Below, in pieces: positions 1 through 64,000 of a stretch of DNA of 64,000 bases (the first letter of the stretch is position 1; each line of letters begins with the position of its first letter). The notes beneath the pieces were generated by a model that did not search any database, was not told the origin of the DNA, and was given only the letters and a program-made list of their open reading frames with translations. The DNA comes from a virus, in IMG/VR virus record IMGVR_UViG_3300042554_001073, one strand, 5' to 3'. The position numbers and the translations under genes are program-made.

Positions 1-120
1 AGCAATAATTTTTCTACTATCCTTATCCAAATAAGTAGAAAAGTTCTCCACAGGAGTCATTAGTGCTTCTGAATATCCGTTGATGTAAGTATCCCAGATT
101 TTTTGTGCTCTTTCAGTCAT
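1..120 (-). CDS. partial small hypothetical protein (MTERAQKIWDTYINGYSEAL...), paralog of 117..299; runs off the window edge
   Basis: Translated by hand. ATG at 120 overlaps the TGA of 117..299 (ATGA), and the N-terminus MTERAQKI is identical to that ORF. Confidence 0.75.
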   Translation of the reverse strand, partial: MTERAQKIWDTYINGYSEALMTPVENFSTYLDKDSRKIIA

Positions 121-299
121 AGTGCCTCCACCTCATCAGCAATTTCATTCAATACATCATAAGGATGTTGTAGTTCTCCCCAGTCAGTAGCAAATCTATC
201 GGCAACAGCACGAATAGCAGCAACAACTCCATCCTTTGGAAAGTTGTAAGTATCCTCTGCTTCGTATGCTTCCATAATCTTTTGTGCTCGTTCAGTCAT
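117..299 (-). CDS. small hypothetical protein, member of tandem paralog triplet
   Basis: 60 aa ORF coupled to its neighbours; ends EVEAL, like NVEAL in 299..511. Confidence 0.75.
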   Translation of the reverse strand: MTERAQKIMEAYEAEDTYNFPKDGVVAAIRAVADRFATDWGELQHPYDVLNEIADEVEAL

Positions 300-511
300 T
301 AGAGTGCCTCCACATTATAGGAAAGTTCATAAAGTTTTTGAGCATCAACTACCATATCTTCTACACCTTCATCTTTACAACACTGATAGTATTGATATTG
401 ATTAGCAATCTCACGAATAGCAGTAGCAAGTGCTTCTTTCATATCATCGGTGGGTTCAACAATCAATTCTGCTTTGAATGCTTCCCAAACTTTGTATGCT
501 GCGTCAGTCAT
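299..511 (-). CDS. small hypothetical protein, paralog of 117..299
   Basis: Shares MTDAAYKVWEAF..., AIREIA and VEAL with its neighbour. Confidence 0.75.
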   Translation of the reverse strand: MTDAAYKVWEAFKAELIVEPTDDMKEALATAIREIANQYQYYQCCKDEGVEDMVVDAQKLYELSYNVEAL

Positions 512-719
512 AGTTATAATCAGTAGGATAAGAGGAGTTCAGGGATACACTTTCTTGGTGACTTTCCCAACCATTTTCATTACCAATTTCATAGATTGCT
601 CGGGCAAACTCAATAAAATTTTCAGGAGTTCCAAAATATTCAGAACAACTACCATCGTCTCTCAATCCACCCTCTTGAAAGTGAAATCTCACAAGTTCAA
701 GGATTTCTTCGTTAGTCAT
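504..719 (-). CDS. hypothetical protein
   Basis: 71 aa, overlaps both flanking ORFs in a tightly packed minus-strand run. Confidence 0.65.
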   Translation of the reverse strand: MTNEEILELVRFHFQEGGLRDDGSCSEYFGTPENFIEFARAIYEIGNENGWESHQESVSLNSSYPTDYNYD

Positions 720-1009
720 TGTGTTGTCTCAGTGGTAATTACAGGTGGTGGGGGAGGTGCTACTGGTGGCAATACAGTTGGTTGTGGTGGTTGTTGTTCA
801 ACAACAGTAGGTTGTGGAACTTCTGTTGGTTCAGGGGCAACTTTTGATTCTTGTGTTTGTTCAATTTGTTTTTCAAGTTGTTCGATTTTTTCTTCGAGAG
901 GATTATTTTGTTTGGTCTTAATTTCTTCTGACATTTTCCAACTTGCCACACCAACACTAAAAATACTAGCAAGAGCGGCAACAACAGAAACAGTCTTAGA
1001 AAAACTCAT
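716..1009 (-). CDS. membrane-anchored hypothetical protein with coiled coil and Pro-rich tail
   Basis: N-terminal hydrophobic segment, LEEKIEQLEKQIEQ heptads, PPPPP tail. Confidence 0.7.
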   Translation of the reverse strand: MSFSKTVSVVAALASIFSVGVASWKMSEEIKTKQNNPLEEKIEQLEKQIEQTQESKVAPEPTEVPQPTVVEQQPPQPTVLPPVAPPPPPVITTETTQ

Positions 1010-1167
1010 TTTGGATCAGCAAGTTTGTAAGGGAACCCTTCGTCCGACAACTCATCATATAGCAGTCGGGCAAAAATTAGGTGGGGTCTTGTGCCGCTTT
1101 CAATTGCGGACGATGTTGCCACCGTCCATATAATATCCAGTTCTTTCTTATCAGGTAATGGTTTCAT
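1006..1167 (-). CDS. hypothetical protein (likely start MKPLPDKKELD at 1167)
   Basis: Sub-ORF of the track ORF 1006..1236; this start gives only a short overlap with 1151..1429. Confidence 0.55.
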   Translation of the reverse strand: MKPLPDKKELDIIWTVATSSAIESGTRPHLIFARLLYDELSDEGFPYKLADPK

Positions 1168-1429
1168 CTTCCTCATCAACGTCAGGATCTTCAAGATGCT
1201 CAAAGTTCCAAGTGTATTCGCAGAAACCAATATCAAACCCGAACTTATATGCCCAGAACATAATACTCAAGAGAGTTCCAGTTCCAGATTTGATTTGGAT
1301 GTAAGGCCAACCAGCATAATCATTCCAAGAAACTGATGCTTGAAGAAGTGCCCAGCGTTTGTTGTGAAGGACTTGAACATACCATTCGTGTCCATAATCC
1401 TCACGATGCTTAAATGAAATCAGTTTCAT
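1151..1429 (-). CDS. hypothetical protein
   Basis: 92 aa, ATGA-coupled to the upstream gene, Trp-rich with an acidic tail. Confidence 0.7.
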   Translation of the reverse strand: MKLISFKHREDYGHEWYVQVLHNKRWALLQASVSWNDYAGWPYIQIKSGTGTLLSIMFWAYKFGFDIGFCEYTWNFEHLEDPDVDEEDETIT

Positions 1430-1848
1430 TGTCCTTCCTCCAGATTCGTCAGTTCCTCTTCACTCAGCACAGTTCCCATTGGACCTTTAGGTGCTTTCAT
1501 CAGACGGGCAATCTCTTCATCCCGCACTTTCCATTCATTGAACTTATCCTCAAGGTCTTCATCCATTGTCAGTTCATATTCTTTACAGACCTTACGCTGT
1601 TCCTCTTCACTAGTCCAATCATTAAAGACCAGAGACATCGCACCGCTGCGAATACTTGCGGGATTCATACCAACACACAGCATAAACTTCTCAAACAGTT
1701 TGAAATACTGCTTTGCGTTCAAATCAGCAGCAGGAGCAGTAATCAGATAATGTTCTTCAGGAATAAAATCATCATCAGAGAATGATGAACTATAACTGGG
1801 TGTCCAAGTAGCATCAAACTTGAATTGAACTTCAGCGTTGTAAGTCAT
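1426..1848 (-). CDS. hypothetical protein, first gene downstream of a putative early promoter
   Basis: 140 aa ORF with a -10 element 24-29 nt upstream of its start. Confidence 0.75.
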   Translation of the reverse strand: MTYNAEVQFKFDATWTPSYSSSFSDDDFIPEEHYLITAPAADLNAKQYFKLFEKFMLCVGMNPASIRSGAMSLVFNDWTSEEEQRKVCKEYELTMDEDLEDKFNEWKVRDEEIARLMKAPKGPMGTVLSEEELTNLEEGQ

Positions 1849-1871
1849 AGTGAGAATGTTTCAATGTAGAT

Positions 1872-1917
1872 ACTATAAGACCTATTGACAAGAAAATCAA
1901 GAGGTCGTGTGCCAGTT
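1872..1917 (-). promoter_or_regulatory. putative early promoter with internal stem-loop
   Basis: Minus strand reads AACTGGCACAC-GACCTCTTGA[TTTTCTTG]TCAATAGGTC-TTATAGTATCT. TTGATT-N17-TATAGT; same layout as 3333..3378. Confidence 0.55.
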
Positions 1918-2153
1918 TATTGTCTGTCTTCAAACTCTTTCATCAGTTCTTCTGCCATCTTCATCGAACGACGATGAATAGCATATCTTGCCCACGGTGT
2001 CTTTGGATTATGAACCAACCACCACTTGAATACTTGAAACTTATTCTTGGTAATTTGAGTTATAAGTACAACTGCTCTCGCAACACTTTGATCAGTTACA
2101 ATTAAGTATCCAATACAGAAGAATATAACCAGATAAATGTATTGCGTTGTCAT
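1917..2153 (-). CDS. hypothetical membrane protein
   Basis: 78 aa with an N-terminal hydrophobic helix. Confidence 0.65.
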   Translation of the reverse strand: MTTQYIYLVIFFCIGYLIVTDQSVARAVVLITQITKNKFQVFKWWLVHNPKTPWARYAIHRRSMKMAEELMKEFEDRQ

Positions 2154-2353
2154 CGTCTCAGTGTTTTGAGATATTCTAACACTGTTTCACGAACTTCAAG
2201 GAGTTCATTGTAACATTTCTGATTATGAGCACACTGACGCAATTCATTATCAGGTTTATAAACGGATTCAATAAACAAGTCGAGTCCACGATTCCACTTT
2301 ATATCTTTGGGTTCGTTATCAGTCACTGGATTTTGGTCTTTCATCAGGAACAA
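2150..2353 (-). CDS. hypothetical protein
   Basis: 67 aa in the packed minus-strand run. Confidence 0.6.
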   Translation of the reverse strand: MFLMKDQNPVTDNEPKDIKWNRGLDLFIESVYKPDNELRQCAHNQKCYNELLEVRETVLEYLKTLRR

Positions 2354-2516
2354 TTTTCAGAGGACAAGTTGGAACAGACTGGTTGACTGTTTGAATCAGT
2401 TCTATCTTTTGTTTATAAGAAAGTCCAATCACATTTGAAAGACGATTGATAATCTTAACAGCATCAGAACAACTGATAATGGTTGTTGCAAATAAGACAA
2501 CCATAACATTCTCCAA
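2319..2516 (-). CDS. hypothetical protein
   Basis: 65 aa in the packed minus-strand run. Confidence 0.55.
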   Translation of the reverse strand: MENVMVVLFATTIISCSDAVKIINRLSNVIGLSYKQKIELIQTVNQSVPTCPLKIVPDERPKSSD

Positions 2517-2525
2517 TTCTTGATA

Positions 2526-2726
2526 CTATTTAATCACATCCCAATGTGGATCATTTTCCTTATTCAACCAAAAGCAGTAGCGACGGTTGATAGAAACAAC
2601 AAACATTTGTGTATCATTCTCTTGCTCTACTTCCATAGCGTGTAGAGAATCCATCTGATTTACAAAACGATTCTTCGCTTTGGAACTTTTTGGTTGAATG
2701 TTAATCAGTTTTTTTTTGGTCTTCAT
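2526..2726 (-). CDS. hypothetical protein (likely start MKTKKKLINIQPKSSKAKNRF)
   Basis: Sub-ORF of the track ORF 2526..2771. Confidence 0.6.
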   Translation of the reverse strand: MKTKKKLINIQPKSSKAKNRFVNQMDSLHAMEVEQENDTQMFVVSINRRYCFWLNKENDPHWDVIK

Positions 2727-2778
2727 AATGTTTTTAAAGTTTCTTAAAGCTTTTCTTATCAACCCCAACAAAGGTATT

Positions 2779-3207
2779 CTAGTGGGTTTGATGGGTGTCT
2801 GTCAAGTAATCGTGGTAATACATTTCTTCCAGTGAGTGTGCTTCAATCTCGTGAGGTTGTTCCCAGTAATCCAAATCATCACACTTAATGTCTTTGTAGT
2901 ACATCTTACCTCTGCGTTCTTTGAGTGTACCTTGAACCCATTGACGTAGATGAACTAACTCGTGTAGAATCGTTTTAGTATAAAGTTCAAGATCTAGTTT
3001 CGGATCAATTTCAATCAGAAACTCTCTTGGTTTGTAAATAGCACCAGATACAGAACAATAACCATATGCTTGCTCTCTACGGAGACCTCTGTGAAGCATT
3101 TCAATGTAGATATGGTGTCGTGGTAGGTATTTCTGAATGAACCACCTTACAGCGTCTTCTGCCCGTCTCTTACGAGCGTTGTATCCTGTGATGTCCAAGC
3201 AATACAT
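2779..3207 (-). CDS. putative HExxH zinc metallopeptidase (SprT/MPTase-like)
   Basis: TILHELVHLRQW ... EQPHEIEAH: HExxH plus a downstream Glu ligand. Confidence 0.7.
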   Translation of the reverse strand: MYCLDITGYNARKRRAEDAVRWFIQKYLPRHHIYIEMLHRGLRREQAYGYCSVSGAIYKPREFLIEIDPKLDLELYTKTILHELVHLRQWVQGTLKERRGKMYYKDIKCDDLDYWEQPHEIEAHSLEEMYYHDYLTDTHQTH

Positions 3208-3311
3208 CAGAACAGTGCGTTAAGGGTCAGTTCAGATACTTTAGCAGCCCAGTGACTGAACCATAGAAAACTGGAGACAAAAATCAATCTGTCCAGTGTG
3301 GAGTACCTCAT
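3207..3311 (-). CDS. 34 aa small hydrophobic ORF (MRYSTLDRLIFVSSFLWFSHWAAKVSELTLNALF)
   Basis: Translated by hand. GGAG upstream, TGATG coupling to the peptidase, directly downstream of a promoter element. Confidence 0.55.
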   Translation of the reverse strand: MRYSTLDRLIFVSSFLWFSHWAAKVSELTLNALF

Positions 3312-3332
3312 CGGTTTCGTGTGTCTCCAGAT

Positions 3333-3378
3333 ATTATAAGACCCCACAGGTGGTTCTGCGGGGTATGGTGTGACAGTT
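3333..3378 (-). promoter_or_regulatory. putative early promoter with internal stem-loop
   Basis: Minus strand reads AACTGTCACAC-CAT-ACCCCGCAG[AACCAC]CTGTGGGGT-CTTATAATATCT. Perfect TATAAT, no clear -35. Confidence 0.55.
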
Positions 3379-3391
3379 TTTGAAGTGGTTT

Positions 3392-4372
3392 TTATGGCAC
3401 CTCATCTAAATATCGGATTATGACAATACCTGGCCCACCTTGCCCATTCGTGTTACCTACGCTGTTAGCACCACCTCCTCCACCAGTATTAGTTACTGCA
3501 TTTTCACCACCATTGCCACCACCACCAGCACCTCCAGTCCCAATAATAGTAGCAAAGTAATCATATCCACCGCCTCCTCCGGCAAACCATCTGCCAGGAC
3601 CGGGTCCAGGTGTTCCATAAGAAGGTGGAATGCCAGTATCTCCAGAGAATGCTGCTAGTCCAACACCACCATCTCCAGCGACTGTTGGAATTGGTGCAGA
3701 GGAACCAGGAGTTCCTGGTCCACCAGCACCGCCCCCACCTCCAGATTGGGATGGATATGTTCCACCTGTTCCACCAGGATTTCCTTGTCCAGGAGTTCCA
3801 TTTCCTCCGGGTTTACTTCCGGCAGGACTTTCTCCACCACCGCCACCAGAACCTCCGGGAAGTCCATTCTGAACTGGGTCATCTGTAAATGTACCGGCGC
3901 CACCACCACCACCACCAGATGATGTTATTGAATGAAAAGTACTTGGTCCTCCAGGATTTCCTGCGCTTCCACTCGAAGCTAAAGGTCCACCTGTGCCAAT
4001 AGTGATGGGATATGATCCCGGAGAAATTGGCATGGATCCTGTTCTGAATCCACCAGCACCACCAGCACCACTACCAGATCTAGACGCACTATGAGAACCA
4101 CCTCCACTACCACCACCAGCTATAACAACATATTCAATCGTGGTGCTAGATTGGGAAACAACAAAAGATGAAGGACCTGGATTGGTAAAAAAATGGTATT
4201 TGTAACCATTTCCAGGAGTAAGAACTTCTGTTCCACCAGTAGCAATAAAAGGCACTGGTGGTTGAATAAATCTATTAGTTCTTACACTACTGTTCAGTGT
4301 TAAATCTCTATCTCTAAAAACACCTAAAAGTTTTCCTACACTAAATCCACCTGTTGACTTAAATGGAGCCAT
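3392..4372 (-). CDS. glycine-rich (polyglycine-II bundle) putative adhesin head
   Basis: ATGGT...PGNGYKYHFFT, VIAGGGSGG, RWFAGGGGG and C-terminal GGPGIVIIRY signature. Confidence 0.8.
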   Translation of the reverse strand: MAPFKSTGGFSVGKLLGVFRDRDLTLNSSVRTNRFIQPPVPFIATGGTEVLTPGNGYKYHFFTNPGPSSFVVSQSSTTIEYVVIAGGGSGGGSHSASRSGSGAGGAGGFRTGSMPISPGSYPITIGTGGPLASSGSAGNPGGPSTFHSITSSGGGGGGAGTFTDDPVQNGLPGGSGGGGGESPAGSKPGGNGTPGQGNPGGTGGTYPSQSGGGGGAGGPGTPGSSAPIPTVAGDGGVGLAAFSGDTGIPPSYGTPGPGPGRWFAGGGGGYDYFATIIGTGGAGGGGNGGENAVTNTGGGGGANSVGNTNGQGGPGIVIIRYLDEVP

Positions 4373-4373
4373 A

Positions 4374-4715
4374 TCAAACCTCCTTGTCGCCAGTAATCAA
4401 GAAATTAACGGTAGAAGTTCCTGCTCCAACACTGATTTGGTCTCCTGTCGTATCAATTACAAGAGGATATGATGGCTCAATTAATACTGTTTCACCTGGA
4501 TTGACATCTACATCAAAAATCTTGGTCGTAATATTAGCAGATCCACCATTTGGAATAAAGTAAACTTGAGCTGTTGATGTGGTAGCGGTTCCTGGCGAGT
4601 GAGCAATTATTGATTTTACATATACTTTTTTAGAACTGGCAACAGTAATAATTCCTACTGTACTTCCAGCAGAAACTACAACTACGTTACTAAGTTTTCC
4701 TCTTTCCAGTGCCAT
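4374..4715 (-). CDS. small beta-rich virion protein (adaptor family, copy 5)
   Basis: MALERGKL...KVYVKSIIAH...ETVLIEPSYPLVI...FLITGDKEV; homologous to 10939, 13144, 22906 and 29244. Confidence 0.8.
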   Translation of the reverse strand: MALERGKLSNVVVVSAGSTVGIITVASSKKVYVKSIIAHSPGTATTSTAQVYFIPNGGSANITTKIFDVDVNPGETVLIEPSYPLVIDTTGDQISVGAGTSTVNFLITGDKEV

Positions 4716-4721
4716 GACTTT

Positions 4722-4739
4722 CTTTTTTAGTTATTTATT
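4722..4739 (-). promoter_or_regulatory. T4-type late promoter plus leader repeat (AATAAATAACTAAAAAAG)
   Basis: 18-mer identical to 5065..5082; 16-mer identical to 23315..23330. Confidence 0.7.
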
Positions 4740-4742
4740 AAA

Positions 4743-5057
4743 TCAACCACCACCATATAACCAAGTATCTAATTGATTCCAACTTTCAACACCTGTTAGT
4801 CCACTACCATCACCACTAAAACTCGTGGCAGTAATAACCCCAACAGCACTAATACCTCCAGCAAGAACTTGAATACCAGATCTTGCTGTAACTAGACCAA
4901 TAGAATCTACATTGGTTACATCTTCATAGGTTAAAGTTCCTGCAATAGAAACGTTTCCAGAAAAAGTTCCAGAAACAGCAGTAATTACTCCAACATTTAG
5001 ATTTGATGGTGGAGATATACTTGTAGAAAATCCCGCTAAATTAGACGCTCTAGACAT
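4743..5057 (-). CDS. short tail-fibre stub
   Basis: GVITATSFSGDGSGLTG fibre motif; C-terminus WNQLDTWLYGGG. Confidence 0.8.
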   Translation of the reverse strand: MSRASNLAGFSTSISPPSNLNVGVITAVSGTFSGNVSIAGTLTYEDVTNVDSIGLVTARSGIQVLAGGISAVGVITATSFSGDGSGLTGVESWNQLDTWLYGGG

Positions 5058-5064
5058 CTTATTA

Positions 5065-5082
5065 CTTTTTTAGTTATTTATT
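5065..5082 (-). promoter_or_regulatory. late promoter TAAATA overlapping the upstream stop codon
   Basis: TATTTA at 5075..5080 on the plus strand. Confidence 0.7.
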
Positions 5083-5248
5083 CAGATACAACAGTGCCAC
5101 CGAAACCATAAAGGTCAGCGGTGGCATCTTTTTTGTATTGATAAATTTTACGCTCTTCAAAAACTGTAGACCAACGATGATCTCCTTGATAATAAATGGT
5201 TTCTACTTGGTCTTGTATCTTCTCAGATTTTTCTATATGGTATGCCAT
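5078..5248 (-). CDS. 56 aa hypothetical protein (MAYHIEKSEKIQDQVETIYYQGDHRWSTV...)
   Basis: Translated by hand; fills the gap between the oxygenase and the stub genes. Confidence 0.65.
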   Translation of the reverse strand: MAYHIEKSEKIQDQVETIYYQGDHRWSTVFEERKIYQYKKDATADLYGFGGTVVSE

Positions 5249-5260
5249 CAGTATACTTTT

Positions 5261-5815
5261 TCAAGTATTTATTGCCTGATGGTCCGGAAGTTTAGGAAGT
5301 AAGTCAAAAGATATAATCGTTCTCTGCTTTCTTGATTGATTTGGATGAACAAAATGTAATGTATAAGAAGGAACGATGACTAATGTTCCCTCTTTTACAT
5401 TCTGTGGGTATGCTAATGTTGTCGTATCAGTTCTTGGGTCTTGCCAAGGAGCAACAAAACAAGTAGGAGTATGAAGTTTGGGGTCATACTCCACATAAAG
5501 AACACCAGAAAATCCCCAACTTTTATGATTATGAACTGTCTGATGGTCTCCTTGTTTATATCTTACAGACCAACAATCAGTCATACTACAAGAAACTTCT
5601 GCTTCCCGACAAAACTCAAACAGTTGAGGTTTGATAAGGTCTTGAAAGTAATGTAGATATGACTTCTTGTTTGTTTGTCGGTCAGTCTCAAAAGTTTGAA
5701 GTGTAGTCCTTACAAACTTTTGAGAGTTGATGCGATTTAAGATGCCCTTCTTTTTGAACTGCCAATCATCAATCTGATATTGATAAGAAGGGTATTCAAA
5801 AAGTGGAGTTTTCAT
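5261..5815 (-). CDS. 2OG-Fe(II) oxygenase (HxH subtype)
   Basis: HQTVHNH...SGVLYV...EGTLVIVPSYTLHFV...RTIISFD. Confidence 0.8.
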   Translation of the reverse strand: MKTPLFEYPSYQYQIDDWQFKKKGILNRINSQKFVRTTLQTFETDRQTNKKSYLHYFQDLIKPQLFEFCREAEVSCSMTDCWSVRYKQGDHQTVHNHKSWGFSGVLYVEYDPKLHTPTCFVAPWQDPRTDTTTLAYPQNVKEGTLVIVPSYTLHFVHPNQSRKQRTIISFDLLPKLPDHQAINT

Positions 5816-6534
5816 CGTGCTCTATCCCAAGCACAATGAGCACGTTGACCATCAGCAAGAACATAATGGAAGAAGATTTGATGATAATAAAGTTCAGTGC
5901 TCTTACCAAACAGTTTCTTATTCTTCTTCGCACCAGGCATTGGATCTCTCCAATGTGGACGTTCACAACCTTTATAAACCATTCCATCACCTGCTTTCAG
6001 AACCACAGAACGGTTCTCACCAGGAACTAATACTTGTGTCTTTTTCTTATCAGCATAAGTATCGGGAGTTTTAATCCAGATTGGCCAATCAGCATCATTT
6101 CCTTCCAGATTAGTGCTGATATGAACTGTTACTGAAATCTCACAAGCATCACGGTCTGCGTGACGTGTAAGTTCCTGACCAGGGAAGTAATATCTATCAT
6201 AATAATAAGTATTATAAAGTTTACGACCCAGTGCTTCTTCCAGTTTTGCGCGAATACCACAATGAATCTGACGATATTGTGGGTGCCAATAACGCGCAAG
6301 TGAACCTTCAACCTGCATTTCTACTGGTGTATGAGTGAACTGGTCCATCTTTTTACCCCACCAGTTCATCTGTCCACGTTCTTCTGGAAGTGGATAATAA
6401 AGTTCTTCTGGATCCCAAAGGTCTTTGATGACCAAATATCCATTCTTCTCAAAGGATTCGTTACGAGTCCAAGCAGTTCCCGTATTTTGTCGCTCTTGGA
6501 ACATCAGTTGAAGTTCCGTCATTTGTTCTGCCAT
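5812..6534 (-). CDS. 2OG-Fe(II) oxygenase
   Basis: LTRHADRDACEISVTVHI...GDGMVYKGCERPHWR...QIFFHYV (HxD...H). Confidence 0.75.
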   Translation of the reverse strand: MAEQMTELQLMFQERQNTGTAWTRNESFEKNGYLVIKDLWDPEELYYPLPEERGQMNWWGKKMDQFTHTPVEMQVEGSLARYWHPQYRQIHCGIRAKLEEALGRKLYNTYYYDRYYFPGQELTRHADRDACEISVTVHISTNLEGNDADWPIWIKTPDTYADKKKTQVLVPGENRSVVLKAGDGMVYKGCERPHWRDPMPGAKKNKKLFGKSTELYYHQIFFHYVLADGQRAHCAWDRAR

Positions 6535-6537
6535 AAT

Positions 6538-7263
6538 TTATGCCTCCTTTTTGATTTTTAATCCTCCCAAAATCCATCCTTCACCTGGACATTCTTTTGA
6601 GAACTTTTGTTGTTCGCCATTATTCCAAAGTTTTCTACCAACTTTTGATTGTCCTATTTTATTACGAACTTCTGTTGGTGTTATTTTACCATAGTTTGGA
6701 TTATTTTTACCAGCGTTTATTTCTCTAAACTTTGCTTTTGATTCTTCACTATGTTTTCTACCAATCCAAGGATGTGGTTGATTTTTCCAAGTTTCTGTTG
6801 TCCTTTGTTTTAGAAGTTCTTTTGTTTCTTGAGAATGTTCTTTTCCGTAGAAAGGATTATTTTCTCCTTGATAGGTTCTTCTTCTATCAACCCAACCTTT
6901 ATTTTCTTTACCTATTTGAGATATTTTATCTCTTGTTTTTTTCGTATGTTGTTTTTGATAAAATGGATTTTCTTCACCAAACTTTTTCTCCTCATAATAA
7001 AATCCAGTTGTCTTTTGTCTTGATTTATTTGCAAAGTGTGGGTTTTGATCCACTTGGTAAAATTTATGAAGATCAACTTCTGCTTGAAGTGCTTCTTCTC
7101 TTGTAGAAAAAGTTTCCAGGATTATTTTATTAGTTGGATTAAAAGTTTCATCAGTATATGACCCAAGATAATTATCATCCTTCGGAAGGCAATCACAGGT
7201 TCTAGAACCTATATAACCCCTCCCAAACTCTTCATAAGAATAATAAACATAATGATTTTCCAT
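6538..7263 (-). mobile_element. free-standing GIY-YIG homing endonuclease with NUMOD3 repeats (Seg-like)
   Basis: HYVY...GRGYIGSR catalytic module; four G-x-x-NP(F/N)YGKxH-like repeats. Confidence 0.85.
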
Positions 7264-7274
7264 AACTTTATTGG

Positions 7275-7311
7275 ATATCGGTGGAAGTATTTATATTACC
7301 TCCACCGATAT
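7275..7311 (-). promoter_or_regulatory. 15-bp hairpin with the late promoter TATAAATA (7288..7295) at its apex, upstream of the homing endonuclease
   Basis: ATATCGGTGGAGGTA-ATATAAA-TACTTCCACCGATAT, one G-U pair. Confidence 0.8.
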
Positions 7312-7314
7312 TCT

Positions 7315-7935
7315 TCATTTCCATCTTGCGCCGCAGGTCCACCCAACAAGGGATTTACGGGTTCCTTTTGTAACTTTAAGAACTCTATGTTGTGTGCGGG
7401 AATCAAACAGAATCACAGTGCCACGCTTACGGGGAGCAATATAACTATTGCCTGCTTCATCAAGCAGTTGGAGATTGCCACCCTCATAATCATCGGGGTC
7501 AGAGAGTTGAACCACGAACGAAAGTTTACGCACAAGTTCAATGTTCTCATTCAAGAAGTCTTGTGCTAGACCATCTTGACGATTACCAACACTTACAGGT
7601 TTGTATTGAGTTGCTAGTCCTGCGTCATTATGCCATCCGTAAAACTGTCCTTCAGTATATTTTGTAAACTGCATTGATTCGCCATCAATACAGTGAAGGT
7701 CATAAAGGAAGTTCTCACGGTTTGCTCTTTGAATATAATGCCATACAAATCCACCAACCCAATGTGTGGTGGGGATCCAAGCGTTCTGTGAGTTTCTTTT
7801 ATCTTTATTCAGTGCGTCTCCATGCAATCTGGAGTCCGCCATTTGCTCTTCGAACTTTTCTGAAAGGTCTCGTTCTACAAGATCTACTACATCTTCTGGT
7901 AGATCAGAAAAATACCAAATTGATTGAAATGCCAT
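7315..7935 (-). CDS. 2OG-Fe(II) oxygenase, prolyl-4-hydroxylase-like
   Basis: YGWHND...RKLSFVVQLSDPDDYEGG...QHRVLKVTKGTRKSLVGW. Confidence 0.9.
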   Translation of the reverse strand: MAFQSIWYFSDLPEDVVDLVERDLSEKFEEQMADSRLHGDALNKDKRNSQNAWIPTTHWVGGFVWHYIQRANRENFLYDLHCIDGESMQFTKYTEGQFYGWHNDAGLATQYKPVSVGNRQDGLAQDFLNENIELVRKLSFVVQLSDPDDYEGGNLQLLDEAGNSYIAPRKRGTVILFDSRTQHRVLKVTKGTRKSLVGWTCGARWK

Positions 7936-7958
7936 ATTTGAATAATGTATTCAGTGAT

Positions 7959-7987
7959 ATTATATATGATGTTTTAGAGAGTGTCAA
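7959..7987 (-). promoter_or_regulatory. perfect sigma70 consensus early promoter
   Basis: TTGACA-N17-TATAAT, 24 nt upstream of the oxygenase start. Confidence 0.85.
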
Positions 7988-8049
7988 TTCAGATTCTTTG
8001 GACTTTAGATATTATTTCCTAGTTCTTATTTTGATATTTTTATCTATGA

Positions 8050-8907
8050 TCAAACGCATCTATCAGTTCCAGAAAGTTTATATGCCTTCAATACATTATA
8101 TGTTGGATATTCAGTATCATAAAAATATCCACGATACATCATCGTATCAGAAGCTGATGCTAGAGTAGAAGCAATAAATGTACTTCTAGTTGCCGCAACA
8201 AAATTTGACATTGAAGAATAAGTATAAACTACAAGATCTGCAGTTTTTACATAGAAAAGTTGATTTCTCCAATCATAAACAAAACCACGAATACTAAATG
8301 AATTGACACCATCAGTATATTTTGTGACATATGTTGTTGCGCCGGTTGACATATTAATATTAAATTCATAAATCGTGCTTACCGGCGTATAACATCCTAC
8401 ATATATCTTTTTATTAATAGGATCAAAACATACACCTTGCCAGTTTCCATTCGTGTCTATCGTAACACCATCGGAATGTTGAACTAAATCAGAACCATCT
8501 ATCTTTAAAGAATAAAGATATCCGCCATTTGTAGTAAAATAATATCTATCTCCACCAGTTATTCCTGTAACATATACTCCCCCAGTTGGACTTCCTGTTA
8601 TAGCAGATGTAGAACCAACATTTGTCATTGTGGTTCCGGAAGCAATCCAATTCTCTAAAGTGTTTGAGGTTTTTTTCAATTGAACTGGGTTTCCGGATGC
8701 AACATACATTATTCCTCTTTCATTCAGAAGATTTCCATAGATGTCTTGATAAGGAACAATATCAGAAGATCTTTGATAATCTAATCCGCTGATTGTTCTT
8801 TGCGTAGTAAAATTTGCATAGCAAGATATTGAATATACGATAGGCTGTAGTTGAGTAGCATCAACTCTACCAAACCCAAACTTGCTGCCAGTAAAAATAG
8901 GAGCCAT
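8050..8907 (-). CDS. putative receptor-binding head, beta-propeller-like
   Basis: Repeated aromatic beta blades (WQGVCFDPINKKIYVG; IRGFVYDWRNQLFYV); N-terminus MAPIFTG. Confidence 0.6.
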   Translation of the reverse strand: MAPIFTGSKFGFGRVDATQLQPIVYSISCYANFTTQRTISGLDYQRSSDIVPYQDIYGNLLNERGIMYVASGNPVQLKKTSNTLENWIASGTTMTNVGSTSAITGSPTGGVYVTGITGGDRYYFTTNGGYLYSLKIDGSDLVQHSDGVTIDTNGNWQGVCFDPINKKIYVGCYTPVSTIYEFNINMSTGATTYVTKYTDGVNSFSIRGFVYDWRNQLFYVKTADLVVYTYSSMSNFVAATRSTFIASTLASASDTMMYRGYFYDTEYPTYNVLKAYKLSGTDRCV

Positions 8908-8919
8908 ATCTACCTCTTA

Positions 8920-9696
8920 TCAGCGGAATCCACCGTTCTTCGTGGTATAAACCTTATAACTTGTGTTTGTTGTATTCGTTCCACCATTGTAATGTAAGAA
9001 GAATGAAACAAAATCAACATCATTTGCGGTTGTTGAAAGTGTTACAGTAGTACCAGATCCAACTCTTGCTATGGTTGAAATGCCAGAAACTGCTGCTCCA
9101 TTCTCATAACCAACAACATAGCAGTTAGTACCAATACCAGTTCCTGCTGTTGTATTACCAGTTCCTGTTGCGTTTTGAGTAAATAGAACAGTGATTGTAC
9201 TTCCGTTCTGAACACCAGTATCAGCAGGCATATTCTTGAATGAAACAATACCTACGTTACCATTTGCTAGGTTGTGAGTATAAGTCGTTGCGTTTCTTAC
9301 ATCCAACTCAAGAACAACTCTTCCACTACCTAAATCATAAGTAGCACCAACTGCTACTGTCTCAACGACACCTTTAAACTTATTTGGTTCAGAATACTCA
9401 AAGCAACCAGTATCTCTTTCCCACGTCCAAGTTTTATTAGTCGTACCAAAAATTGTAATTCCAGCACCGTCAGCTGTCAAATCTGTTGCTGGAGTGACTG
9501 ATGCGATACCAATATTAGCATCTTCGATTACAAGATTTGTAGTATCAATCGTTGTGGTGGTTCCATTAACTGTGAAATTTCCAGTAACAGTTAATGCTCC
9601 ACCAACAGTCGCATTATTAGTAACAGAAAGAGAAGGAAGAGTTGGTCCTGCTGTTCCTAACCTATTTTTGATAGTATCTACGTTTAACTGCGACAT
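8920..9696 (-). CDS. tail-fibre protein with conserved C-terminal domain, paralog of 15029..16036
   Basis: VTGNFTVNGTTTTIDTTNL; ADGAGITIFG; NVGIVSFKNMPA; TTANDVDFVSF. Confidence 0.8.
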   Translation of the reverse strand: MSQLNVDTIKNRLGTAGPTLPSLSVTNNATVGGALTVTGNFTVNGTTTTIDTTNLVIEDANIGIASVTPATDLTADGAGITIFGTTNKTWTWERDTGCFEYSEPNKFKGVVETVAVGATYDLGSGRVVLELDVRNATTYTHNLANGNVGIVSFKNMPADTGVQNGSTITVLFTQNATGTGNTTAGTGIGTNCYVVGYENGAAVSGISTIARVGSGTTVTLSTTANDVDFVSFFLHYNGGTNTTNTSYKVYTTKNGGFR

Positions 9697-9722
9697 CTTA
9701 TTGATACTTTTTTAGATATTTA

Positions 9723-9911
9723 TCATAAAGAATTTGTGGTTATATTTATTTTTAAATTTTCATACTCTGGATACATACCACGTAAAAAAACTTTAACTTC
9801 ATTCTCAATAAGATTTTTATACTCTTCTAAAGTATTTGTTGGTTTATTTTCCCCATAAGGAATAAATTCATCATTGATTTGAAAATTAATTTCTATTTTT
9901 GTATCTAACAT
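9723..9911 (-). CDS. hypothetical protein
   Basis: 62 aa AT-rich ORF between fibre genes. Confidence 0.55.
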   Translation of the reverse strand: MLDTKIEINFQINDEFIPYGENKPTNTLEEYKNLIENEVKVFLRGMYPEYENLKINITTNSL

Positions 9912-9920
9912 TTGTTAAAT

Positions 9921-10937
9921 TTACCTCACTATTTTAAAAATAACCGCACCACCATTTCCCCTATTTCCAGCAGAAGATGGCTTTATTCCTGGGTTTGCTG
10001 GATCATCTACAGCAATTCCTGATGTTGGTTCTCCAGGTGATGCATCAAAATCTGCGGTATTGCTAAGAACTGGATTGATGTATGAAGAACCTCCACCACC
10101 ATTAGCATAATATCCTCCAGCTCCACCACCACCATAATATCCACCCCCACCAGCGCCGCCGCCATTTGTGCCCGAAGCTCCGCCCCCATATTTTATACCA
10201 GGACTTCCTGCTGGTTCTCTTCCTGCAGACCCACCAGCCCCACCAGCACTTTGAGTACCACCACCACCAAAGATAGCACCATCGGATGGATAATAAGCTC
10301 CACCAGGTTCACCACTAGGATATCCAGCTTGTCCATTTACGGTACCGGTATCTAAGTAATTTGATCCTCCTCCTCCACCACCACCAATTAAAAGATATTG
10401 TGTTGGAGCATTATTTCTTGTTGGAAAGGGAATTGTTCCATCACCAATACGTGATGATCCTCCTCCTGCGCCGCTGAAATAAGTGCTATTACATATACCA
10501 CCATCTGGAAAAGTACTAGTACCGTTTGTTGTAGTACTAGAACCAGCCGCAACTAAAACAGTTAATGAACTTCCAGAATTTACCATATATCTTCCCCTAA
10601 CACCAGCTCCAGCTCCACCACCTCCTGGTCCTGGTGAACCTCCATTTCTTCCACCTCCACCCCAAGCCCACATATCAAAAGTTATAGGATATGATGTTGG
10701 ACTTACCGTTAATACATAATATCCAGCTGTTGAGAATGTTGTAGTATAACCAGTTTGAACATTGGGATATGGAGTTACTACCGGATTTGCTCCAGAGGTA
10801 TCATATGCATTTACTGAATAACTATAAAGGAGTGCTGCTTGTGTTTCTTCAGCGGAGTGGTAATCTATAGATTTACCACTCACATTATATCCACCAAATG
10901 CACCTCTTGTGTTACTTTTAATATTTTTAAATGCCAT
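9921..10937 (-). CDS. glycine-rich head, ALK/LTK-GRD-like subtype (likely start MAFKNIK at 10937)
   Basis: FDMWAWGGGG...GAGGGSS...LIGGGGGGG...GGGGYYGGG...GGGGSSYI. Confidence 0.75.
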   Translation of the reverse strand: MAFKNIKSNTRGAFGGYNVSGKSIDYHSAEETQAALLYSYSVNAYDTSGANPVVTPYPNVQTGYTTTFSTAGYYVLTVSPTSYPITFDMWAWGGGGRNGGSPGPGGGGAGAGVRGRYMVNSGSSLTVLVAAGSSTTTNGTSTFPDGGICNSTYFSGAGGGSSRIGDGTIPFPTRNNAPTQYLLIGGGGGGGSNYLDTGTVNGQAGYPSGEPGGAYYPSDGAIFGGGGTQSAGGAGGSAGREPAGSPGIKYGGGASGTNGGGAGGGGYYGGGGAGGYYANGGGGSSYINPVLSNTADFDASPGEPTSGIAVDDPANPGIKPSSAGNRGNGGAVIFKIVR

Positions 10938-10938
10938 G

Positions 10939-11301
10939 TCATACCTCCTTATCACCCAACACTAAAACATTAATAGAATTAGATATATTACCTTCATTAT
11001 AAACCTGAAGTGTATCTCCATTATTTCTTAATGTAATTGGATATGCAGGTTCAAAGAAGAATGTATCATCAGTTGATATTCCAATTCTTGCTATTCTTGT
11101 CGTTGTATTTGCAGTTCCAGAACTTCCACCACTATTCTGAACTACATGGAGTTGAACGTTCTGAGTTCCTGTTGGACTTAAATTGTAAAGTAATACACTC
11201 TTAATATAAGCAGTTTGAGCAGATCCAACCGTATAAACTGCAGCGGTTACTCCTGCTCCAATCTGCGTAGTAAATCCTAAGTTACCTCTATTAAGTGCCA
11301 T
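10939..11301 (-). CDS. small beta-rich virion protein (adaptor family, copy 4)
   Basis: MALNRGNL...AYIKSVLLYN...DTFFFEPAYPITL...VLVLGDKEV. Confidence 0.8.
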   Translation of the reverse strand: MALNRGNLGFTTQIGAGVTAAVYTVGSAQTAYIKSVLLYNLSPTGTQNVQLHVVQNSGGSSGTANTTTRIARIGISTDDTFFFEPAYPITLRNNGDTLQVYNEGNISNSINVLVLGDKEV

Positions 11302-11323
11302 CTTATTTCTGTTTTATATCTAT

Positions 11324-11503
11324 TTAGAAGAGTGAACTGTCGCGCCAATCTGATGATGCTGGAATATTAATCCCAGTCAGACCAGCACCATCACCACTAA
11401 AACTTGTAGCAGTAACAATACCGGTTACGGTAGCACCAAATGGGAAATCAGGCGCTCCAGTATCTTCTTTGTTTACTATCGTATCAACCTGTATTTTTGA
11501 CAT
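11324..11503 (-). CDS. 59 aa tail-fibre stub missed by the ORF track (MSKIQVDTIVNKEDTGAPDFPFGATVTGIVTATSFSGDGAGLTGINIPASSDWRDSSLF)
   Basis: Translated by hand. Carries the fibre motif, has its own late promoter (11524..11529), and its stop TAA is the start of the next TAAATA. Confidence 0.85.
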   Translation of the reverse strand: MSKIQVDTIVNKEDTGAPDFPFGATVTGIVTATSFSGDGAGLTGINIPASSDWRDSSLF

Positions 11504-11540
11504 CTCTATACTTCTTTTCTAGTTATTTATGATATTAAAG

Positions 11541-12146
11541 TTATATCCAACCACACCATCCAGTAACAATGTACTTTAAACCTTTATTTGATTCTGATCT
11601 GTGAAAAGTTGTAGGTCCAGTTGGCCAAATAACACATCTACCTTTTTTTGCTTTAACTGTTGGATGGTTGTAAAATTCTGTTCCGGATTTAGCATTATTT
11701 AGATAAAAACTCCAAACCAAAATTCTTTTAGAGCAATCTAATCTACCATTTTCCATATGCCAGTTTTTATAACCATCTTCACCATTTTCATATTTTTGAA
11801 AGTTGAATATATCTTCAATATCCCAGTAGTCAACATTAGTACCAAGAAGAGGATACTTCTTGACATACAAATCTAATTGTTTTCTAAGAGAGGGATATAC
11901 AATATTTCCTATATTACTTCCATTAGAAAATTTTAAGTTTCCAATCTCTTTACAACTTTTAATATTTTTATCAATTACATATCCTTCATTAGAAAAAACT
12001 TTTCCATCAGTAATTTTTTCTGTATTTTTTTCAAATTCATTAATTAAAATATCACACTCTTTATTTGAAAGAGCATTATCATAACATTCAATAAAAGATG
12101 TATTGAACTTGGGAATAATATAATTAAACATTATAAAATAAAACAA
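11541..12146 (-). CDS. 2OG-Fe(II) oxygenase
   Basis: YKNWHME...RILVWSFYLN...GTEF...FHRSESNKGLKYIVTGW; visibly AT-rich. Confidence 0.85.
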   Translation of the reverse strand: MFYFIMFNYIIPKFNTSFIECYDNALSNKECDILINEFEKNTEKITDGKVFSNEGYVIDKNIKSCKEIGNLKFSNGSNIGNIVYPSLRKQLDLYVKKYPLLGTNVDYWDIEDIFNFQKYENGEDGYKNWHMENGRLDCSKRILVWSFYLNNAKSGTEFYNHPTVKAKKGRCVIWPTGPTTFHRSESNKGLKYIVTGWCGWI

Positions 12147-12154
12147 TACTGTTA

Positions 12155-13129
12155 TTATATTGGATATGCGACAACAATAATACCAGAACCACCAGAACCA
12201 CTAGTTCCGCTGCTTTGTCCTCCACCACCGCCGCCACCGCCAGTGTTATTAGTTCCAGCAGTACCTGGAGTACTTTGAGGACTATTTGGAGATCCAGCTC
12301 CACCACCACCTGCTCCACCTACTCCAGCAGACGCTGGATATGCCATTCCACCACCACCCCCACCAAACCATCTACCTGGTGTTGGTCCTGGTGTTCCATA
12401 TGATGGAGGTAAAGTTAATCCTGCGACAACTCCAACACCACCGTCTCTATTACCGGCGGGAGCATTTCCACCTGCGCCACCACCACCGCTAGGAGCTCCA
12501 GGACCACCAGCATAACCTTGCGTAAAAGCATATGGATGACTTTCTCCGGGGAAATCTGACGCAATAATAGGCGCTGGTGTTGATGGATTTAAACCTGGCT
12601 TAAAAGAACCTCCTGCGTTGTCTGCTCCACCGCCACCAGATCCACCAGTTGTTGCTGAACCTCCATTATCTGAAGATCCTCCTCCTCCACCATAAGCTGT
12701 GTATGAAAGAAAAGTAGTATTAGGTGCTCTAACAGAAGCAGAGTTTGGAAATGTTACAGGAACCGCATTGCCGCCGGCACCTACAGTCGCCGTATAAGTT
12801 CCTTGTGAAATTGATACACTCGGAATAAACAAATATCCACCTGCTCCTCCTCCACCACCAAGACGACCTCCACCAGCTCCACCACCACCAACCATCATAA
12901 CAGAAACATTATCTATTGATTGAGATGTTGTAAATTGCCCAGTACTAGTAAAAACATGATATCTCTTTCCATCACCTGGGGTTAAAATAGTTCCACCAGT
13001 TACAATATTTACTGTTGATATATTTAAACTTGTGTCGTACAGAGTTGCTATACCACCAAAAACTGATTTAAATTCATATCCAGTTTTATCGGTAGCAAAT
13101 CCAATATAACCCCTATAATTTCTAGACAT
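12155..13129 (-). CDS. glycine-rich putative adhesin head
   Basis: TGGTILTPGDGKRYHVFTSTG...SYGTPGPTPGRWFGGGGGG...GGSGIIVVAY. Confidence 0.8.
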   Translation of the reverse strand: MSRNYRGYIGFATDKTGYEFKSVFGGIATLYDTSLNISTVNIVTGGTILTPGDGKRYHVFTSTGQFTTSQSIDNVSVMMVGGGGAGGGRLGGGGGAGGYLFIPSVSISQGTYTATVGAGGNAVPVTFPNSASVRAPNTTFLSYTAYGGGGGSSDNGGSATTGGSGGGGADNAGGSFKPGLNPSTPAPIIASDFPGESHPYAFTQGYAGGPGAPSGGGGAGGNAPAGNRDGGVGVVAGLTLPPSYGTPGPTPGRWFGGGGGGMAYPASAGVGGAGGGGAGSPNSPQSTPGTAGTNNTGGGGGGGGQSSGTSGSGGSGIIVVAYPI

Positions 13130-13143
13130 TTTTTGTTTACCTA

Positions 13144-13518
13144 CTAACTAATCTCTTCATAAGAGCAAATAATTCCAATCGTATTTGTTGTACTAGCAGT
13201 ACCTGTTAGTGAGCGATTTTCTTCCAAATAAATTGGAGTATCTTTTCCTGTAATAACTACTGTGGTATCTGCTGGAACAGCAATCGTATAAGCAATTGGG
13301 ACAGAAGTTCCTGCTCCTAAAGCCTCATTATGGTACTTAATTGTTATATCACCGCTAGATGTTCCACTAATATTGCTTACCATCAAAGTATTTACTTTTA
13401 AAACCTTACCGCTGGCAGCAGCATTGGAAAGAAATGTTGTTATTGAAGTAGTACTTAGCGAAACTGCGGTTGTTATTCCAGTAACAGTGGTTATTCCAAG
13501 AAGATTGGGATTTGCCAT
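13144..13518 (-). CDS. small beta-rich virion protein (adaptor family, divergent copy 3)
   Basis: KVLKVNTLMVSN...VPADTTVVI...PIYLEENRSL; same fold pattern as the other adaptors. Confidence 0.7.
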   Translation of the reverse strand: MANPNLLGITTVTGITTAVSLSTTSITTFLSNAAASGKVLKVNTLMVSNISGTSSGDITIKYHNEALGAGTSVPIAYTIAVPADTTVVITGKDTPIYLEENRSLTGTASTTNTIGIICSYEEIS

Positions 13519-13536
13519 TTTATTTTTTTATATTAT

Positions 13537-13719
13537 TTATCCGAAAAGTTGATTATAGGTATAAACTTTTGCCGCATCAAAAGCAACAATTCCCGACAAG
13601 TTAGATCCATCACCACTGAAACTTGTTGCTGTTACGATACCTGCTACATTAACACTGTTGTCAACAGCGATAGATTGTCCACCTCTGGATCCAAGTCTAT
13701 CTGTATAAATCTTAGACAT
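13537..13719 (-). CDS. short tail-fibre stub
   Basis: GIVTATSFSGDGSNLSG; C-terminus KVYTYNQLFG. Confidence 0.75.
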   Translation of the reverse strand: MSKIYTDRLGSRGGQSIAVDNSVNVAGIVTATSFSGDGSNLSGIVAFDAAKVYTYNQLFG

Positions 13720-14069
13720 CAGAGACCTCCGATTTGTAGAACATCAATCACCATAGTTTTACCAAGTCCAACAGTTACTCCAACACCAGATGCGATAGTA
13801 ATGTTTGGAACAACAGCAACAACATAAGAATCATAGTTTCCTGCGTTGGTGTTATCAAAAGTGATGCTTGAAGTTACTGTAGCCGCAGCAGCAACATAGT
13901 TAAACAAACCATCAGCATCACCAGTCGGTTGTCCAACTCCACCACCAACTCCAGTTAGTTGTGAACCATCACCAGAAAATGCTGATGCTGTTACGATGCC
14001 AGTAAAACTTGCACCACCAGATACATTTCCTACGATATTACTGACTAATTGTACCTTCGTCTGTGACAT
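13719..14069 (-). CDS. short tail-fibre protein
   Basis: GIVTASAFSGDGSQLTG motif followed by a beta segment. Confidence 0.75.
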   Translation of the reverse strand: MSQTKVQLVSNIVGNVSGGASFTGIVTASAFSGDGSQLTGVGGGVGQPTGDADGLFNYVAAAATVTSSITFDNTNAGNYDSYVVAVVPNITIASGVGVTVGLGKTMVIDVLQIGGL

Positions 14070-14093
14070 TGTATTGTCTTTCTAGTTATTTAT

Positions 14094-15023
14094 TCACGCT
14101 AGATACCTAATGATTACAACTCCAGACCCACCATTTTTTTGCGTTGTTGTTGTACCACCATAGTAGTTGGCAGCTCCACCACCACCCAATCCATCAGTTC
14201 CTTTTTGTGGAATATTTGGATATCCACCACCTCCACCACCAGTGACCCTAGTTGTTGGAACATATCCCCATCCATATCCACCACCACCATAGTGATTATT
14301 TGTGGGTGATGCTGCTTCTGGTGCTATTGGTCCCAATCCAACAATAGGATATTCAAATCCCGGGAATGGTTGTCCTGGACCACCTATACCACCAGATGCG
14401 CTTGTATTTGATGGTCCAGGAGTTCCAGCACCTCCTGCTCCACCACCTCCACCAGATTGATATGCTCCAGCATTTGGTGATCCATTTCCTCCAGGATTTC
14501 CGTAGTTTGTTGCGGTTGCTGGTTTTGGTTGTGATTGTTGATTTCCTGGACCACCTGTGGACGTAGGTTCCGCACCACCACCACCAGATCCTCCAGCCGC
14601 ACCTGGAGTTGTTGGATATAAACCTCCTCTACCCCCACCTTTTGCTGTAAGTAATGGACTAAAACTTGAGTCTCCGCCTGGTGTTGCTCCTGGAAATGGT
14701 CCTCCAGTTCCTCCAGGACCAACAGTAACAGAATATGGTCCAGGAATAAGAGGAAAAGAAGTATCATATACTATACCTCCACCACCTCCACCACCACCAT
14801 AGTAATCAATACCACCACCGCCACCAGCAACAACAAGTATTTGTGCTGTTCCAGACCCAGAGCTGACTACAAAAGAACCGGGTGAAGTAAAAGTATTATA
14901 CTTATATCCATTTCCTGGCGTATATAATGTTCCACCAGTAGCAGTAATAGCGGAAGGTCCACTCGCAACTTCAGCAGCTGCTTTAAAAAATCCTCTAGCA
15001 ATTCCAGTAAAAAATGGTGCCAT
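14094..15023 (-). CDS. glycine-rich putative adhesin head with MAPFFTG N-terminus
   Basis: ITATGGTLYTPGNGYKYNTFTSPG...GGSGVVIIRY. Confidence 0.8.
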   Translation of the reverse strand: MAPFFTGIARGFFKAAAEVASGPSAITATGGTLYTPGNGYKYNTFTSPGSFVVSSGSGTAQILVVAGGGGGIDYYGGGGGGGGIVYDTSFPLIPGPYSVTVGPGGTGGPFPGATPGGDSSFSPLLTAKGGGRGGLYPTTPGAAGGSGGGGAEPTSTGGPGNQQSQPKPATATNYGNPGGNGSPNAGAYQSGGGGGAGGAGTPGPSNTSASGGIGGPGQPFPGFEYPIVGLGPIAPEAASPTNNHYGGGGYGWGYVPTTRVTGGGGGGYPNIPQKGTDGLGGGGAANYYGGTTTTQKNGGSGVVIIRYLA

Positions 15024-15028
15024 AATAA

Positions 15029-16036
15029 TTAAGGTTTAATATTACCAAATCTAAAAGAACTTACATCACTACCAAAAACAGTATAGTTTGATGTTGTTGC
15101 TGCTCCAGATCCATTATAGTGAACAGCAAATGTCATAATATCAATATCACTACCAGTTGAGGACATTGTTAAAGTACTAGCAGTAGAAACTCTTGCTGAA
15201 GTTGTTAGTCCAGATGATGCTCCAATTGGCCATAACTGTATATTTGTACCGACACCAGTTACCGCAGTTGTATTACCAGTTCCAGAAGAATTTTGCGTTA
15301 TCAGTATTGTAAATGTTGTGACTGAATTTTTAGTTGCTGGAAAATTCTTGAATGATACAATTCCAATATTTCCTCCAGTTGGTATCGTATGAGTGAATAC
15401 TGTGCCATTTTGTGCGTTACACTCAAGAAGAAACTTTCCTCCACCTAAAGAATATGTCGATGCGACAGATACAGTTTCAACAGCACCTTTTATATCAACT
15501 CCATCACTGAAAGTAAATGAGTCTGAATCATTTTTCCAAACCAAAGATTTATTAGTGTCACCATAAATTACAATTCCTGCCCCATCAGCATTTGAATCTG
15601 TTGGACTTGCTGTTGATGCTATACCTACAGTTTTATCCGAAACATCCAGAGTTGTAGTATTAATAATAGTTTGAGTGCCATTAACCGTTAAGTTTCCACT
15701 TAAAGTTAAGTTTGTTCCTGTGGCATTTGTTGATAATGTATTTGCTGCTGTTGCTACACCCGCCGTTGTGGCATAAGTAGCGATTCCTGCTGTTGTAGAA
15801 TAAGTGGAAATTCCTGCTCTTGTAGCATAAGTTGCGGTAGAAGCAGTAATATTGGTTAATGATGAACCATTACCACTAAAACTAGTAGCAGTTATAACAC
15901 CAGAAACACTTACATCGCCGGATACTGTTAAATCCGATGTCGCAACAGTTGTACCGATACCAACTTTATCATTATTGACATCTACAAAGATATTATTATC
16001 AGTAACTAGATTGGCAGTCTGTCTGGTTTTTCCCAT
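15029..16036 (-). CDS. tail-fibre protein, paralog of 8920..9696
   Basis: 9-aa (A/S)TxAGxATY repeats; ADGAGIVIYG; NIGIVSFKNFPA; STGSDIDIMTF. Confidence 0.8.
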   Translation of the reverse strand: MGKTRQTANLVTDNNIFVDVNNDKVGIGTTVATSDLTVSGDVSVSGVITATSFSGNGSSLTNITASTATYATRAGISTYSTTAGIATYATTAGVATAANTLSTNATGTNLTLSGNLTVNGTQTIINTTTLDVSDKTVGIASTASPTDSNADGAGIVIYGDTNKSLVWKNDSDSFTFSDGVDIKGAVETVSVASTYSLGGGKFLLECNAQNGTVFTHTIPTGGNIGIVSFKNFPATKNSVTTFTILITQNSSGTGNTTAVTGVGTNIQLWPIGASSGLTTSARVSTASTLTMSSTGSDIDIMTFAVHYNGSGAATTSNYTVFGSDVSSFRFGNIKP

Positions 16037-16041
16037 TTATT

Positions 16042-16482
16042 TCACTTACTAAGATCTTCAATCTCTTTCTTCAAGATATTTATTTGCTCTTGCTGCTCTT
16101 TAACTGCTTCAATTAGTAAACCGATTAGTCCGTTATAGTTCAGAGATTTATATCCAGTTGGATTATCTCTAATGATTTCTGGTAATACTTTTTCAACGTC
16201 TTGTGCGATTACTCCAGCTGATGGTTGATGAGTATCTGTCCAATCAAAAGAAACCCCATTTAATTGGAGAACTTTTGAAACCGCATCATCAATCGTCTTA
16301 ATATTTTCCTTTAAGTTAACATCAGACGTTGAGTTAAAGTCACCCGCAGCAACAGTTCCAGACACTGTAAGTGATGAAAGATTTGATATAGAACTTGAAG
16401 TCATATCAAGATTATCAGAAGCCGATAACTCCTGAATTTGACCTGCTGATGTATTAAAAATTAAGGGAAATCTATCTGCCAT
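16042..16482 (-). CDS. mini-fibre with peptidase S74 intramolecular chaperone
   Basis: STSDVNLKENIKTI...LNGVSFDW...GVIAQDVEKVLPE...LNYNGLIGLLIEAVKE followed by a coiled coil. Confidence 0.85.
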   Translation of the reverse strand: MADRFPLIFNTSAGQIQELSASDNLDMTSSSISNLSSLTVSGTVAAGDFNSTSDVNLKENIKTIDDAVSKVLQLNGVSFDWTDTHQPSAGVIAQDVEKVLPEIIRDNPTGYKSLNYNGLIGLLIEAVKEQQEQINILKKEIEDLSK

Positions 16483-16504
16483 GGTTCTTATGTCTTAAAT
16501 GTAT

Positions 16505-17398
16505 TTAGAAAGATACTGTAGCAATACCAGAACGTAAAGATATTGTAAGTCCAACACCAGTTACACTTTGTGTAAATGCACCTGCTCTGGTTCCTATAGT
16601 CAATACAGAAGAAGGACCCTGAGGACCAGTATCTCCGATACCCAATCTATACTCAACAACATCAACTACATCCCCCGCAGAAGCAGCATCCGCTAGAGTT
16701 ATTTTTGATCCATCTTCAGCAAATTCAGCAGAACTAAGTCTTACTCCATTAAGATAAACATCAACATATCCAATAGTATGTGATACTGTAAATTCTTTTT
16801 GACCTTGAGTTGCTGTAAATGTAGTTGATGTTTTACCTGCTTGAAGTACAGGATCCGATTCTTGTGTTGGAATATTAAAGGGAGCAGAATCAACCCACTG
16901 CGAAGAATCCCCATCATTATAATAGATAAATGTTCGTCCAATAATAGAGTTATACCACATATCACCAGCAGTTGGTGATGTTGGTGCTACTGTACTGATA
17001 GCAACAGTAGCACTAGCACTTCCTCCACCAAGTCCTACTCCATAATCTACAATATTAGAAGTAGAAATTCCAGTTATATTAGAACCGTCACCAACAAATG
17101 ATATTGCGGTGACAACACCAGAAATACTAACATTACCTTGAACTGTAAGTGCTGATGTTGGGAGTGTTGATCCAATACCAACATTACCAGCAGTAAAATA
17201 TGCGTTATAACTATCTGTTCCAGTTCCTACCCTGAATGGGTTGATGGCAATAACTGTTGTTCCAATACCTACATTTTTGGATGCGTAGAGATATCCGTCG
17301 TAAGTGTTTAGGGCTAGTTCGCCTAATGGAACTTGATCAGGTGTAGGAATTTTACCCTCAACCGCTGACCGTTTAATCTTAATCGTTGGGTCTGCCAT
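16505..17398 (-). CDS. tail-fibre protein
   Basis: IKIKRSAVEGKIP...GELALNTYDG N-terminus; GDMWYN...SQWVD; ATQGQKEFT...DVYLNGVRL. Confidence 0.8.
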   Translation of the reverse strand: MADPTIKIKRSAVEGKIPTPDQVPLGELALNTYDGYLYASKNVGIGTTVIAINPFRVGTGTDSYNAYFTAGNVGIGSTLPTSALTVQGNVSISGVVTAISFVGDGSNITGISTSNIVDYGVGLGGGSASATVAISTVAPTSPTAGDMWYNSIIGRTFIYYNDGDSSQWVDSAPFNIPTQESDPVLQAGKTSTTFTATQGQKEFTVSHTIGYVDVYLNGVRLSSAEFAEDGSKITLADAASAGDVVDVVEYRLGIGDTGPQGPSSVLTIGTRAGAFTQSVTGVGLTISLRSGIATVSF

Positions 17399-17460
17399 TC
17401 AACCTCATATGGTGGTATAAACCGTAGAAACTCTTATATAAGAGTGTTAAAGGTATTTAT

Positions 17461-17649
17461 TTAAGTGAAATCTTCTTCCTTCGTTACTCTTTTAGGTTTT
17501 GAAGATAACTTCTTAATTTCTTCTTGTAGTGATGAAATTGTTTTAGATAACTGCTCTACTTGAGTTTCTAGTACAATATTTTGGTTGAATAACTCAAATG
17601 CTTTTTGTTGATATTTTGCCAATACCGCTTTTAAATCATCTTCAGACAT
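17461..17649 (-). CDS. small coiled-coil protein
   Basis: 62 aa with heptad periodicity. Confidence 0.7.
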   Translation of the reverse strand: MSEDDLKAVLAKYQQKAFELFNQNIVLETQVEQLSKTISSLQEEIKKLSSKPKRVTKEEDFT

Positions 17650-17675
17650 AAAAAAAGGAGGAGAAAACTCCTCCT
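17650..17675 (-). terminator. intrinsic terminator overlapped by the late promoter TAAATA (17675..17680)
   Basis: AGGAGGAG-TTTT-CTCCTCCT-TTTTTT. Confidence 0.75.
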
Positions 17676-17696
17676 ATTTAGAGTATGTTACGGACT

Positions 17697-19274
17697 TCAG
17701 AATGATCCGCCGTCGATTGTGATATTCTCTAGATATCTGATGGTTCCAGTACAGGAAATCACCTGCGACTGACCAGCACAATCATTAACCCAAAGAGCAC
17801 CGATTTCAATCGCAGCATAGTTTGAAACAGTGATTTGTGGACTGTCGTTATCAGTACCACCACCATCAGAAACTTGTGAACCAAACTTAAATCTTCCGTC
17901 AGCGTGTTCCCAGATAACAGCAGACTTCTTCGCACCTGAAGAGTTGTAGTTGAAGAGAACACCAAGGTCCCAAGTTGTTGCTGAAGCAGGAGCAGATCCA
18001 TCAACTTGTCCAAGTTCAATGGTTCTGTCTTCAACAGTCATTGAAGCAGTATTGACCTGAGTTGTGGAACCATTTACATAAAGGTTTCCAGAAACAGTCA
18101 GGTTTTGTGCTGCGGTTAAGTTACCTGAAGTATCAATCGTAGCAGCATTTGTGCCATTAGAGTGCTTAATGGTTGCTACTTGTAGAGTTGGAGTGCTAAC
18201 AGCAGTTCCAACAACAACAGTATTTGGAAGACCAACAGTGATTGTTTGGCTGGAAACAGAAGTTTCAATCTCTCCAGCAGTACCAGAAACAGTTAAAGTT
18301 TGTGAGGTAGCAACTGTGCTTGGACCGCCACTATCAGCATTGATACCAAGAGTTAAATCAATTCCAGAAATAGCAGTATCAGTATAATCCTTAACCGCTG
18401 CTGATGTTGGAATTGATGTGTCGTTATCACTTGAACTAATACCTTCACCTTCAGTTACGATAGCAGAAGCAGCGAAATCAGCAACCTCTACATTTGAAAG
18501 TGAGTTGCCAGTTCCATTCGCATCAAATGTCTTATTGGTAAGAGTTGTAGTAGATGATGCGGTAATAAATCCAGAAGTCGTATTGCTGTAGTTAGCAAGG
18601 TCATTATCAACTACAAAATCAATCGTACCATCACTATCTTGATAGGTAACGGTGATTAAAGTTTCGGTGTTGCTGGAGACCATTGCTCCAACAATATCTT
18701 GAACTCTTTCTGCGTTTACTGTAACAACACCAGTAGATACTGTAAAATCAGTAGCGTCAAAAGAAGCAACACCCTTATTAGTATCACTTGCTAATTCGGC
18801 AGCAATTGTAATAGTATTATCGGTTACGGTCGTATCAATACCTTCTCCACCGCTAAATGTAATGGTTGCTCCAGTGCTTACACTATCAGGAGTTCCACTA
18901 TCAGCAGCAATATTGATATTACTTACAACTTGGTCCCAGGATAAAACACCTGAGGAGTTTGTCTTTAGGAAATATCCATCAGTCGCAGTTGCTGGGAATG
19001 TATAAGTCGTAATACCAGCAAGACTATCTGGAGACTTCAGTGTAATATATGACGTTCCGTTTGAAGTACCTTCTACAAGGTTTACGCCGCTACCTGTAGA
19101 TGAAGTGTTGTTGGTCCAGAACCTATGTGAACCAACGATTTTATTTTCGCCTGTGGTGCTATTAATACCCACATACAGATCGTAACTATCTGTAGTAAAA
19201 CCAGGTTCACCTGCCTGTAGACCAGGAAGATTAGCAAGGACACCCCTCTTAAACTGAATTACTGGGTTTGCCAT
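17697..19274 (-). CDS. tail-fibre / virion structural protein
   Basis: MANPVIQFKRG...GEPGFTTD N-terminus; VSGNLYVNGSTTQVNT; ends IDGGSF. Confidence 0.8.
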   Translation of the reverse strand: MANPVIQFKRGVLANLPGLQAGEPGFTTDSYDLYVGINSTTGENKIVGSHRFWTNNTSSTGSGVNLVEGTSNGTSYITLKSPDSLAGITTYTFPATATDGYFLKTNSSGVLSWDQVVSNINIAADSGTPDSVSTGATITFSGGEGIDTTVTDNTITIAAELASDTNKGVASFDATDFTVSTGVVTVNAERVQDIVGAMVSSNTETLITVTYQDSDGTIDFVVDNDLANYSNTTSGFITASSTTTLTNKTFDANGTGNSLSNVEVADFAASAIVTEGEGISSSDNDTSIPTSAAVKDYTDTAISGIDLTLGINADSGGPSTVATSQTLTVSGTAGEIETSVSSQTITVGLPNTVVVGTAVSTPTLQVATIKHSNGTNAATIDTSGNLTAAQNLTVSGNLYVNGSTTQVNTASMTVEDRTIELGQVDGSAPASATTWDLGVLFNYNSSGAKKSAVIWEHADGRFKFGSQVSDGGGTDNDSPQITVSNYAAIEIGALWVNDCAGQSQVISCTGTIRYLENITIDGGSF

Positions 19275-19310
19275 CTCTTACAACTATTTTGCTTTATTAG
19301 TATTTAGTGA

Positions 19311-19541
19311 TTAAAAACTTCCTCCATCTATACCGGTGAAAGTGATATTATTTACATCTATTTCACTTTCAACAACGTCAATGAAATCTTGTGGTAGTTC
19401 AGTTGCTGTTAATAACACATCATCAGCAGGTATGACATCAAATTTACCTGTTGAATGATTATAACGCATTACATTTTTATTTTTTGATTGATTAAGTGGG
19501 TCAAAGTCAGTATCATTTAAGTCTCTTAATCTTGTCGGCAT
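19311..19541 (-). CDS. small virion protein, paralog of 19541..19864
   Basis: Shares D-L-D-T-x-F and LPxDF motifs; ends IDGGSF. Confidence 0.75.
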   Translation of the reverse strand: MPTRLRDLNDTDFDPLNQSKNKNVMRYNHSTGKFDVIPADDVLLTATELPQDFIDVVESEIDVNNITFTGIDGGSF

Positions 19542-19864
19542 CAGAAAGATCCTCCATCAAGATTGTCTAACTGAATTTGACCAAGATTTAACTCACCTTC
19601 TAATGCTGATACGAAATCATCAGGTAAAGCATTATCATCTGCGGAGGTACTTAAGAGTTGGTCTGCTGTAGTTAAAATAAACTTATTGTTAACACTATCA
19701 TATGATACAATCAAACCATCTTTTGTAGCATCCAACTCACCAAAAGCAGTATCGCCCATCTCACTAATAATAGATGGTTGTCTTACTGCTTGGGTTTTTA
19801 CTGTTTTTGCTGGTGCTTTTCTTGCGACATTAGCAATAGACTGTGCCTTTTTTACAACTGCCAT
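19541..19864 (-). CDS. small virion protein
   Basis: Ends LDGGSF; has a Lys/Ala-rich N-terminal extension. Confidence 0.75.
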   Translation of the reverse strand: MAVVKKAQSIANVARKAPAKTVKTQAVRQPSIISEMGDTAFGELDATKDGLIVSYDSVNNKFILTTADQLLSTSADDNALPDDFVSALEGELNLGQIQLDNLDGGSF

Positions 19865-19869
19865 TGTTT

Positions 19870-20205
19870 TTAGGTGGTAATGCCTGCTCTTACGAATGCC
19901 ATTCCTTCAACCAATCTAGAAACAGCACCGCTTCCAGAAGTAAGTTTAACATCATAATAATAACGTCCAGGTTCTAATCGAGTAGTAACACCTGATGTCA
20001 TAGCAATCGCAACTTCACCTGTTGCTGCTGTAATACTCACACTGAATGATGTTGATGTTGTTGCTCCAGGATGCTTTTTCATCTTGGCAACACCAGAATA
20101 TCCTACAAGGTTTGATGTGGTTCCATTAGATTCTGTAGAAACAAAAGTTTCTGAAAAATCCGCACCTTGAGGAATTGATATATTAATGACTGGATTGACT
20201 GCCAT
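19870..20205 (-). CDS. small Ig-like virion structural protein
   Basis: ISIPQGADFSETF...LEPGRYYYDVKL...RLVEG pattern, common in myovirus fibre regions. Confidence 0.7.
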   Translation of the reverse strand: MAVNPVINISIPQGADFSETFVSTESNGTTSNLVGYSGVAKMKKHPGATTSTSFSVSITAATGEVAIAMTSGVTTRLEPGRYYYDVKLTSGSGAVSRLVEGMAFVRAGITT

Positions 20206-20234
20206 CGGTCTTTTTTAACTATTTATCCAGACAT

Positions 20235-20258
20235 AAAAAAAGAGGGCTGCCCCTCTTT
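20235..20258 (-). terminator. intrinsic terminator
   Basis: AAAGAGGG-GCAG-CCCTCTTT-TTTT; a late promoter follows at 20220..20225. Confidence 0.8.
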
Positions 20259-20263
20259 GATTA

Positions 20264-20686
20264 TCATTCAGCAGGTGCTTCTTCTGCTGGTGGTTCGGGA
20301 GTTTCTAGTACCCAATCACCAGATTCCTCATCCCAACGATAGAATGAACGTGCTTCGATCTCTTCTTCAGTGAGTTCTGGAGCAGGACCAACTGGTGATT
20401 CCCAATCAGCAGTTTCTTCATTGAGAACCCAAGAAGCAAAAGGTTGTGGGGGGATGAAAGCATCCAGTTCTTCATTATAGGTATAACCAATACCAGCATA
20501 ACGAACTCTCATATTGTTGTTATATGAGGTTTGCTTCCAGTTGGTATCAGCCCCCAGAAGTTTCTTACAGAATGCTACACCGATCTCTTCTACTTCTACT
20601 CCATTTGAGTCAGAAGTATCTTCGTTACTCACAACAATGACTTGAGTAACAACGTTGTTTTCATCGAGTTGTGCGAAATGTGCCAT
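20264..20686 (-). CDS. MAHFA-type small protein, putative fibre assembly/accessory factor
   Basis: MAHFAQLDENNVVTQVIVV...WKQTSYN...YAGIGYTY...PQPFASW. Confidence 0.7.
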   Translation of the reverse strand: MAHFAQLDENNVVTQVIVVSNEDTSDSNGVEVEEIGVAFCKKLLGADTNWKQTSYNNNMRVRYAGIGYTYNEELDAFIPPQPFASWVLNEETADWESPVGPAPELTEEEIEARSFYRWDEESGDWVLETPEPPAEEAPAE

Positions 20687-20756
20687 CGTTTTTGTATATA
20701 AATGAATGTTGATGTGAAAGTATTTATTTTAATTTAATTTATCAAAAAAATCAATA

Positions 20757-21146
20757 TTAGTCTGGAGTTATTTTTTTCCATTCCCCCAAACTTTCATCCC
20801 ATAAAGTTGATGTGTTAATTTCTTTTTCTTCATCAGTTAAAATTGGTTCTGGTACAGGTGGAGTCCACTTCAAAGTGTTTTCATCAAATGTCCACGATGG
20901 ATATGGTTTTGTGGAAATAAATCCATCTTTAAACTTATCAAAGGTATTACCTATGTATCCCCAATTTTTTTTATTATCAATCATTACCCAATAATCTTTT
21001 TTTGAATCTGGATATTTTTCATATAAATGGGAGTATGCCCAATGTTCATATACATTACCATCATCATCTGTTACAATATCATCATCAAATATCTGAACAA
21101 CATCTACAACTTTGTTATTAGAATTAACTCTCGCAAAATTAAACAT
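20757..21146 (-). CDS. divergent paralog of 20264..20686
   Basis: MFNFARVNSNNKVVDVV...YIGNTFD...KPYPSWTFDE...WTPPVPEP. Confidence 0.7.
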   Translation of the reverse strand: MFNFARVNSNNKVVDVVQIFDDDIVTDDDGNVYEHWAYSHLYEKYPDSKKDYWVMIDNKKNWGYIGNTFDKFKDGFISTKPYPSWTFDENTLKWTPPVPEPILTDEEKEINTSTLWDESLGEWKKITPD

Positions 21147-21170
21147 CGGCGTCTTTCTTATTTTATCTAT

Positions 21171-21746
21171 TTATTTTTTTAGATTAAATGAAATGAACTG
21201 GGACATAACTAATCTACCATTATTTTTATTCCACCCAAAAGATTTGGAAATTGTGTGATGAAGTTTTGAATTATAAAGAACAAAACGATTATATTTATTT
21301 TCCACATTGACTATTTCGCCAGAAGATAGTTTTATTTTTGTTCCTCTACCTTTTCTTACATTTTTATTTAAATAAACAACACCGGCATAATAGTGTTCGC
21401 ACTTATTATCATTTTCTCCTATAAAATCTTTATGCCATTGTGGTAGTATCTTATTTACATCTCTAAATGTAATAGAAAAAGTATTCCAGACTCTATTATC
21501 TTCGTGTGACCAATCAATACGATTATTTGTAATAAAGTTTCCAATTGCTGCTTGCTTTTCAATAATCATTTGAGATAACTCAGTATCCTGAAAATTAATA
21601 TAGTTTGTCCTCAGTCCAGGAAAGTCCATTAAGTGCTCTGGATCTGGATGATTTGTCTTATCATAAAAAGTAAAATAATTTAATGCTCTTTTTCTTACCT
21701 CATCTGGATCTTCAAAAAAATTATCCAGTACAAAAAATTCTCTCAT
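21171..21746 (-). CDS. 2OG-Fe(II) oxygenase-like protein
   Basis: VLDNFFEDPDEVR...FPGLRT...WHKD...YAGVVYLN...NRFVLYNSKLHH. Confidence 0.7.
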   Translation of the reverse strand: MREFFVLDNFFEDPDEVRKRALNYFTFYDKTNHPDPEHLMDFPGLRTNYINFQDTELSQMIIEKQAAIGNFITNNRIDWSHEDNRVWNTFSITFRDVNKILPQWHKDFIGENDNKCEHYYAGVVYLNKNVRKGRGTKIKLSSGEIVNVENKYNRFVLYNSKLHHTISKSFGWNKNNGRLVMSQFISFNLKK

Positions 21747-21767
21747 ATTTAAATACCAAAAATAACA

Positions 21768-22892
21768 TCAAGAACCTGTTGGTCCTCCTGATTCTTTGTA
21801 GCGAATGAATACAATTCCTGGACCACCATTTCCGGTATGAACTGCTCCACCTCCACCAGTATTTGGTTGTCCATTTTTTGATGGTTGAGGAGCTCCACCT
21901 CCACCACCTTTTCCTCCCGTGCCAGGAGCACCAGTTCCTCCAGGAAATTGTCCCCCGTGTCCTCCACCACCAAACCAAGCTTCTGTTGGATAATTACTAT
22001 CACCAAATCCATTAGTTGCTCTTGGTCCAATTATAGAACTAAAATCTATTCCATCACCACCTTGTGCTCTAAAAGACGCTGCTGGTCCCGGTACTGTAAT
22101 TCCTGGACCTGTTATTGGTGATTGGTAATATGTTGGAGGACTATACCTTGCTCCACCGCCACCACCGCCTGAATAAGATGTATCGGTTGCAGTTGCGTTT
22201 CCAGGACTTCCTTGGAATCGAGTATCACCAATAGGTGATGTTGGTCCACTTGCTCTTGGTTCTGGAGAATTTCCTGCTGAATTATTTCCTTCACCAAATT
22301 GGGTTATTGGTCCCGGATAATCTTTTCCTCCACCAGACCCACCAGGATTTCCTCCTCCTCCACCACCAGCACCACCATATCCACCACCGTGAACTGTAAT
22401 TGATGGAATGCCATTACCATTTGGGGCATTAAAAACTGAGGGTTGTCCATTTACACCGTTTCCTGGGGATGCATTTGCACCGCCACCAACACTAATTGGA
22501 TAAGTTCCTAGGGGTAAAGAAATTTGTGGTATAAATCTTACTCCACCAGCTCCGCCTCCACCACCACCATATGAACCCGGTTGATCATCTCCACCACTAC
22601 CACCACCAGCAACTAGAATGATATCAAAGTTAGCTGTTCCACCTGGACCATCTAGATTGTTAATTGTAAATGAATATGGTGTCTGAGCATCTAAAGTAGT
22701 TGCTGGAAATGAATGTATTTTATAACCATTCCAATCTGTTATTGTTCCACCACTAGCATTTACTGTAGGTCCCGGAGGATTTGTTGATATACCAGATGTT
22801 CTTTTTGTACTAAAAAAATTTAATCCATAACCATCCAATCTTTTATTTTCCCCAAATCCCTTTGGACTTTTATCAGAACTTCTTGCGCCCAT
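21768..22892 (-). CDS. glycine-rich putative adhesin head
   Basis: ASGGTITDWNGYKIHSF...LVAGGGSGG...WFGGGG...GGPGIVFIRY. Confidence 0.8.
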   Translation of the reverse strand: MGARSSDKSPKGFGENKRLDGYGLNFFSTKRTSGISTNPPGPTVNASGGTITDWNGYKIHSFPATTLDAQTPYSFTINNLDGPGGTANFDIILVAGGGSGGDDQPGSYGGGGGGAGGVRFIPQISLPLGTYPISVGGGANASPGNGVNGQPSVFNAPNGNGIPSITVHGGGYGGAGGGGGGNPGGSGGGKDYPGPITQFGEGNNSAGNSPEPRASGPTSPIGDTRFQGSPGNATATDTSYSGGGGGGARYSPPTYYQSPITGPGITVPGPAASFRAQGGDGIDFSSIIGPRATNGFGDSNYPTEAWFGGGGHGGQFPGGTGAPGTGGKGGGGGAPQPSKNGQPNTGGGGAVHTGNGGPGIVFIRYKESGGPTGS

Positions 22893-22905
22893 TTTGAATT
22901 ACCCC

Positions 22906-23307
22906 TTAAATATCAGTATCGCCAAGGATTTGATAGTTCACGACACTACCAATACCTGCTCCCGCTAATCCAGATTGGGTAACTTCTACAACAATCTTTT
23001 CTTGATTTGTTAAAACTAGTGGGTAGTTCATCTCAAAGAAAAAAGTTTCATTTTGTGATAAATCTACTCTAGCAAGACGATAAACAGTTTGACCTACACC
23101 AGAAGCAGCAACACCACTTGGATAAACGTAAAGTGATGAAGTGCAGGTTGCTAGTCCAGTATTATGCATCACCACACCACGTAGATAAGTGGTTGATGCG
23201 ATACCAACTCCTCCAGCAGTTTGTGTAGTTCCTACAGTAAAAATACCAACAGTATTAATACCAGTAACTGCCTGTATTCCTAATAGTTTAGTTCTCTTGA
23301 GGGACAT
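22906..23307 (-). CDS. small beta-rich virion protein (adaptor family, copy 2), close paralog of 29244..29645
   Basis: GGVGIASTTYLRGVVMHNTGL...ETFFFEMNYPLVLTNQ...GDTDI. Confidence 0.85.
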   Translation of the reverse strand: MSLKRTKLLGIQAVTGINTVGIFTVGTTQTAGGVGIASTTYLRGVVMHNTGLATCTSSLYVYPSGVAASGVGQTVYRLARVDLSQNETFFFEMNYPLVLTNQEKIVVEVTQSGLAGAGIGSVVNYQILGDTDI

Positions 23308-23314
23308 CTTACTT

Positions 23315-23330
23315 CTTTTTTAGTTATTTA
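23315..23330 (-). promoter_or_regulatory. late promoter/leader repeat overlapping the stop codon
   Basis: TAAATAACTAAAAAAG. Confidence 0.7.
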
Positions 23331-24290
23331 GTTAAATAAAGCTGCGTCAAGTTCGTTGAAACCTGCAGGAATTGAAACAGAAACTGTAATTGTAGCAGCA
23401 GCTCCTGTAGCAGTTGCTGTAAGGTCAGATCCAACAAAGTTAATGGAAGTGATTCCAGCGCCAACTGAAGAACCTTGTTCTAGAATATTAACACCACTGA
23501 TAACACCAGTTAGATTGGAACCATCACCATAATAAGTAGCACCAGTAACAATACCAAGTGTTGATGTTCCTGATACACTTAATGAACTTATGGATGTGAT
23601 ACCGAGTGTTGATGTTCCTGATACATTTAAGGTATTAATTGTACCAATACCAGTTACATTTAAATTATCGAAATTTCCCGTGGCAACAACTAAAGATGCT
23701 ACTAGATATCCAATTGCTTCAATCTCGTCATTTAAAAGAGCAGCAGAAGTTAGAGTAAAACTAGTTCCATTGGTCGCTGTAAAATCTGTTCCAGCAGTTA
23801 AACGTACACCATTACGATAAACATCAAGATATCCTACAGTATATCCACCAGAAAAAGTAAATACCGATTGTCCAGCAGTAGCAGTATATGTATTGCGAAC
23901 ATAAATGTTTCCATCATTCGCATAACTGATTGGAACTGCCGCACCATAAGAAACACCAGAAAAATCTAGTGCCGCATCTGGTGCTGTAGTGAATACAATA
24001 TTTGAACCAGATACATTATAGTCAACACCAGGACTTTGAACAACACCACCAAGAACAATTCTTAACTGTTGAGCATTTGCTGGAGTAACAGCAACACTAC
24101 CAGAAGTTAATGCGAATGTTTGCGTTGACCCATTGAAACTTCCACTAATATCATCTAATACTTTTATATTACTTACGCTTGCCGCAGCATAACTCTTCCA
24201 TACAGTGCCGTCCCATTCATAGGAAAACCCTGATGTTGTATCAGTAAAAACGCTACCTATACCAGGATTGTTTGGAAAATTAAGTGCCAT
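23328..24290 (-). CDS. tail-fibre protein ending in the stub motif
   Basis: MALNFPNNP..., DDISGSFNG, TATAGQSVFT...DVYRNGVRL, YYGDGSNLTG; C-terminus FNELDAALFN. Confidence 0.8.
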   Translation of the reverse strand: MALNFPNNPGIGSVFTDTTSGFSYEWDGTVWKSYAAASVSNIKVLDDISGSFNGSTQTFALTSGSVAVTPANAQQLRIVLGGVVQSPGVDYNVSGSNIVFTTAPDAALDFSGVSYGAAVPISYANDGNIYVRNTYTATAGQSVFTFSGGYTVGYLDVYRNGVRLTAGTDFTATNGTSFTLTSAALLNDEIEAIGYLVASLVVATGNFDNLNVTGIGTINTLNVSGTSTLGITSISSLSVSGTSTLGIVTGATYYGDGSNLTGVISGVNILEQGSSVGAGITSINFVGSDLTATATGAAATITVSVSIPAGFNELDAALFN

Positions 24291-24339
24291 GTCTTGGAAG
24301 ATATACTTTCGTTTTGAGCATCATAATGATTTTAGTTAT

Positions 24340-26199
24340 TTATGAAGGATAAGCAATAAGGACGATACCGGAACCACCATTACCCCCCGGTCCAGCACCT
24401 GGGGTGCTTACGATGCCTCCACCTCCACCACCACCAGAACCTGTATTCTGTAATGCATTTGTGCCACTTGCTCCACTGGGTCCAGGGCCACCATTTCCTG
24501 CTCCAGCAAAAGGACCGCCAGGACCACCACCAATACCTCCATTATTTGATGCATTCCAGGCACCACCACCACCACCGCCAGCAAACCAATAACCACTTCC
24601 ACCAGGACCAGGAGCTCCTACTGTCGATGAAGGATTTCTAAATGATGGTGGTGCTTGCAGTCCTATACCACCAAAACCTCCCGCTATCGGAGCTGAAGGT
24701 GAAGGTCCTGGACCACCGACGCCACCAGCACCACCTCCTCCACCTGATGGATATCCAGGAGATCCACTACCACCAGAACCACCAGAGTTTCCATACTCTA
24801 TTGCTCCTGGATTTGTTGCTGGTTGTGCTGCTGGTGCTGCTGTTCCACCATCTCCCGCACCACCAGAAGAACCACCAGTATTAGATCCTGTGCCAGGCCA
24901 ACCTGCTCCACCAGCACCACCACGATAAGCAACATATGGTCCTGACGGATGAGTTACTGTAGTATCAACACCGTCAGTTCCCCTATTTGTTGGACTACTA
25001 CCTCTTGGAGCAACTCCACCAGCACCAACAGTGATTGTATAAGTTGCTGGTGATGGGAATGCTAGTCCAGGATGATAAACAATACCACCAGCACCTCCAC
25101 CACCACCAGATGCATAATTGGTTGGATTGGCATCTGGTCCACCAGAACCCCCACCGGCAACTATGAATACCTCTGCTGTTGGTATTGCTGATGTTGTTTG
25201 GAAAGTACCAGAACTCGTAAAGGTATGAATAGTCATACCATTATAATAACTTATAGCACCACCGGTTGCTTTTGCGGTTGCTGTTAGTTGTCCTATTTGG
25301 TAACGGACTACTACGATTCCGGAACCACCAGCACCACCAATTGCTGCCGGTGGTGAAGCAAATCCACCACCTTGTCCACCGTTTCCAGTGCTATAAGTTC
25401 CAGGAGATCCAGTATTATTTCCAGGGCCTCCACCAGCACCACCTGTAGAGTATGTGACAGAAGAACCACTATAGTTGTTTGAGGTTCCAGTGCCACCGGC
25501 ACCTCCTGTGCCAGCAGTGCCGTTACCTCCTACACCACCTGCTCCACCGCCTCCTCCACCAGCTCCTGGGAAAGCGGTGTGAGCTCTTCCACCATCATAA
25601 CCCTGTCTTGGTGGTCCAGCAGTTCCCGATCCACCTAGTCCAAAAGTAGATGCGTCACTTTGAGCTCCTCCGCCACCACCAGAACCTCCTGGAGATCCAT
25701 TAGTTCCACCACCAGAACCTCCTCCTCCTCCTCCAGTTGCTGATATTGGACCGAAAGAACTTGTTCCACCTTGAAATCCTTGGAAAGGTGAAGAATTTGG
25801 GAATGGCGCTGCCGCACCACCACCACCAACAACAATAGAAAAGGGTGCTGGAAAGGTTCCAGGATTTACTGGAAATCCTGTTGAAGTTAAAAGACCACCC
25901 GCTCCTCCTCCTCCAGCACCTCTACCATTAGATACATCCCCAAGTCCACCACCACCACCACCAGCAACTACAAGATACTCAACATTAGATCCAAAAGATC
26001 CAATAGAACTTACATCAAAAGTACCTGATGAAGTAAAGATGTGTGCTCTATAGACATCAGACCCATCTACATAATCACTGATAACCCCACCAGTTGCTGT
26101 AAGACCCTCTAATGGCGGTGGAGTAGAAGCATCCGTACCACTTCTTACGAAGGTGTCTAAAAACTGTTGTAGTGAATTATTGACTGATCTTACGCCCAT
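24340..26199 (-). CDS. two-domain glycine-rich putative adhesin head
   Basis: Two tandem ATGG...HxFTSSG...GGSGIV(V/L) units. Confidence 0.8.
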   Translation of the reverse strand: MGVRSVNNSLQQFLDTFVRSGTDASTPPPLEGLTATGGVISDYVDGSDVYRAHIFTSSGTFDVSSIGSFGSNVEYLVVAGGGGGGLGDVSNGRGAGGGGAGGLLTSTGFPVNPGTFPAPFSIVVGGGGAAAPFPNSSPFQGFQGGTSSFGPISATGGGGGGSGGGTNGSPGGSGGGGGAQSDASTFGLGGSGTAGPPRQGYDGGRAHTAFPGAGGGGGGAGGVGGNGTAGTGGAGGTGTSNNYSGSSVTYSTGGAGGGPGNNTGSPGTYSTGNGGQGGGFASPPAAIGGAGGSGIVVVRYQIGQLTATAKATGGAISYYNGMTIHTFTSSGTFQTTSAIPTAEVFIVAGGGSGGPDANPTNYASGGGGGAGGIVYHPGLAFPSPATYTITVGAGGVAPRGSSPTNRGTDGVDTTVTHPSGPYVAYRGGAGGAGWPGTGSNTGGSSGGAGDGGTAAPAAQPATNPGAIEYGNSGGSGGSGSPGYPSGGGGGAGGVGGPGPSPSAPIAGGFGGIGLQAPPSFRNPSSTVGAPGPGGSGYWFAGGGGGGAWNASNNGGIGGGPGGPFAGAGNGGPGPSGASGTNALQNTGSGGGGGGGIVSTPGAGPGGNGGSGIVLIAYPS

Positions 26200-26217
26200 T
26201 GGATGTTTTTTGAGTAT

Positions 26218-28200
26218 TTATGAAGGATAAGCGATGAGAACGATTCCGGAACCACCGTTGCCACCAGAATATGGGCTATTGTATCCGCCACCACCACCAG
26301 ATCCTGTATTTTCAAGAGCAGATGCTGCATTACCATTTCCAGCTCCTCCATGTGGACCCCCAGGAGCGCCATTTCCACCACCTTTTGATGGAGATCCAAC
26401 ATTACCACCAGCTCCTCCACCGGCAAACCAGTATAAACCAGAAGCATCCCCATTAGTATATGCCGTAGTTGGACCCGGAGCACCAACTGTTGAATTTATA
26501 TTTCTAAATGTTGCTGGAAGCTGCATTGCTTTTCCACCATTTGCAGCATTTGGAGCACTTTGAGGTGGAGCATTTTCACCCACTCCACCTGCTCCACCAC
26601 CGCCAGCGCCATAACCACCACCTCCAGAATGACCCCAATATCCAGCACCAGATGGTTCTGATGGTCCAATAGTTCCTGGAAACGGAGATCCTTGGGCGGG
26701 ACCGGGACTAGCCGACCCAGCATATCCGCCCCCGCCACCTGATCCTCCGGGAGAACCAGTACCGCCGCCAGGTGTTTGTCCATTTCCTCCACCTCCACCA
26801 CCAGGAGCAGTTAATGGTGCTCCAAAATAAGACTGTGTGCCAGTTCCACCAGAACCACCAGGAATACCTCCACCACCAAAAAGTCCTGCTATTCCTCCTA
26901 TACCACCAGCACCAATTTGAATGCTTGTTGATACTGGATGTGATCCTATTGTAGTAGTGCCTGTTCTGTAGGCACCAGCACCTCCACCTCCACCACCATT
27001 TGCTGCCGGTCCAGTGTTACCTCCACCACCTCCACCACCAATTACAACATACTCTACATTAGTTGAAGTCCAATTTGGTGCTGTTACAAAAGTACCAGAA
27101 CTCGTAAAGGTGTGAATTGTCTTGCCGCTATAGTAACTAATAGCACCACCAGTTGCTTTTGCGGTTGCTATTAATTGTCCTATTTGATATCTTACTACTA
27201 CGATTCCGGAACCACCGTTGCCGCCACTAAAAGGTGATACTGCAGATCCAGGTGATGTGGCACCACCTCCTCCACCACCTGTAGAATAAGTACCGGCATT
27301 TCCACCAACAGTTGCTGATCCATCACCTCCACCACCAGCACCACCAGGTCCAGCAGTAAATAATTGCCCCGCGTTTCCTGCTCCGCCACCCCCTCCAGCA
27401 AAGTATCCGCCACCAGGATTTGGACCAGGTGTTCCTATTGGTTGGGTTGATGTTGAAGGTCCAGCAATAAGAACTTGAGAACCTATTCCTCCAGCACCTG
27501 CATTTCCACTAGTAACATCAGAACCTGCTCCGCCAGCGCCACCTCCACCGCCACCTGCTCTGATAAGTGGTGCTGGAGTTATACCTCCAGGATTTCCTTG
27601 TGGTGGAGATGTTGGTGGAGAGTTTCCTGTACCTGCAGTTGTAGTATGTCCACCACCACCGCCAGAACCACCAGGAGCACCTGGAACAGGAACACCTGGA
27701 GCACTAAAAGAAGGTGGATTATAGAATTGTCCTCCATATCCACCACCATTAGATGTTATAGACCCAAATACTGAATTTGAACCACTTGTATTATTCCCAC
27801 CACCTCCACCAACAGTTACTGTATAAGAACCTGGTGAAGTTGATACTGGAAATGATGAACCTGCTAATGGATGTCCGATAAGATTAGTTCTTAAACCTCC
27901 AGCACCACCGCCACCTTGTCCAGTATCACCAGACGCTAGACCTCCACCTCCACCACCACCAGCAACTACAAGATACTCAACAGTATCACCATATTTACCA
28001 GGGGCAGTTACATTAAAAGTTCCTGATGATGTAAAAATGTGTGCTCTATAAACATCGGAACCATCTATATAATCACTTATAACACCACCAGTTGCTGTAA
28101 GACCTTCTGGAGGTGGTACTTCATTGGACGCATCAGTACCTGTCCTTGAGAGGTAATCTATAAAACCAGCGATTGGATTTCCGAGTGCTCTTAATGCCAT
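26218..28200 (-). CDS. two-domain glycine-rich putative adhesin head, paralog of 24340..26199
   Basis: Same architecture, with several 23-33 nt identical DNA blocks. Confidence 0.8.
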   Translation of the reverse strand: MALRALGNPIAGFIDYLSRTGTDASNEVPPPEGLTATGGVISDYIDGSDVYRAHIFTSSGTFNVTAPGKYGDTVEYLVVAGGGGGGGLASGDTGQGGGGAGGLRTNLIGHPLAGSSFPVSTSPGSYTVTVGGGGGNNTSGSNSVFGSITSNGGGYGGQFYNPPSFSAPGVPVPGAPGGSGGGGGHTTTAGTGNSPPTSPPQGNPGGITPAPLIRAGGGGGGAGGAGSDVTSGNAGAGGIGSQVLIAGPSTSTQPIGTPGPNPGGGYFAGGGGGAGNAGQLFTAGPGGAGGGGDGSATVGGNAGTYSTGGGGGGATSPGSAVSPFSGGNGGSGIVVVRYQIGQLIATAKATGGAISYYSGKTIHTFTSSGTFVTAPNWTSTNVEYVVIGGGGGGGNTGPAANGGGGGGAGAYRTGTTTIGSHPVSTSIQIGAGGIGGIAGLFGGGGIPGGSGGTGTQSYFGAPLTAPGGGGGGNGQTPGGGTGSPGGSGGGGGYAGSASPGPAQGSPFPGTIGPSEPSGAGYWGHSGGGGYGAGGGGAGGVGENAPPQSAPNAANGGKAMQLPATFRNINSTVGAPGPTTAYTNGDASGLYWFAGGGAGGNVGSPSKGGGNGAPGGPHGGAGNGNAASALENTGSGGGGGYNSPYSGGNGGSGIVLIAYPS

Positions 28201-28218
28201 TTTATAGTTTTTGAATAT

Positions 28219-29241
28219 TTATGCTAGTGTTCTGTAACGAATGATAATAATTCCAGATCCACCTGCGCCACCGGCAGTGTTGACTGGTCCTCCACCGGCG
28301 CCACCACCACCACCACCAGTATTGGCAGTTCCCGGATCACCTACAGTATCAGTGCTTTTTCCAGCACCACCACCACCAGCTCCACCAGAACCAGCAGTAT
28401 TACTTGTTGGATGTGTTCCCCCTCCACCACCACCTGCTAAATATCTCCCAGGCTGTGGTCCCGTGGTTCCATAAGAATTTGGTATTGAATATTCTGCAGT
28501 AAAACGACTTCCACTACCTCCAGGTCCACCAGATCCTGGTTGTCCAGAAGCAGTAGCTCCACCTCCACCACCTCCACCAGATGATCCAGATGATCCTCCT
28601 GGATAACCTTGCGTATAAGGTGGTCCTGAAGGAGGGTATCCAGAACCAGGAGCACTTGGAGCATTAGCATCAGCACCAGCGCCACCACCAGATCCACCGG
28701 CAGCAGCATTTTGTCCCTCATTAGCTCCACCCCCGCCGCCACCAAAAGCAGTATATCCAAAAGCAGTTGTATCAGATCCATTTGGACCAGTTCCTGGACT
28801 ACCTGTTGGTGCCGGTCCTCCTGCACCAACAGTAAATGAATAGTTCTGAACTGTTACAGTATGTGTTCCTGGAGTATTTGGACGAAGTGGATGATTTAAG
28901 AAGTTTGTAAGGAGACCACCGGCACCACCTCCACCTCCGCCTCGGCGGGTATCTCCATTTTGGGAATAACCACCGGCACCACCACCCGCTATAAGAATAT
29001 ATTCAACTTCACCTGGACCATTTACATTTGTTACATTAAATGGTTGTGGATTAGATGTTGGTGTAAAATAATGATATGTGTAAATTTTTCCATCTGGAGA
29101 TGAAACATTTTCTTCTTTTACTCCACCCGTTGCTGTAATTCCCGATATTGATGCAATAACGGGCTTAGAAGCCCTATTCCCAGTTCTATTGAACCGATCC
29201 CTAAAACTTGCTGCGGAATTACCAAGTGCTCTTACGACCAT
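28219..29241 (-). CDS. glycine-rich putative adhesin head
   Basis: ITATGG...YHYFT...SYGTTGPQPGRYLAGGGGG...GGSGIIIIRY. Confidence 0.8.
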   Translation of the reverse strand: MVVRALGNSAASFRDRFNRTGNRASKPVIASISGITATGGVKEENVSSPDGKIYTYHYFTPTSNPQPFNVTNVNGPGEVEYILIAGGGAGGYSQNGDTRRGGGGGGAGGLLTNFLNHPLRPNTPGTHTVTVQNYSFTVGAGGPAPTGSPGTGPNGSDTTAFGYTAFGGGGGGANEGQNAAAGGSGGGAGADANAPSAPGSGYPPSGPPYTQGYPGGSSGSSGGGGGGGATASGQPGSGGPGGSGSRFTAEYSIPNSYGTTGPQPGRYLAGGGGGGTHPTSNTAGSGGAGGGGAGKSTDTVGDPGTANTGGGGGGAGGGPVNTAGGAGGSGIIIIRYRTLA

Positions 29242-29243
29242 AA

Positions 29244-29645
29244 TTAGATATCAGTGTCGCCATTGACTAGGAAATTAACAGCAGATCCAATACCAGCACC
29301 ACCAGTATCAGGAGCATTAACTTCTACAACTAACTTGTCCTGATTTGTCATTGTAATCGGATAATTGGTTTCAAAGAATGTAGTTTCACTTGGTGCCAAA
29401 TCAACTCTTAAAACTCTATATGCTGTTTGAGCTACACCTGTTACTGAAACACTGCTTGGGTAAAGATATAAAGAAGTTCTTGCGGTTCCAAGTCCAGTAT
29501 TGTGCATTACAATACTTCTAATGTAAGTAGTAGAAGCAATTCCAACACCACCTGCGGTTGGAGTTACTCCAACAGTTAAAATTCCTACTGTAGCAATTCC
29601 TGTTACTGAGGTTACATTAAGAAGTTCTGTCTTTCTAAGTGCCAT
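29244..29645 (-). CDS. small beta-rich virion protein (adaptor family, copy 1)
   Basis: GGVGIASTTYIRSIVMHNTGL...ETTFFETNYPITMTNQ...GDTDI. Confidence 0.85.
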   Translation of the reverse strand: MALRKTELLNVTSVTGIATVGILTVGVTPTAGGVGIASTTYIRSIVMHNTGLGTARTSLYLYPSSVSVTGVAQTAYRVLRVDLAPSETTFFETNYPITMTNQDKLVVEVNAPDTGGAGIGSAVNFLVNGDTDI

Positions 29646-29665
29646 TTTCCCGTCCTTTTTTATAT

Positions 29666-29881
29666 TTAGAAGAAGAGACCTGAAGTGATGTCATTAGCAC
29701 CACCAGAACCTGCTGCGGCAACGCCAGTAAGATTAGAACCATCTCCATAATATGTAACAATGCCAGTAGTTGCAGTTACAATACCTGAAGAAATTCTAAC
29801 AGTACCTATAGTACTGACCCCAGTAACATTAAGTTGTCTACTGTCATCAATAACAGTAGTTCCTGAAATCTTAATTGCCAT
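29666..29881 (-). CDS. short tail-fibre stub
   Basis: MAIKISGTTVIDDSR; GIVTYYGDGSNLTG; C-terminus NDITSGLFF. Confidence 0.8.
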   Translation of the reverse strand: MAIKISGTTVIDDSRQLNVTGVSTIGTVRISSGIVTATTGIVTYYGDGSNLTGVAAAGSGGANDITSGLFF

Positions 29882-29908
29882 CTTCGTGTTCCCACTCGGC
29901 GTTTCTTA

Positions 29909-31678
29909 TTATTTAGCGTTCTTAAGTTCTTCTACTTCTGCTTTCAATTCCTTGATTGCTTCAATCAGAACACCAATAATACCATTATAGTTCACAGTCT
30001 TGGGGTCATTGCCGTGAACCAGTTCAGGAAGAACCTGTTCTAGTTCTTGTGCGATAACACCATAAGAAGGAGTACCACTTTCTTTCCAATCAAACTTAAC
30101 ACCACGAAGTTGTTCTACTTTAAGTAGTGCGTTATTAACTGTTGTTATATTTTCCTTATAATTTTGATCAGAAAGCGCATCAAAATCTTGAGCAGTTACA
30201 ATACCAGAAGAATTAATATTTCCAGTTATTAGTCTGGTTGAAGTAATAATACCAGTTACATTAATACCACTTGGATTGATATTTAGAATTGAAGATCCAA
30301 CAGATACAAATGTCTGCTGCCCTGCCCCAGGCGAGAATAATCCAGTTGTCGAATCACCAACGAATGAGAGACTTGGATTTGATGCTGTTTGTGGAGCAAG
30401 TGTTATTGATGTAATCAGTGATGTAACAATACCAATATTAAATGGAGCAGCATCAACCCATTGAGCACTATCAGTATCTTGATAGTAAATAAACAGTCTA
30501 CCAAGATTTGTGTTATACCAAAGATTTCCAGATGTTATTACACCAACAAATGCGTCTCCTGGAGTAGATCCAATACCAATAGAAGCACTTCCTCCACCAC
30601 CACCTTCAAAGTAAATGGTAGCAATGCCCACATTGCCATCATAAAGAGCAGTAGATACTCCAGCACCTCTAAGATCTAAGAAAGAAACTCCATATCCAAC
30701 CACACCACCAGTTGTTCCAACTCCAATCGTAGCAGTTAGATTTCTAGCATTTCCAGTTAGGTATGAACCATCTCCATAATATGTGACAATACCCGAAGTT
30801 GCAGTTACAACACCAGAAGAAACAAGAACTGTTCCTAAAGTTGAAATACCAGTTACATTTAAATCAGTCGTATCAACATTTGATACTAAGATATCACCAC
30901 CGTTAATATCGACTGTGGCAATAGTTGCGATTCCAGTTACATTTAAATCAGTCGTATCTACATTAGATACTTCAATATCACCAGCATTGATATCAACTGT
31001 TGCGAGTGTTGTAACTCCAACTACATTTAAATTATCAGAGATATCGACCGAATCATTAATATCAACATATCCACCAATAGTTGTCAACCCAACTACATTT
31101 AAATCACCAGAAACATCAACCGAATCATTAATGTCAACATAACTTCCTAGAGTTGTTAATCCAACAACGTTTAGGTCTACATTGATATCAACAGATCCAT
31201 TAAAGTCTGTAAATCCAGCAAAGGTAGAAATTCCTGGACTATTTCCGACATATAAGTATTCACTAACAGTTAAGTTGGATAGAGTAGCATCATCAAGTGT
31301 TATATCATCAACACTTAAATCGCCAGTAATTCTTACATCACCTTGTACATAAAGTGCCGTTTGTCCTGTAGATACTGGAGATCGAACATCCAATAAGTAA
31401 GCAGGAAATGCTGTTCCGACGCCAACAGACTGACCAACTCCAGATGGACCAGCAATAACACTGAATACTTCTCCAGCATTACCAACTCTTAATTCATTTG
31501 CTACCGTTGATATTCCACCAACATAAGAGTCAGTAACTCCAATTCCACCATTAACGTGGAAGACATATCTCGGAACCGTCGTACCAATACCAACCTTATC
31601 TACTGTAGCGTCTGCGACGATAAGATTGGTATTTACCTCAAACCCGTTCTTTACAACAAAGTTCTTATTGATTGCCAT
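29909..31678 (-). CDS. tail fibre with internal tandem repeats and C-terminal peptidase S74 chaperone
   Basis: LNVVG/LNVTG repeats; ALSDQNYKENI...LRGVKFDW...VNYNGIIGVLIEAIKE. Confidence 0.85.
   Translation of the reverse strand: MAINKNFVVKNGFEVNTNLIVADATVDKVGIGTTVPRYVFHVNGGIGVTDSYVGGISTVANELRVGNAGEVFSVIAGPSGVGQSVGVGTAFPAYLLDVRSPVSTGQTALYVQGDVRITGDLSVDDITLDDATLSNLTVSEYLYVGNSPGISTFAGFTDFNGSVDINVDLNVVGLTTLGSYVDINDSVDVSGDLNVVGLTTIGGYVDINDSVDISDNLNVVGVTTLATVDINAGDIEVSNVDTTDLNVTGIATIATVDINGGDILVSNVDTTDLNVTGISTLGTVLVSSGVVTATSGIVTYYGDGSYLTGNARNLTATIGVGTTGGVVGYGVSFLDLRGAGVSTALYDGNVGIATIYFEGGGGGSASIGIGSTPGDAFVGVITSGNLWYNTNLGRLFIYYQDTDSAQWVDAAPFNIGIVTSLITSITLAPQTASNPSLSFVGDSTTGLFSPGAGQQTFVSVGSSILNINPSGINVTGIITSTRLITGNINSSGIVTAQDFDALSDQNYKENITTVNNALLKVEQLRGVKFDWKESGTPSYGVIAQELEQVLPELVHGNDPKTVNYNGIIGVLIEAIKELKAEVEELKNAK
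30849..31200. repeat. tandem coding repeats (84-nt and 72-nt periods) in the fibre shaft
   Basis: 26-nt identity at 30849..30874 / 30933..30958; CCAACTACATTTAAAT at 31017 and 31089. Confidence 0.85.
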
Positions 31679-31713
31679 TTGGGTTCACTCTCCCCCAATT
31701 AGATTTTAATTAT

Positions 31714-34700
31714 TTATCTAGGAAAATCGGGAACTCCTGGAGGAAGAATCCAGAAATTTGCTGTAGTGTAACCATAAACACTTCCAGCAGCCTCGTTAAA
31801 GAATGAATTTGAGGATCCACCATAGAATCCATAATAATAAGTTCCAGGAGCTATTGAAAAGATGGAATAATCTCCACCATATCCCCTTGCGCCTCCAATA
31901 CTAGTTTCATCCCAAGCTAAAGCAAGAAGAAGATATGCGTAATTCGTATTTTCCCAATCAGTGAGGCTTCTCTTGAGAGGAATACTATTTGCCCTCTTCA
32001 TTCTTCTAATGTTAAAAGGTCTAGCCTCTGTGATTCCAGTTCTACCACCATCCCGTGTCGCAGTAATACGATAATCTTGAGTCTCTGCCAGGTCAAGGAA
32101 ATTCTGCCATCTAGCATCATCAATACAACTATCGGTTCCAGGAAGAACTCTACCAGTTGTTTTTGTGAAAGTTCTTGGATCTTTACCAATCGTAGCAGCA
32201 GAGAAAATAAGAATTCTACCCGAAGAATCTATATAAAAATCTCCAACAGTTTCAAAAAGTCTCATAATAAGTTTTGTTTCTTGAGCATTATGCCCACCAA
32301 GAGTAGCATCAACAACTGTTACGGATCCATCAGTATATCCTGATCCACCGCCTCCACCGCCTCCGTTGATACCACCATCACCACCAGTAACTCCATTTCC
32401 CCCGACACCACCAGTAAACTGAGAATTTCCAGATGTTTGGTTTATGGAATATCCATCTTTAAATCCTCTAGAAATAGCAACACTATTCGAAACTTCTCTA
32501 CCATCACTAAGTCTAAATTTCACTGTTCCTAAATCAGAACAAGCAGTTCTTCCCTGATCTCTCCAATAAACACCCTTTGTACAGGAAATTGTTCTTCCTC
32601 CAGTTGTTCCTGTAGCTTTTGAATCTTCAGAATATATTAGAGTCGCACCAGAAGAAGATCCAAAAATACCATTACCACTCATTGTACCTAATGGTATGGC
32701 AACTCCACCATTACCAGAATTCTTACCAAATCCATTTTCTCCAGAAACTCCAATACCACCACCTCTTCCACCATTTCCATTTGTTCCAGCAGATCCACCC
32801 TGAGCCACACAAGCAATCAACTGTGCTTTTCTGTAGAGATACAGAGCGGTTTTTGTTTTTATTCCTTTTACGATATATTCATCTCCCTTTTTCATCGTAA
32901 ATCTTATCTTAGAATATCCCCCTTCTCCTCCAAAATATACTTTAAGATCCGAACCCTTAGCACCAAACATTTCAAATTCGACAGTTACATCACGATCTTT
33001 TGCGTAGAAACAAATAGTATCCGAATCAAAATCATCAGATGTAATAGTATAATCCAAATTAGTCAAATCAAACTCACGAAGAGTTGCTGTAGTAGAATTT
33101 GAATCATATGCTTCAACTTCAATTACGGCACGACTTGTTGGTGCTACAACATCAAGTTGTGAAGTGTTTGTATAAACTGGAGAATTACACGCTGTTGGAT
33201 GTGTAATTTTAGATCTTACAAGACCTTTAGATACGCTTGAAAGAGAAATTTCAAGATTTGATGTTCTGGATCCTCTAACAAACGTAGAAACATCTACAGA
33301 TTGGGATTGTCCGCTTACAATAGAAGTTGCTGTTGGGGTAAAGTTTGATGTATATTTGGCAACACCTTTATAGATGTTAATATCTTGTAAATAAGCAAAG
33401 GGATAATAATATCCTCTATCGTGACGACCACCCCAATGTTCAACTCCAATATATCCAACGTTTAATCCACCAAATTTTTGAGTAGACCAGTTTGATACAG
33501 GTTGAGATAAAATTAGATTTCCATTGATAAAAAATTTGACTGATGTAGAATCTCTTGATACTGCCAAGTGATACCACTTACCAACCTCTATTGTCGATTG
33601 TCCTATGGTTCTATAAGTTGAATGGTCTGCCAAATAAAATGTAATAGCAGATGAATCTGATGTAGGAGTGCTTCTAGAATAAGCAAACCAAGTTCCACCA
33701 CCCCTGTTATTTTCTTGGAAATAAACTCCACCACCAGCATTAATAAGAACTTCATAACCACCAACACTACCAAACTGACCAGACTCAGTTCTAAGACCCT
33801 TTTGAAAATTTGTCCAAAGTTCTAAAGTGAAATCACCAGTTCCAAAATTAAAATCTTCACTTATAGGAAGATTAACATAGGAGTTACCATCAAAATATGC
33901 TGCTCCGCCATAAAACTTACCGGTTCCAGTTCTCCAACTTGGGGAAGTACCTAAAGTTGTTCCTGGTGTAATTGCTTTTTGGTTAGCAGATAAATCTGTT
34001 AAAGATAATTGACCAGTTCCATTATCCCATAGTGGGAGAGAAAGAACCAATCTTCTATCAACGATACCAACAGTAGATGGTATAAAATTGGAAGTATAAA
34101 CACTATTAGCATATATTTGGAAGTCTTGAATTCTCCCAACCATATTGTAAATATTTCCAGGTGTTCTGCCAATTTTTACATCAGTTGCTCTAATATTACT
34201 ATTAAAAACAGTACTTGCTACTTGTACACCATCAATAAACAATCTTAAAATAGAATCTTGTTTGGAAGATGTCTCTGGTGTTGTTCTTGTTACGGCAACG
34301 TGATGCCAAGTATTTAAATTAAACTGACCACCAGAAGCGATAATAGTAGTATTATAATAAACCTCAAGTTGTTCTGAACCAGGAGAACCACTCAATTGAG
34401 AAGTGCCATTCTTTCTTATAGATAATTGATTTTGTCCATAAGTTCCCGTGGAAAAAATATCATTGAATCCCGTATTTGTAAAATATACCCAAGATTCTAC
34501 GGTAAAGTCACCAGTACCAAAATTAAAATCGGATAAAGGTCTTAAATCAATAAAAGAATCTGAAGTAAAGTTAGCATATCCATTATAAAATTTACCTCCA
34601 GCACCAGAAGTCCAAGTAACACTAGTATTAGTTACTGTATTCGCAACATTTGTAAGGTCTTCCAGAACAAGACTTCCAGTATTCTTATCCCACAATGGAA

Positions 34701-35367
34701 GTCGTAATAATGCGTTGTATGGATAATCACTATTATTGTTTGGCACTGATATGGTGTTATCACCATCTATCAAGTCAACTTCATTTAACTGCCATTGATA
34801 CTCAACATCTCCCTGAGAAGGATCCCCTGTTGTTGCTTCAATAGAAAAACTAGCCAATGAACCTTGAGCAACTGTAGCGATGCCAGGACTTGGATGAGAA
34901 TTGATAATAATATCGGGAGATACACTTAATATCGCCGCATCAGAATCAATAGGATCATTAATAGCATTACCTGTTGATCTAGCAGTTCCAGCATTTACAT
35001 CAGAACCATCTGGTTGTGAGTACGCAGATGGAATATAATCAGCTCTTAAGAATACTCTAGACCCATTAAGTAAAATGGCACTAGAAATTCCAGATAGAGT
35101 TAAAGTTGTGGTAGCAGCACCGGTAATTGTTGTTCCATTTAAATCACCATCAATTAATACCTCATCATTTAAATACCAGTTATAAGAAATATAACCAGTA
35201 TTGGTAGCAGGATTTGCTGGATCTTGAGTCGGAAAAGTAGCAGTTGCTAAACCTACAAAGGTAGCGATGCCACTAGTACAGGATGATGCTGAATCTGGGT
35301 GCTGAACGAAAGATAGAACTGGACCGTTAAGATCCAGTGTTGTCTGCTTATTAATGAAACTAGGCAT
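31714..35367 (-). CDS. multi-domain fibre/adhesin: Ig-like, 2x LamG (ConA-like lectin), Gly-rich and C-terminal domains
   Basis: SYNWY/EYQWQ Ig strands; two FNFGTGDFT(V/L)ExW...W(H/Y)H(V/L)AV units; GGEGG...GGGGGGSGY. Confidence 0.8.
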   Translation of the reverse strand: MPSFINKQTTLDLNGPVLSFVQHPDSASSCTSGIATFVGLATATFPTQDPANPATNTGYISYNWYLNDEVLIDGDLNGTTITGAATTTLTLSGISSAILLNGSRVFLRADYIPSAYSQPDGSDVNAGTARSTGNAINDPIDSDAAILSVSPDIIINSHPSPGIATVAQGSLASFSIEATTGDPSQGDVEYQWQLNEVDLIDGDNTISVPNNNSDYPYNALLRLPLWDKNTGSLVLEDLTNVANTVTNTSVTWTSGAGGKFYNGYANFTSDSFIDLRPLSDFNFGTGDFTVESWVYFTNTGFNDIFSTGTYGQNQLSIRKNGTSQLSGSPGSEQLEVYYNTTIIASGGQFNLNTWHHVAVTRTTPETSSKQDSILRLFIDGVQVASTVFNSNIRATDVKIGRTPGNIYNMVGRIQDFQIYANSVYTSNFIPSTVGIVDRRLVLSLPLWDNGTGQLSLTDLSANQKAITPGTTLGTSPSWRTGTGKFYGGAAYFDGNSYVNLPISEDFNFGTGDFTLELWTNFQKGLRTESGQFGSVGGYEVLINAGGGVYFQENNRGGGTWFAYSRSTPTSDSSAITFYLADHSTYRTIGQSTIEVGKWYHLAVSRDSTSVKFFINGNLILSQPVSNWSTQKFGGLNVGYIGVEHWGGRHDRGYYYPFAYLQDINIYKGVAKYTSNFTPTATSIVSGQSQSVDVSTFVRGSRTSNLEISLSSVSKGLVRSKITHPTACNSPVYTNTSQLDVVAPTSRAVIEVEAYDSNSTTATLREFDLTNLDYTITSDDFDSDTICFYAKDRDVTVEFEMFGAKGSDLKVYFGGEGGYSKIRFTMKKGDEYIVKGIKTKTALYLYRKAQLIACVAQGGSAGTNGNGGRGGGIGVSGENGFGKNSGNGGVAIPLGTMSGNGIFGSSSGATLIYSEDSKATGTTGGRTISCTKGVYWRDQGRTACSDLGTVKFRLSDGREVSNSVAISRGFKDGYSINQTSGNSQFTGGVGGNGVTGGDGGINGGGGGGGSGYTDGSVTVVDATLGGHNAQETKLIMRLFETVGDFYIDSSGRILIFSAATIGKDPRTFTKTTGRVLPGTDSCIDDARWQNFLDLAETQDYRITATRDGGRTGITEARPFNIRRMKRANSIPLKRSLTDWENTNYAYLLLALAWDETSIGGARGYGGDYSIFSIAPGTYYYGFYGGSSNSFFNEAAGSVYGYTTANFWILPPGVPDFPR

Positions 35368-35378
35368 CTTTTATTACC

Positions 35379-38300
35379 TCAATCTACGAAGTTTTGACCG
35401 ACAACGATACCGTATATTCCTGTTCCTGGAGAGTAACTTGTGAGGGTGCTTCCGTTAAAGATTCTGAATGAATAGACATCACTACGATTTGCTGTTGTAG
35501 TAACTCCAGGTCTTACACCACCGCCAGGCCAACGAACTGGAATTGTTGTCAAACCAACGGTTCTAAAGTCATCAAGGTCAACGGTAAATCCGCCAGTAGA
35601 ACTTTGTAGAATCTTAATTGTAAACGATGAGGCATCAGTTGGTGGATTTAGTAATCTGAAGTAATCAACATTTTCATAAAGAGTAAGTTCAAAGGTTTGT
35701 GCCTCTGCCAGGTCAACAGTTACAACGTTTGTAGTGACTGTAAGAACTCCAACTGCTTCAGAATAAGTCTTAAGTCTAGTTAATCCATCAACATCTAACT
35801 TAGCTCTTGGAATAGTGGTTCCAATTCCAACATTAACGCCTGAAGTCATTAATACTGTAGATCCAGATCCAACAGCAATGTTAGTAGCAGTTACAATTCC
35901 TGCGTTAATTTGACCAGAAGAACTATTCAGTCTAAATCCAGTTGCCGTTATGATTCCCGAAACATAAACATTATTTGCTGTTATAAATCCAACAAATTTA
36001 GCAACATTGTGGACATACATATCAGTATTTCCAGTTCCAGGAGATCCAATCTCTAGATTATATGAAGGAACTGATGTACCAATACCAATTCTTGCGAATC
36101 CAGTGTTGTAATATCCACCTGTTGTTTGAGCCCATCCAGTAGCAGCAGCGTTTATTGCGGTTAGACCAGAACCATCACCAACAAATGTGCCTGCGAAACA
36201 AGTTCCAGCAATGTTTACACTACCTTCAACATTTAACTCAAAAGTATTTGCTGTAGTTCCGATACCAACACCAGTGTTATCAATACAGAAAGTTCCATCA
36301 TTTCTATTGGTGCTTAGTCCACTAATCTTTAACTTACAATCTAGTGGTGAGGTTGTACCAATTCCGACCTGATCAAAAATAGCAATGTTTGATAACTGCG
36401 AAGCACCAACTACACCGAAACGATACCAATCATTTTCTGTTGTATAAATCCAACCAACATAACCATTCTTTGATGGATTTTGATTATAAACAATATCGCC
36501 AGGGTTTCCTGCTACAGAAGGTGTAGCAATTCCAACAGTATATTTTCTGGAAACGGTGGCATCACCTTGAAGGTATAGAGAATTTGCTTCAAGTCCTTTT
36601 GTGGAAGTTGCTGTTACTTTGTTAGTAAAGATAACAGGACCATTGAATCTTGATGATGCGTTACCATCAGATCCACCATCAACTTGAATTGAACGAGCAA
36701 AGCTTCCTTCAAGTGGATTAACAATATTAATATTTGGAAGAACACCAATATCTTCTCCAGTCACTGTCTGAATAGGAGTATCAAAGATTTCCTCTTGACC
36801 AGTAACTGTGCTTAACTTTTTATTACCAGAGTATGAAATACCCTTATCGTTCATACCAGTATAAAAGTTGATTCCACCTTCTTTTCTGGTTGATTGGGCA
36901 AGAAGTTCTTCAGCACCAGATAGTTGTCTATCTTGTCTATCTGGAAGTGCTGTTGAATAGTTACCTGGTCCAAATCCAACATACTCAAATGTATGACCAG
37001 AAGCACGGGAAATAGAGTGTCTTCTTAACTCAACTGGATTTGGTTTGATCTTTCTTACAACAACACCATTTGCATGATTGATTGCTTTTGTTCCAAGAAC
37101 ACCACGGAAAACAGTAATAGAAGTTCCTGCTGTTATGTTATTCGGAATTGTAGTCTTAACTCTTACAATTTCATCGTCAATTGCCAGATAATCACCAATC
37201 TTAATATCAAGATTTTCTATACCTTGAATTGTAATTGTTTCTGTAGCAGCATCTGGTATTAGAGCAAATAATGTTGTCGTAATTCCAGCATAAGTTGGAA
37301 CCATTCTTCCGTTCAAGTTTTCATTATCAATGGTGATAACACCTTCATTTGAAGCAAATCCTTCACGATATCCATAAAGAGTTCCAGTTGCTGTTGGAGC
37401 AGAAGTTGCTGTTCCAATTCTAACTGTAAATGTGGTGAGTCCAACATTTTCAGTAACAACAAAGTCTCCATTGTACAGGGATTGATTTGCCCCACCAATT
37501 CTAATTCTGTTGTCTACTTTCAAACCGTGACGATTTTGTGTAGTTACAGTAGCAATGCCAGTGGTGTTATTATAATTTAAGGAAGTGATTCTTAATGTTT
37601 CGCCAGTCAGATAAACAAAAGACTCCGTAGTAACTGTTTGTCCAATTCCAGCAGTAGAACTCCAAGTAGAAATTCCAGATGATGATTCAGCAGTAAAACT
37701 CTTCGCTGCTCCAACAGGAATATCTGTTATTCTATAAAGATTATTAAAGGAGGAATAAACTTCAGAAGTTACCCCAGATACTCTTACACTATCACCTACG
37801 TTATTGTAGATTTGAGTAACTTGTACAACTGCTTGTGAATAACCAGATGTAGTAGCTACACCAACAACTGCTAAGGTATTGCCAATGCCATAAGCACTAC
37901 CACCATCCATAATGATGACATTGGTAATGTTACCAGAAGCATTAACTGAAAGTTTTGCTGTCGCGTGTTGACCAGTAACAGAACTTCCAATACTTACTAG
38001 TTGAGCATTGTATAAGTCTCCAGCAGTACCACCACCATAACCAGCACCACTATTTGCGATAGAGACTTTTGTAATACGATTTAATCCGTGGTCAATAGTC
38101 GTATAAACTTGATGAATTGTGGAACTAGTGGAAACAATGTTAGTTACACCAATACCAATATTAGAATCTAAGATGTTTTTATAAATTGTCTCTTTAGTAA
38201 TACTCTTGCGAACGTCATCTACAAGAACTTCGCCAATCAGAGATGATTGAGCAAAAGATTTTGATTCATCTGGATCTGAAACTGGATTATCTCTATCCAA

Positions 38301-41255
38301 CTGAGGATAAAGTTCTTTTACTGGTTGAGAGAATTTCTCTTCACCAAAATAATTAACACTTGGAGCATTGGAAGAGTTTACCAGAGTTAGATAGTAAACA
38401 CCATCTTGCTCACCAGAAACATATCTTTGTGCTTCTTCTTGTCTGTAGATGTAATAAACATTCTCATATCTCTTCCTCTTGAAATATGGGAGAGATGTTG
38501 TTCTCGTACTAGTGCTATTAGTAAATGTTCCAGGATTAGTGGAAAGACCTACACTAAACTCTTTGGCACTACTGATACCAGAAACAGAAAATGTTCCATT
38601 AAATCCAGTATTAATAGTTGCTGAAGTATTATTTGTACTAGCAACATTTAGAATTTCTACAGTAGATCCAACGGTAAGATCGTGAGGAAGTTCTGTACTA
38701 ATTTTTGCGTTGCTTCCATCCCAGGAAGCATTAGAAATAAATCTAAAGTTTCTCTGTTGAGTTACACTTGCTAAAGATCCGCTTCCAAAGTATGTTTGAA
38801 TTTCTCCTGCTGTAGATCCAATTGAAGTGTTAGATTCTTGAATAATAAATCCATCACTAGGTGGTCTAGCAACAGTTGTTGTTGTCTCCTTTGGAATTAC
38901 ATATCTTACTCTATAAATTCTATCAGTAGAATTTCTAGTGTCCTGTTTACGCTTAATATATGTTCTTGGAGTAGCTTCACCTAGAGCAGTTGATCCAATA
39001 GAAGTAATCGCATTGTAGATATTATTTTCAGTGCTAGCAGAAGATACGTTGACGTACCATTGCCCATTACCAAATTGAATTGGATGACCAATATCTCCAG
39101 AATTTTTATCAGAAACTCTACTTACAACTTTTAAGTTACCACCTTTAGTATTAAATTCAATGTTCTTAGCATTGATAGAAGAGTGAGTGAGAGCATCATT
39201 TAGAGTTTTGGCAACCTTAATTTGAGTTGTTCCAATTCCAACATCTCCAGCACTTGTAATAGCATAATAAATTTGATTGTTGAGAAGTCCATCAGGAATC
39301 TTACCAGTATCACTAAAGAATCTAATAGACTCTCCATTCGAGAATGTATGTCCACTTGGACTGAAGGTTAAAATATTATTTCCAGTATTGAATAAAACAT
39401 TGAAAGATTTTTCAGAGCTGGAATTGGATCCAGGCATTACAATTCTTGAAGAATATTCAGTTACACTTCCACCAGAAGAAACTAAAACATACAGTTGATC
39501 ATTGACTCTAGCACCAAATCTATAACCCTCAATTAAAGATTCTGGTGGAACATCTGGATTGGTTTGATTATAGAGGTAAAGATGACCAGTTGATCCATAT
39601 CCAATAGTCTGAGATACATCAATGGCATTAAATTCAATAGCAGTTTCTTCAATAGGAACTACTTTTGGTGGGATGATGTGAGTGATGTATCCCAAATCAT
39701 CTTGTGGGAAAGCATTTTTTCTAAATCCAGATGCTACTAGTGATCTTGCTCCAAAGTTAGAGTTGGAGTTGGTGATTGACATATCACCACCATTTTCAGT
39801 CACAAAATGTTCAGCATAACCAATCGCAAAAATTGATACGTTTTGAATAAACGCATCGTTTGCTGCTTTAATATGGAAGTTTCTCCACTCAGGTTTAAAT
39901 ATTGCTCGTGAATTATTACTTAAAGTTTCGTTACCAGGAACCGAACTATCTTCATATACACCAGTCGATTCATTGAACAGAACAAATGCTCTGTCATCTT
40001 TCTGAAGACCGATACCAGTGAACTGAGCAACAACTACGGACTTAAATCCAGATGCTTTGTCGCCATCAGCGAGCAAACCACACATTCCATAAACAGAACG
40101 TAAAGAAACGTTGAAAATGTATGGAGATGCTGAAGTTACAGTATCGGATTGTAGAGAAAGTCTTGCCCCATCAGTTGCTGGTAATGGAGATGCTGGAGCA
40201 GATTGAACCTGATACTTAATTTCAGTATCAGAAACCTTTTCATTTACAACAAACTGACCATTATAGATTGCTGGATCAGCAGTGATGCCCTCTACACGGA
40301 ATGGAGTATCAACATCCAATCCAGGAACTTCTGAATTTAAGGTAACCGTAATGATCGTACTGGAGGTTACTCCATCACCAGCCTTGATACTCGAAATTCC
40401 TACAGTTTGACCAGTAGATCCAACAATTCTATATTCATCAATCTTTGGTTGAATATCAAGACCCGATGAAGGATAGTCTGGCTCAATTGGACGACCAGAA
40501 GATTGTCCATAGGCAAGACCAACTTTCTCATAATACATATCCAAGTCAGTTCTTGTAGTTGAATATGTTTGGAAATCATCTTGAATTCTAACTGGATTTA
40601 CACCATCAGCATATTCAAAGCAAGTAAGTTTATGGTGTGAAAAATTAGGAACAAATAGGTTTGAAGTATAATCAATGTAGCACTGACCATTTGGGTCAGC
40701 ATCAAACATTGAGAACTGCCAAAAATAGCATCCACCAGTAATTTTGAATATTGCTGTTCTCTCAATATTCGCATTTATTGGATTTGGAACATATTTTGGA
40801 ATTATCTTAGTCTTACGCAAATCTAGTCCAATAATAGAAGTTCCTCTTGGAACAATTACACCACCACTAATACTGTTTAATTTATAAAGTTCATTTCCAG
40901 GTGTTGTTAAATCAAAATTAGAACTTAAATCAAAAGGAGGAAAATTATTTGAGGTAGTACCATCTCTCAATCTAAAATTGCCAGACCCATCAGGAATCCA
41001 TCCAGGTCTATTATCTACAATGTGGTCACCTGGATAAACGAGGATAGTTGTCTTACCAAATCTATCATTATTCAAACCTCTTTGATATGAGAATCTCGCA
41101 GACTCAATCAAAGCACGTTGAATTGTTTTAAATGGGCGTGTTAAAGAATTACCTTGATTCTCAATACTGTCTGTAGCGTCTAAGTCATTAGGATTAACGT
41201 AGAGAATCGTTCCTCTTGCTGACTTCAGAAAATTATCTAATCTGGAGAGACCCAT
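35379..41255 (-). CDS. long tail fibre / large virion structural protein (1958 aa)
   Basis: MGLSRLDNFLKS...ILYVNPNDLDATD N-terminus typical of cyanomyovirus fibres; beta-helix-like and GIGT repeats. Confidence 0.85.
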   Translation of the reverse strand: MGLSRLDNFLKSARGTILYVNPNDLDATDSIENQGNSLTRPFKTIQRALIESARFSYQRGLNNDRFGKTTILVYPGDHIVDNRPGWIPDGSGNFRLRDGTTSNNFPPFDLSSNFDLTTPGNELYKLNSISGGVIVPRGTSIIGLDLRKTKIIPKYVPNPINANIERTAIFKITGGCYFWQFSMFDADPNGQCYIDYTSNLFVPNFSHHKLTCFEYADGVNPVRIQDDFQTYSTTRTDLDMYYEKVGLAYGQSSGRPIEPDYPSSGLDIQPKIDEYRIVGSTGQTVGISSIKAGDGVTSSTIITVTLNSEVPGLDVDTPFRVEGITADPAIYNGQFVVNEKVSDTEIKYQVQSAPASPLPATDGARLSLQSDTVTSASPYIFNVSLRSVYGMCGLLADGDKASGFKSVVVAQFTGIGLQKDDRAFVLFNESTGVYEDSSVPGNETLSNNSRAIFKPEWRNFHIKAANDAFIQNVSIFAIGYAEHFVTENGGDMSITNSNSNFGARSLVASGFRKNAFPQDDLGYITHIIPPKVVPIEETAIEFNAIDVSQTIGYGSTGHLYLYNQTNPDVPPESLIEGYRFGARVNDQLYVLVSSGGSVTEYSSRIVMPGSNSSSEKSFNVLFNTGNNILTFSPSGHTFSNGESIRFFSDTGKIPDGLLNNQIYYAITSAGDVGIGTTQIKVAKTLNDALTHSSINAKNIEFNTKGGNLKVVSRVSDKNSGDIGHPIQFGNGQWYVNVSSASTENNIYNAITSIGSTALGEATPRTYIKRKQDTRNSTDRIYRVRYVIPKETTTTVARPPSDGFIIQESNTSIGSTAGEIQTYFGSGSLASVTQQRNFRFISNASWDGSNAKISTELPHDLTVGSTVEILNVASTNNTSATINTGFNGTFSVSGISSAKEFSVGLSTNPGTFTNSTSTRTTSLPYFKRKRYENVYYIYRQEEAQRYVSGEQDGVYYLTLVNSSNAPSVNYFGEEKFSQPVKELYPQLDRDNPVSDPDESKSFAQSSLIGEVLVDDVRKSITKETIYKNILDSNIGIGVTNIVSTSSTIHQVYTTIDHGLNRITKVSIANSGAGYGGGTAGDLYNAQLVSIGSSVTGQHATAKLSVNASGNITNVIIMDGGSAYGIGNTLAVVGVATTSGYSQAVVQVTQIYNNVGDSVRVSGVTSEVYSSFNNLYRITDIPVGAAKSFTAESSSGISTWSSTAGIGQTVTTESFVYLTGETLRITSLNYNNTTGIATVTTQNRHGLKVDNRIRIGGANQSLYNGDFVVTENVGLTTFTVRIGTATSAPTATGTLYGYREGFASNEGVITIDNENLNGRMVPTYAGITTTLFALIPDAATETITIQGIENLDIKIGDYLAIDDEIVRVKTTIPNNITAGTSITVFRGVLGTKAINHANGVVVRKIKPNPVELRRHSISRASGHTFEYVGFGPGNYSTALPDRQDRQLSGAEELLAQSTRKEGGINFYTGMNDKGISYSGNKKLSTVTGQEEIFDTPIQTVTGEDIGVLPNINIVNPLEGSFARSIQVDGGSDGNASSRFNGPVIFTNKVTATSTKGLEANSLYLQGDATVSRKYTVGIATPSVAGNPGDIVYNQNPSKNGYVGWIYTTENDWYRFGVVGASQLSNIAIFDQVGIGTTSPLDCKLKISGLSTNRNDGTFCIDNTGVGIGTTANTFELNVEGSVNIAGTCFAGTFVGDGSGLTAINAAATGWAQTTGGYYNTGFARIGIGTSVPSYNLEIGSPGTGNTDMYVHNVAKFVGFITANNVYVSGIITATGFRLNSSSGQINAGIVTATNIAVGSGSTVLMTSGVNVGIGTTIPRAKLDVDGLTRLKTYSEAVGVLTVTTNVVTVDLAEAQTFELTLYENVDYFRLLNPPTDASSFTIKILQSSTGGFTVDLDDFRTVGLTTIPVRWPGGGVRPGVTTTANRSDVYSFRIFNGSTLTSYSPGTGIYGIVVGQNFVD

Positions 41256-41303
41256 CTTATTAATGCTTATAGTTTCCGTTATGGATTATTTATCATACAA
41301 CAA

Positions 41304-41323
41304 AACCTTCCCGAAAGAAGGTT
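41304..41323 (-). terminator. putative terminator of the early island (UUCG tetraloop)
   Basis: AACCTTCT-TTCG-GGAAGGTT-TTGTT; late promoter at 41287..41292 follows. Confidence 0.65.
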
Positions 41324-41371
41324 CTGAAGTCACACGGAAGGGGTTTGGTTTTTTGTATCGCCTTTAATATT

Positions 41372-41992
41372 TTACCACTTTTCCTCTTCCCATGTCAAGC
41401 GTTTTTTAAGTTCTTTATCAAATATCATTAAGTATCTATGTTTGCGACTACGCTCTCTCCATTCACCTTCCAATCCTTTGATGGGACCTCTCGAATGTTT
41501 TATATATGAACCATCTGGTTGCTTAATCCAGAAGTCAGATTTTTTATCAGTTAAGCCGTAGTAACCAAAATTAGAAGCTCTGTATATAGTTCCAGAGTGG
41601 TGATTAGCATCAGCGTAGCTAAGAATACAACGAACGCGGGCATCTTTTCTAAATCTCCTTATACAACGACTGACGAACCAAGATGTGATATTATACTCTT
41701 CTTTTTGTAAATCTGGATGAATACACAAACGCGAAAGTTCATATATTCCTTCTTGCTGATTTCTTTCTAAACCAAAAGCACCAACTGCTATTTCTGGGAC
41801 GGGGAGACCAGTAAAGATACAAGTACCCAAGCAACCACCAACGCGCAAAATATCAGAAACTGAGGATCTGAAAAGCCCATAATTGAAACCAGATTTAAAG
41901 TCTTTTGATTCGTCTTTAAGATAATGGTAGGTATAAAGAAGTTCTTTTATTTCTTCTTTACCTACTCTATCTATGTAAAAATCTGATTTCAT
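41372..41992 (-). CDS. Mom-like GNAT DNA-modification enzyme
   Basis: YHYL...YELSRLC...SWFVSRC...ILSYAD...HSGTIYRASNFGYYG matches the Mu Mom family motif order. Confidence 0.7.
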   Translation of the reverse strand: MKSDFYIDRVGKEEIKELLYTYHYLKDESKDFKSGFNYGLFRSSVSDILRVGGCLGTCIFTGLPVPEIAVGAFGLERNQQEGIYELSRLCIHPDLQKEEYNITSWFVSRCIRRFRKDARVRCILSYADANHHSGTIYRASNFGYYGLTDKKSDFWIKQPDGSYIKHSRGPIKGLEGEWRERSRKHRYLMIFDKELKKRLTWEEEKW

Positions 41993-42002
41993 CTAAGTAT
42001 TT

Positions 42003-42176
42003 TTACTCACTTTGTGAGCATTCTAACATATATTCTACTGTGTTTGCTACATCATTCATCGCATCACGAAGAAATGGTTGTTGACCAGATTCTTGGCGAC
42101 TAATAGGACGACTATTATCAGTCAAAGTCCAACGCCACTGATTCATAGAATCACAATACCAGAGATTAATTTTCAT
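42003..42176 (-). CDS. hypothetical protein (likely start MKINLWYC)
   Basis: Sub-ORF of the track ORF 42003..42287; overlaps its upstream neighbour by 11 nt. Confidence 0.65.
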   Translation of the reverse strand: MKINLWYCDSMNQWRWTLTDNSRPISRQESGQQPFLRDAMNDVANTVEYMLECSQSE

Positions 42177-42324
42177 GCTTGAAATGTTCCAATTCGACCC
42201 AGTTAAGAAGGGTTTGAAATGCTGTGATGGAAGCATCTGTGCAATTATCGTCCTTAAGTTTTTGAACATAATATTCAAGTGCTTCAATTGCCATTTGGCG
42301 GTCTTGTTGTGAAATAAGTGACAT
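42166..42324 (-). CDS. hypothetical protein (likely start MSLISQQDRQMAIEALE)
   Basis: The longer track start at 42354 lies inside the tRNA. Confidence 0.65.
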   Translation of the reverse strand: MSLISQQDRQMAIEALEYYVQKLKDDNCTDASITAFQTLLNWVELEHFKHEN

Positions 42325-42344
42325 TGGAGTTATAAAGAACTCAG

Positions 42345-42418
42345 AGCCCCCCATCGGACTCGAACCGATGACCGCCGCTTTACAAAAGCGGTGCTCTATC
42401 CAACTGAGCTAGAGAGGC
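42345..42418 (-). tRNA. trnT: tRNA-Thr(UGU)
   Basis: GCCTCTC acceptor stem, D-arm AGCTCAGTTGGATAGAGC, anticodon loop TT-TGT-AA, GGTTCGAGTCC T-arm; CCA not encoded. Confidence 0.95.
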
Positions 42419-42420
42419 AT

Positions 42421-42690
42421 TTAATCAACAGGCAACATTTCTGGATTTTCTAAATCCAACTCATAAAGCAAAGGATGACATTCTTCTAACATAAGATAGT
42501 AAGAAGATTGATACAGGTCCTCGGGTTCAAAGCGTCTTTCGTTGTCTGCTAGTTTAATCAGATCCAAGTCAAATAAAGATTCGTCAGGGAGTTCATCAAA
42601 GGTAAAAGGAATAGAATTTATAAAGTACATCAAAACAATTTGTCTTCCGCGATTGTACCAGACATATGCGGCATCAATTCTGTACTTCAT
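42421..42690 (-). CDS. hypothetical protein
   Basis: 89 aa acidic ORF between the two tRNAs. Confidence 0.7.
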   Translation of the reverse strand: MKYRIDAAYVWYNRGRQIVLMYFINSIPFTFDELPDESLFDLDLIKLADNERRFEPEDLYQSSYYLMLEECHPLLYELDLENPEMLPVD

Positions 42691-42734
42691 AGTAATATTC
42701 CTATTACTTTTGAATATTTAGAGGATAAACCTCA

Positions 42735-42819
42735 TAGGGACGGGGGGACTTGAACCCCCACGGGCGTTATGCCCAACAGATTTTAAGTCTGGTGTGTCTA
42801 CCACTTCCACCACATCCCC
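42735..42819 (-). tRNA. trnL: tRNA-Leu(UAA)
   Basis: GGGGATG/CGTCCCT acceptor stem, loop CT-TAA-AA, long variable arm, GGTTCAAGTCC; no intron, CCA not encoded. Confidence 0.95.
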
Positions 42820-42827
42820 AAAAAAAC

Positions 42828-43034
42828 TTACGCTTTGTAAGTGATAGGATTATACTTGAGGAACTCCCAGAATGTCAACTTCATTTCCTTTTGTGACATT
42901 CCGCAGTGTTTTGCTGCTTGGGGAAGATTCCATTTAGCACGAAACAAGTTCTCGTTTGCTTCCTTCACATTCTCTGGTGTGGTTTTTACTGGTTCTTGTT
43001 TCAGTGCTTTGTAGTTAATGCGATAAGGATTCAT
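42828..43034 (-). CDS. hypothetical protein, possible small HTH-like domain
   Basis: WNLPQAAKHCGMSQKEMK segment. Confidence 0.65.
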   Translation of the reverse strand: MNPYRINYKALKQEPVKTTPENVKEANENLFRAKWNLPQAAKHCGMSQKEMKLTFWEFLKYNPITYKA

Positions 43035-43092
43035 TTGAAAAAAGTATCATGTGAGAAAATTTGCCGGGATTTTTTCCGACCAAAAATGGATC

Positions 43093-43275
43093 TTAAAGTG
43101 GATTTGCGTATGAGAGTGTCTCAGCATCCACTGTAGCACGAACAAAGTCTAAAACGTTCATAAACTCTTCCACGGTCTCACAGGTCACTTGCTTTTTCGA
43201 CCCTTCACTGGAGTACAGATACACTGTACGCTTTACGGGGTCCACCACGCAGCGTGAGAGGTACTCGTCTTGCAT
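43093..43275 (-). CDS. hypothetical protein
   Basis: 60 aa, first gene after the sigma70 promoter. Confidence 0.7.
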   Translation of the reverse strand: MQDEYLSRCVVDPVKRTVYLYSSEGSKKQVTCETVEEFMNVLDFVRATVDAETLSYANPL

Positions 43276-43300
43276 TCGGTCATCCGTTGATTACCCATGT

Positions 43301-43329
43301 ATCATAGCACGGTCAGGTGCCCATGTCAA
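43301..43329 (-). promoter_or_regulatory. sigma70-type early promoter
   Basis: TTGACA-N17-TATGAT. Confidence 0.8.
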
Positions 43330-43335
43330 GGGTCT

Positions 43336-44040
43336 TCACAAATTGATATTGTATTCCTGGTTGTCGCCAGGATAATCATAGATTGACTGACCCTCATATT
43401 CAACAACCAATTTCTCACCATCATTTCTTTCTGCGTGAATTAAGAAATAACAATCAATCGCAGAAGCATTTCCCGATCTAATAACAACTCTTTTTCCCCA
43501 TTCAACAGCATCAACTATCAAATCTTGAGAGGATCCAATTTGAGTAAGAGTAACAGTTATAGTTTCTGGATCAATCAATCCTTCCCAATAACTAGGCAAA
43601 TTAATGATATTGTTAGCAGTCAGTCTACCTCTGTAGTAGACACCTGGTTCTGGACCTTCTAGACATACGTGGCGTAGTCTCCAACCATCTTTGTTTGGAT
43701 GAGGAATATCAAAATTCTTTTTACTGGATAATCTATGTCCAGCACCACGAACGTCGCCAGCAATATTAATTTCACCAGAACCAATAATACTTGAGTTTAC
43801 TTGGAGACTATCAATCTGCGCTGTCTGATGGTAATAAGGTCTACAAGCATCTGGCGGATAAGTTTTTTCATCCGCATTATTCTTAAAGATATATGAATAA
43901 AGTGTAGAAGGAACTCCCCAAGCTTGTCTATCAGTACAATCAGGTTCTCCGTTTTGTGGAATAAATTCTCCTGGAAATTCTGCGTCTGCTGGTTGTCCTG
44001 GTGTTGCCATTATTTTTTTCTCCTTTAGAAAGTTAACCAA
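43336..44040 (-). CDS. virion structural protein with chaperone-like C-terminal domain, paralog of 44729..45475
   Basis: LSSKKNFDIPHP...GWRLRHVCLEGPE.GVYYRG...LPSYWEGL. Confidence 0.75.
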   Translation of the reverse strand: MVNFLKEKKIMATPGQPADAEFPGEFIPQNGEPDCTDRQAWGVPSTLYSYIFKNNADEKTYPPDACRPYYHQTAQIDSLQVNSSIIGSGEINIAGDVRGAGHRLSSKKNFDIPHPNKDGWRLRHVCLEGPEPGVYYRGRLTANNIINLPSYWEGLIDPETITVTLTQIGSSQDLIVDAVEWGKRVVIRSGNASAIDCYFLIHAERNDGEKLVVEYEGQSIYDYPGDNQEYNINL

Positions 44041-44708
44041 AGATCTGGATGTGGTAAGGATTGATGATATAAGTTATATTCTGGTTTTAAACAGAGTTTT
44101 ACATCACCTGCGATTACATATCTATCTCCAACATTTTCTTTTTTTAAGGTTGAATGTTGAAGTTTACTTGGAAACATAACAACTGTCCCTTCTGTTGGAG
44201 TAATAGTATAGACATTACAGTTGTATCTATTATATTTCTTGATCATATTAAAGTTCTGACCAGTCTCAAAAAGAGCACCAGCAACTTCATTCATATTTTC
44301 CAAAGTATGAACACAGAACTTGTCAGAAGTTTGATCTGAAGAAAGATAATAGCAGAAAGAAATATCAGACCCATTGTGGGAATGCATATTAAGTTGTGGA
44401 ATGTTCTGATTATGATATCCTATCCAAGATTTGGTGAAGTTTATATTCAGTTTCTCATAATCAACTTCTAGCAAGTCAAGATATTTGCAAATACTTTTTT
44501 GAATTGCTTCAAAGATTGAACGATACTTGGGATTTAAATGAAGTGAGCACTTTCCAGAGTTTTCTGGGGTCTCGTGAACCCATTCACCATTTAAATCTGT
44601 CTTATACCATAGAGTTTTTAACTCATCAAGATGGTTTTTCTTAAACTCATTATGAATGTCTATTTCATCCTGAACAACGACAGTCGGAAAAACCTCATGT
44701 ACTTTCAT
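44025..44708 (-). CDS. 2OG-Fe(II) oxygenase (HxH subtype)
   Basis: LNMHSH...ISFCYYL...EGTVVMFPSKLQHST...RYVIAGD. Confidence 0.8.
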   Translation of the reverse strand: MKVHEVFPTVVVQDEIDIHNEFKKNHLDELKTLWYKTDLNGEWVHETPENSGKCSLHLNPKYRSIFEAIQKSICKYLDLLEVDYEKLNINFTKSWIGYHNQNIPQLNMHSHNGSDISFCYYLSSDQTSDKFCVHTLENMNEVAGALFETGQNFNMIKKYNRYNCNVYTITPTEGTVVMFPSKLQHSTLKKENVGDRYVIAGDVKLCLKPEYNLYHQSLPHPDLWLTF

Positions 44709-44728
44709 AGTAAATGTATATTGGTATA

Positions 44729-45475
44729 TTACCTATTATCTCCTGGATAGTCGTCTGGTGTCAAGCCTTCGTACTCTGGAATATTTCTCTCACAGTCAAT
44801 TCTTTCTCCATAAATGTGGAAGAAGCAATCAATTGGCATTCCACCGTGAGATTGTAGATAAACTTTATCTTCATCAATACGCTTAACTATTACGTTTTGG
44901 TGAGAACCAACAGGCGTTAAGTTGACGGTGATAGTTGTCCAATCAACCAGATTTTTCCAATACAAAGGAAGATAAATCTCTTTCCTATTAGTCACTCTCC
45001 CTCTATAGTAAACATCTGCTGTAGGACCTTCTATACAGACATAACGAAGTCTCCAACCCTCTTTAGTTGGGTGCGGAATATCAAAGTTTTTCTTAGCAGA
45101 AAGTATGTGAGTATTACATAAAGATCTGACATCACCACCAGCAATAATGTCTCCACCAGTTTGTAATCTGAAGTTGACATCAAGATTTCCCATCACTGCA
45201 GCATTATCTGAAACACACAGTGCATATGGATTGCTTACAGGTTGACACAATGACCCAGGGGCAAAGGGAGGAACTACATCAGGATCACTATTTGTAAGTG
45301 GTCCAATCATTACGGTAGCATATGCGGTAGGAAAGTGAGTAGGATTTCCAAAAACTACTGGACCTTCAGCACACATCGACCCATTAATCTTTTTGTCACC
45401 TTCACCAATGGCGGGAGCAATACCAGTTCCAACTTTAAGTTGTCCACCCGTAGTTACATCAGGAAAATCAGCCAT
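44729..45475 (-). CDS. virion structural protein, paralog of 43336..44040
   Basis: LSAKKNFDIPHP...GWRLRYVCIEGPT.DVYYRG...LPLYWKNL. Confidence 0.75.
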   Translation of the reverse strand: MADFPDVTTGGQLKVGTGIAPAIGEGDKKINGSMCAEGPVVFGNPTHFPTAYATVMIGPLTNSDPDVVPPFAPGSLCQPVSNPYALCVSDNAAVMGNLDVNFRLQTGGDIIAGGDVRSLCNTHILSAKKNFDIPHPTKEGWRLRYVCIEGPTADVYYRGRVTNRKEIYLPLYWKNLVDWTTITVNLTPVGSHQNVIVKRIDEDKVYLQSHGGMPIDCFFHIYGERIDCERNIPEYEGLTPDDYPGDNR

Positions 45476-45486
45476 TTGTCAACTCC

Positions 45487-46242
45487 TTATACTTTATTGT
45501 TTTTTTCAACATCCCTCTTTCCTCCATTTTTAGCATCTTTTACAGCACAAGAATCATCAACTGCTTTGAATATAGAACCATAACATTTTAGAATACTGTT
45601 TGCTACGACTTCACCCGAACCAGAACTTACAATCTTATAAGTATTCTTGGCATTCATTAAAAGTTTTTTAGAGTTTGTTTCTATATTTTCAGAAGCAAAC
45701 ATTCTAATGTTTCCTTTACTACCTCCCTCACCCGTGGCAATCAACTCAATGTCTTTTGCCTCTAATCTAATCTTACCATTTGAAGCTACAATAAGTATAT
45801 TACCATTTTTTGCGTTAAATAGCAATGTATCTTGTGCTTCCTCATTCGTACTACCAGCTTCCATCTGGATGTTTCCAGGAGCTATAAGAGTAGTCCACCC
45901 CTTTCTTTGCCCATCTTTGTCCATAAAGATGGCGTGATTGGCATCAGATGTCTGAAGCATAACACCTGCCGTCACATCACCTTGTTTGTGAATACCTCCT
46001 AGGGTTAAAGAACCATGATCATTTCCATAACGAACCGCAGTATAGTTCTGTTTAGCAGTATCTGTTGGCAACCTTGACGAAGCAAACTCAGAAGCAGCAA
46101 CAACAATATTTCCAGCCGAATCTACTACATTACCAGCAGCGTCCAAAACGTTACCAGCATTTGCTAATAAACCAGCAATATCATCTGTTGAAAGAGCACC
46201 TTTTTTTACTCTATCATTATTACAATTTCTTGATACTGGCAT
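45487..46242 (-). CDS. baseplate spike-related protein, gp5 C-terminal beta-helix-like
   Basis: Repeated short beta strands (GNILIVASNGKIRLEAKDIELIA); position downstream of the gp5 N-terminal gene. Confidence 0.55.
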   Translation of the reverse strand: MPVSRNCNNDRVKKGALSTDDIAGLLANAGNVLDAAGNVVDSAGNIVVAASEFASSRLPTDTAKQNYTAVRYGNDHGSLTLGGIHKQGDVTAGVMLQTSDANHAIFMDKDGQRKGWTTLIAPGNIQMEAGSTNEEAQDTLLFNAKNGNILIVASNGKIRLEAKDIELIATGEGGSKGNIRMFASENIETNSKKLLMNAKNTYKIVSSGSGEVVANSILKCYGSIFKAVDDSCAVKDAKNGGKRDVEKNNKV

Positions 46243-46277
46243 GAGTACAAATTATTTTGTATTACTATTTAATAACC

Positions 46278-49200
46278 CTAGATGAGAGTATCTGGAGTTC
46301 CTGGGAGATTGAGTCTTGGATTGTTACTATTAGTGTCAGTACCCTGACGTAGGATAGCAGAAGGTCTGGTAACAACCTGAGCATCGATGCTCTCTTGTAG
46401 GGTATCGTATACCTGAACAAGTTCTCCTGGAGTTTCATAGAAACCAGCATAACGAACACCATCTTTATAAAAGACAGCGCCAAAGTATGCTCTCCCATCA
46501 ACATATCCAGTTTGTTTGAGACCAACCAAGTCAGTAACTTGAATTAGTTTCGCAGGATCAGCAACGATTGGGTCTCTGACAACTTCAAATTGTGGTCTAA
46601 ATCTAGCATTTATTCCAGTATCTGTCACCATTGAAATATCTGGATAAGATGTAAATCCTAGACCAGGATCTAATACATTTACACTTCTAATTCTACCAAA
46701 ACTATCACAATCATAACTTAATACGGCACCATTGCTTGGAGTTATTTGTATCTCATCAACTCCACAATTGTGATTTATACCAGGATTTTCTACAACAACA
46801 GATTTTAATCTCAAAGTAACTGGATACGTAATCGCAGAAGCATCCGCTGGAGGAACATTATTTGGAAGTGATGGATTACCATTTCCTGGGTCATCAACAA
46901 TAACCTCTGTTACTACACCTTTACCACGTATTATCTTAGGACATGGAGGTGGTACAAGAATAGCAGATATGCCAACTGGGTTAGTTGTCCATGGTTTAGA
47001 TAATCCGGTTGGTTGACTTATTGGAACAGTGATTATGGCATTGAAAACAATTGGATTAGTATCAAAAGTGCTTCTATTATTTCCAGGAATATTGTAAATT
47101 TCCATTTCAACCTTTCTCTTTCCTCTAGAGACATTGAAATTAAAAGTTCTCACACCTTCAAATACTTTCGCCACTCCAACTTCAACTCCATCGACTCTTA
47201 CTATAACATAATCATCGGCTTCTGCTCTTAGAGTATATTGACCATCAACAGGAAAATCAACATTGTCCCAGGTCAAAATCCAAGTTCTATCCATATTATT
47301 AGCACGATAATCTTCATCACCATTAAAAGCAGGAGTTAGAAATGGGCCAAGAGTTCCATTTCTATAACTAGCAAGAACGGGTCCGTTATATGTAACTCCA
47401 TCCTTTACTAATGGTCCCGTATTTCTCACAGAATCTATCGTATATTTACATGTTGCTTCATTTTTTCCATCTTTAAAATCAAAAAATCTTCCCCGAGAAG
47501 CAGCACATATTATATCTGTCCAATCATTATCTGTCGATTCTTCTGCTTCCAAAACAGAATCTCTACTTCTAAGTCTAAGTCCTCTTTTACTTTCTGGACT
47601 TTTAATAGTAACAGTATATACTTTTCCGATTTCTACAGATCTTTTAAGTTTTTCATTTATTTGATTACCTTTATAAGTTTTTGAAAGATTAATATCCAAA
47701 TCTGGTATTGAAATAGAGTTGGAAAAATCGGCACCAGAAGAAATATTAAATTTTACATCAACTTTTTGAGCTATTGGTGTGGCAGGTAACCAATCTCCAG
47801 TATCAAGAACTTTTTTATCAACTCTCTCAAAGGTCTCTGTTTTTTCATTTTCAACTTCAACATCAATGGTATGCATTCCCTTAGTCAAAAATACCTTTGT
47901 TGTCTGAGGGTTTTCTACTCTAAATCCATCAAGACCTTTTTTTCCAACTGTTCTTCCTCTAAAACTAACTCCACCACCTCTCGCTATTTCCTTTCCATCA
48001 ATAAGAATTCTACCTCCATTATCAACAGTTCCCCTTAGAGCGTAGAATCCATCATAAGGAATATCCAAGTTCCAAGAATTTTTATATACGACTCCTCCTC
48101 CATCAGATCCTTTTTGCGATAAAGGTAAAACTGGAGATATGGCATAACGATTCATAAACTTACTCCATGCTTCCCCAAATCTTACTGGATACCACTTTTC
48201 ATTTGAACCAGGAGATCTAGTAGACCAGATTGGATTTCTGGGACATCTACCTTCCTGTTCTATTACTGGTTCTTGGGGAATGGGTGGAAGAGGGGCATCA
48301 ATACACATCGAAATTCCCATTGGATTTTGAATCCAAGATCTTTTGGAAATTACCTCCTGCTCTGTAAAGGAAGTTTCTATATTAATAGAAAGAGCCATTG
48401 GATTGATTCCCTTCATATCAATAAATCCAAATTGACCATCTGGGTTTTGTTCCAAATCAGCAATGATTTTATACTTTCCCCTATTAAATGCTCTCGTTTC
48501 TATACTTTTTTCATTTTTCTGACCTGTAGAAGTAAATCCTCTCTTAGAAATAGTAACTTCAGTACCGGGTCCCTGAAAAGTTAGATTGACGTTATCATCT
48601 ACATCCAATTCTATAACATAATTTCCATCAATTGGAAAATCAACATTGTCCCAAACTATTCTATGAGTTCCAGCATATGGATTATCTTGTAATTGAACTG
48701 TGGTATCAAATGGACAAACACCATACTCATTTAGGAATCCACCTCTACTATAAACATTCGTTCTCCAAAGTTTTCTATCTGCTTTAGTAATATAATCTAC
48801 TGTATTAAAAACTCTTCTTACTTGTTGAGATTGTGTTGAAGATTTAGAAGAATTATCTTTCTCACTAACTAAAAAACTTAAGTCATACGTGCTTCTATTA
48901 CTTCCTTTCGCTTTTCTCTTATTTGAGCTAGTAAAAGTTCCGGATCCAGCAGTTATCTGTATGTCATCATTATCATTTGCTGATGCTATGTAGTCAGCAA
49001 ATATTTTATTGGAAGTTCCAACTCCACCCTCTTTATTCTTTTTATTCTGTATCAGTCCCTGTTCTACATTTCCTCTAGTTGAAGTTGCTACAACTTTATA
49101 TTTTATGTTTGGTTTTACACTAATAGTATCTTTTCTAGTCTCTTTTCCTCTAGAAACTCCTCTAATAGTAAATGAATCAGATCCATCTTCAGCGGTGAAG

Positions 49201-50375
49201 AAGAAAGAAAATCCTCTTGTCGATTTTCCTTCACCATAAACACTAAAGTCTACATTTACTCTTCCAGTCTTTGATTCTTGCGTAATTACTTTTTCTAAGA
49301 ATGGAATATTATACAGGTCAACCCTAATTCTATGAACTCCTTCGTTAACAACTTTTTTTATTTTATCTGGCGGTTCATCTCCAAACTTAGACGTTTGAAA
49401 CAGAAGTTGGTTATCAAGAAATATTTTTGCGATATTATCAGCCATTGCTTTAAAGACATATTCACCTTCATAAGGAAACTCTTTTTCCCACTCAAATGTA
49501 AAAGTAATTCCAGCATAGTCAGTTCCTGGTACATTTGATGGTGGAGTAGGTGATATAGCATGGGAGTTCATGAAATCTCCCCAACTAAAAAATGTAACAT
49601 CATGCTTAACTCTAGATGTTCTTGTCAGAGATGTTACTGCTAATGGAGTTTCTGTTCTAGTTGACCACCAACATCTGATTATATTTTCAGCAGTACTAAC
49701 TCTTGTTCCACCACGAAGAGACTCCAAGAATTTTTGATACTCTTGTATCTCACGACGAATTGGATCCTTTGAAAAATTAGCGTAAAGAGTTGGATCCCAT
49801 TCACCCACGTCATTTCCATCAGGAGAATATACTCTTCCAAATCCAGCATCAGTTAATGGGGAAATGTCATATTCTTCAAAATCATCTTCTTGATCATAAA
49901 ACTCTACTGTCTCAACAATTTCTCCTAGAACAGAGCGAACAACAGTTCCTGCTCCTATACCACAGTTATCTTTTACTTGAGTTATTGGTGGATACTGGTA
50001 TCCAAATCCACCGGAAACCAAGTCAACAGCAAGAAGAGATCCATCTTCCCCTATGATGGGATTTCCTTTTGCTCCTATTCCACCACCACCATAAAAATAT
50101 ACTTTTGTTGGACCACAATCAGATTCAAGTTCTATACCAGGACAATCTTTTGAACTCTGTGGAAGAAGATCATCTGGATTTAGATTGTTTACTTCATTTA
50201 TATTGAGATATTTAATTTCATCCCTTGTTCTAAAAATAAATTGAGTTCCTGGGTTTCTTCTAGCATAATCATTTGCCTGAGCAACTGTAACACCGTCAAC
50301 AAAACCCCTCTCCGTTGAAATATATCCAACTCGAACATCATTTTTTGTTGCTGGTCCAAATATATTAAACGACAT
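46278..50375 (-). CDS. large virion structural protein with multiple PA14-like domains
   Basis: Four Y-x-(F/I/L)-x-x-x-(A/V)D(D/N) repeats, e.g. YVFKAMADN, YTLRAEADD. Confidence 0.7.
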   Translation of the reverse strand: MSFNIFGPATKNDVRVGYISTERGFVDGVTVAQANDYARRNPGTQFIFRTRDEIKYLNINEVNNLNPDDLLPQSSKDCPGIELESDCGPTKVYFYGGGGIGAKGNPIIGEDGSLLAVDLVSGGFGYQYPPITQVKDNCGIGAGTVVRSVLGEIVETVEFYDQEDDFEEYDISPLTDAGFGRVYSPDGNDVGEWDPTLYANFSKDPIRREIQEYQKFLESLRGGTRVSTAENIIRCWWSTRTETPLAVTSLTRTSRVKHDVTFFSWGDFMNSHAISPTPPSNVPGTDYAGITFTFEWEKEFPYEGEYVFKAMADNIAKIFLDNQLLFQTSKFGDEPPDKIKKVVNEGVHRIRVDLYNIPFLEKVITQESKTGRVNVDFSVYGEGKSTRGFSFFFTAEDGSDSFTIRGVSRGKETRKDTISVKPNIKYKVVATSTRGNVEQGLIQNKKNKEGGVGTSNKIFADYIASANDNDDIQITAGSGTFTSSNKRKAKGSNRSTYDLSFLVSEKDNSSKSSTQSQQVRRVFNTVDYITKADRKLWRTNVYSRGGFLNEYGVCPFDTTVQLQDNPYAGTHRIVWDNVDFPIDGNYVIELDVDDNVNLTFQGPGTEVTISKRGFTSTGQKNEKSIETRAFNRGKYKIIADLEQNPDGQFGFIDMKGINPMALSINIETSFTEQEVISKRSWIQNPMGISMCIDAPLPPIPQEPVIEQEGRCPRNPIWSTRSPGSNEKWYPVRFGEAWSKFMNRYAISPVLPLSQKGSDGGGVVYKNSWNLDIPYDGFYALRGTVDNGGRILIDGKEIARGGGVSFRGRTVGKKGLDGFRVENPQTTKVFLTKGMHTIDVEVENEKTETFERVDKKVLDTGDWLPATPIAQKVDVKFNISSGADFSNSISIPDLDINLSKTYKGNQINEKLKRSVEIGKVYTVTIKSPESKRGLRLRSRDSVLEAEESTDNDWTDIICAASRGRFFDFKDGKNEATCKYTIDSVRNTGPLVKDGVTYNGPVLASYRNGTLGPFLTPAFNGDEDYRANNMDRTWILTWDNVDFPVDGQYTLRAEADDYVIVRVDGVEVGVAKVFEGVRTFNFNVSRGKRKVEMEIYNIPGNNRSTFDTNPIVFNAIITVPISQPTGLSKPWTTNPVGISAILVPPPCPKIIRGKGVVTEVIVDDPGNGNPSLPNNVPPADASAITYPVTLRLKSVVVENPGINHNCGVDEIQITPSNGAVLSYDCDSFGRIRSVNVLDPGLGFTSYPDISMVTDTGINARFRPQFEVVRDPIVADPAKLIQVTDLVGLKQTGYVDGRAYFGAVFYKDGVRYAGFYETPGELVQVYDTLQESIDAQVVTRPSAILRQGTDTNSNNPRLNLPGTPDTLI

Positions 50376-50417
50376 GCTTTCTATATTTCTTGTGCTTGCT
50401 TGTCATAAGGATATTTA

Positions 50418-51953
50418 TTATGCTATTCCAGATACTGAGGAAACTACTTGATTGCTCGTTCTAGCATCACTTAAAACAACATTTTGTGTTGCTTTAGTTG
50501 GCTCAGCATAAGGAACATCTCTTACCGCTTGTACTGAAGATTGTTTCTGCGCTGCGTTATCAACTGCTGCTGCGCTTGGTTGTTCAGCATCTGGAGCTGC
50601 TTCACCACCTCTAGCAAGAGTGTAATAATCCGAGACCGCAATATTGGGCTTCAGTTCACATCCAAAAATATTGAGAGATAGATTAACAAAAGACAATGCT
50701 GATGTTAGACTTCCATCTATACCACCAATCAAAGAAGTAATATCTGCTAAAGAATCAGAAACTCCTGCAAGTTGACTTTCAATGTCTCCCAAGAAAGCAT
50801 TGATATTATTCAACAACGCATTATTAGCATCATCAATATCACTCTTACTATAAGAAACAACTTGTCCTATAATGTCTTCAGCGTAACATATTGGGACGTT
50901 AGGAGTCTTCTCACAAGAATCCAATCCAGCAGCTCCCGCCTCTTGTAATTCTTTAGGTTTGAATAATTCATCTAAAATTCCTCTTACCAAATCACAAAGT
51001 CCTTCAGTAATTTTATTGTATAGGCACAAAATTAATTCTGTTAATATCTCCTTAATATCACCAAACAAATATCTGTAAGTTGATGGAATAGCAGAAACAA
51101 CTTTTGAGAGTTCTTTATTAAGTAACTTCATAACATATTCCATAACTTTATCAAATAGAATTTTCATATATCTTGCTATTTGACAAGCAGCATCGGAGAC
51201 AAGTTTCTCTAAATCAGTAATTACATTAGAAACAGCATCAATATAACTTGTGATAGCATTCAGATACTTATTAATCTTTTGAGTTAAGTTATCAAGAACT
51301 GTTTGAATTGCTTTTGTCGCAGAACCAACAGTATCATCTGGTTTAAGTAAAGGAATTTTTTCTTGAAGTTTATCTTCTCTCTTCACATCTCCAGAAGTAG
51401 TTTGGTGAACAGCATCTGGATTCTCTTTTGTTGGTGTCTTTCCTTCAGATACTACTAGACCTTCATCAGGAGCAGTTTCTTTTGTTGTTCCAGTCTTTGG
51501 TTCTTTTGTTTCAGCGTATCCACTCTGTGGAGTAAAGTTTTTTCCTTTATTAAATCCAGTTTTTGTTTCAAGTTCTGTTTGAGCATTGTTTCCAAGAACT
51601 CCCATAATAACAGGAACTTGTTGGTCTTTATCATCAAGAAAGAATCCGAATACAAAGTTTCCTTGACGAAGGTTTGGCGTTTGAGATGCTCCAGTTTGAC
51701 CACCACCAGCAGTGATGGGATACATCACTTGTGCCCAAGGAAGATCTTCAGAGGTTAGAGGTTCTTCCTCTTGGTCATGAAGTCCAATGATCCTAACTTT
51801 ATATCTTCTTCCCCAACCAGGGATAGCATTTTTATCTTCAAATTTTCCAGGAACAACATTATCTCTCCAAGTGGAATCGTCAGCAATCTGACCAATCCAC
51901 CAGTTGAAATTTGCTCCTAAAAATCCAGGATTAAAAAGAGATCCACCTTCCAT
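50418..51953 (-). CDS. gp5: baseplate hub gp5-like protein (N-terminal OB-fold, no T4 lysozyme domain evident)
   Basis: GRRYKVRIIGLH...LPWAQVMYP...GNFVFGFFLD...QVPVIMGVL. Confidence 0.8.
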   Translation of the reverse strand: MEGGSLFNPGFLGANFNWWIGQIADDSTWRDNVVPGKFEDKNAIPGWGRRYKVRIIGLHDQEEEPLTSEDLPWAQVMYPITAGGGQTGASQTPNLRQGNFVFGFFLDDKDQQVPVIMGVLGNNAQTELETKTGFNKGKNFTPQSGYAETKEPKTGTTKETAPDEGLVVSEGKTPTKENPDAVHQTTSGDVKREDKLQEKIPLLKPDDTVGSATKAIQTVLDNLTQKINKYLNAITSYIDAVSNVITDLEKLVSDAACQIARYMKILFDKVMEYVMKLLNKELSKVVSAIPSTYRYLFGDIKEILTELILCLYNKITEGLCDLVRGILDELFKPKELQEAGAAGLDSCEKTPNVPICYAEDIIGQVVSYSKSDIDDANNALLNNINAFLGDIESQLAGVSDSLADITSLIGGIDGSLTSALSFVNLSLNIFGCELKPNIAVSDYYTLARGGEAAPDAEQPSAAAVDNAAQKQSSVQAVRDVPYAEPTKATQNVVLSDARTSNQVVSSVSGIA

Positions 51954-51959
51954 TACTTA

Positions 51960-52178
51960 TTAGTCTTCATAAATTTTACATTCAGCAGCATCTGGATTTT
52001 CATCACAGAACATTTCAAATGCTGTGGGGTCATGGTCTTCATCGGGATGATTTACTTTATACTTTTCTAGATGTTCTAGTTCATCCTCAATATGTCTTCT
52101 CTGCTGCGGAGAAAGAGTTGGATTTTCTAATATATCTTTATCGTCGTTGATATGTTGTTGTAGAGTTCTGTCTGTCAT
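51960..52178 (-). CDS. cp12: CP12 Calvin-cycle inhibitor, phage type
   Basis: C-terminal FEMFCDENPDAAECKIYED is the CP12 C-x8-C loop; N-terminal Cys pair absent. Confidence 0.9.
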   Translation of the reverse strand: MTDRTLQQHINDDKDILENPTLSPQQRRHIEDELEHLEKYKVNHPDEDHDPTAFEMFCDENPDAAECKIYED

Positions 52179-53515
52179 TTTAGTGATTTTCCTGAAGTGT
52201 GATTTCCAGTTCTACCAAAAGAGTCTCTAACTAAATTTAACTTTGTGTATGTTTCTTTTGGCGAAATGTAATGACATAAATCCGCTATAATATATAGACC
52301 ACCATTTTCTTTACTTACGTTTTTTGTTTCTGGTGCTAGTTCTGGAACATCGAGAAAAATAACATCCCCAGCGTGTAATGAAAAATCTCCAACAATAGTA
52401 ATAGTACACTTAGAAGCAAACAATTGATTATATCTCATACTTGATTGATTTAAAATATTTTTAGAGTCAAAGTTTTGCTTTTTAGATTTTTGAATTTGTT
52501 GTTTAGTGGATCCATCAGGTAAAGACCCCTTATCAACAAGCATATACTGTGTTCTAGAAAATTCTTTGTTTCTACCAGGTATGTCAAATTCTGGGTTTAG
52601 TTTAGGAAGCTCTTTACCAGCAAGTTTTAATTTTTCTTCTTCCTCTTTAGCATTTGGGGTTATAACTTCGTAATAACAATTAAAAGGATCGAAGAGTATT
52701 GTTCTTGTAGAATAGGCACCCATTTTCAGTTTTTCCTGAACATCTACTCTATTATCTTTCGCATAATCTAAAACCTTAGCATCATATCCAGCAGGAATGT
52801 TATCTCCTCCACTATCAGGCGTTTGGTTGAATATAAAGGACTTTTTCTTTTCTTGAGAAAGAAGTCCATCAATAGACTTGAACTTAAATCCCTCAGAAGT
52901 TTCAAAGAAAAAATATCCAGCACTTACACCAAGTTTCTGATTCTCTGCGGAAACCGCTTTCTTCGACAACCAGTTCATCGCATAACACGCTTTCCAGTTG
53001 TTTCCTATAAAATTATATTCTCCAATAGTTTCTTCAACATCAATTTCCTTTTCAGTAGCAAGAAAATTTGAGTTAGTAAAAATATCTCTTATATGGTCTG
53101 AAATTTTTCCAGTAAATTTAGTATTTAATCTAATCTTCTCATTTAAAATAGATTCCTTTGAAGATAAATCCAATTGAACCATAGATTTTGTAGTATCATC
53201 AGACAATGGAGTTACTTTGTTCACATACAAAGTAAGGTTTAAATTCTGTTCATTGTTATCTCTAAACTTAATTGTCACATTTTCTTCGCCAACAATCGGC
53301 AATCCTTCAAGTGCTGTTTTATTATCAACTGAATTACCAGTATCAGCAAATGTGACAGTTGCTTTTATAGTATCATTCAAAATGCTTTCATAATATAATA
53401 AACGAATAGTTCCACCAGAGACATCAACAGTTTTTGTCGTACTTTTATTGGAAGTGATTATTATTCCATCAATAAAAGAAGCTTCTGCACTTTTTGTTGT
53501 GATCTGATTTGCCAT
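52175..53515 (-). CDS. baseplate hub protein, gp27-like
   Basis: YYESI...GLPIVGEE...YFFFETSEGFKFKSID...GDFSLHAGDVI...YIIADLCH. Confidence 0.7.
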   Translation of the reverse strand: MANQITTKSAEASFIDGIIITSNKSTTKTVDVSGGTIRLLYYESILNDTIKATVTFADTGNSVDNKTALEGLPIVGEENVTIKFRDNNEQNLNLTLYVNKVTPLSDDTTKSMVQLDLSSKESILNEKIRLNTKFTGKISDHIRDIFTNSNFLATEKEIDVEETIGEYNFIGNNWKACYAMNWLSKKAVSAENQKLGVSAGYFFFETSEGFKFKSIDGLLSQEKKKSFIFNQTPDSGGDNIPAGYDAKVLDYAKDNRVDVQEKLKMGAYSTRTILFDPFNCYYEVITPNAKEEEEKLKLAGKELPKLNPEFDIPGRNKEFSRTQYMLVDKGSLPDGSTKQQIQKSKKQNFDSKNILNQSSMRYNQLFASKCTITIVGDFSLHAGDVIFLDVPELAPETKNVSKENGGLYIIADLCHYISPKETYTKLNLVRDSFGRTGNHTSGKSLK

Positions 53516-53537
53516 TTTTATTACCTCTTACTTCTAT

Positions 53538-56500
53538 TTACCCACCTTGATGTAGTATCTCAAATGGATCACTTCCATCACCAACCGGTATGAATGCAAC
53601 TCTATCCGAAGAAGAATCATAACTAGAATCCATCTCACCCACACCTGGAGTTGGGATATATATTGTTTGTGGAGCAAGATCATAATATGAAGCATACTGC
53701 TGAATTACTTTCATTACACTCCTTTCATCTTTTGCCTCATTGATAGCAAGGAGCATCGGTTTCGCTTTTGTTATACTACTATCATTATCAATAACAATCT
53801 CCATCCCTTCTTCACCAACCATAGCAAGGTGTGGATATGGTAAAGTTTCTCCACCTTCTTGATATGCAACGTGAACATGATTACCATGCCCAGATGGTTC
53901 ATTTTTTCCATGAAGAAGTTGAACAGGTGTAACGCCTTTCATTCTATTAAATTCTGATATTACTTTCAATATTGGACCCTGCTCGTAAGTGTAAGCACCA
54001 ATATCAAGTGCTCTACCTTGATAATGTAGAGAACCAGAGCTATGCCCAGAGCTTAAACTATATGGAGGATGCTCCGGATGACGATGAACCACAGAAAAGT
54101 CTGGTCCCTGTCTTAGTTTCTTTTTAACATATCTTCCTAGTTCACCTGCAATTTTACTTCCAGCAGAACCATACCCTTTACCCAAAGGTTGTTGACCAGA
54201 TGGTCCGGCACCACCCATAACAACAACATCACCAAGCTGGGGAACTTTTGCTGGTCCTGGATTTTTTGCTCCATATGCTTTTGCCGCTGGACCAACAAAC
54301 CATCCAAAAAAGTTATTTGGCGCATTTTCCTTTCTTCTAATATCTCCAGGTCCTGGTTGATTACTACCGCCCATAAAATCAGTTCGCCCACCAATAAATT
54401 TTCTCGCTTCCGCCTGATATTTTGAATTTTTTAAAGCAGCTGCTGTTTTTTGCAAATCTGATTGCGAAATTCCGGTAGCTATTGATGCGGTCTTAAGATC
54501 TTTAATAGAATGCCACTCTGGATTTGGTACTCCAGTTTTACCTCTTTTTGGATACTTCCAAGTTGGTTCATACTGACCTTGCCTCAAAACTATTTCTTTA
54601 ATAGTCTTTCCACCATATATTCCAGAAGCGACCCTGTTGTAAATTGATTGAGCAACATCAGCAGATCCTTGAGGATCAGAATCTTCCATTCTTGCTATTG
54701 CAACAAGAGTCCAAAAATCAGCGTTGCCTCCAGTAACTGTTGCTCCATCAGGACTAATACCTAAACTAGGATCAGAACCTTCAGTATCTTTATATTTTTC
54801 AGAAGTTTCTGGTTTTTCTTTTTTTGCATTTTCACGTATCATTCTCAAAGTTTTTTGAGCGTTACTCTCAATCTCTCCTTGAAAAGTTTTCGCAACCCAG
54901 TTACTAATATCACCACCAGTTTCTGCCGCAGACAAAACATCAGGATCTACAAGACCACCCTCAGCGAATGCAGCAACAACTCCGCCCTTTAATTGCTTAT
55001 CCTGTATTCCTTTAGTAATCAACATATTAATTCCAAGACCAACATTCTCATAATCTCTTTGAGATGGTTTTTGTCCAAGTGTTATTTTGGATGTAATCGA
55101 AAGAATTGGTCCAAAGTAATCAGTTTTTCCTAAATCTTCCCCAGCAGTTTTAACTACACCAAAAGGATTGACAGCATCCACTACTTTTTTTACTGCCTTA
55201 AATGGATTTGGAAATATTCCAAATATCTTATCTTCTCCACCAACATCAGCACCTGGTTTGATTTCAACCTCTCCAGGTTTTCTAGGAACCACTCTCTTAT
55301 ACTTTCCTTTTGTACCCTTGCTTATAGTTCTTCTTGCTCGGGATACTCTCTTTCCACCTCTCGTTATTCCACCACTTCTATATGCATATGGTTTACCTGT
55401 ATTAGGATCTCTATCAAATAAACCCATCTTTTTGAGTCCCGCATCAGCTAAATTATATGCTGCAGTTCCAGCAAGAGAAGAAGCAGCAAATCCAGCAACA
55501 GCAAGACCAATAGCAGCAGGTAACCCAACACCAGTTATTCCAAGTGCGGCGGCAGCACCAAGAGTAGCAGCATAGGCACCCATTCCAGCGACAACACCAG
55601 AAACAGCACTCAAGAGAGTTCTTAATCCATCTTTTCCTCTTCCTTGAGATACTAACATTCCAGAACTTATCAAATCTGGAATCAAGAATACCAATCCTAA
55701 CAATCCACCTCTAGCCTTCACTCCTCTTGGTACTTTGATTTTAGGGCCTGCAGGTTTTCCACCTTGACCAGTAGTAACAGTTGGTCTTTGGCGAAGAGGA
55801 TTTCTTATATCTGGTCTTCCAGCAGCACCACCTCCAGATGTAGTTACTTGTGGTCTTCCTCCTCTTCCAGGTCCAGGTCTTCCACCTCTTTGAGGTCCAG
55901 TCCCTCCACTATCACCACCTTGAGTTGCAAGAACAGTAGCAGCAATGATAGCGGTTTCAACTAATGTTCCAACTGCTCCAGTAAATCCATCAAAGACTTT
56001 AGCAAAATTTTCACCACCAATGCTCTTCATCATACCACGGGTAAAGTCAATCGCTTTATATCCCCAATCAACAAAAGTAACTAAACCATTTAATAGTTTT
56101 CCACCTACATCAATAATGAAGTCTGCAGCAGACCCAAGAAACTTTACGATTGGTTTTATTTTTGGTAGATAATCAACTAACCTTACAGCAAAATATCCAA
56201 GAATAACATTTCCAATAAAGTTCTTTACCCAATCAAGAAATCCCATTCTAGGAATTTTTGGCATCTTGATTGGTCCCTTTTCTGCTTGAGGTTTTGTTTC
56301 TAGTTTTTCTTCTTGCTTTTCTCTTCTCTTTCCACTCTCTTGTCTTTTCTTAGTATCAAGAGATTTTTTTTCTGCGGCAAGAGTTCCTTTTAATATGTTC
56401 TCAATTTTAATAACATTAACTTTAATACCTTCAATATTTTTTATTGATTTTTTAGAAAGAACAATATTAGTAGGACCACCTCCAACCATTTTTTTCTGGA

Positions 56501-56585
56501 GTTCTTCTTTCATAGCAAGTCTTCCACCATAACGTCTATGGAGTTCTGATGGTCTGTTTAGGAGTTTATCTGAGGTGATTGCCAT
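53538..56585 (-). CDS. tail-associated peptidoglycan hydrolase / tape-measure-like protein with SleB-like and peptidase M15-like domains
   Basis: AIARMED...VAQSIYNRV...GQYEP; GHSSGSLHYQGRALDIG...HGNHVHVA. Confidence 0.7.
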   Translation of the reverse strand: MAITSDKLLNRPSELHRRYGGRLAMKEELQKKMVGGGPTNIVLSKKSIKNIEGIKVNVIKIENILKGTLAAEKKSLDTKKRQESGKRREKQEEKLETKPQAEKGPIKMPKIPRMGFLDWVKNFIGNVILGYFAVRLVDYLPKIKPIVKFLGSAADFIIDVGGKLLNGLVTFVDWGYKAIDFTRGMMKSIGGENFAKVFDGFTGAVGTLVETAIIAATVLATQGGDSGGTGPQRGGRPGPGRGGRPQVTTSGGGAAGRPDIRNPLRQRPTVTTGQGGKPAGPKIKVPRGVKARGGLLGLVFLIPDLISSGMLVSQGRGKDGLRTLLSAVSGVVAGMGAYAATLGAAAALGITGVGLPAAIGLAVAGFAASSLAGTAAYNLADAGLKKMGLFDRDPNTGKPYAYRSGGITRGGKRVSRARRTISKGTKGKYKRVVPRKPGEVEIKPGADVGGEDKIFGIFPNPFKAVKKVVDAVNPFGVVKTAGEDLGKTDYFGPILSITSKITLGQKPSQRDYENVGLGINMLITKGIQDKQLKGGVVAAFAEGGLVDPDVLSAAETGGDISNWVAKTFQGEIESNAQKTLRMIRENAKKEKPETSEKYKDTEGSDPSLGISPDGATVTGGNADFWTLVAIARMEDSDPQGSADVAQSIYNRVASGIYGGKTIKEIVLRQGQYEPTWKYPKRGKTGVPNPEWHSIKDLKTASIATGISQSDLQKTAAALKNSKYQAEARKFIGGRTDFMGGSNQPGPGDIRRKENAPNNFFGWFVGPAAKAYGAKNPGPAKVPQLGDVVVMGGAGPSGQQPLGKGYGSAGSKIAGELGRYVKKKLRQGPDFSVVHRHPEHPPYSLSSGHSSGSLHYQGRALDIGAYTYEQGPILKVISEFNRMKGVTPVQLLHGKNEPSGHGNHVHVAYQEGGETLPYPHLAMVGEEGMEIVIDNDSSITKAKPMLLAINEAKDERSVMKVIQQYASYYDLAPQTIYIPTPGVGEMDSSYDSSSDRVAFIPVGDGSDPFEILHQGG

Positions 56586-56589
56586 CTTC

Positions 56590-59211
56590 TTATATTCTTA
56601 TTCCTAAAATGTTAATCTTTGGTCTAGAATTATTAGAAGCATTGAAGTTTGGAGTTTTTGTTGAAGACCTTTGACCGCCACGATTTTTCTTTGATGATGC
56701 AGATGGCACAGGTGGTCCATAAACTACTTTTGGTTTTGGCGCTGTTGGTGGTTGAACGGGTTTTACTCCAGCATTTTTTGGTCTAGCAAATCTAGATTTG
56801 TATGGACCAGATTGTTTTCTTCTGGGATCATTAGCACCATACATTGAAACTGATGCTGGAGTGGCTTTTGGTTTTCCTGTTTTGGGGTCAATATTTTTAA
56901 CAGAACCAACTTCAATTTCAGATCCAAGAGCTCTTTGATTCATCCAACCAATATCCTGAGCAAATTTTCCAGCCATCGAAGCAATATTATATAATCCTTG
57001 CCCAATATCACCCCTCTTTATAGACTCCATCGATTTTTTAGCATATACACCGACAGGTTCATTAAAATTATATACATCATTAGTAACTATCTTATCTCCT
57101 TTTTGTGTTCCAGACCATCTACCAAAAGTGGAATTAAAGAATTTTCCTCCGCCAAATCCACTAGCACCTCCCAAAGATTTAAGGTCATCAGTATACTGAC
57201 CAGAACCCTGTCCAGAAACTCTATTCCATTCCATAGACATTTTTCCATCAGCACCAACTCTTAAACCATTTGCTGATGCTGTTCTATCAATCATCTCTTG
57301 TCTTGCTTTATCAACAGACTCATTACTTAATATTTTAAGTGGTCTTCCTAATGGACCGAGCATAGCTTTAAGATATGTAAATGATGTCATACCAAAAGCA
57401 TTTCCTGTTGGGATTGGAATCAATCCCTTATTCATCGTGTCTTTTAAAAATCCTTTAGGCAAACTTTGTATCCAAGCATCATATTTACTAATCGCCTCTT
57501 GACTTTTCCTTTCATTATTTTCTGCCATCATCTTATATTTTTTACTTGTTCCCAATTTACTAACAGAGTCAGAAGCATTTCTAGCAACTTCTTTAACAGT
57601 ATTGAAGTTGCTTTGCAAAGAAGTCAAAGCTTGATTTCCAAGATTTGAAAGGTCATTTTGTGCTCCACCACGGGTGAGATATCCATGCATCTCTGCCCCC
57701 TTATTCATAAATCCACTATAAGCACTAGAAGAAGATTTTGATATTGCATTCTGAACTGAAATACCTGCTTGTTTTGCTAGACTACTTGCCCATCTGTGTT
57801 GGGGAGCAAGTCCTTTTAAAATTTCATTAATATAATATTGAGAATTGCTACCAATACCACCCATCAAAGAACTTGGTATGGAATTTTCAGATTTTTCCCC
57901 ATCAAAAGAGTTTCTACTTCTAGGTTCTGATGCTGATGTACCAGAAATATATCCACCGGCAGATGCGTATGCTGTTCCACCAACGATCTTTGGTTTATTA
58001 GTTCCTCCTCCAGCAGCGTTCATCGCTTCCAGAGTATCAACTCCATACTTCTGAACAGCACCTGCAGACATAACAAATTCACCATCAGAAAGCATTGCTG
58101 GAATCTTATCATCCTTTGGTCCACCAGGTCCATTTATAAGACCATTTGATCCACCCATAGCTCCACCAAGAAGCATACCAAGAGGTCCAAAAGATGATCC
58201 AATTCCGGCGCCCTTTAACATTCCTTTAAAGTTAAATCCACCACCACTAAAGGAAGGTAATTTTGGTACTACATATCCACCACCAGATAACTTTTGAGTT
58301 GGTTCCTGACCACCTTTAAGCGTATTGCTTAAAGCCATTGTGCCAGCAATAGTAACTCCAGCTTCTAATCCAGCAGAAAGAACTTTGCCCCTTCTACCTC
58401 CCAGAAAACTAGCAACTCTACCTGCCCTTCCAATACCCGCTCTAGCTGCCAAACCAGCAACAGCAGCACCAAGTCTAACGGTGCTTTTTATAACAAGAGA
58501 TATTAATCCCCTAGCAAACTTACCAAATGATGTACCAAATACAATATAGAGAGATAGAAGAGTTGGTCCCCAGTCACTAAAGAAACGTATGATTGATTTT
58601 AACTTAGTTTGATTTTTCTTATCTCCCATCCATTCTACAATTTTATATACTATCCTTCCTAGAATGACAGTTCCTATAAAATCAAATATTCTATCAAGAA
58701 GACTTTTAACAGGTGCTATAACTTTTTCTGCAGTTTTAGCAATCCCTTTAAATACTTTTTCTAACTTACTTTCAGCAAGTCCTCTTTTCTCTTGCTCTGC
58801 TCTTTTTCTTTCATAAGCAGCAGTATCATCAGCAAGTTTTTTTCTTCCTGCAAATATCTCCGCAATAGAATTTACAGATTTTGCAATCGCAGAAATATTA
58901 TCTTCTACTTTTGAAGTAGAACTTCCAGGCAATTTTGCCCCAATATTTTCACCGCTTATTCTTTTGCTCTGAGATTGTGAAAGATTTTTAAGAATAGATA
59001 TCTTTCTAGAGTTGTTATTGACGGATTTTTCTAAGTCAATAAAGCGGACTGCAAGTTTTCTTGTATGTCCAGCAAGAGAACTCAAAGTTTTATGTATATT
59101 CGCAATGCTTTTTGATGAATCAAAAGAGCTTCCTCTCTTAAAACTTTCAGCAGAGATGACAGTCTTCTTAAGTTGTTTATCTAAATCTGTTACGTCTTTA
59201 GAAGTGGGCAT
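56590..59211 (-). CDS. tape-measure / baseplate hub gp29-like protein
   Basis: Helical amphipathic N-half; GPGGPKDDKIPAMLSDGEFVM motif. Confidence 0.65.
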   Translation of the reverse strand: MPTSKDVTDLDKQLKKTVISAESFKRGSSFDSSKSIANIHKTLSSLAGHTRKLAVRFIDLEKSVNNNSRKISILKNLSQSQSKRISGENIGAKLPGSSTSKVEDNISAIAKSVNSIAEIFAGRKKLADDTAAYERKRAEQEKRGLAESKLEKVFKGIAKTAEKVIAPVKSLLDRIFDFIGTVILGRIVYKIVEWMGDKKNQTKLKSIIRFFSDWGPTLLSLYIVFGTSFGKFARGLISLVIKSTVRLGAAVAGLAARAGIGRAGRVASFLGGRRGKVLSAGLEAGVTIAGTMALSNTLKGGQEPTQKLSGGGYVVPKLPSFSGGGFNFKGMLKGAGIGSSFGPLGMLLGGAMGGSNGLINGPGGPKDDKIPAMLSDGEFVMSAGAVQKYGVDTLEAMNAAGGGTNKPKIVGGTAYASAGGYISGTSASEPRSRNSFDGEKSENSIPSSLMGGIGSNSQYYINEILKGLAPQHRWASSLAKQAGISVQNAISKSSSSAYSGFMNKGAEMHGYLTRGGAQNDLSNLGNQALTSLQSNFNTVKEVARNASDSVSKLGTSKKYKMMAENNERKSQEAISKYDAWIQSLPKGFLKDTMNKGLIPIPTGNAFGMTSFTYLKAMLGPLGRPLKILSNESVDKARQEMIDRTASANGLRVGADGKMSMEWNRVSGQGSGQYTDDLKSLGGASGFGGGKFFNSTFGRWSGTQKGDKIVTNDVYNFNEPVGVYAKKSMESIKRGDIGQGLYNIASMAGKFAQDIGWMNQRALGSEIEVGSVKNIDPKTGKPKATPASVSMYGANDPRRKQSGPYKSRFARPKNAGVKPVQPPTAPKPKVVYGPPVPSASSKKNRGGQRSSTKTPNFNASNNSRPKINILGIRI

Positions 59212-59386
59212 TACTCATCTGCTGCTGTTGTTTTAATTTCTCTTCTTCAAGATGCTGTTGTAATAATCCAACATAAATGTCCCTTTCCCAAGGTATCCAA
59301 TTTTCAATCTCTGTTAATGAATATTTATGGTACTGCATTAATGAGAAATTTAAACGAAAATAATTCTCAAGGTCCATATGGACCAT
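59198..59386 (-). CDS. gp51: baseplate hub assembly catalyst
   Basis: NFSLMQYHKYSLTEIENWIPWERDIYV; adjacent to gp26. Confidence 0.8.
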   Translation of the reverse strand: MVHMDLENYFRLNFSLMQYHKYSLTEIENWIPWERDIYVGLLQQHLEEEKLKQQQQMSNAHF

Positions 59387-59388
59387 TG

Positions 59389-60108
59389 CTACGCGAAAAA
59401 AGACGCTAACCCTTCTAGAACCACTTCACTTTCAACTTTAGTTTTGGGGTTAGTAACCTTAATGATGTGCGAAAGTTTTGGCATTGTATCAAAGAACTTT
59501 TCAATGTCTTTGAATTGGGAAGAATTCATAGACTCCAGGAAGTCAGAAAGCTCCTTCTTTGTAACATCAGACGTTGACCAAACTTCATCTTCTGTATAAA
59601 TTTTATCAATACAAGATCCAATCAAATCAAATGACTGATCCATCGCATTCTTATTATCAAAATCAAAATTGCTCTTGATGAACTGGTCCAATGATGGATA
59701 CTTCATTTCCATCATGATATTTTGATCAACCTTAATTCTATTAGAGTGTTCTTCGTTCTTTTGAACTTGAATATCATCCAGATTAATTTTTACAGCAACC
59801 TGAGTTTCTTCATCATCTGGACAAATAACATTTACCTCAAGTTCTTCCCCAACAGACTTACCACGGATATTGAGGAACAAATATTCAATATCAAAAGTTG
59901 GCAGAGATTCTACTTTTATATTTTTTGTAATGATACAGTTTTTAATAACTGTTTTGATAGCGGTTGTAATTTGCTTTGTATCTTCACTCTCCAAAGCGAT
60001 TACAAGAAGTTTTTCTTCTTTAACTAGAAAAGGTCTATATTGAATTGTCTCTCCTGTTGATGGCAATTCAAGTTCATAAGTTGGTGTAGAAATCTTTGGT
60101 AAAGGCAT
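59389..60108 (-). CDS. gp26: baseplate hub subunit
   Basis: MPLPKISTPTYELELPS...YRPFLVKEEKLL...LRIRGKSVGE-like segment...VLEGLASFF. Confidence 0.9.
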   Translation of the reverse strand: MPLPKISTPTYELELPSTGETIQYRPFLVKEEKLLVIALESEDTKQITTAIKTVIKNCIITKNIKVESLPTFDIEYLFLNIRGKSVGEELEVNVICPDDEETQVAVKINLDDIQVQKNEEHSNRIKVDQNIMMEMKYPSLDQFIKSNFDFDNKNAMDQSFDLIGSCIDKIYTEDEVWSTSDVTKKELSDFLESMNSSQFKDIEKFFDTMPKLSHIIKVTNPKTKVESEVVLEGLASFFA

Positions 60109-60151
60109 AATGTCCTATAAAATTTTTCAGGTGTGATTATTTATGGTGGAT

Positions 60152-60208
60152 GGACAGATGGAGAGGTGTCCACTAGACCATGACATGAGCGAAAATCTGT
60201 CGTATAAT
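60152..60208 (+). promoter_or_regulatory. sigma70-type early promoter with upstream GGACA...TGTCC inverted repeat
   Basis: ATGACA-N17-TATAAT at 60180..60208. Confidence 0.7.
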
Positions 60209-60230
60209 AAAGAGGTAAGAAAACAAATCA

Positions 60231-60467
60231 ATGCGTCGGTTATTTTTCAGTCTGGTCTTTCTTTATGGTGCTGGTCTTTCCATCTACTTTGGAGGATGGG
60301 GAATCAGAGATATGGAAGCACTGGAGAAAGCAGTAGCAGTAGGTGCTAGACACGAAGAAATTAGGCATCGTATGAACGTTGCTGCAGAAGGTAACTGGTT
60401 CCTACTAGCAAATCTAATTGCTGTTACAGGTGCTCTTGGAACCATCGGGACCAAAAAAGATGATTAA
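60231..60467 (+). CDS. small membrane protein with two hydrophobic segments
   Basis: 78 aa, downstream of the promoter with GAGG upstream. Confidence 0.7.
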   Translation: MRRLFFSLVFLYGAGLSIYFGGWGIRDMEALEKAVAVGARHEEIRHRMNVAAEGNWFLLANLIAVTGALGTIGTKKDD

Positions 60468-60597
60468 TATACTAAAAAAACTATTCTTTGCCTACTGCAT
60501 AATAGTCTGTTCAGTTTTTGGTATTGGTTATATATTTACAGGTCTAGCAACTCTAGGTCTCATTCCCCCACCACCAACTGACTGGAAAGATAATTGA
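60460..60597 (+). CDS. 45 aa membrane peptide (MINILKKLFFAYCIIVCSVFGIGYIFTGLATLGLIPPPPTDWKDN)
   Basis: Translated by hand; overlaps the previous stop and is followed by a terminator. Confidence 0.6.
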   Translation: MINILKKLFFAYCIIVCSVFGIGYIFTGLATLGLIPPPPTDWKDN

Positions 60598-60620
60598 GGG
60601 TCATTAAGACCCTCTTTTTT
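60596..60620 (+). terminator. intrinsic terminator
   Basis: GAGGGTC-ATTAA-GACCCTC-TTTTTT. Confidence 0.85.
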
Positions 60621-61515
60621 ATGCTAAGAGGTTTGCTCCTAATGTTCCCTCAGCACCTCTACCTAATTGGTCTCTAACACCAAATTGGTCCAATGTAGGA
60701 TTTCCAATATTGAGAAAGTCGTTATTGACTCCAGTTCTAGGTGTTCCTTGTGGTCCTTCAACTCCAAATTGTGGATTTAAGAAATAACTCGGAGCACTAT
60801 TAAAAGAAGCTTGCTCAATAGGAGTTATATTTTGAGTTCCACTTTCCTGTCGTTGAGGAGGATCTTGTACTTTATTAAGAATATATCGAATATATGTCAT
60901 AGAAACCATACACTTCAATAATGAAGATGATTCATAAGAAACTGGCATTGAAGAAACACTAATTGGATAAGTTTTTATGAAATCATATTGTAAAGTACTA
61001 GCAAGATTTCCTTTTGCTCCAAGTGTGCTTTTTTCAAATTTAATTACAGATAACTTATTTGCTCTATAGTCATCCACATATTGGAATCTATAAAAATAAT
61101 TTTCATCTCTTGAAGTAATATTTCCCTTTTCCTGTTGTGGTGTATCAGATGCTTCTTGTGCTATGTATTTAATCCATGTTTCAAACACTCTTATAGGAAG
61201 ATAATTTTCCGCATCAACATAGAAAGTTAAATCAATTCTATCATCATATACTCTTCGATATGCGTGCCTTTCCGTTACTCCTGTATAGTCATTTGTCAAC
61301 TCCAATGTTGCTAGATTGGATCCAGGTAAAGATGCTTCAGAACATAATAAGTTTAGTTTATCAAAATTAACAGAATTAATTTGAATACCATTTTGATTTA
61401 AATATCCACCACTTGTCAATTTTTGTGGAAGAGAAAGTTCTATCTCAAAGTGAGAAGTAGTTGCTGGATGTAGCAACGCAGATTTAATTTGTGAAACGCT
61501 CCTTGAGGTAGGCAT
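60619..61515 (-). CDS. tail-tube initiator / gp54-gp19-like protein
   Basis: LLCSEASLPGSNL...AYRRVYDDRIDLTFYVD...YDFIKTYPISVSSM. Confidence 0.7.
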   Translation of the reverse strand: MPTSRSVSQIKSALLHPATTSHFEIELSLPQKLTSGGYLNQNGIQINSVNFDKLNLLCSEASLPGSNLATLELTNDYTGVTERHAYRRVYDDRIDLTFYVDAENYLPIRVFETWIKYIAQEASDTPQQEKGNITSRDENYFYRFQYVDDYRANKLSVIKFEKSTLGAKGNLASTLQYDFIKTYPISVSSMPVSYESSSLLKCMVSMTYIRYILNKVQDPPQRQESGTQNITPIEQASFNSAPSYFLNPQFGVEGPQGTPRTGVNNDFLNIGNPTLDQFGVRDQLGRGAEGTLGANLLA

Positions 61516-61516
61516 C

Positions 61517-61524
61517 TATAAATA
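61517..61524 (+). promoter_or_regulatory. canonical late promoter TATAAATA
   Basis: Exact T4 late consensus upstream of gp4. Confidence 0.75.
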
Positions 61525-61547
61525 CTTTTTGACCTTATATATTATGT

Positions 61548-61991
61548 ATGGCAGAAAGTATCAAAAGCAAATACAAACCATCTTTCCCACAAAAATATAA
61601 AGGAGATCCCAATAATATTATTTGTCGTAGTAGTTGGGAAAGAATTTTTTGTAGGTACTGTGACTTAAATGAAAGTATACTTGAATGGGGAAGTGAAGAA
61701 TTTTATATACCATATATCTCTCCTGTAGATAAAAGAGTTCATAAGTACTATCCAGACTTTATTATAAAGGTGAAAGAGAGCACTGGTAAGATAAAAACAT
61801 ATGTTATCGAAGTTAAACCAGAAAAACAAACAAGACCTCCTATAAAAAAATCAAGAGCAACAAAATCCTATATTCACGAATGCGTGACTTATGAAGTAAA
61901 TCAAGCAAAGTGGAAAGCAGCAAAAGAATTCTGTGCTGATAGACTGATAGAGTTTAAAGTTATTACAGAAAACGAACTAGGTATCAAGTAA
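61548..61991 (+). CDS. gp4: head completion protein (TnsA-like nuclease fold)
   Basis: KYKGDPNNIICRSSWE...WGSEE..IPY...YYPDF...EVKP...NQAKW. Confidence 0.9.
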   Translation: MAESIKSKYKPSFPQKYKGDPNNIICRSSWERIFCRYCDLNESILEWGSEEFYIPYISPVDKRVHKYYPDFIIKVKESTGKIKTYVIEVKPEKQTRPPIKKSRATKSYIHECVTYEVNQAKWKAAKEFCADRLIEFKVITENELGIK

Positions 61992-62380
61992 TGGCAGAAG
62001 GTTTCGGTCAGTACAAAGGAACAGGAACTGCAAGAACAAGAGAACTTTTAAAAAAAGTTGAACAATCTGGAACATTTGATCCAGAAGATATTATGATGAT
62101 GATTATGGAAATATTCAAAGAAGAAGTTTTATATCCAGAACCAGGTAAGTTTTATACATTTTTATACAAACCAAAGACACCAAATATAGAATATGATCAA
62201 CATCCACTCATTGCTTGTACATCGTTAGAGAGATGGGGATTTAAAGGCATCAATTTTCACTGGAGAGAAGGTAGACAATATACTTGGGAAGAGGTTGTAG
62301 GAAAACTACACGTCGTAAAATACAATGAGCTTGATGAGTTACTTTCTCTGCAGTATGGAAAGTTCCGTCTAAATAAATAA
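61991..62380 (+). CDS. gp2: DNA end protector, gp2-like
   Basis: GKFYTFLYKPK...YDQHPLI...GINFHW; synteny with gp4. Confidence 0.65.
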   Translation: MAEGFGQYKGTGTARTRELLKKVEQSGTFDPEDIMMMIMEIFKEEVLYPEPGKFYTFLYKPKTPNIEYDQHPLIACTSLERWGFKGINFHWREGRQYTWEEVVGKLHVVKYNELDELLSLQYGKFRLNK

Positions 62381-62394
62381 AAACCTATTGTCTA

Positions 62395-63690
62395 ATGGCA
62401 ACATACGGAGAACCTGGCAAAAATCCATATTCAATAAAGGGTATAGGCGGAGTCTTATCCAATGTGGTGAATGCTGAAACTGGAGTTACGCAGGTTTATA
62501 GACAAGGTGCTCTTAATAGATATCAAAGTTTAGGTACTTATAATCCACAAACAAAAAAATTTACTCCAGATTCAAGTTTATCTGAAAATGAAAAAACAGT
62601 TTTTTCATCACCAGAATCAATAAATTCTGTTAAAAATTCCGCAGAGATTACTGCTAAAAAGTCTCAAATAGATTCGGGAATAACACCCGATTCTGCGGAT
62701 AAAAGATCAAAGGAATTATTAAATACAGGAAAAGCAACTACACCTCCACAGGCAGGAGATGGATCAACCCCATCTACACCACCAGAAACGGGAAAAGAAT
62801 TAACTGGAACAAAAACATCAGGGTTTGGTAATTTCATCTATCCAGAAGGTTTGGGGTCAACAAAACAAGATGTGATTAAATTTACAATGTTAGAATACCA
62901 ACCATCTGGAGTTGGAGCAGTTGGTCAACAAGGTGGTCAGAAGACACTTGGTTTTGGAAATAAAAGAGGAAGTGATAAAGATTGGAGTAAAGACAGAAAA
63001 ATAGCAGGAACCGTAACTCTTCCTATTCCATCGGGAATTTCTGATACAAATGCTGCTGATTGGGGACAAAATAGTATGAATGCTCTGGAAGCAGCACTTG
63101 CTGGAGCAGCTTATGAAGCTATTACAGAAGGAATAGGTAGTGGAATTTCTCAGTTAGGATTATCTGCCGAAGCAGCAGCAGGTGAAGAAAATACAAAAAA
63201 AGCCATTGGATCTGCTTTTGCTGCTGCCGCTATGGGAGGAAGTCAATCAGCACTTTTATCAAGAGCAGAAGGTGTAGTAATAAATCCAAATATGGAATTG
63301 CTGTTCAATGGTCCACAACTTAGACCATTTACATTTACCTTCAAAATGTCTGCTAGGAGTAAAACTGAAGCGCAGCAAATAATAAAAATTATAAATTTCT
63401 TTAAAAGAGGAATGTCTCCCATTAAAACAGAATCTACATTATTTCTAAAAGCACCTAATACATTCAAAATACAATACTTACACCTAGGACAAAGTGGAAA
63501 TGATCATCCATACATAGGTAGGATTAAAGAATGTGCACTGCAAACGGTAACTGTAAACTATACTCCGGAAGGACAATATGCTACTTTCTATGACGGAGTT
63601 CTAGTTTCATACGAAATGTCCATGCAGTTTCAAGAACTCGAACCCATATTCAATAGTGATTATGATGGTTTAGAAGGAATAGGTTACTAA
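62395..63690 (+). CDS. gp48: baseplate tail-tube cap
   Basis: LPIPSGISD...NPNMELLFNGPQLRPFTFTFKM...CALQTVTVNYTPEG...FQELEP. Confidence 0.85.
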   Translation: MATYGEPGKNPYSIKGIGGVLSNVVNAETGVTQVYRQGALNRYQSLGTYNPQTKKFTPDSSLSENEKTVFSSPESINSVKNSAEITAKKSQIDSGITPDSADKRSKELLNTGKATTPPQAGDGSTPSTPPETGKELTGTKTSGFGNFIYPEGLGSTKQDVIKFTMLEYQPSGVGAVGQQGGQKTLGFGNKRGSDKDWSKDRKIAGTVTLPIPSGISDTNAADWGQNSMNALEAALAGAAYEAITEGIGSGISQLGLSAEAAAGEENTKKAIGSAFAAAAMGGSQSALLSRAEGVVINPNMELLFNGPQLRPFTFTFKMSARSKTEAQQIIKIINFFKRGMSPIKTESTLFLKAPNTFKIQYLHLGQSGNDHPYIGRIKECALQTVTVNYTPEGQYATFYDGVLVSYEMSMQFQELEPIFNSDYDGLEGIGY

Positions 63691-63691
63691 G

Positions 63692-64000
63692 ATGTCAAAT
63701 TACTTCAGACAAGTTCCAAATCTAGAATACGTAAATAGATTACCCAATGCGAAAATTGGGGATTATGCTCTTGTAAAAAATTTATTTAAAAGAGGTAAAC
63801 TCCGCGAAGATATTTTTGAAAATCTATCATTCTTCACTAAGTATCAAATAGAAGGTGATGACAGACCAGATAATGTGGCATTTAAAGTATATAATGATTC
63901 TAATTTAGATTGGGTAGTTCTCATTTGTAATAACATATTGAATATTCAAACAGAATGGCCATTACCCCAAAATGATTTTGACGGAATTCTTTTAGAAAAA
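63692..64000 (+). CDS. gp53: baseplate wedge subunit, partial (runs off the window edge)
   Basis: Translated by hand: MSNYFRQVPNLEY...YQIEGDDRPDNVAFKVYNDSNLDWVVLICNNI...EWPL. Confidence 0.85.
   Translation, partial: MSNYFRQVPNLEYVNRLPNAKIGDYALVKNLFKRGKLREDIFENLSFFTKYQIEGDDRPDNVAFKVYNDSNLDWVVLICNNILNIQTEWPLPQNDFDGILLEK

Follow-up and report, generated by a model that had tools for sequence, protein, structure and literature searches.

Matching end sequences suggest that a small protein encoded between tail fibre shaft and head genes serves as a joint for building and reshuffling host-recognition fibres from separate parts. The DNA analysed, IMGVR_UViG_3300042554_001073 (64,000 nt, hereafter the window), belongs to a marine, Bellamy-like, T4-type cyanophage as determined by protein searches; a megablast search with 9 kb of the region returned no match among isolate phages. 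The window contains five sets in which a shaft gene is followed by an adaptor gene and then by one to three head genes, every gene being on the minus strand (Table 1), and the five-fold gene order that a sequence-only reading of this DNA had reported between positions 3392 and 29881 is present as described. Comparison of 82 distinct sets, drawn from IMG/VR contigs and isolates as well as the window, supports the view that the three parts behave as one modular unit. On this comparison the likeliest role of the adaptor is that of a structural joint within a modular fibre assembled from separate proteins, a reading to which we give slightly better than an even chance.

Table 1. Genes of the five shaft-adaptor-head sets and one additional fibre piece in the window.
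Feature	Coordinates	Strand	Description
Shaft 1	29666..29881	-	71 aa, short fibre piece, end ...DITSGLFF; GDGxxL at residue 46
Adaptor 1	29244..29645	-	133 aa jelly roll; phrog_20100 E 3.4e-49; 69% identical to Bellamy gp32
Head 1a	28219..29241	-	340 aa, 29% Gly; PF21722 E 9.5e-26; leader common to 1b and 1c
Head 1b	26218..28200	-	660 aa with two glycine-rich domains, 32% Gly; PF21722 E 4.1e-28 over two stretches
Head 1c	24340..26199	-	619 aa, 32% Gly, two glycine-rich domains; PF21722 E 5.2e-31
Shaft 2	23328..24290	-	320 aa, end ...NELDAALFN; PHROG tail fibre and virion structural matches; full motif at residue 246
Adaptor 2	22906..23307	-	133 aa; phrog_20100 E 1.6e-44; 63% identity to adaptor 1
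Head 2	21768..22892	-	374 aa, 28% Gly; PF21722 E 4.2e-12
Extra fibre piece upstream of shaft 3	13719..14069	-	116 aa, GDG motif, end ...VIDVLQIGGL
Shaft 3	13537..13719	-	60 aa, end ...YTYNQLFG; tail recurs in L021 and L040
Adaptor 3	13144..13518	-	124 aa, second widespread adaptor type, MA(A/N)PN... start
Head 3	12155..13129	-	324 aa, 28% Gly; PF21722 E 1.2e-21
Shaft 4	11324..11503	-	59 aa, end ...DWRDSSLF; tail recurs in L040
Adaptor 4	10939..11301	-	120 aa; phrog_20100 E 2.5e-23
Head 4	9921..10937	-	338 aa from ATG, 25% Gly; PF12810 ALK_LTK_GRD E 1.7e-8
Shaft 5	4743..5057	-	104 aa, end ...DTWLYGGG; PHROG tail fibre matches E 3e-16
Adaptor 5	4374..4715	-	113 aa; phrog_20100 E 9e-29
Head 5	3392..4372	-	326 aa, 30% Gly; PF21722 E 9.3e-21; best PDB match 7ypx_A

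The genes of a set are closely spaced, with gaps (calculated from the coordinates) of 18-27 nt between shaft and adaptor and 1-14 nt between adaptor and head. A search of the window for adaptors returned five matches only, these being the five adaptors. All seven heads behind adaptors are glycine-rich (25-32% Gly), as had been claimed. An eighth glycine-rich head at 14094-15023, with a PF21722 match above threshold, was overlooked in the sequence-only reading, as were two fibre-to-head pairs without an adaptor (fibres at 8920-9696 and 15029-16036). That these two pairs manage without an adaptor counts against the joint model. The possibility that the C-terminal domains of the adaptor-less fibres are fused adaptors was rejected at the sequence level (hhalign probability <1%). 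Shaft 4 is missing from an ORF list with a 60-aa minimum, yet is present in the DNA, and the tail of the extra fibre piece is also found on Bellamy gp35, upstream of the Bellamy shaft gp36. Direct repeats in the region are mainly glycine-codon repeats, the sole long pair being a 175-nt stretch shared at 83% identity by heads 1b and 1c (near the start of the latter). Sites resembling the late promoter ATAAATA show no excess over chance across the whole window (25 versus 21 expected).

The feature common to the shafts is a short hydrophobic C-terminal tail, not the GDG motif. It had been proposed that every first gene carries a long fibre motif: the core GDGxxL(T/S)G does occur in all five, with the long form in four and a shorter version, GIVTYYGDGSNLTG, in shaft 1. 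The motif also occurs in fibre genes of the window outside the five sets, a point missed earlier, and it does not define the grammar: only 30 of the 82 shafts carry GDG, and the shaft of S-CBWM1 is collagen-like. The tail is far more consistent. All five window shafts end in a hydrophobic-F/Y tail, compared with 17% of the remaining ORFs whose length is 100 aa or more, and a C-terminus of the form [LIVMAW][FY] plus 0-3 residues is found in 77 of the 82 sets versus 186 of 1120 background ORFs. Relatives of shaft 1, for example, end in (D/N)ITSxLF(F/I). The S-CBWM1 shaft is an 86-aa GXY protein ending in LFFF, and its collagen-like character points to a trimeric shaft.

Judged by profile comparison, the adaptors fall into at least two barely related families. 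Adaptors 1, 2, 4 and 5 align over positions 1-123 of the 123 positions of phrog_20100 (E 2.5e-23 to 3.4e-49), a family annotated as having unknown function. Adaptor 3 matches neither phrog_20100 nor any PHROG family below E 0.07, and its similarity to the other types is weak (hhalign E 8.5e-4, probability 24%, 88 colinear columns); it has 204 relatives in IMG/VR, and its type holds the same position in S-SKS1, HTVC033P and DSL-LC04. The description of the second genes as homologous 113-133 aa beta proteins is borne out in their lengths, in the phrog_20100 match of four of the five and in the fold of adaptor 1 (see below), with adaptor 3 a distant relative at best. Searches of Pfam, NCBIfam and PDB sequences gave no family or sequence match for the adaptors, and the searches gave no family match to T4 gp35, which is also not among the entries of the adaptor fold lists. 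No Pfam or NCBIfam model covers these families despite 308 clusters recovered by the adaptor profile search and 88 isolate records containing a related small-protein type. A search for fused adaptors among longer proteins found one adaptor-head read-through, which turns into out-of-frame sequence, and the representative search added two ORFs that are chimeric and a few proteins with two adaptors in tandem; since natural fusions are nearly absent, they lend no 'Rosetta stone' support.

Adaptor 1, the only adaptor folded, is predicted by AF2 to be an eight-stranded jelly roll (pLDDT 83). Closest to it among solved structures are viral jelly rolls that form oligomers, for example the trimeric cement protein of KHP40 (Z 9.5), together with C1q- and TNF-like domains; the model also resembles, at Z about 7, the carbohydrate-binding modules CBM51 and CBM32. 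These matches are generic: the best Z is 9.5, and best values of 7-8 are typical for models with no clear Foldseek match. The carbohydrate-binding resemblance, the annotation of the DSL-LC04 homologue as a 'putative lectin' and the jelly-roll knobs in which many viral fibres end would suit a complete small fibre of shaft plus adaptor, the knob being a receptor-binding lectin and the glycine-rich proteins attaching elsewhere or acting alone. We consider this improbable. Of the three parts it is the adaptor that is best conserved (where adaptors are at least 90% identical, the remaining head is only 49% identical), which is the opposite of typical receptor binders and argues against such a role. 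It also co-varies with the head leader and lies within a few nucleotides of the head gene, and it is the heads that have the fold of a proven receptor-binding fibre.

That fold is the known TNF-like plus glycine-rich receptor-binding fold of the Pam3 gp24/ALK type. Heads 1a, 1b, 1c, 2, 3 and 5 and the extra head match PF21722 (Gly_rich_2) at 47-109 bits (threshold 24.3), head 4 matches PF12810 at 35.2 bits (threshold 24.5), and in a PHROG search the heads fall in families of unknown function. When the AF2 model of head 5 (pLDDT 77) was searched with Foldseek, the Pam3 fibre 7ypx_A ranked first with a modest match (E 3.7e-6, TM 0.44/0.56), followed by Bxb1 tail-tip chains and then LTK/ALK. The likening of the heads to T-even gp38 was not supported: there was no gp38 Pfam match at E up to 0.1, and the Pam3 fibre tops the fold search. 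The Foldseek list for head 5 does not contain the S16 gp38 structure 6F45, a three-layer polyglycine-II sandwich, although such an absence leaves this fold possible. A separate small family, phrog_7759, is encoded downstream of heads, at the place where one would look for a head chaperone; PDB sequence searches with its protein and with the heads yielded nothing useful.

Residues 4-35 of the head 5 model have pLDDT below 50 and no helix, an unstructured leader of the sort that a docking peptide should be. Within each adaptor type the leader, about 25 aa long, is conserved while the remainder of the head diverges: behind one type of adaptor and leader, heads are 296-903 aa long with 10-34% Gly and run from glycine-rich to lectin-like, and about one fifth of the heads across the 82 sets are not glycine-rich. 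A second head with the same leader is present in 16 of 71 sets; in set 1 of the window, the leader of head 1b scores above 99% of the null against that of head 1a. These patterns support an exchange of head domains behind a constant leader, as read from the sequences. The wide variation of heads behind one adaptor argues against a folding helper tuned to the head domain, which would be expected to vary with the head.

The order of the set is conserved in phage metagenomes and in isolates infecting cyanobacteria, SAR11 and a gammaproteobacterium, and, in line with the original proposal, adaptor relatives are flanked by shaft and head genes in the 82 distinct sets. Isolates with a set are Bellamy (four times), S-SKS1, Pelagibacter phage HTVC033P, DSL-LC04 and S-CBWM1; the order thereby spans T4-type cyanophages (Kyanoviridae) and, in S-SKS1 and S-CBWM1, other genera. 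A remote relative of the adaptors, S-SCSM1 ORF27 (19.9 bits against the adaptor profile; Foldseek E 1.3e-4), has a long tail fibre gene on one side and a tail fibre gene on the other, a layout shared by PSSM2_293/294/295 of P-SSM2. ORF27 is a 'virion protein' in GenBank, and the paper of that record reports a mass-spectrometric analysis of the virion proteome. The literature searched contained no account of the three-part grammar, which is not proof of absence.

Adaptor identity correlates with that of the last 15 aa of the shaft (rho 0.57) and of the first 25 aa of the head (rho 0.58; Mantel p 0.001 for both), and does not correlate with the remainder of the shaft (0.17) or head (0.07). With the adaptor held constant, the tail-leader correlation drops to 0.08, while the partial correlations of the adaptor with leader and tail remain at 0.47 and 0.46, respectively. 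Because tail, adaptor and leader are contiguous over approximately 450 bp, both the co-variation and the partial correlations could come from linkage alone; in that case, breakpoints would be tolerated only outside the tail-adaptor-leader block. Linkage of this kind, together with the fact that the sets are all paralogous and in one hypervariable fibre region, could reduce the recurring order to inherited synteny, a single ancestral block of three genes having been duplicated in tandem and its products making no specific contact. This is very unlikely, as the order is kept in unrelated phages (Kyanoviridae, S-SKS1, S-CBWM1, a SAR11 phage and a gammaproteobacterial phage) and also where the shafts (collagen-like, long fibres) and the heads are unrelated, only the junction peptides and adaptor being kept.

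Co-variation with the shaft tail would also be seen if the adaptor were an assembly helper that captures three shaft tails (or head leaders), sets the register for trimer folding from the C-terminal end and leaves, the head then docking on the shaft tail. A fibre gene followed by a small gene is the order of fibre-chaperone pairs too (P2/Mu Tfa; Pam3 gp24-gp25), an observation that counts against the joint model. C1q-like jelly rolls belong to the class of domains on which collagen-like trimers nucleate, and this would suit S-CBWM1 gp85-gp86. Pam3 gp25 and its glycine-rich fibre form a 3:3 complex (PMC9608196). We nevertheless find a helper unlikely: the adaptor co-varies equally with the head leader, and the loss of tail-leader co-variation once the adaptor is constant is unexpected if tail touches leader. 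Furthermore, the adaptors match neither the Pfam chaperone families nor the Tfa family, some shafts are merely 59-71 aa and leave little for a dedicated helper to fold, the same-position relative ORF27 is labelled a virion protein, and phrog_7759 lies at the position expected of a head chaperone.

The joint model differs from the interchangeable fibre tips of stub, adaptor and head first proposed in dropping the GDG motif and gp38-type heads; the conserved order, the co-varying junctions and a receptor-binding head fold remain. Each set would produce one modular tail fibre from separate proteins. The first would be a short, probably trimeric shaft that finishes in a hydrophobic tail of about 12 residues with F or Y at its end; the second, the compact jelly-roll joint, would take up this tail at one face and the N-terminal leader of the head, unstructured by itself, at the opposite one. 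The third would be the receptor-binding head, mostly of the Pam3 gp24 kind and in some cases lectin-like. Heads with a common leader, such as the three of set 1, could be alternative or joint occupants of one adaptor. With at least five joint types in this genome, each having its own tail and leader, mis-assembly of fibres would be prevented, and recombination could swap shafts or heads outside the conserved junction block. We infer the trimeric state, direct contacts and stoichiometry of the set products and their presence in the virion. A complex prediction from alignments (three copies of shaft 5, one of head 5 and one of adaptor 5), run without controls, gave ipSAE values of 0.01 and 0.00, which speak neither for nor against the model.

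More tentatively, and with somewhat less than an even chance of being right, we propose that a widespread superfamily of free-standing jelly rolls (approximately 115-135 aa) acts as a plug-and-socket joint between trimeric-shaft C-tails and head leaders in unrelated aquatic phage lineages, with at least five mutually exclusive types here and room for two or three alternative heads on one joint. One cyanophage could then display nine or more receptor binders, re-sorted by recombination at the joint borders. Which hosts marine cyanophages and SAR11 phages can infect influences the cycling of carbon in the ocean, and their many fibre genes are mostly 'hypothetical'. If the adaptors are joints, the tail/adaptor/leader code would tell which shaft pairs with which head, making fibre sets readable from genomes and metagenomes; it would explain how hypervariable fibre regions recombine without broken assembly, and would offer a natural plug-and-socket scheme for host-recognition studies with laboratory strains.

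Among known systems, the Pam3 gp24 fibre with its chaperone gp25 (PDB 7YPX, 7YFW; PMC9608196) has the same TNF-like and glycine-rich receptor-binding architecture as the window heads, and in both cases a small, separately encoded partner adjoins the fibre gene. Pam3 gp25, however, is encoded downstream and released, whereas the small gene of the window lies upstream of the head. As a single protein, Pam3 gp24 has an N-terminal helical bundle of its own that trimerises and docks to the baseplate (PMC9608196); the window heads instead have a short unstructured leader, with a separate shaft and jelly-roll protein ahead of them.

The window sets also resemble the T-even fibre, an end-to-end fibre of separate proteins with a small connector, the likeness of the adaptor to gp35 being positional. 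In the T-even long tail fibre, gp34, gp35, gp36 and gp37 are joined end to end, with gp35 between trimeric segments, and in T2, T6 and S16 the separately encoded glycine-rich adhesin gp38 sits on the hydrophobic fibre tip. The S16 adhesin is described in PMC9608196. The T-even proteins differ in that no sequence family match links them to the adaptors (Pfam/NCBIfam) or, for gp38, to the heads; moreover, gp38 docks on gp37 with no third protein, whereas the window has five parallel sets with up to three heads per adaptor. The Tfa proteins of P2 and Mu are small, encoded directly after the fibre gene and matched to the C-terminal end of the fibre, on which Mu Tfa remains. Unlike Tfa, the adaptor is followed by a head gene with a co-varying leader, and what it matches at the shaft end is a tail of 12 residues instead of a receptor-binding domain.

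The branched systems of receptor-binding proteins (RBPs) in podophages of Klebsiella (KP32, K11, KP34) and in Ackermannviridae (PMC6872550, PMC13352976, PMC11414711) are similar in that further binders dock to one anchor by an N-terminal peptide that is short and conserved, recombination exchanges the distal domains and one virion carries several specificities. Such a peptide is present on the exchangeable heads here, in the form of the leaders. In the branched systems the socket is a T4gp10-like domain of the first RBP, a domain that a Pfam scan found in none of the shafts; in the window a jelly-roll protein of about 120 aa that stands by itself would play this part. Branched RBPs carry depolymerase spikes whereas the window heads are glycine-rich binders, and the window shafts, unlike branched RBP anchors, have a C-terminal tail code of their own.

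Every gene between 3.4 and 35 kb of the window lies on the minus strand. ORF coordinates and translations confirm that the five successive shaft, adaptor and head sets described in the sequence-only reading are present; gaps are short (18-27 nt between shaft and adaptor, 1-14 nt between adaptor and head), and set 1 has three heads with a common leader (the N-terminal ~25 residues of a head). No match to isolate phages was found by megablast. In protein comparison, adaptor 1 is 69% identical to gp32 of the Kyanoviridae member Bellamy, a T4-type Synechococcus phage, so the window derives from a Bellamy-like cyanomyophage. Between 3000 and 32000, 23 of 25 ATAAATA sites (the T4-type late promoter core) are on the coding minus strand, several being placed just upstream of shafts 2, 4 and 5 and of the fibre piece preceding shaft 3; their total count over the whole window (25, with 21 expected) is not above chance.

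Fibre-region features of the window
Feature	Coordinates	Remarks
Laminin_G_3 protein	31714-35367	1217 aa
Peptidase_S74 fibre protein	29909-31678	
Adaptor 1	29244-29645	133 aa
Head 1a	28219-29241	
Head 1b	26218-28200	
Head 1c	24340-26199	
Adaptor 2	22906-23307	133 aa
Head 2	21768-22892	
Oxygenase	21171-21746	
phrog_7759 paralogue	20757-21146	
phrog_7759 paralogue	20264-20686	
Small DGGSF protein	19541-19864	
Small DGGSF protein	19311-19541	
Mtd_N fibre	17697-19274	525 aa
Peptidase_S74 fibre protein	16042-16482	146 aa
phrog_36132 fibre	15029-16036	
MAPxFTG head	14094-15023	PF21722
Fibre piece	13719-14069	
Shaft 3	13537-13719	
Adaptor 3	13144-13518	124 aa
Head 3	12155-13129	
Oxygenase	11541-12146	
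Shaft 4	11324-11503	
Adaptor 4	10939-11301	120 aa
Head 4	9921-10937	
phrog_36132 fibre	8920-9696	
MAPxFTG head	8050-8907	
Oxygenase	7315-7935	
NUMOD3-motif protein	6538-7263	
Oxygenase	5261-5815	
Adaptor 5	4374-4715	113 aa
Head 5	3392-4372	

No adaptor beyond the five is present in the window. All five had been proposed to be homologous, which holds for four: adaptors 1, 2, 4 and 5 match phrog_20100 over the whole profile (E 2.5e-23 to 3.4e-49), and adaptor 3 does not match it. When profiles built without circularity are compared, adaptor 3 shows a weak link to the other four types (hhalign E 8.5e-4, probability 24%, 88 colinear columns); it would represent a second adaptor type, with at best distant kinship to the others. 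No sequence match to the adaptors was found in Pfam, NCBIfam or PDB, and their matches in the ESM Atlas and BFVD are exclusively unnamed viral proteins of equal size. AlphaFold models adaptor 1 as a jelly roll of eight strands (pLDDT 83) with generic neighbours among solved folds: the trimeric cement protein of KHP40 (Z 9.5), coats of small plant viruses, subunits of Ena fibres, and C1q- and TNF-like domains.

Searching 1.84 billion representatives with the adaptor profile recovered 308 clusters at E ≤0.001, nearly all of them free-standing proteins of 110-135 aa, and three scans of IMG/VR gave 17, 19 and >200 loci. The neighbourhood check suggested earlier shows that the gene order recurs in both metagenomic loci and isolates (82 distinct sets). 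It occurs four times in Bellamy (gp31-33, gp36-38, gp39-41 and gp42-44) and is also found in cyanophage S-SKS1, Pelagibacter phage HTVC033P (tail fibre gp66, then gp65 and gp64), gammaproteobacterial phage DSL-LC04, and S-CBWM1 (gp85/86/87), whose shaft is collagen-like, 86 aa long and ends in LFFF. A more distant small protein (19.9 bits on the adaptor profile; Foldseek E 1.3e-4) takes the adaptor position, with a fibre gene on either side, in S-SCSM1 (ORF26/27/28) and P-SSM2 (PSSM2_293/294/295), and this type is present in 88 isolate records.

The third genes are glycine-rich as claimed, with 25-32% glycine in all seven heads; at Pfam thresholds, six match PF21722 and head 4 matches PF12810. 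An eighth glycine-rich head (PF21722) had been overlooked. For head 5, the AlphaFold model (pLDDT 77; residues 4-35 unstructured) is closest to the fibre of cyanophage Pam3 (7ypx_A, E 3.7e-6); next come glycine-rich tail-tip chains of mycobacteriophage Bxb1 and then the LTK/ALK glycine-rich domain. In Pam3, this architecture forms the end of the tail fibre that binds the receptor (PMC9608196). The heads belong to the Pam3 gp24-type receptor-binding fold and not to the gp38 sequence family. Across the 82 sets, glycine content is at least 22% in 64 heads and lower in 18, and behind a single adaptor and leader type, head length varies between 296 and 903 aa and glycine content between 10% and 34%. 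Of 71 sets, 16 have a second head with the same leader as the first; its distal domain is sometimes of a different kind.

The shafts match tail-fibre PHROGs and, weakly, a Chlorovirus glycoprotein repeat with which they have the GDG motif in common. GDGxxL(T/S)G is present in all five shafts; the longer motif originally ascribed to every one is found in four, the form in shaft 1 being shortened. Since only 30 of the 82 shafts have the GDG motif, it is not a defining feature. The shaft tail (C-terminal end) is more consistent: [LIVMAW][FY] followed by 0-3 residues ends 77 of 82 upstream genes, versus 186 of 1120 background ORFs. At the other end, many shafts share a plug-like motif, MS(Q/K/R)(L/I)xVDxIxN(R/K)xG (shafts 3 and 4, the phrog_36132 fibre at 8920-9696, and comparison loci L020-L035), suggestive of one docking site at the virion-proximal end; shaft 5 has lost it (its alignment, A3). 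A fibre piece ending in VIDVLQI(G/S)xL immediately precedes a shaft, on its upstream side, both in the window and in Bellamy (gp35; locus L001, 22871-23575). Fibres may therefore consist of more than three proteins in series and include another joint, from tail to plug, that is adaptor-free.

In the 82 sets, drawn from the window and all loci, shaft tail, adaptor start and head leader sort into matching classes: DTWLYGGG with MALERG and MAP(F/I)KS; (D/N)ITSxLF(F/I) with MAL(R/K/Q)KT and M.(V/I)(R/K)(A/S)LGN; ELDAALF(N/S) with MALKRT and MG.RS(S/T); and (K)(A/S)IAMA(I/M)(V/I)FG with MA(A/N)PNI and either M..RY.GG(I/V) or MANGGIIG. Adaptor identity correlates with identity over the last 15 residues of the shaft (rho 0.57) and over the first 25 of the head (0.58; Mantel p 0.001 for both), and not with the remaining shaft (0.17) or head (0.07). 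With the adaptor held constant, the tail-leader correlation drops to 0.08; adaptor-leader and adaptor-tail correlations are still 0.47 and 0.46. The adaptor is the most conserved of the three parts, and the conserved unit is a junction block of tail, adaptor and leader with the variable parts outside it. Since tail, adaptor and leader are contiguous DNA, identical statistics would result from linkage alone if breakpoints were tolerated nowhere inside the block; this account too implies selection keeping the block together, but not contact. Natural adaptor fusions are almost absent. Three metagenomic ORFs (P0040, P0051 and P0151) combine half an adaptor with a shaft end, a head start with the end of an adaptor, or a complete adaptor with a head; they are products of recombination at the junction block or else artefacts of assembly or sequencing.

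The most economical account would make the adaptor the joint of a fibre assembled from separate proteins, and we lean towards such a structural role. Its main rival, a transient assembly helper, we consider rather improbable. A folding helper dedicated to the head domain should change along with that domain, which is not what the adaptor shows. Variability should be highest in a receptor binder, whereas the adaptor is the most conserved part. Against a joint stand the generic jelly-roll matches of adaptor 1, the near-absence of natural fusions and two fibre-head pairs of the same window that manage without an adaptor. These overlooked paralogous fibres (47% identical, phrog_36132, minus strand) are each directly followed by a head starting with MAPxFTG, one glycine-rich and the other not, and their C-terminal domain has no sequence relation to the adaptors. 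GenBank labels S-SCSM1 ORF27 a 'virion protein', and the paper on this phage reports 45 S-SCSM1 virion proteins by mass spectrometry, 13 without known function (PMC9602691): a hint of virion presence, not proof. The same paper cites a virion proteome of S-CBWM1. The earlier proposal of modular tips is partly supported, by gene order, matching junction classes and variable heads behind one leader, and needs revision as to the kinship of adaptor 3, the GDG motif and the comparison with gp38.

Four 2OG-Fe(II) oxygenase genes lie among the fibre sets, three with matches to PF13640 (prolyl-hydroxylase-type). Relatives occur within about 5-6 kb of adaptors, the span of flanks compared, in 24 of 109 loci, and in Bellamy, HTVC033P and DSL-LC04 they are direct neighbours of the sets. 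Possible substrates are the Gly/Pro-rich heads or the collagen-like shafts. A homing-endonuclease-like gene (NUMOD3 motif) sits mid-region between two of the oxygenase genes. Two small phrog_7759 paralogues start with MAHFAQLD and have no PDB or Pfam match. Their relatives are found in 26 of 109 adaptor loci, 93% downstream and typically right after the head (Bellamy gp34, HTVC033P gp63), the position expected of a putative head chaperone. The fibre with an Mtd_N start and its two small neighbours all end in DGGSF, which may be the shared end motif of another joint type. Two fibre proteins end in Peptidase_S74, a self-cleaving chaperone domain. Directly upstream of set 1, the 1217-aa protein matches Laminin_G_3 (lectin-like) in two places and has a glycine-rich segment towards its C-terminus.

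A literature search found no description of the shaft-adaptor-head scheme. In overall design it resembles the T4 long tail fibre, with its serial joints and small connector gp35, and the gp37-gp38 tip of S16 and T2; its docking-peptide logic resembles that of the branched receptor-binding systems of Klebsiella phages and Ackermannviridae (PMC6872550, PMC13352976, PMC11414711). Unlike in all of these, the candidate socket is a free-standing jelly-roll protein (as modelled for adaptor 1), the code is two-sided (shaft tail and head leader), one genome has at least five types in parallel, and the scheme is spread over unrelated aquatic phage lineages.

What the first reader, a model, noticed from the sequence alone, without database searches (positions are those of the whole stretch)
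24340..29241. Three alternative heads after one adaptor share an N-terminal docking-like sequence
N-termini are MVVRALGNSAASFRDRFNRTGNRAS (28219), MALRALGNPIAGFIDYLSRTGTDAS (26218) and MGVRSVNNSLQQFLDTFVRSGTDAS (24340), consensus M-x-x-R-x-x-x-N-x4-F-x-D-x3-R-(T/S)-G-x-x-AS. Heads of other cassettes have different leaders. 26218 and 24340 each have their own TAAATA promoter (28216, 26215). Inference: these three compete for or co-occupy the 29244 adaptor, giving mixed tips.
Basis: partly seen in the sequence, partly recalled or inferred. Interest (0 to 1): 0.7.

Follow-up and report, generated by a model that had tools for sequence, protein, structure and literature searches.

The report
Slot-specific anchor peptides on cyanophage fibre heads
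Three neighbouring genes of a Bellamy-like ocean cyanophage encode host-binding fibre tips that all start with a conserved 25-residue tag, which most likely plugs interchangeable tips into up to three fixed places at the end of a tail fibre; this is a new variant of a known phage design.

Summary
The genes at 28219, 26218 and 24340 (minus strand) start with the quoted N-termini. A profile of this leader matches only residues 1-30 of genes that follow the type-A 133-aa gene, with at least 36 bits against at most 5.8 bits of noise.

The three proteins are Pam3-gp24-like TNF-like/glycine-rich receptor-binding heads (PF21722; Z 16.2 to PDB 7YPX). In the model the leader is a low-confidence N-terminal extension with one short helix.

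About 100 related cassettes from viral and metagenome contigs show four things:
- The array holds one to three leader-bearing heads, never more.
- Each array position has its own leader variant, which is kept by purifying selection.
- Head bodies are swapped between positions and replaced by unrelated folds (DUF7483, beta-propeller) behind unchanged leaders.
- Leader class follows the clade of the 133-aa jelly-roll protein, not the tail motif of the upstream fibre.

The leader is therefore best read as a slot-specific anchor peptide. Binding to the 133-aa protein is plausible but not shown. Position-specific leaders favour co-occupation of distinct sites over simple competition.

The closest known systems are the anchor/branch receptor-binding systems with conserved N-terminal peptides (K1-5/SP6, KP32, G7C). 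This scan noted similar connector cassettes before on other DNA (e1-5686251; 121Q-like phages).

The parts
29909..31678 (-). Fibre protein, 589 aa, with a C-terminal self-cleaving intramolecular chaperone domain; first gene of the cassette (context)
   Evidence: Pfam Peptidase_S74 1e-15 at residues 503-555; many PHROG tail-fibre families
29666..29881 (-). 71-aa fibre segment ending in the conserved C-terminal tail ..DITSGLFF
   Evidence: PHROG fibre/baseplate repeat hits. Counterparts in related loci are 71-296 aa long, with different N-terminal parts but the same tail class
29663..29668 (-). TAAATA late-promoter-like motif upstream of the 133-aa gene, overlapping the stop codon of 29666
29244..29645 (-).
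   Evidence: Model pLDDT 81 with eight strands. Best structural match is 7dou_4, a trimeric cement protein, at Z 10.0, followed by generic jelly rolls. 3935 relatives in metagenomes, but Bellamy is the only match in the phage collection
28219..29241 (-). Head 1, 340 aa, one TNF-like/glycine-rich domain; starts 2 nt after the stop of the 133-aa gene and has no promoter motif of its own
   Evidence: PF21722 9.5e-26. Model pLDDT 84.8. Z 16.2, rmsd 2.7 A over 193 residues to Pam3 fibre 7ypx_A
29167..29241 (-). Leader of head 1 (codons 1-25), slot-1 variant ending ..TGNRAS
   Evidence: Identical in L002, L003 and L005, with 5, 8 and 6 synonymous and 0 non-synonymous codon changes. pLDDT about 50, helix at residues 9-18
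28216..28221 (-). TAAATA motif upstream of head 2, overlapping the stop codon of head 1
26218..28200 (-). Head 2, 660 aa, two TNF-like/glycine-rich domains
   Evidence: PF21722 4.1e-28, two stretches; phrog_2295 1e-102
28126..28200 (-). Leader of head 2 (codons 1-25), slot-2 variant ending ..TGTDAS
   Evidence: 80-84% identical to slot-2 leaders of other phages and 40-48% to slot-3 leaders
26215..26220 (-). TAAATA motif upstream of head 3, overlapping the stop codon of head 2
24340..26199 (-). Head 3, 619 aa, two TNF-like/glycine-rich domains; its first domain is the counterpart of the head-2 body of L003
   Evidence: PF21722 5.2e-31. Residues 26-110 are 86% and residues 111-330 are 88% identical to L003 head 2
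26125..26199 (-). Leader of head 3 (codons 1-25), slot-3 variant ending ..RSGTDAS
   Evidence: 25/25 identical to L003 and L011 head 3, with 4 and 5 synonymous and 0 non-synonymous codon changes

Best explanation
The window comes from a Bellamy-like T4-type cyanomyovirus. The genes at 28219, 26218 and 24340 encode paralogous receptor-binding heads with the TNF-like plus glycine-rich fold of the Pam3 gp24 fibre tip. In place of gp24's helical docking domain, each head carries a leader of about 25 residues. The leader is flexible on its own and contains one short amphipathic helix.

I read this leader as an anchor peptide that mounts the head on the joint at the end of the fibre encoded just upstream. 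That joint is made of the 133-aa jelly-roll protein (29244), the conserved C-terminal tail of the 71-aa fibre segment (29666), or both.

The array has up to three positions. Each position has its own conserved leader variant, while the binding bodies behind the leaders are exchanged freely. One fibre tip would therefore display up to three different adhesins, each in a defined place.

Shown here: the fold of the heads, the modularity and position-specificity of the leader, purifying selection on it, the limit of three heads, and the match between leader class and small-protein clade. Inferred: that the leader docks at all, that its partner is the 133-aa protein, and the stoichiometry.
For: Heads:
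- PF21722 is found in all three proteins.
- Residues 53-340 of the head-1 model match Pam3 fibre 7ypx_A at Z 16.2, rmsd 2.7 A, 193 residues and 28% identity, and Bxb1 tail tip 9d93_Qb at Z 14.8.
- Pam3 gp24 is a receptor-binding fibre whose N-terminal domain docks to the baseplate (PMC9608196).

Leader as a separate module:
- Residues 1-30 have pLDDT 46-53 with a helix at 9-18, while the body is confident.
- In L006, L080 and L081 the same leaders precede DUF7483 and SBBP beta-propeller bodies.
- The body of window head 3 is 86-88% identical to L003 head 2, but its leader is 25/25 identical to L003 head 3.

Selection:
- Orthologous leaders are 80-100% identical, against 43-63% for the bodies.
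- Codon changes in the head-1 leader are 5, 8 and 6 synonymous and 0 non-synonymous.

Position specificity:
- Leaders cluster by gene position, 76-100% within a position and 36-48% between positions. The bodies do not.
- 15 distinct three-head arrays keep the same three signatures in the same order.

Limit on the array:
- Among arrays whose end is seen, 12 have three heads, 8 have two and 7 have one. None has more.

Partner:
- The small-protein tree splits into clades A and B with 100% SH-aLRT, and leader class follows that split without exception.
- Eight clade-A cassettes carry the fibre-tail class that otherwise goes with clade B.

Expression:
- Head 1 starts 2 nt after the small gene.
- Heads 2 and 3 have the TAAATA motif that precedes about half of the late genes.
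Against: - No direct evidence of binding exists.
- The small gene and head 1 are adjacent, so agreement between their types may only reflect linkage.
- The conserved promoter-bearing spacer between the fibre gene and the small gene could be a recombination hot spot. That would explain why the fibre tail is the part that gets swapped.
- Other cassettes in the same phages attach glycine-rich heads directly behind a fibre without any small protein (14094; L034). A small protein is therefore not generally required.
- Jelly-roll proteins of this size can also be chaperones or decorations. The fold match is generic apart from one cement protein.
- Sites on a threefold-symmetric fibre would be equivalent, which does not by itself explain three different leader variants.
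Confidence: 0.62

Rival explanations
1. The leader docks directly onto the upstream fibre (its C-terminal tail or tip) or onto another virion part. The 133-aa jelly-roll protein is a non-structural assembly chaperone for the fibre or the heads and is absent from the particle.
For: Phage fibre chaperone genes usually lie right after the fibre gene, as this one does. The fibre tail, the small gene and the leader always occur together. Cassettes with MAP-type leaders dock heads behind fibres without any small protein.
Against: The small protein stays about 70% identical when the heads behind it are of unrelated folds (L006), so it cannot be a body-specific folding chaperone. Fibre-tail class is exchanged at least three times within small-protein clade A while the leader class does not change. 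A different conserved small gene (phrog_7759) follows most head arrays and is an alternative chaperone candidate.
Confidence: 0.2
2. The leader is mainly an oligomerisation element, the counterpart of the Pam3 gp24 N-terminal helical bundle. It assembles heads into homotrimers, or into ordered 1:1:1 heterotrimers in three-gene phages. Attachment to the fibre would be a secondary role or would use another surface.
For: In Pam3 gp24 the N-terminal helices provide most of the trimer contacts (PMC9608196). The leader has a predicted helix at residues 9-18. Three distinct conserved variants and a maximum of three genes would fit a heterotrimer.
Against: A ten-residue helix is short for a stable bundle. 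Arrays with two heads exist. The same leaders precede DUF7483 and beta-propeller bodies whose oligomeric states need not match.
Confidence: 0.12
3. The shared N-terminus is only a trace of tandem gene duplication, or reflects constraints on translation start at the nucleotide level, and has no role of its own in the protein.
For: The three genes are clear paralogues. Heads 2 and 3 would have very short 5' untranslated regions.
Against: Synonymous changes accumulate while amino acids stay fixed. Between heads 2 and 3 the leader is less similar than the adjoining body, yet between phages it is far more conserved than the body. The leader is kept in front of unrelated folds.
Confidence: 0.04

Closest known systems
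Anchor/branch receptor-binding systems with short conserved N-terminal peptides: the K1-5/K1E/SP6 adaptor with two tailspikes, KP32/KP34/Menlow-group Klebsiella phages, and G7C gp66-gp63.1 (PMC6872550; PMC13352976)
   Same: Several tandem receptor-binding genes have divergent, exchangeable bodies and a short N-terminal peptide conserved within the phage group (7, 11 or about 29 residues in those systems, about 25 here). A separate adaptor or branching element is encoded just upstream. The peptide differs for each attachment site.
   Different: The host is a cyanobacterium and the phage is a T4-type myovirus. The heads are TNF-like/glycine-rich adhesins, not beta-helix depolymerases. The candidate adaptor is a 133-aa single jelly roll with no detected likeness to T4 gp10-type branching domains or to the K1-5 adaptor. 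There are up to three positions, with bodies shuffled between them. Binding has not been shown here.
Cyanophage Pam3 tail fibre gp24 with chaperone gp25 (PDB 7YPX/7YFW; PMC9608196)
   Same: The body has the same TNF-like plus glycine-rich fold (Z 16.2, 28% identity). An N-terminal part is used for attachment and a distal glycine-rich tip for the receptor.
   Different: gp24 has a helical docking and trimerisation domain of about 76 residues and attaches to the baseplate as the only fibre. Here a 25-residue leader replaces it, the heads come in arrays of one to three, some have two tandem domains, and they sit at the end of a multi-protein fibre.
T2/T6/S16 gp38 adhesin capping the gp37 long-fibre tip, and the T4 gp34-gp35-gp36-gp37 fibre joints
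   Same: A separately encoded glycine-rich adhesin is attached through its N-terminal part to the end of a fibre. The fibre is built from several gene products, with small connector proteins at the joints.
   Different: There is no sequence or detected structural match to gp38 or gp35. In those phages there is one adhesin per tip, not up to three paralogues with position-specific leaders.

Membership tests
Gly_rich_2 (PF21722) / Pam3 gp24-type TNF-like plus glycine-rich fibre tips | Sequence match to the family profile above the curated cut-off | tested here: met
   91.6, 99.4 and 108.8 bits against a cut-off of 24.3 for the three heads
Gly_rich_2 (PF21722) / Pam3 gp24-type TNF-like plus glycine-rich fibre tips | TNF-like beta-sandwich carrying a stacked glycine-rich lattice | tested here: met
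   Head-1 model (pLDDT 84.8) against 7ypx_A: Z 16.2, rmsd 2.7 A, 193 residues. ALK/LTK TG domains give Z 6.3-7.6
Gly_rich_2 (PF21722) / Pam3 gp24-type TNF-like plus glycine-rich fibre tips | Long N-terminal alpha-helical domain that trimerises the fibre and docks it to the baseplate | tested here: not met
   The structural match starts at gp24 residue 77. The head has only a 25-residue leader with one helix at residues 9-18, followed by a linker
Anchor/branch receptor-binding systems with conserved docking peptides | Short N-terminal peptide conserved across otherwise divergent or unrelated receptor-binding bodies | tested here: met
Anchor/branch receptor-binding systems with conserved docking peptides | Branching or adaptor domain of the T4 gp10 type, or a K1-5 gp37-type adaptor, that receives the peptide | tested here: inconclusive
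   The 133-aa protein has no Pfam family and no sequence relative in the PDB. Fold searches list generic jelly rolls, not these domains
Anchor/branch receptor-binding systems with conserved docking peptides | Physical binding of the peptide to the adaptor and presence of both in the virion | not testable with these tools
   Needs pull-down, virion mass spectrometry or cryo-EM
T4-type late promoters | TATAAATA-like box a short distance upstream of late genes | tested here: inconclusive
   The core TAAATA lies 14-36 nt before 23 of 50 starts and is the commonest A4T2 hexamer there. The full octamer is not enriched. No transcript data are available

The most novel reading that the evidence does not exclude
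The joint has exactly three non-equivalent sockets. The three leader variants direct an ordered 1:1:1 assembly, so that every fibre tip carries three different adhesins at once, a heteromeric three-headed tip. Phages with one or two head genes fill the sockets with fewer kinds. Bodies can be moved between sockets by recombination at the leader/body junction. This would be a built-in combinatorial host-range device in very abundant aquatic cyanophages.
Probability: 0.25. Interest if true: 0.75.

Novelty: new variant of a known kind. Interest (0 to 1): 0.55.

Why it matters
Receptor-binding proteins set the host range of cyanophages that control Synechococcus and Prochlorococcus populations, yet these cassettes are annotated only as hypothetical proteins. 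The single cultured carrier is phage Bellamy, while the 133-aa protein has thousands of relatives in marine and freshwater metagenomes. The leader signature gives a simple sequence rule for finding the receptor-binding genes of this lineage and for counting how many adhesins a phage displays. It also marks where natural module exchange takes place. It extends the conserved-docking-peptide design, so far described mostly for capsule-degrading coliphages and Klebsiella phages, to T4-type cyanophages with polyglycine adhesins. It also points to a small jelly-roll protein as a possible new kind of connector.

Tried and rejected
1. Complex prediction of the 133-aa protein (alignment A2) with the 35-residue leader (A6): no verdict, score 0.00 in both runs, controls not run. 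This says nothing either way about binding.
2. The idea that the small protein is a detached copy of the C-terminal socket domain of the MAP-type fibres (15029, 8920 and relatives): profile-profile comparison gave probability 1.4%. No sequence support.
3. Search for fused forms of the small protein with a fibre or a head: none among proteins of 234-2000 aa. This is weak evidence. A distant 429-aa protein has two tandem copies.
4. Leader-profile search of 5.8 billion proteins: 386 hits. The 120 best hits listed, where they have a Pfam family, carry PF21722 (one PF12810), because the 42-residue query includes the start of the glycine-rich body. It was therefore not useful for counting body types.
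5. Nucleotide search of the phage collection with the 10-kb region: no match. Protein searches found only Bellamy.
6. No whole genome is held for this window.
7. Protein-atlas look-up of the small protein: only unnamed viral clusters.
8. PDB sequence searches with the small-protein and head profiles and with the phrog_7759 protein: nothing.
9. In L013-L016 a 56%-identical small protein sits after a terminase small-subunit gene and before a 666-aa fibre-like protein. The N-terminus of that protein looks faintly leader-like by eye but does not match the leader profile at E < 10.
10. Considered and set aside: the leader as a T4-style capsid-targeting or protease-processed sequence, or as a recognition tag for the nearby 2OG-Fe(II) oxygenases. 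No oxygenase adjoins this array, and neither idea explains the position-specific variants.
Full report
**What the region is**

All genes of interest lie on the minus strand. The only relative of the 133-aa protein in the phage collection is Synechococcus phage Bellamy (Kyanoviridae, Bellamyvirus), at 69% identity. There, as here, these genes are annotated as hypothetical or tail-fibre proteins. The window therefore comes from a Bellamy-like T4-type cyanomyovirus.

It contains a series of fibre cassettes. Cassette A reads, in order of transcription:
- a 589-aa fibre with a Peptidase_S74 self-cleaving chaperone domain (29909);
- a 71-aa fibre segment that ends in ..DITSGLFF (29666);
- a 133-aa protein (29244);
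- three glycine-rich proteins of 340, 660 and 619 aa (28219, 26218, 24340).

Other cassettes in the window have paralogous small proteins at 22906, 13144, 10939 and 4374, each followed by one glycine-rich protein.

**Check of the observation**

The three N-termini are as quoted. An alignment of 25 such N-termini from ten phages has N8 and G21 invariant and M1 and F13 nearly invariant.

A profile built from this alignment was run against every ORF of the window and of 17 related loci. It matches only residues 1-30 of genes that follow a type-A small gene. The weakest of these matches scores 36.0 bits and the best other match 5.8 bits. In the window it finds only the three genes of the finding. 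The statement that other cassettes have other leaders is therefore right.

TAAATA lies at 28216-28221 and 26215-26220. In both places it overlaps the preceding stop codon and ends 15 nt before the ATG. The hexamer lies within 45 nt upstream of 23-24 of 50 minus-strand starts. It is the commonest of all hexamers of the same composition there, and its spacing to the ATG clusters at 14-21 nt. Its being a T4-type late promoter core is an inference from knowledge of T4-like phages. The full T4 octamer is not enriched.

Head 1 has no such motif and starts two bases after the stop of the 133-aa gene.

**What the proteins are**

All three heads match Pfam Gly_rich_2, the two longer ones twice.

A model of head 1 (pLDDT 84.8, pTM 0.84) has a confident body. 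Its first 30 residues have pLDDT 46-53 and hold one helix at residues 9-18. Residues 53-340 superpose on:
- the fibre of cyanophage Pam3 (7ypx_A), at Z 16.2, rmsd 2.7 A, 193 residues and 28% identity;
- a chain of the Bxb1 tail tip, at Z 14.8;
- the TNF-like/glycine-rich domains of ALK and LTK, at Z 6.3-7.6.

Pam3 gp24 is a receptor-binding fibre with an N-terminal helical domain that docks to the baseplate. [quoted passage not shown] The heads here lack that helical domain, and the leader stands in its place.

The 133-aa protein has no Pfam family and belongs to phrog_20100, of unknown function. It has 3935 relatives at 90% clustering but only 103 clusters at 50%. Its model (pLDDT 81) is an eight-stranded jelly roll. 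The best structural match is the trimeric cement protein of Helicobacter phage KHP40 (Z 10.0, rmsd 2.9 A, 109 residues). Generic jelly-roll capsid proteins and spore-appendage subunits follow at Z 7-9. The fold does not assign a function.

**The leader is a module of its own**

Seventeen viral contigs and 80 metagenome contigs that carry the small protein were collected.

- Orthologous leaders are 80-100% identical to those of the window, while the bodies behind them are 43-63% identical.
- At the codon level, the head-1 leader differs from L002, L003 and L005 by 5, 8 and 6 synonymous changes and no non-synonymous ones. The head-3 leader differs from L003 and L011 by 4 and 5 synonymous changes and none non-synonymous. 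The conservation is therefore at the protein level.
- In L006, L080 and L081 the same three leaders, in the same order, precede two DUF7483 proteins and an SBBP beta-propeller protein instead of glycine-rich domains.
- The body of window head 3 is 86% (residues 26-110) and 88% (residues 111-330) identical to head 2 of L003. Its leader, however, is identical to that of L003 head 3 and only 40% identical to that of L003 head 2.

Bodies therefore move between positions, with breakpoints at the leader/body junction and at the linker between the two domains. The leader stays with the position.

**Position-specific variants and a limit of three**

Leaders of heads 2 and 3 from five phages are 76-100% identical within a position and 36-48% identical between positions. 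The bodies show no such grouping.

Fifteen non-redundant three-head arrays all have a slot-1 leader ending in ..TG(N/K)RA-type residues, a slot-2 leader of the ..KTGTDA type and a slot-3 leader of the ..RSGTDA type, in that order. Two-head arrays have their own two signatures. One-head arrays carry either a Bellamy-type or a slot-2-like leader.

Among arrays whose downstream end is on the contig, 12 have three heads, 8 have two and 7 have one. None has more than three. A few of the 'two' may be cut short by frameshifts in the assemblies.

Residues that are fixed within a position but differ between positions point to different constraints at each position. This argues against three heads simply competing for one identical site.

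**Which partner**

The fibre tail, the small protein and the leader occur together, so co-occurrence alone cannot name the partner. Two observations lean towards the small protein.

First, it stays about 70% identical in L006, where all three bodies are of other folds. The only thing its downstream neighbours share is then the leader.

Second, a tree of 83 small proteins splits into clades A and B with 100% SH-aLRT support. Leader class follows this split without exception. The class of the upstream fibre tail changes at least three times inside clade A. Eight distinct cassettes combine the ..ELDAALF-type tail with a clade-A small protein and class-A leaders, and no cassette combines a DITS-type tail with class-B leaders.

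The caveat is that the small gene and head 1 are 2 nt apart, whereas the fibre and small genes are separated by a conserved promoter-bearing spacer that may favour recombination.

Cassettes of another type (14094 in the window; L034) place glycine-rich heads directly behind a fibre that has a larger C-terminal domain and no small protein. Docking without a small protein therefore also occurs. That C-terminal domain shows no sequence likeness to the small protein.

**Comparison with what is known**

The design is known: tandem receptor-binding genes with exchangeable bodies, short N-terminal peptides conserved within a phage group, and an adaptor or branching element encoded upstream. It has been described for K1-5/K1E/SP6, G7C and several groups of Klebsiella phages. 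The peptides there are 7, 11 or about 29 residues long and differ for each attachment site (PMC6872550). An experimental test is reported in PMC13352976 (abstract only).

The new elements here are:
- the lineage, T4-type cyanomyoviruses;
- the kind of head, polyglycine adhesins, sometimes with two tandem domains;
- a jelly-roll candidate connector;
- three ordered positions, with bodies shuffled among them.

I found no paper that describes these cassettes in Bellamy-like phages.

Earlier notes of this scan describe small beta-sandwich connectors between fibre parts in another ocean cyanophage (e1-5686251) and portable N-terminal tags in 121Q-like coliphages (e1-352869). They agree with this reading but are not independent evidence.

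**Verdict**

Distinct sites are more likely than competition for one site. I class it as a new variant of a known kind and score interest at 0.55.

Noticed in passing
window 20264-20686 and 20757-21146 (minus strand); also L010, L018, L074, L082, L083, L090, L096, L099, L108 and Bellamy gp34: A conserved protein of about 140 aa (phrog_7759, unknown function, no Pfam family) follows the last head of the array in most related loci and is present twice here. It is a candidate head chaperone, in the position that gp25 holds in Pam3.
   Followed up: partly
window 17697-19274, 19311-19541, 19541-19864 (minus strand): Three consecutive fibre-region proteins of very different length all end in the same C-terminal ..DGGSF. 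This may be another junction motif of the modular fibre.
   Followed up: no
L052, L056, L070-L073, L075, L097: Cassettes in which a fibre ending in the ..ELDAALF-type tail, otherwise paired with clade-B small proteins, precedes a clade-A small protein and class-A leaders. This shows natural exchange at the fibre/small-gene boundary.
   Followed up: yes
L006 8405-13984; L080; L081: The three leaders sit on two DUF7483 proteins and an SBBP beta-propeller protein instead of glycine-rich heads.
   Followed up: yes
L034 6254-8839: A fibre with the same N-terminus as the window's 71-aa segment ends in a larger domain instead of the short tail. It is followed directly by a two-domain glycine-rich head with a MAP-type leader, with no small protein.
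   Followed up: partly
L013-L016: A 56%-identical small protein occurs in another T4-like lineage. It overlaps the end of the terminase small-subunit gene and lies upstream of two fibre-like genes of about 660 aa.
   Followed up: partly
protein P0201: A distant 429-aa relative has two tandem copies of the small jelly-roll domain plus an extra C-terminal domain. Its genomic context is unknown.
   Followed up: no
window 52175-53515 (minus strand): This tail protein (phrog_350) has a C-terminal stretch that resembles the second half of the slot-1 leader, and an N-terminal ..ASFID.. like the slot-2 leader. The match is E 0.43 and probably chance.
   Followed up: partly
None adjoins the three-head array.
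   Followed up: no
L037-L116: From their names, some of the contigs that carry the cassette appear to come from freshwater and others from marine (e.g. TARA) metagenomes. I did not check sample origins. If that holds, the lineage is not confined to the ocean.
   Followed up: no
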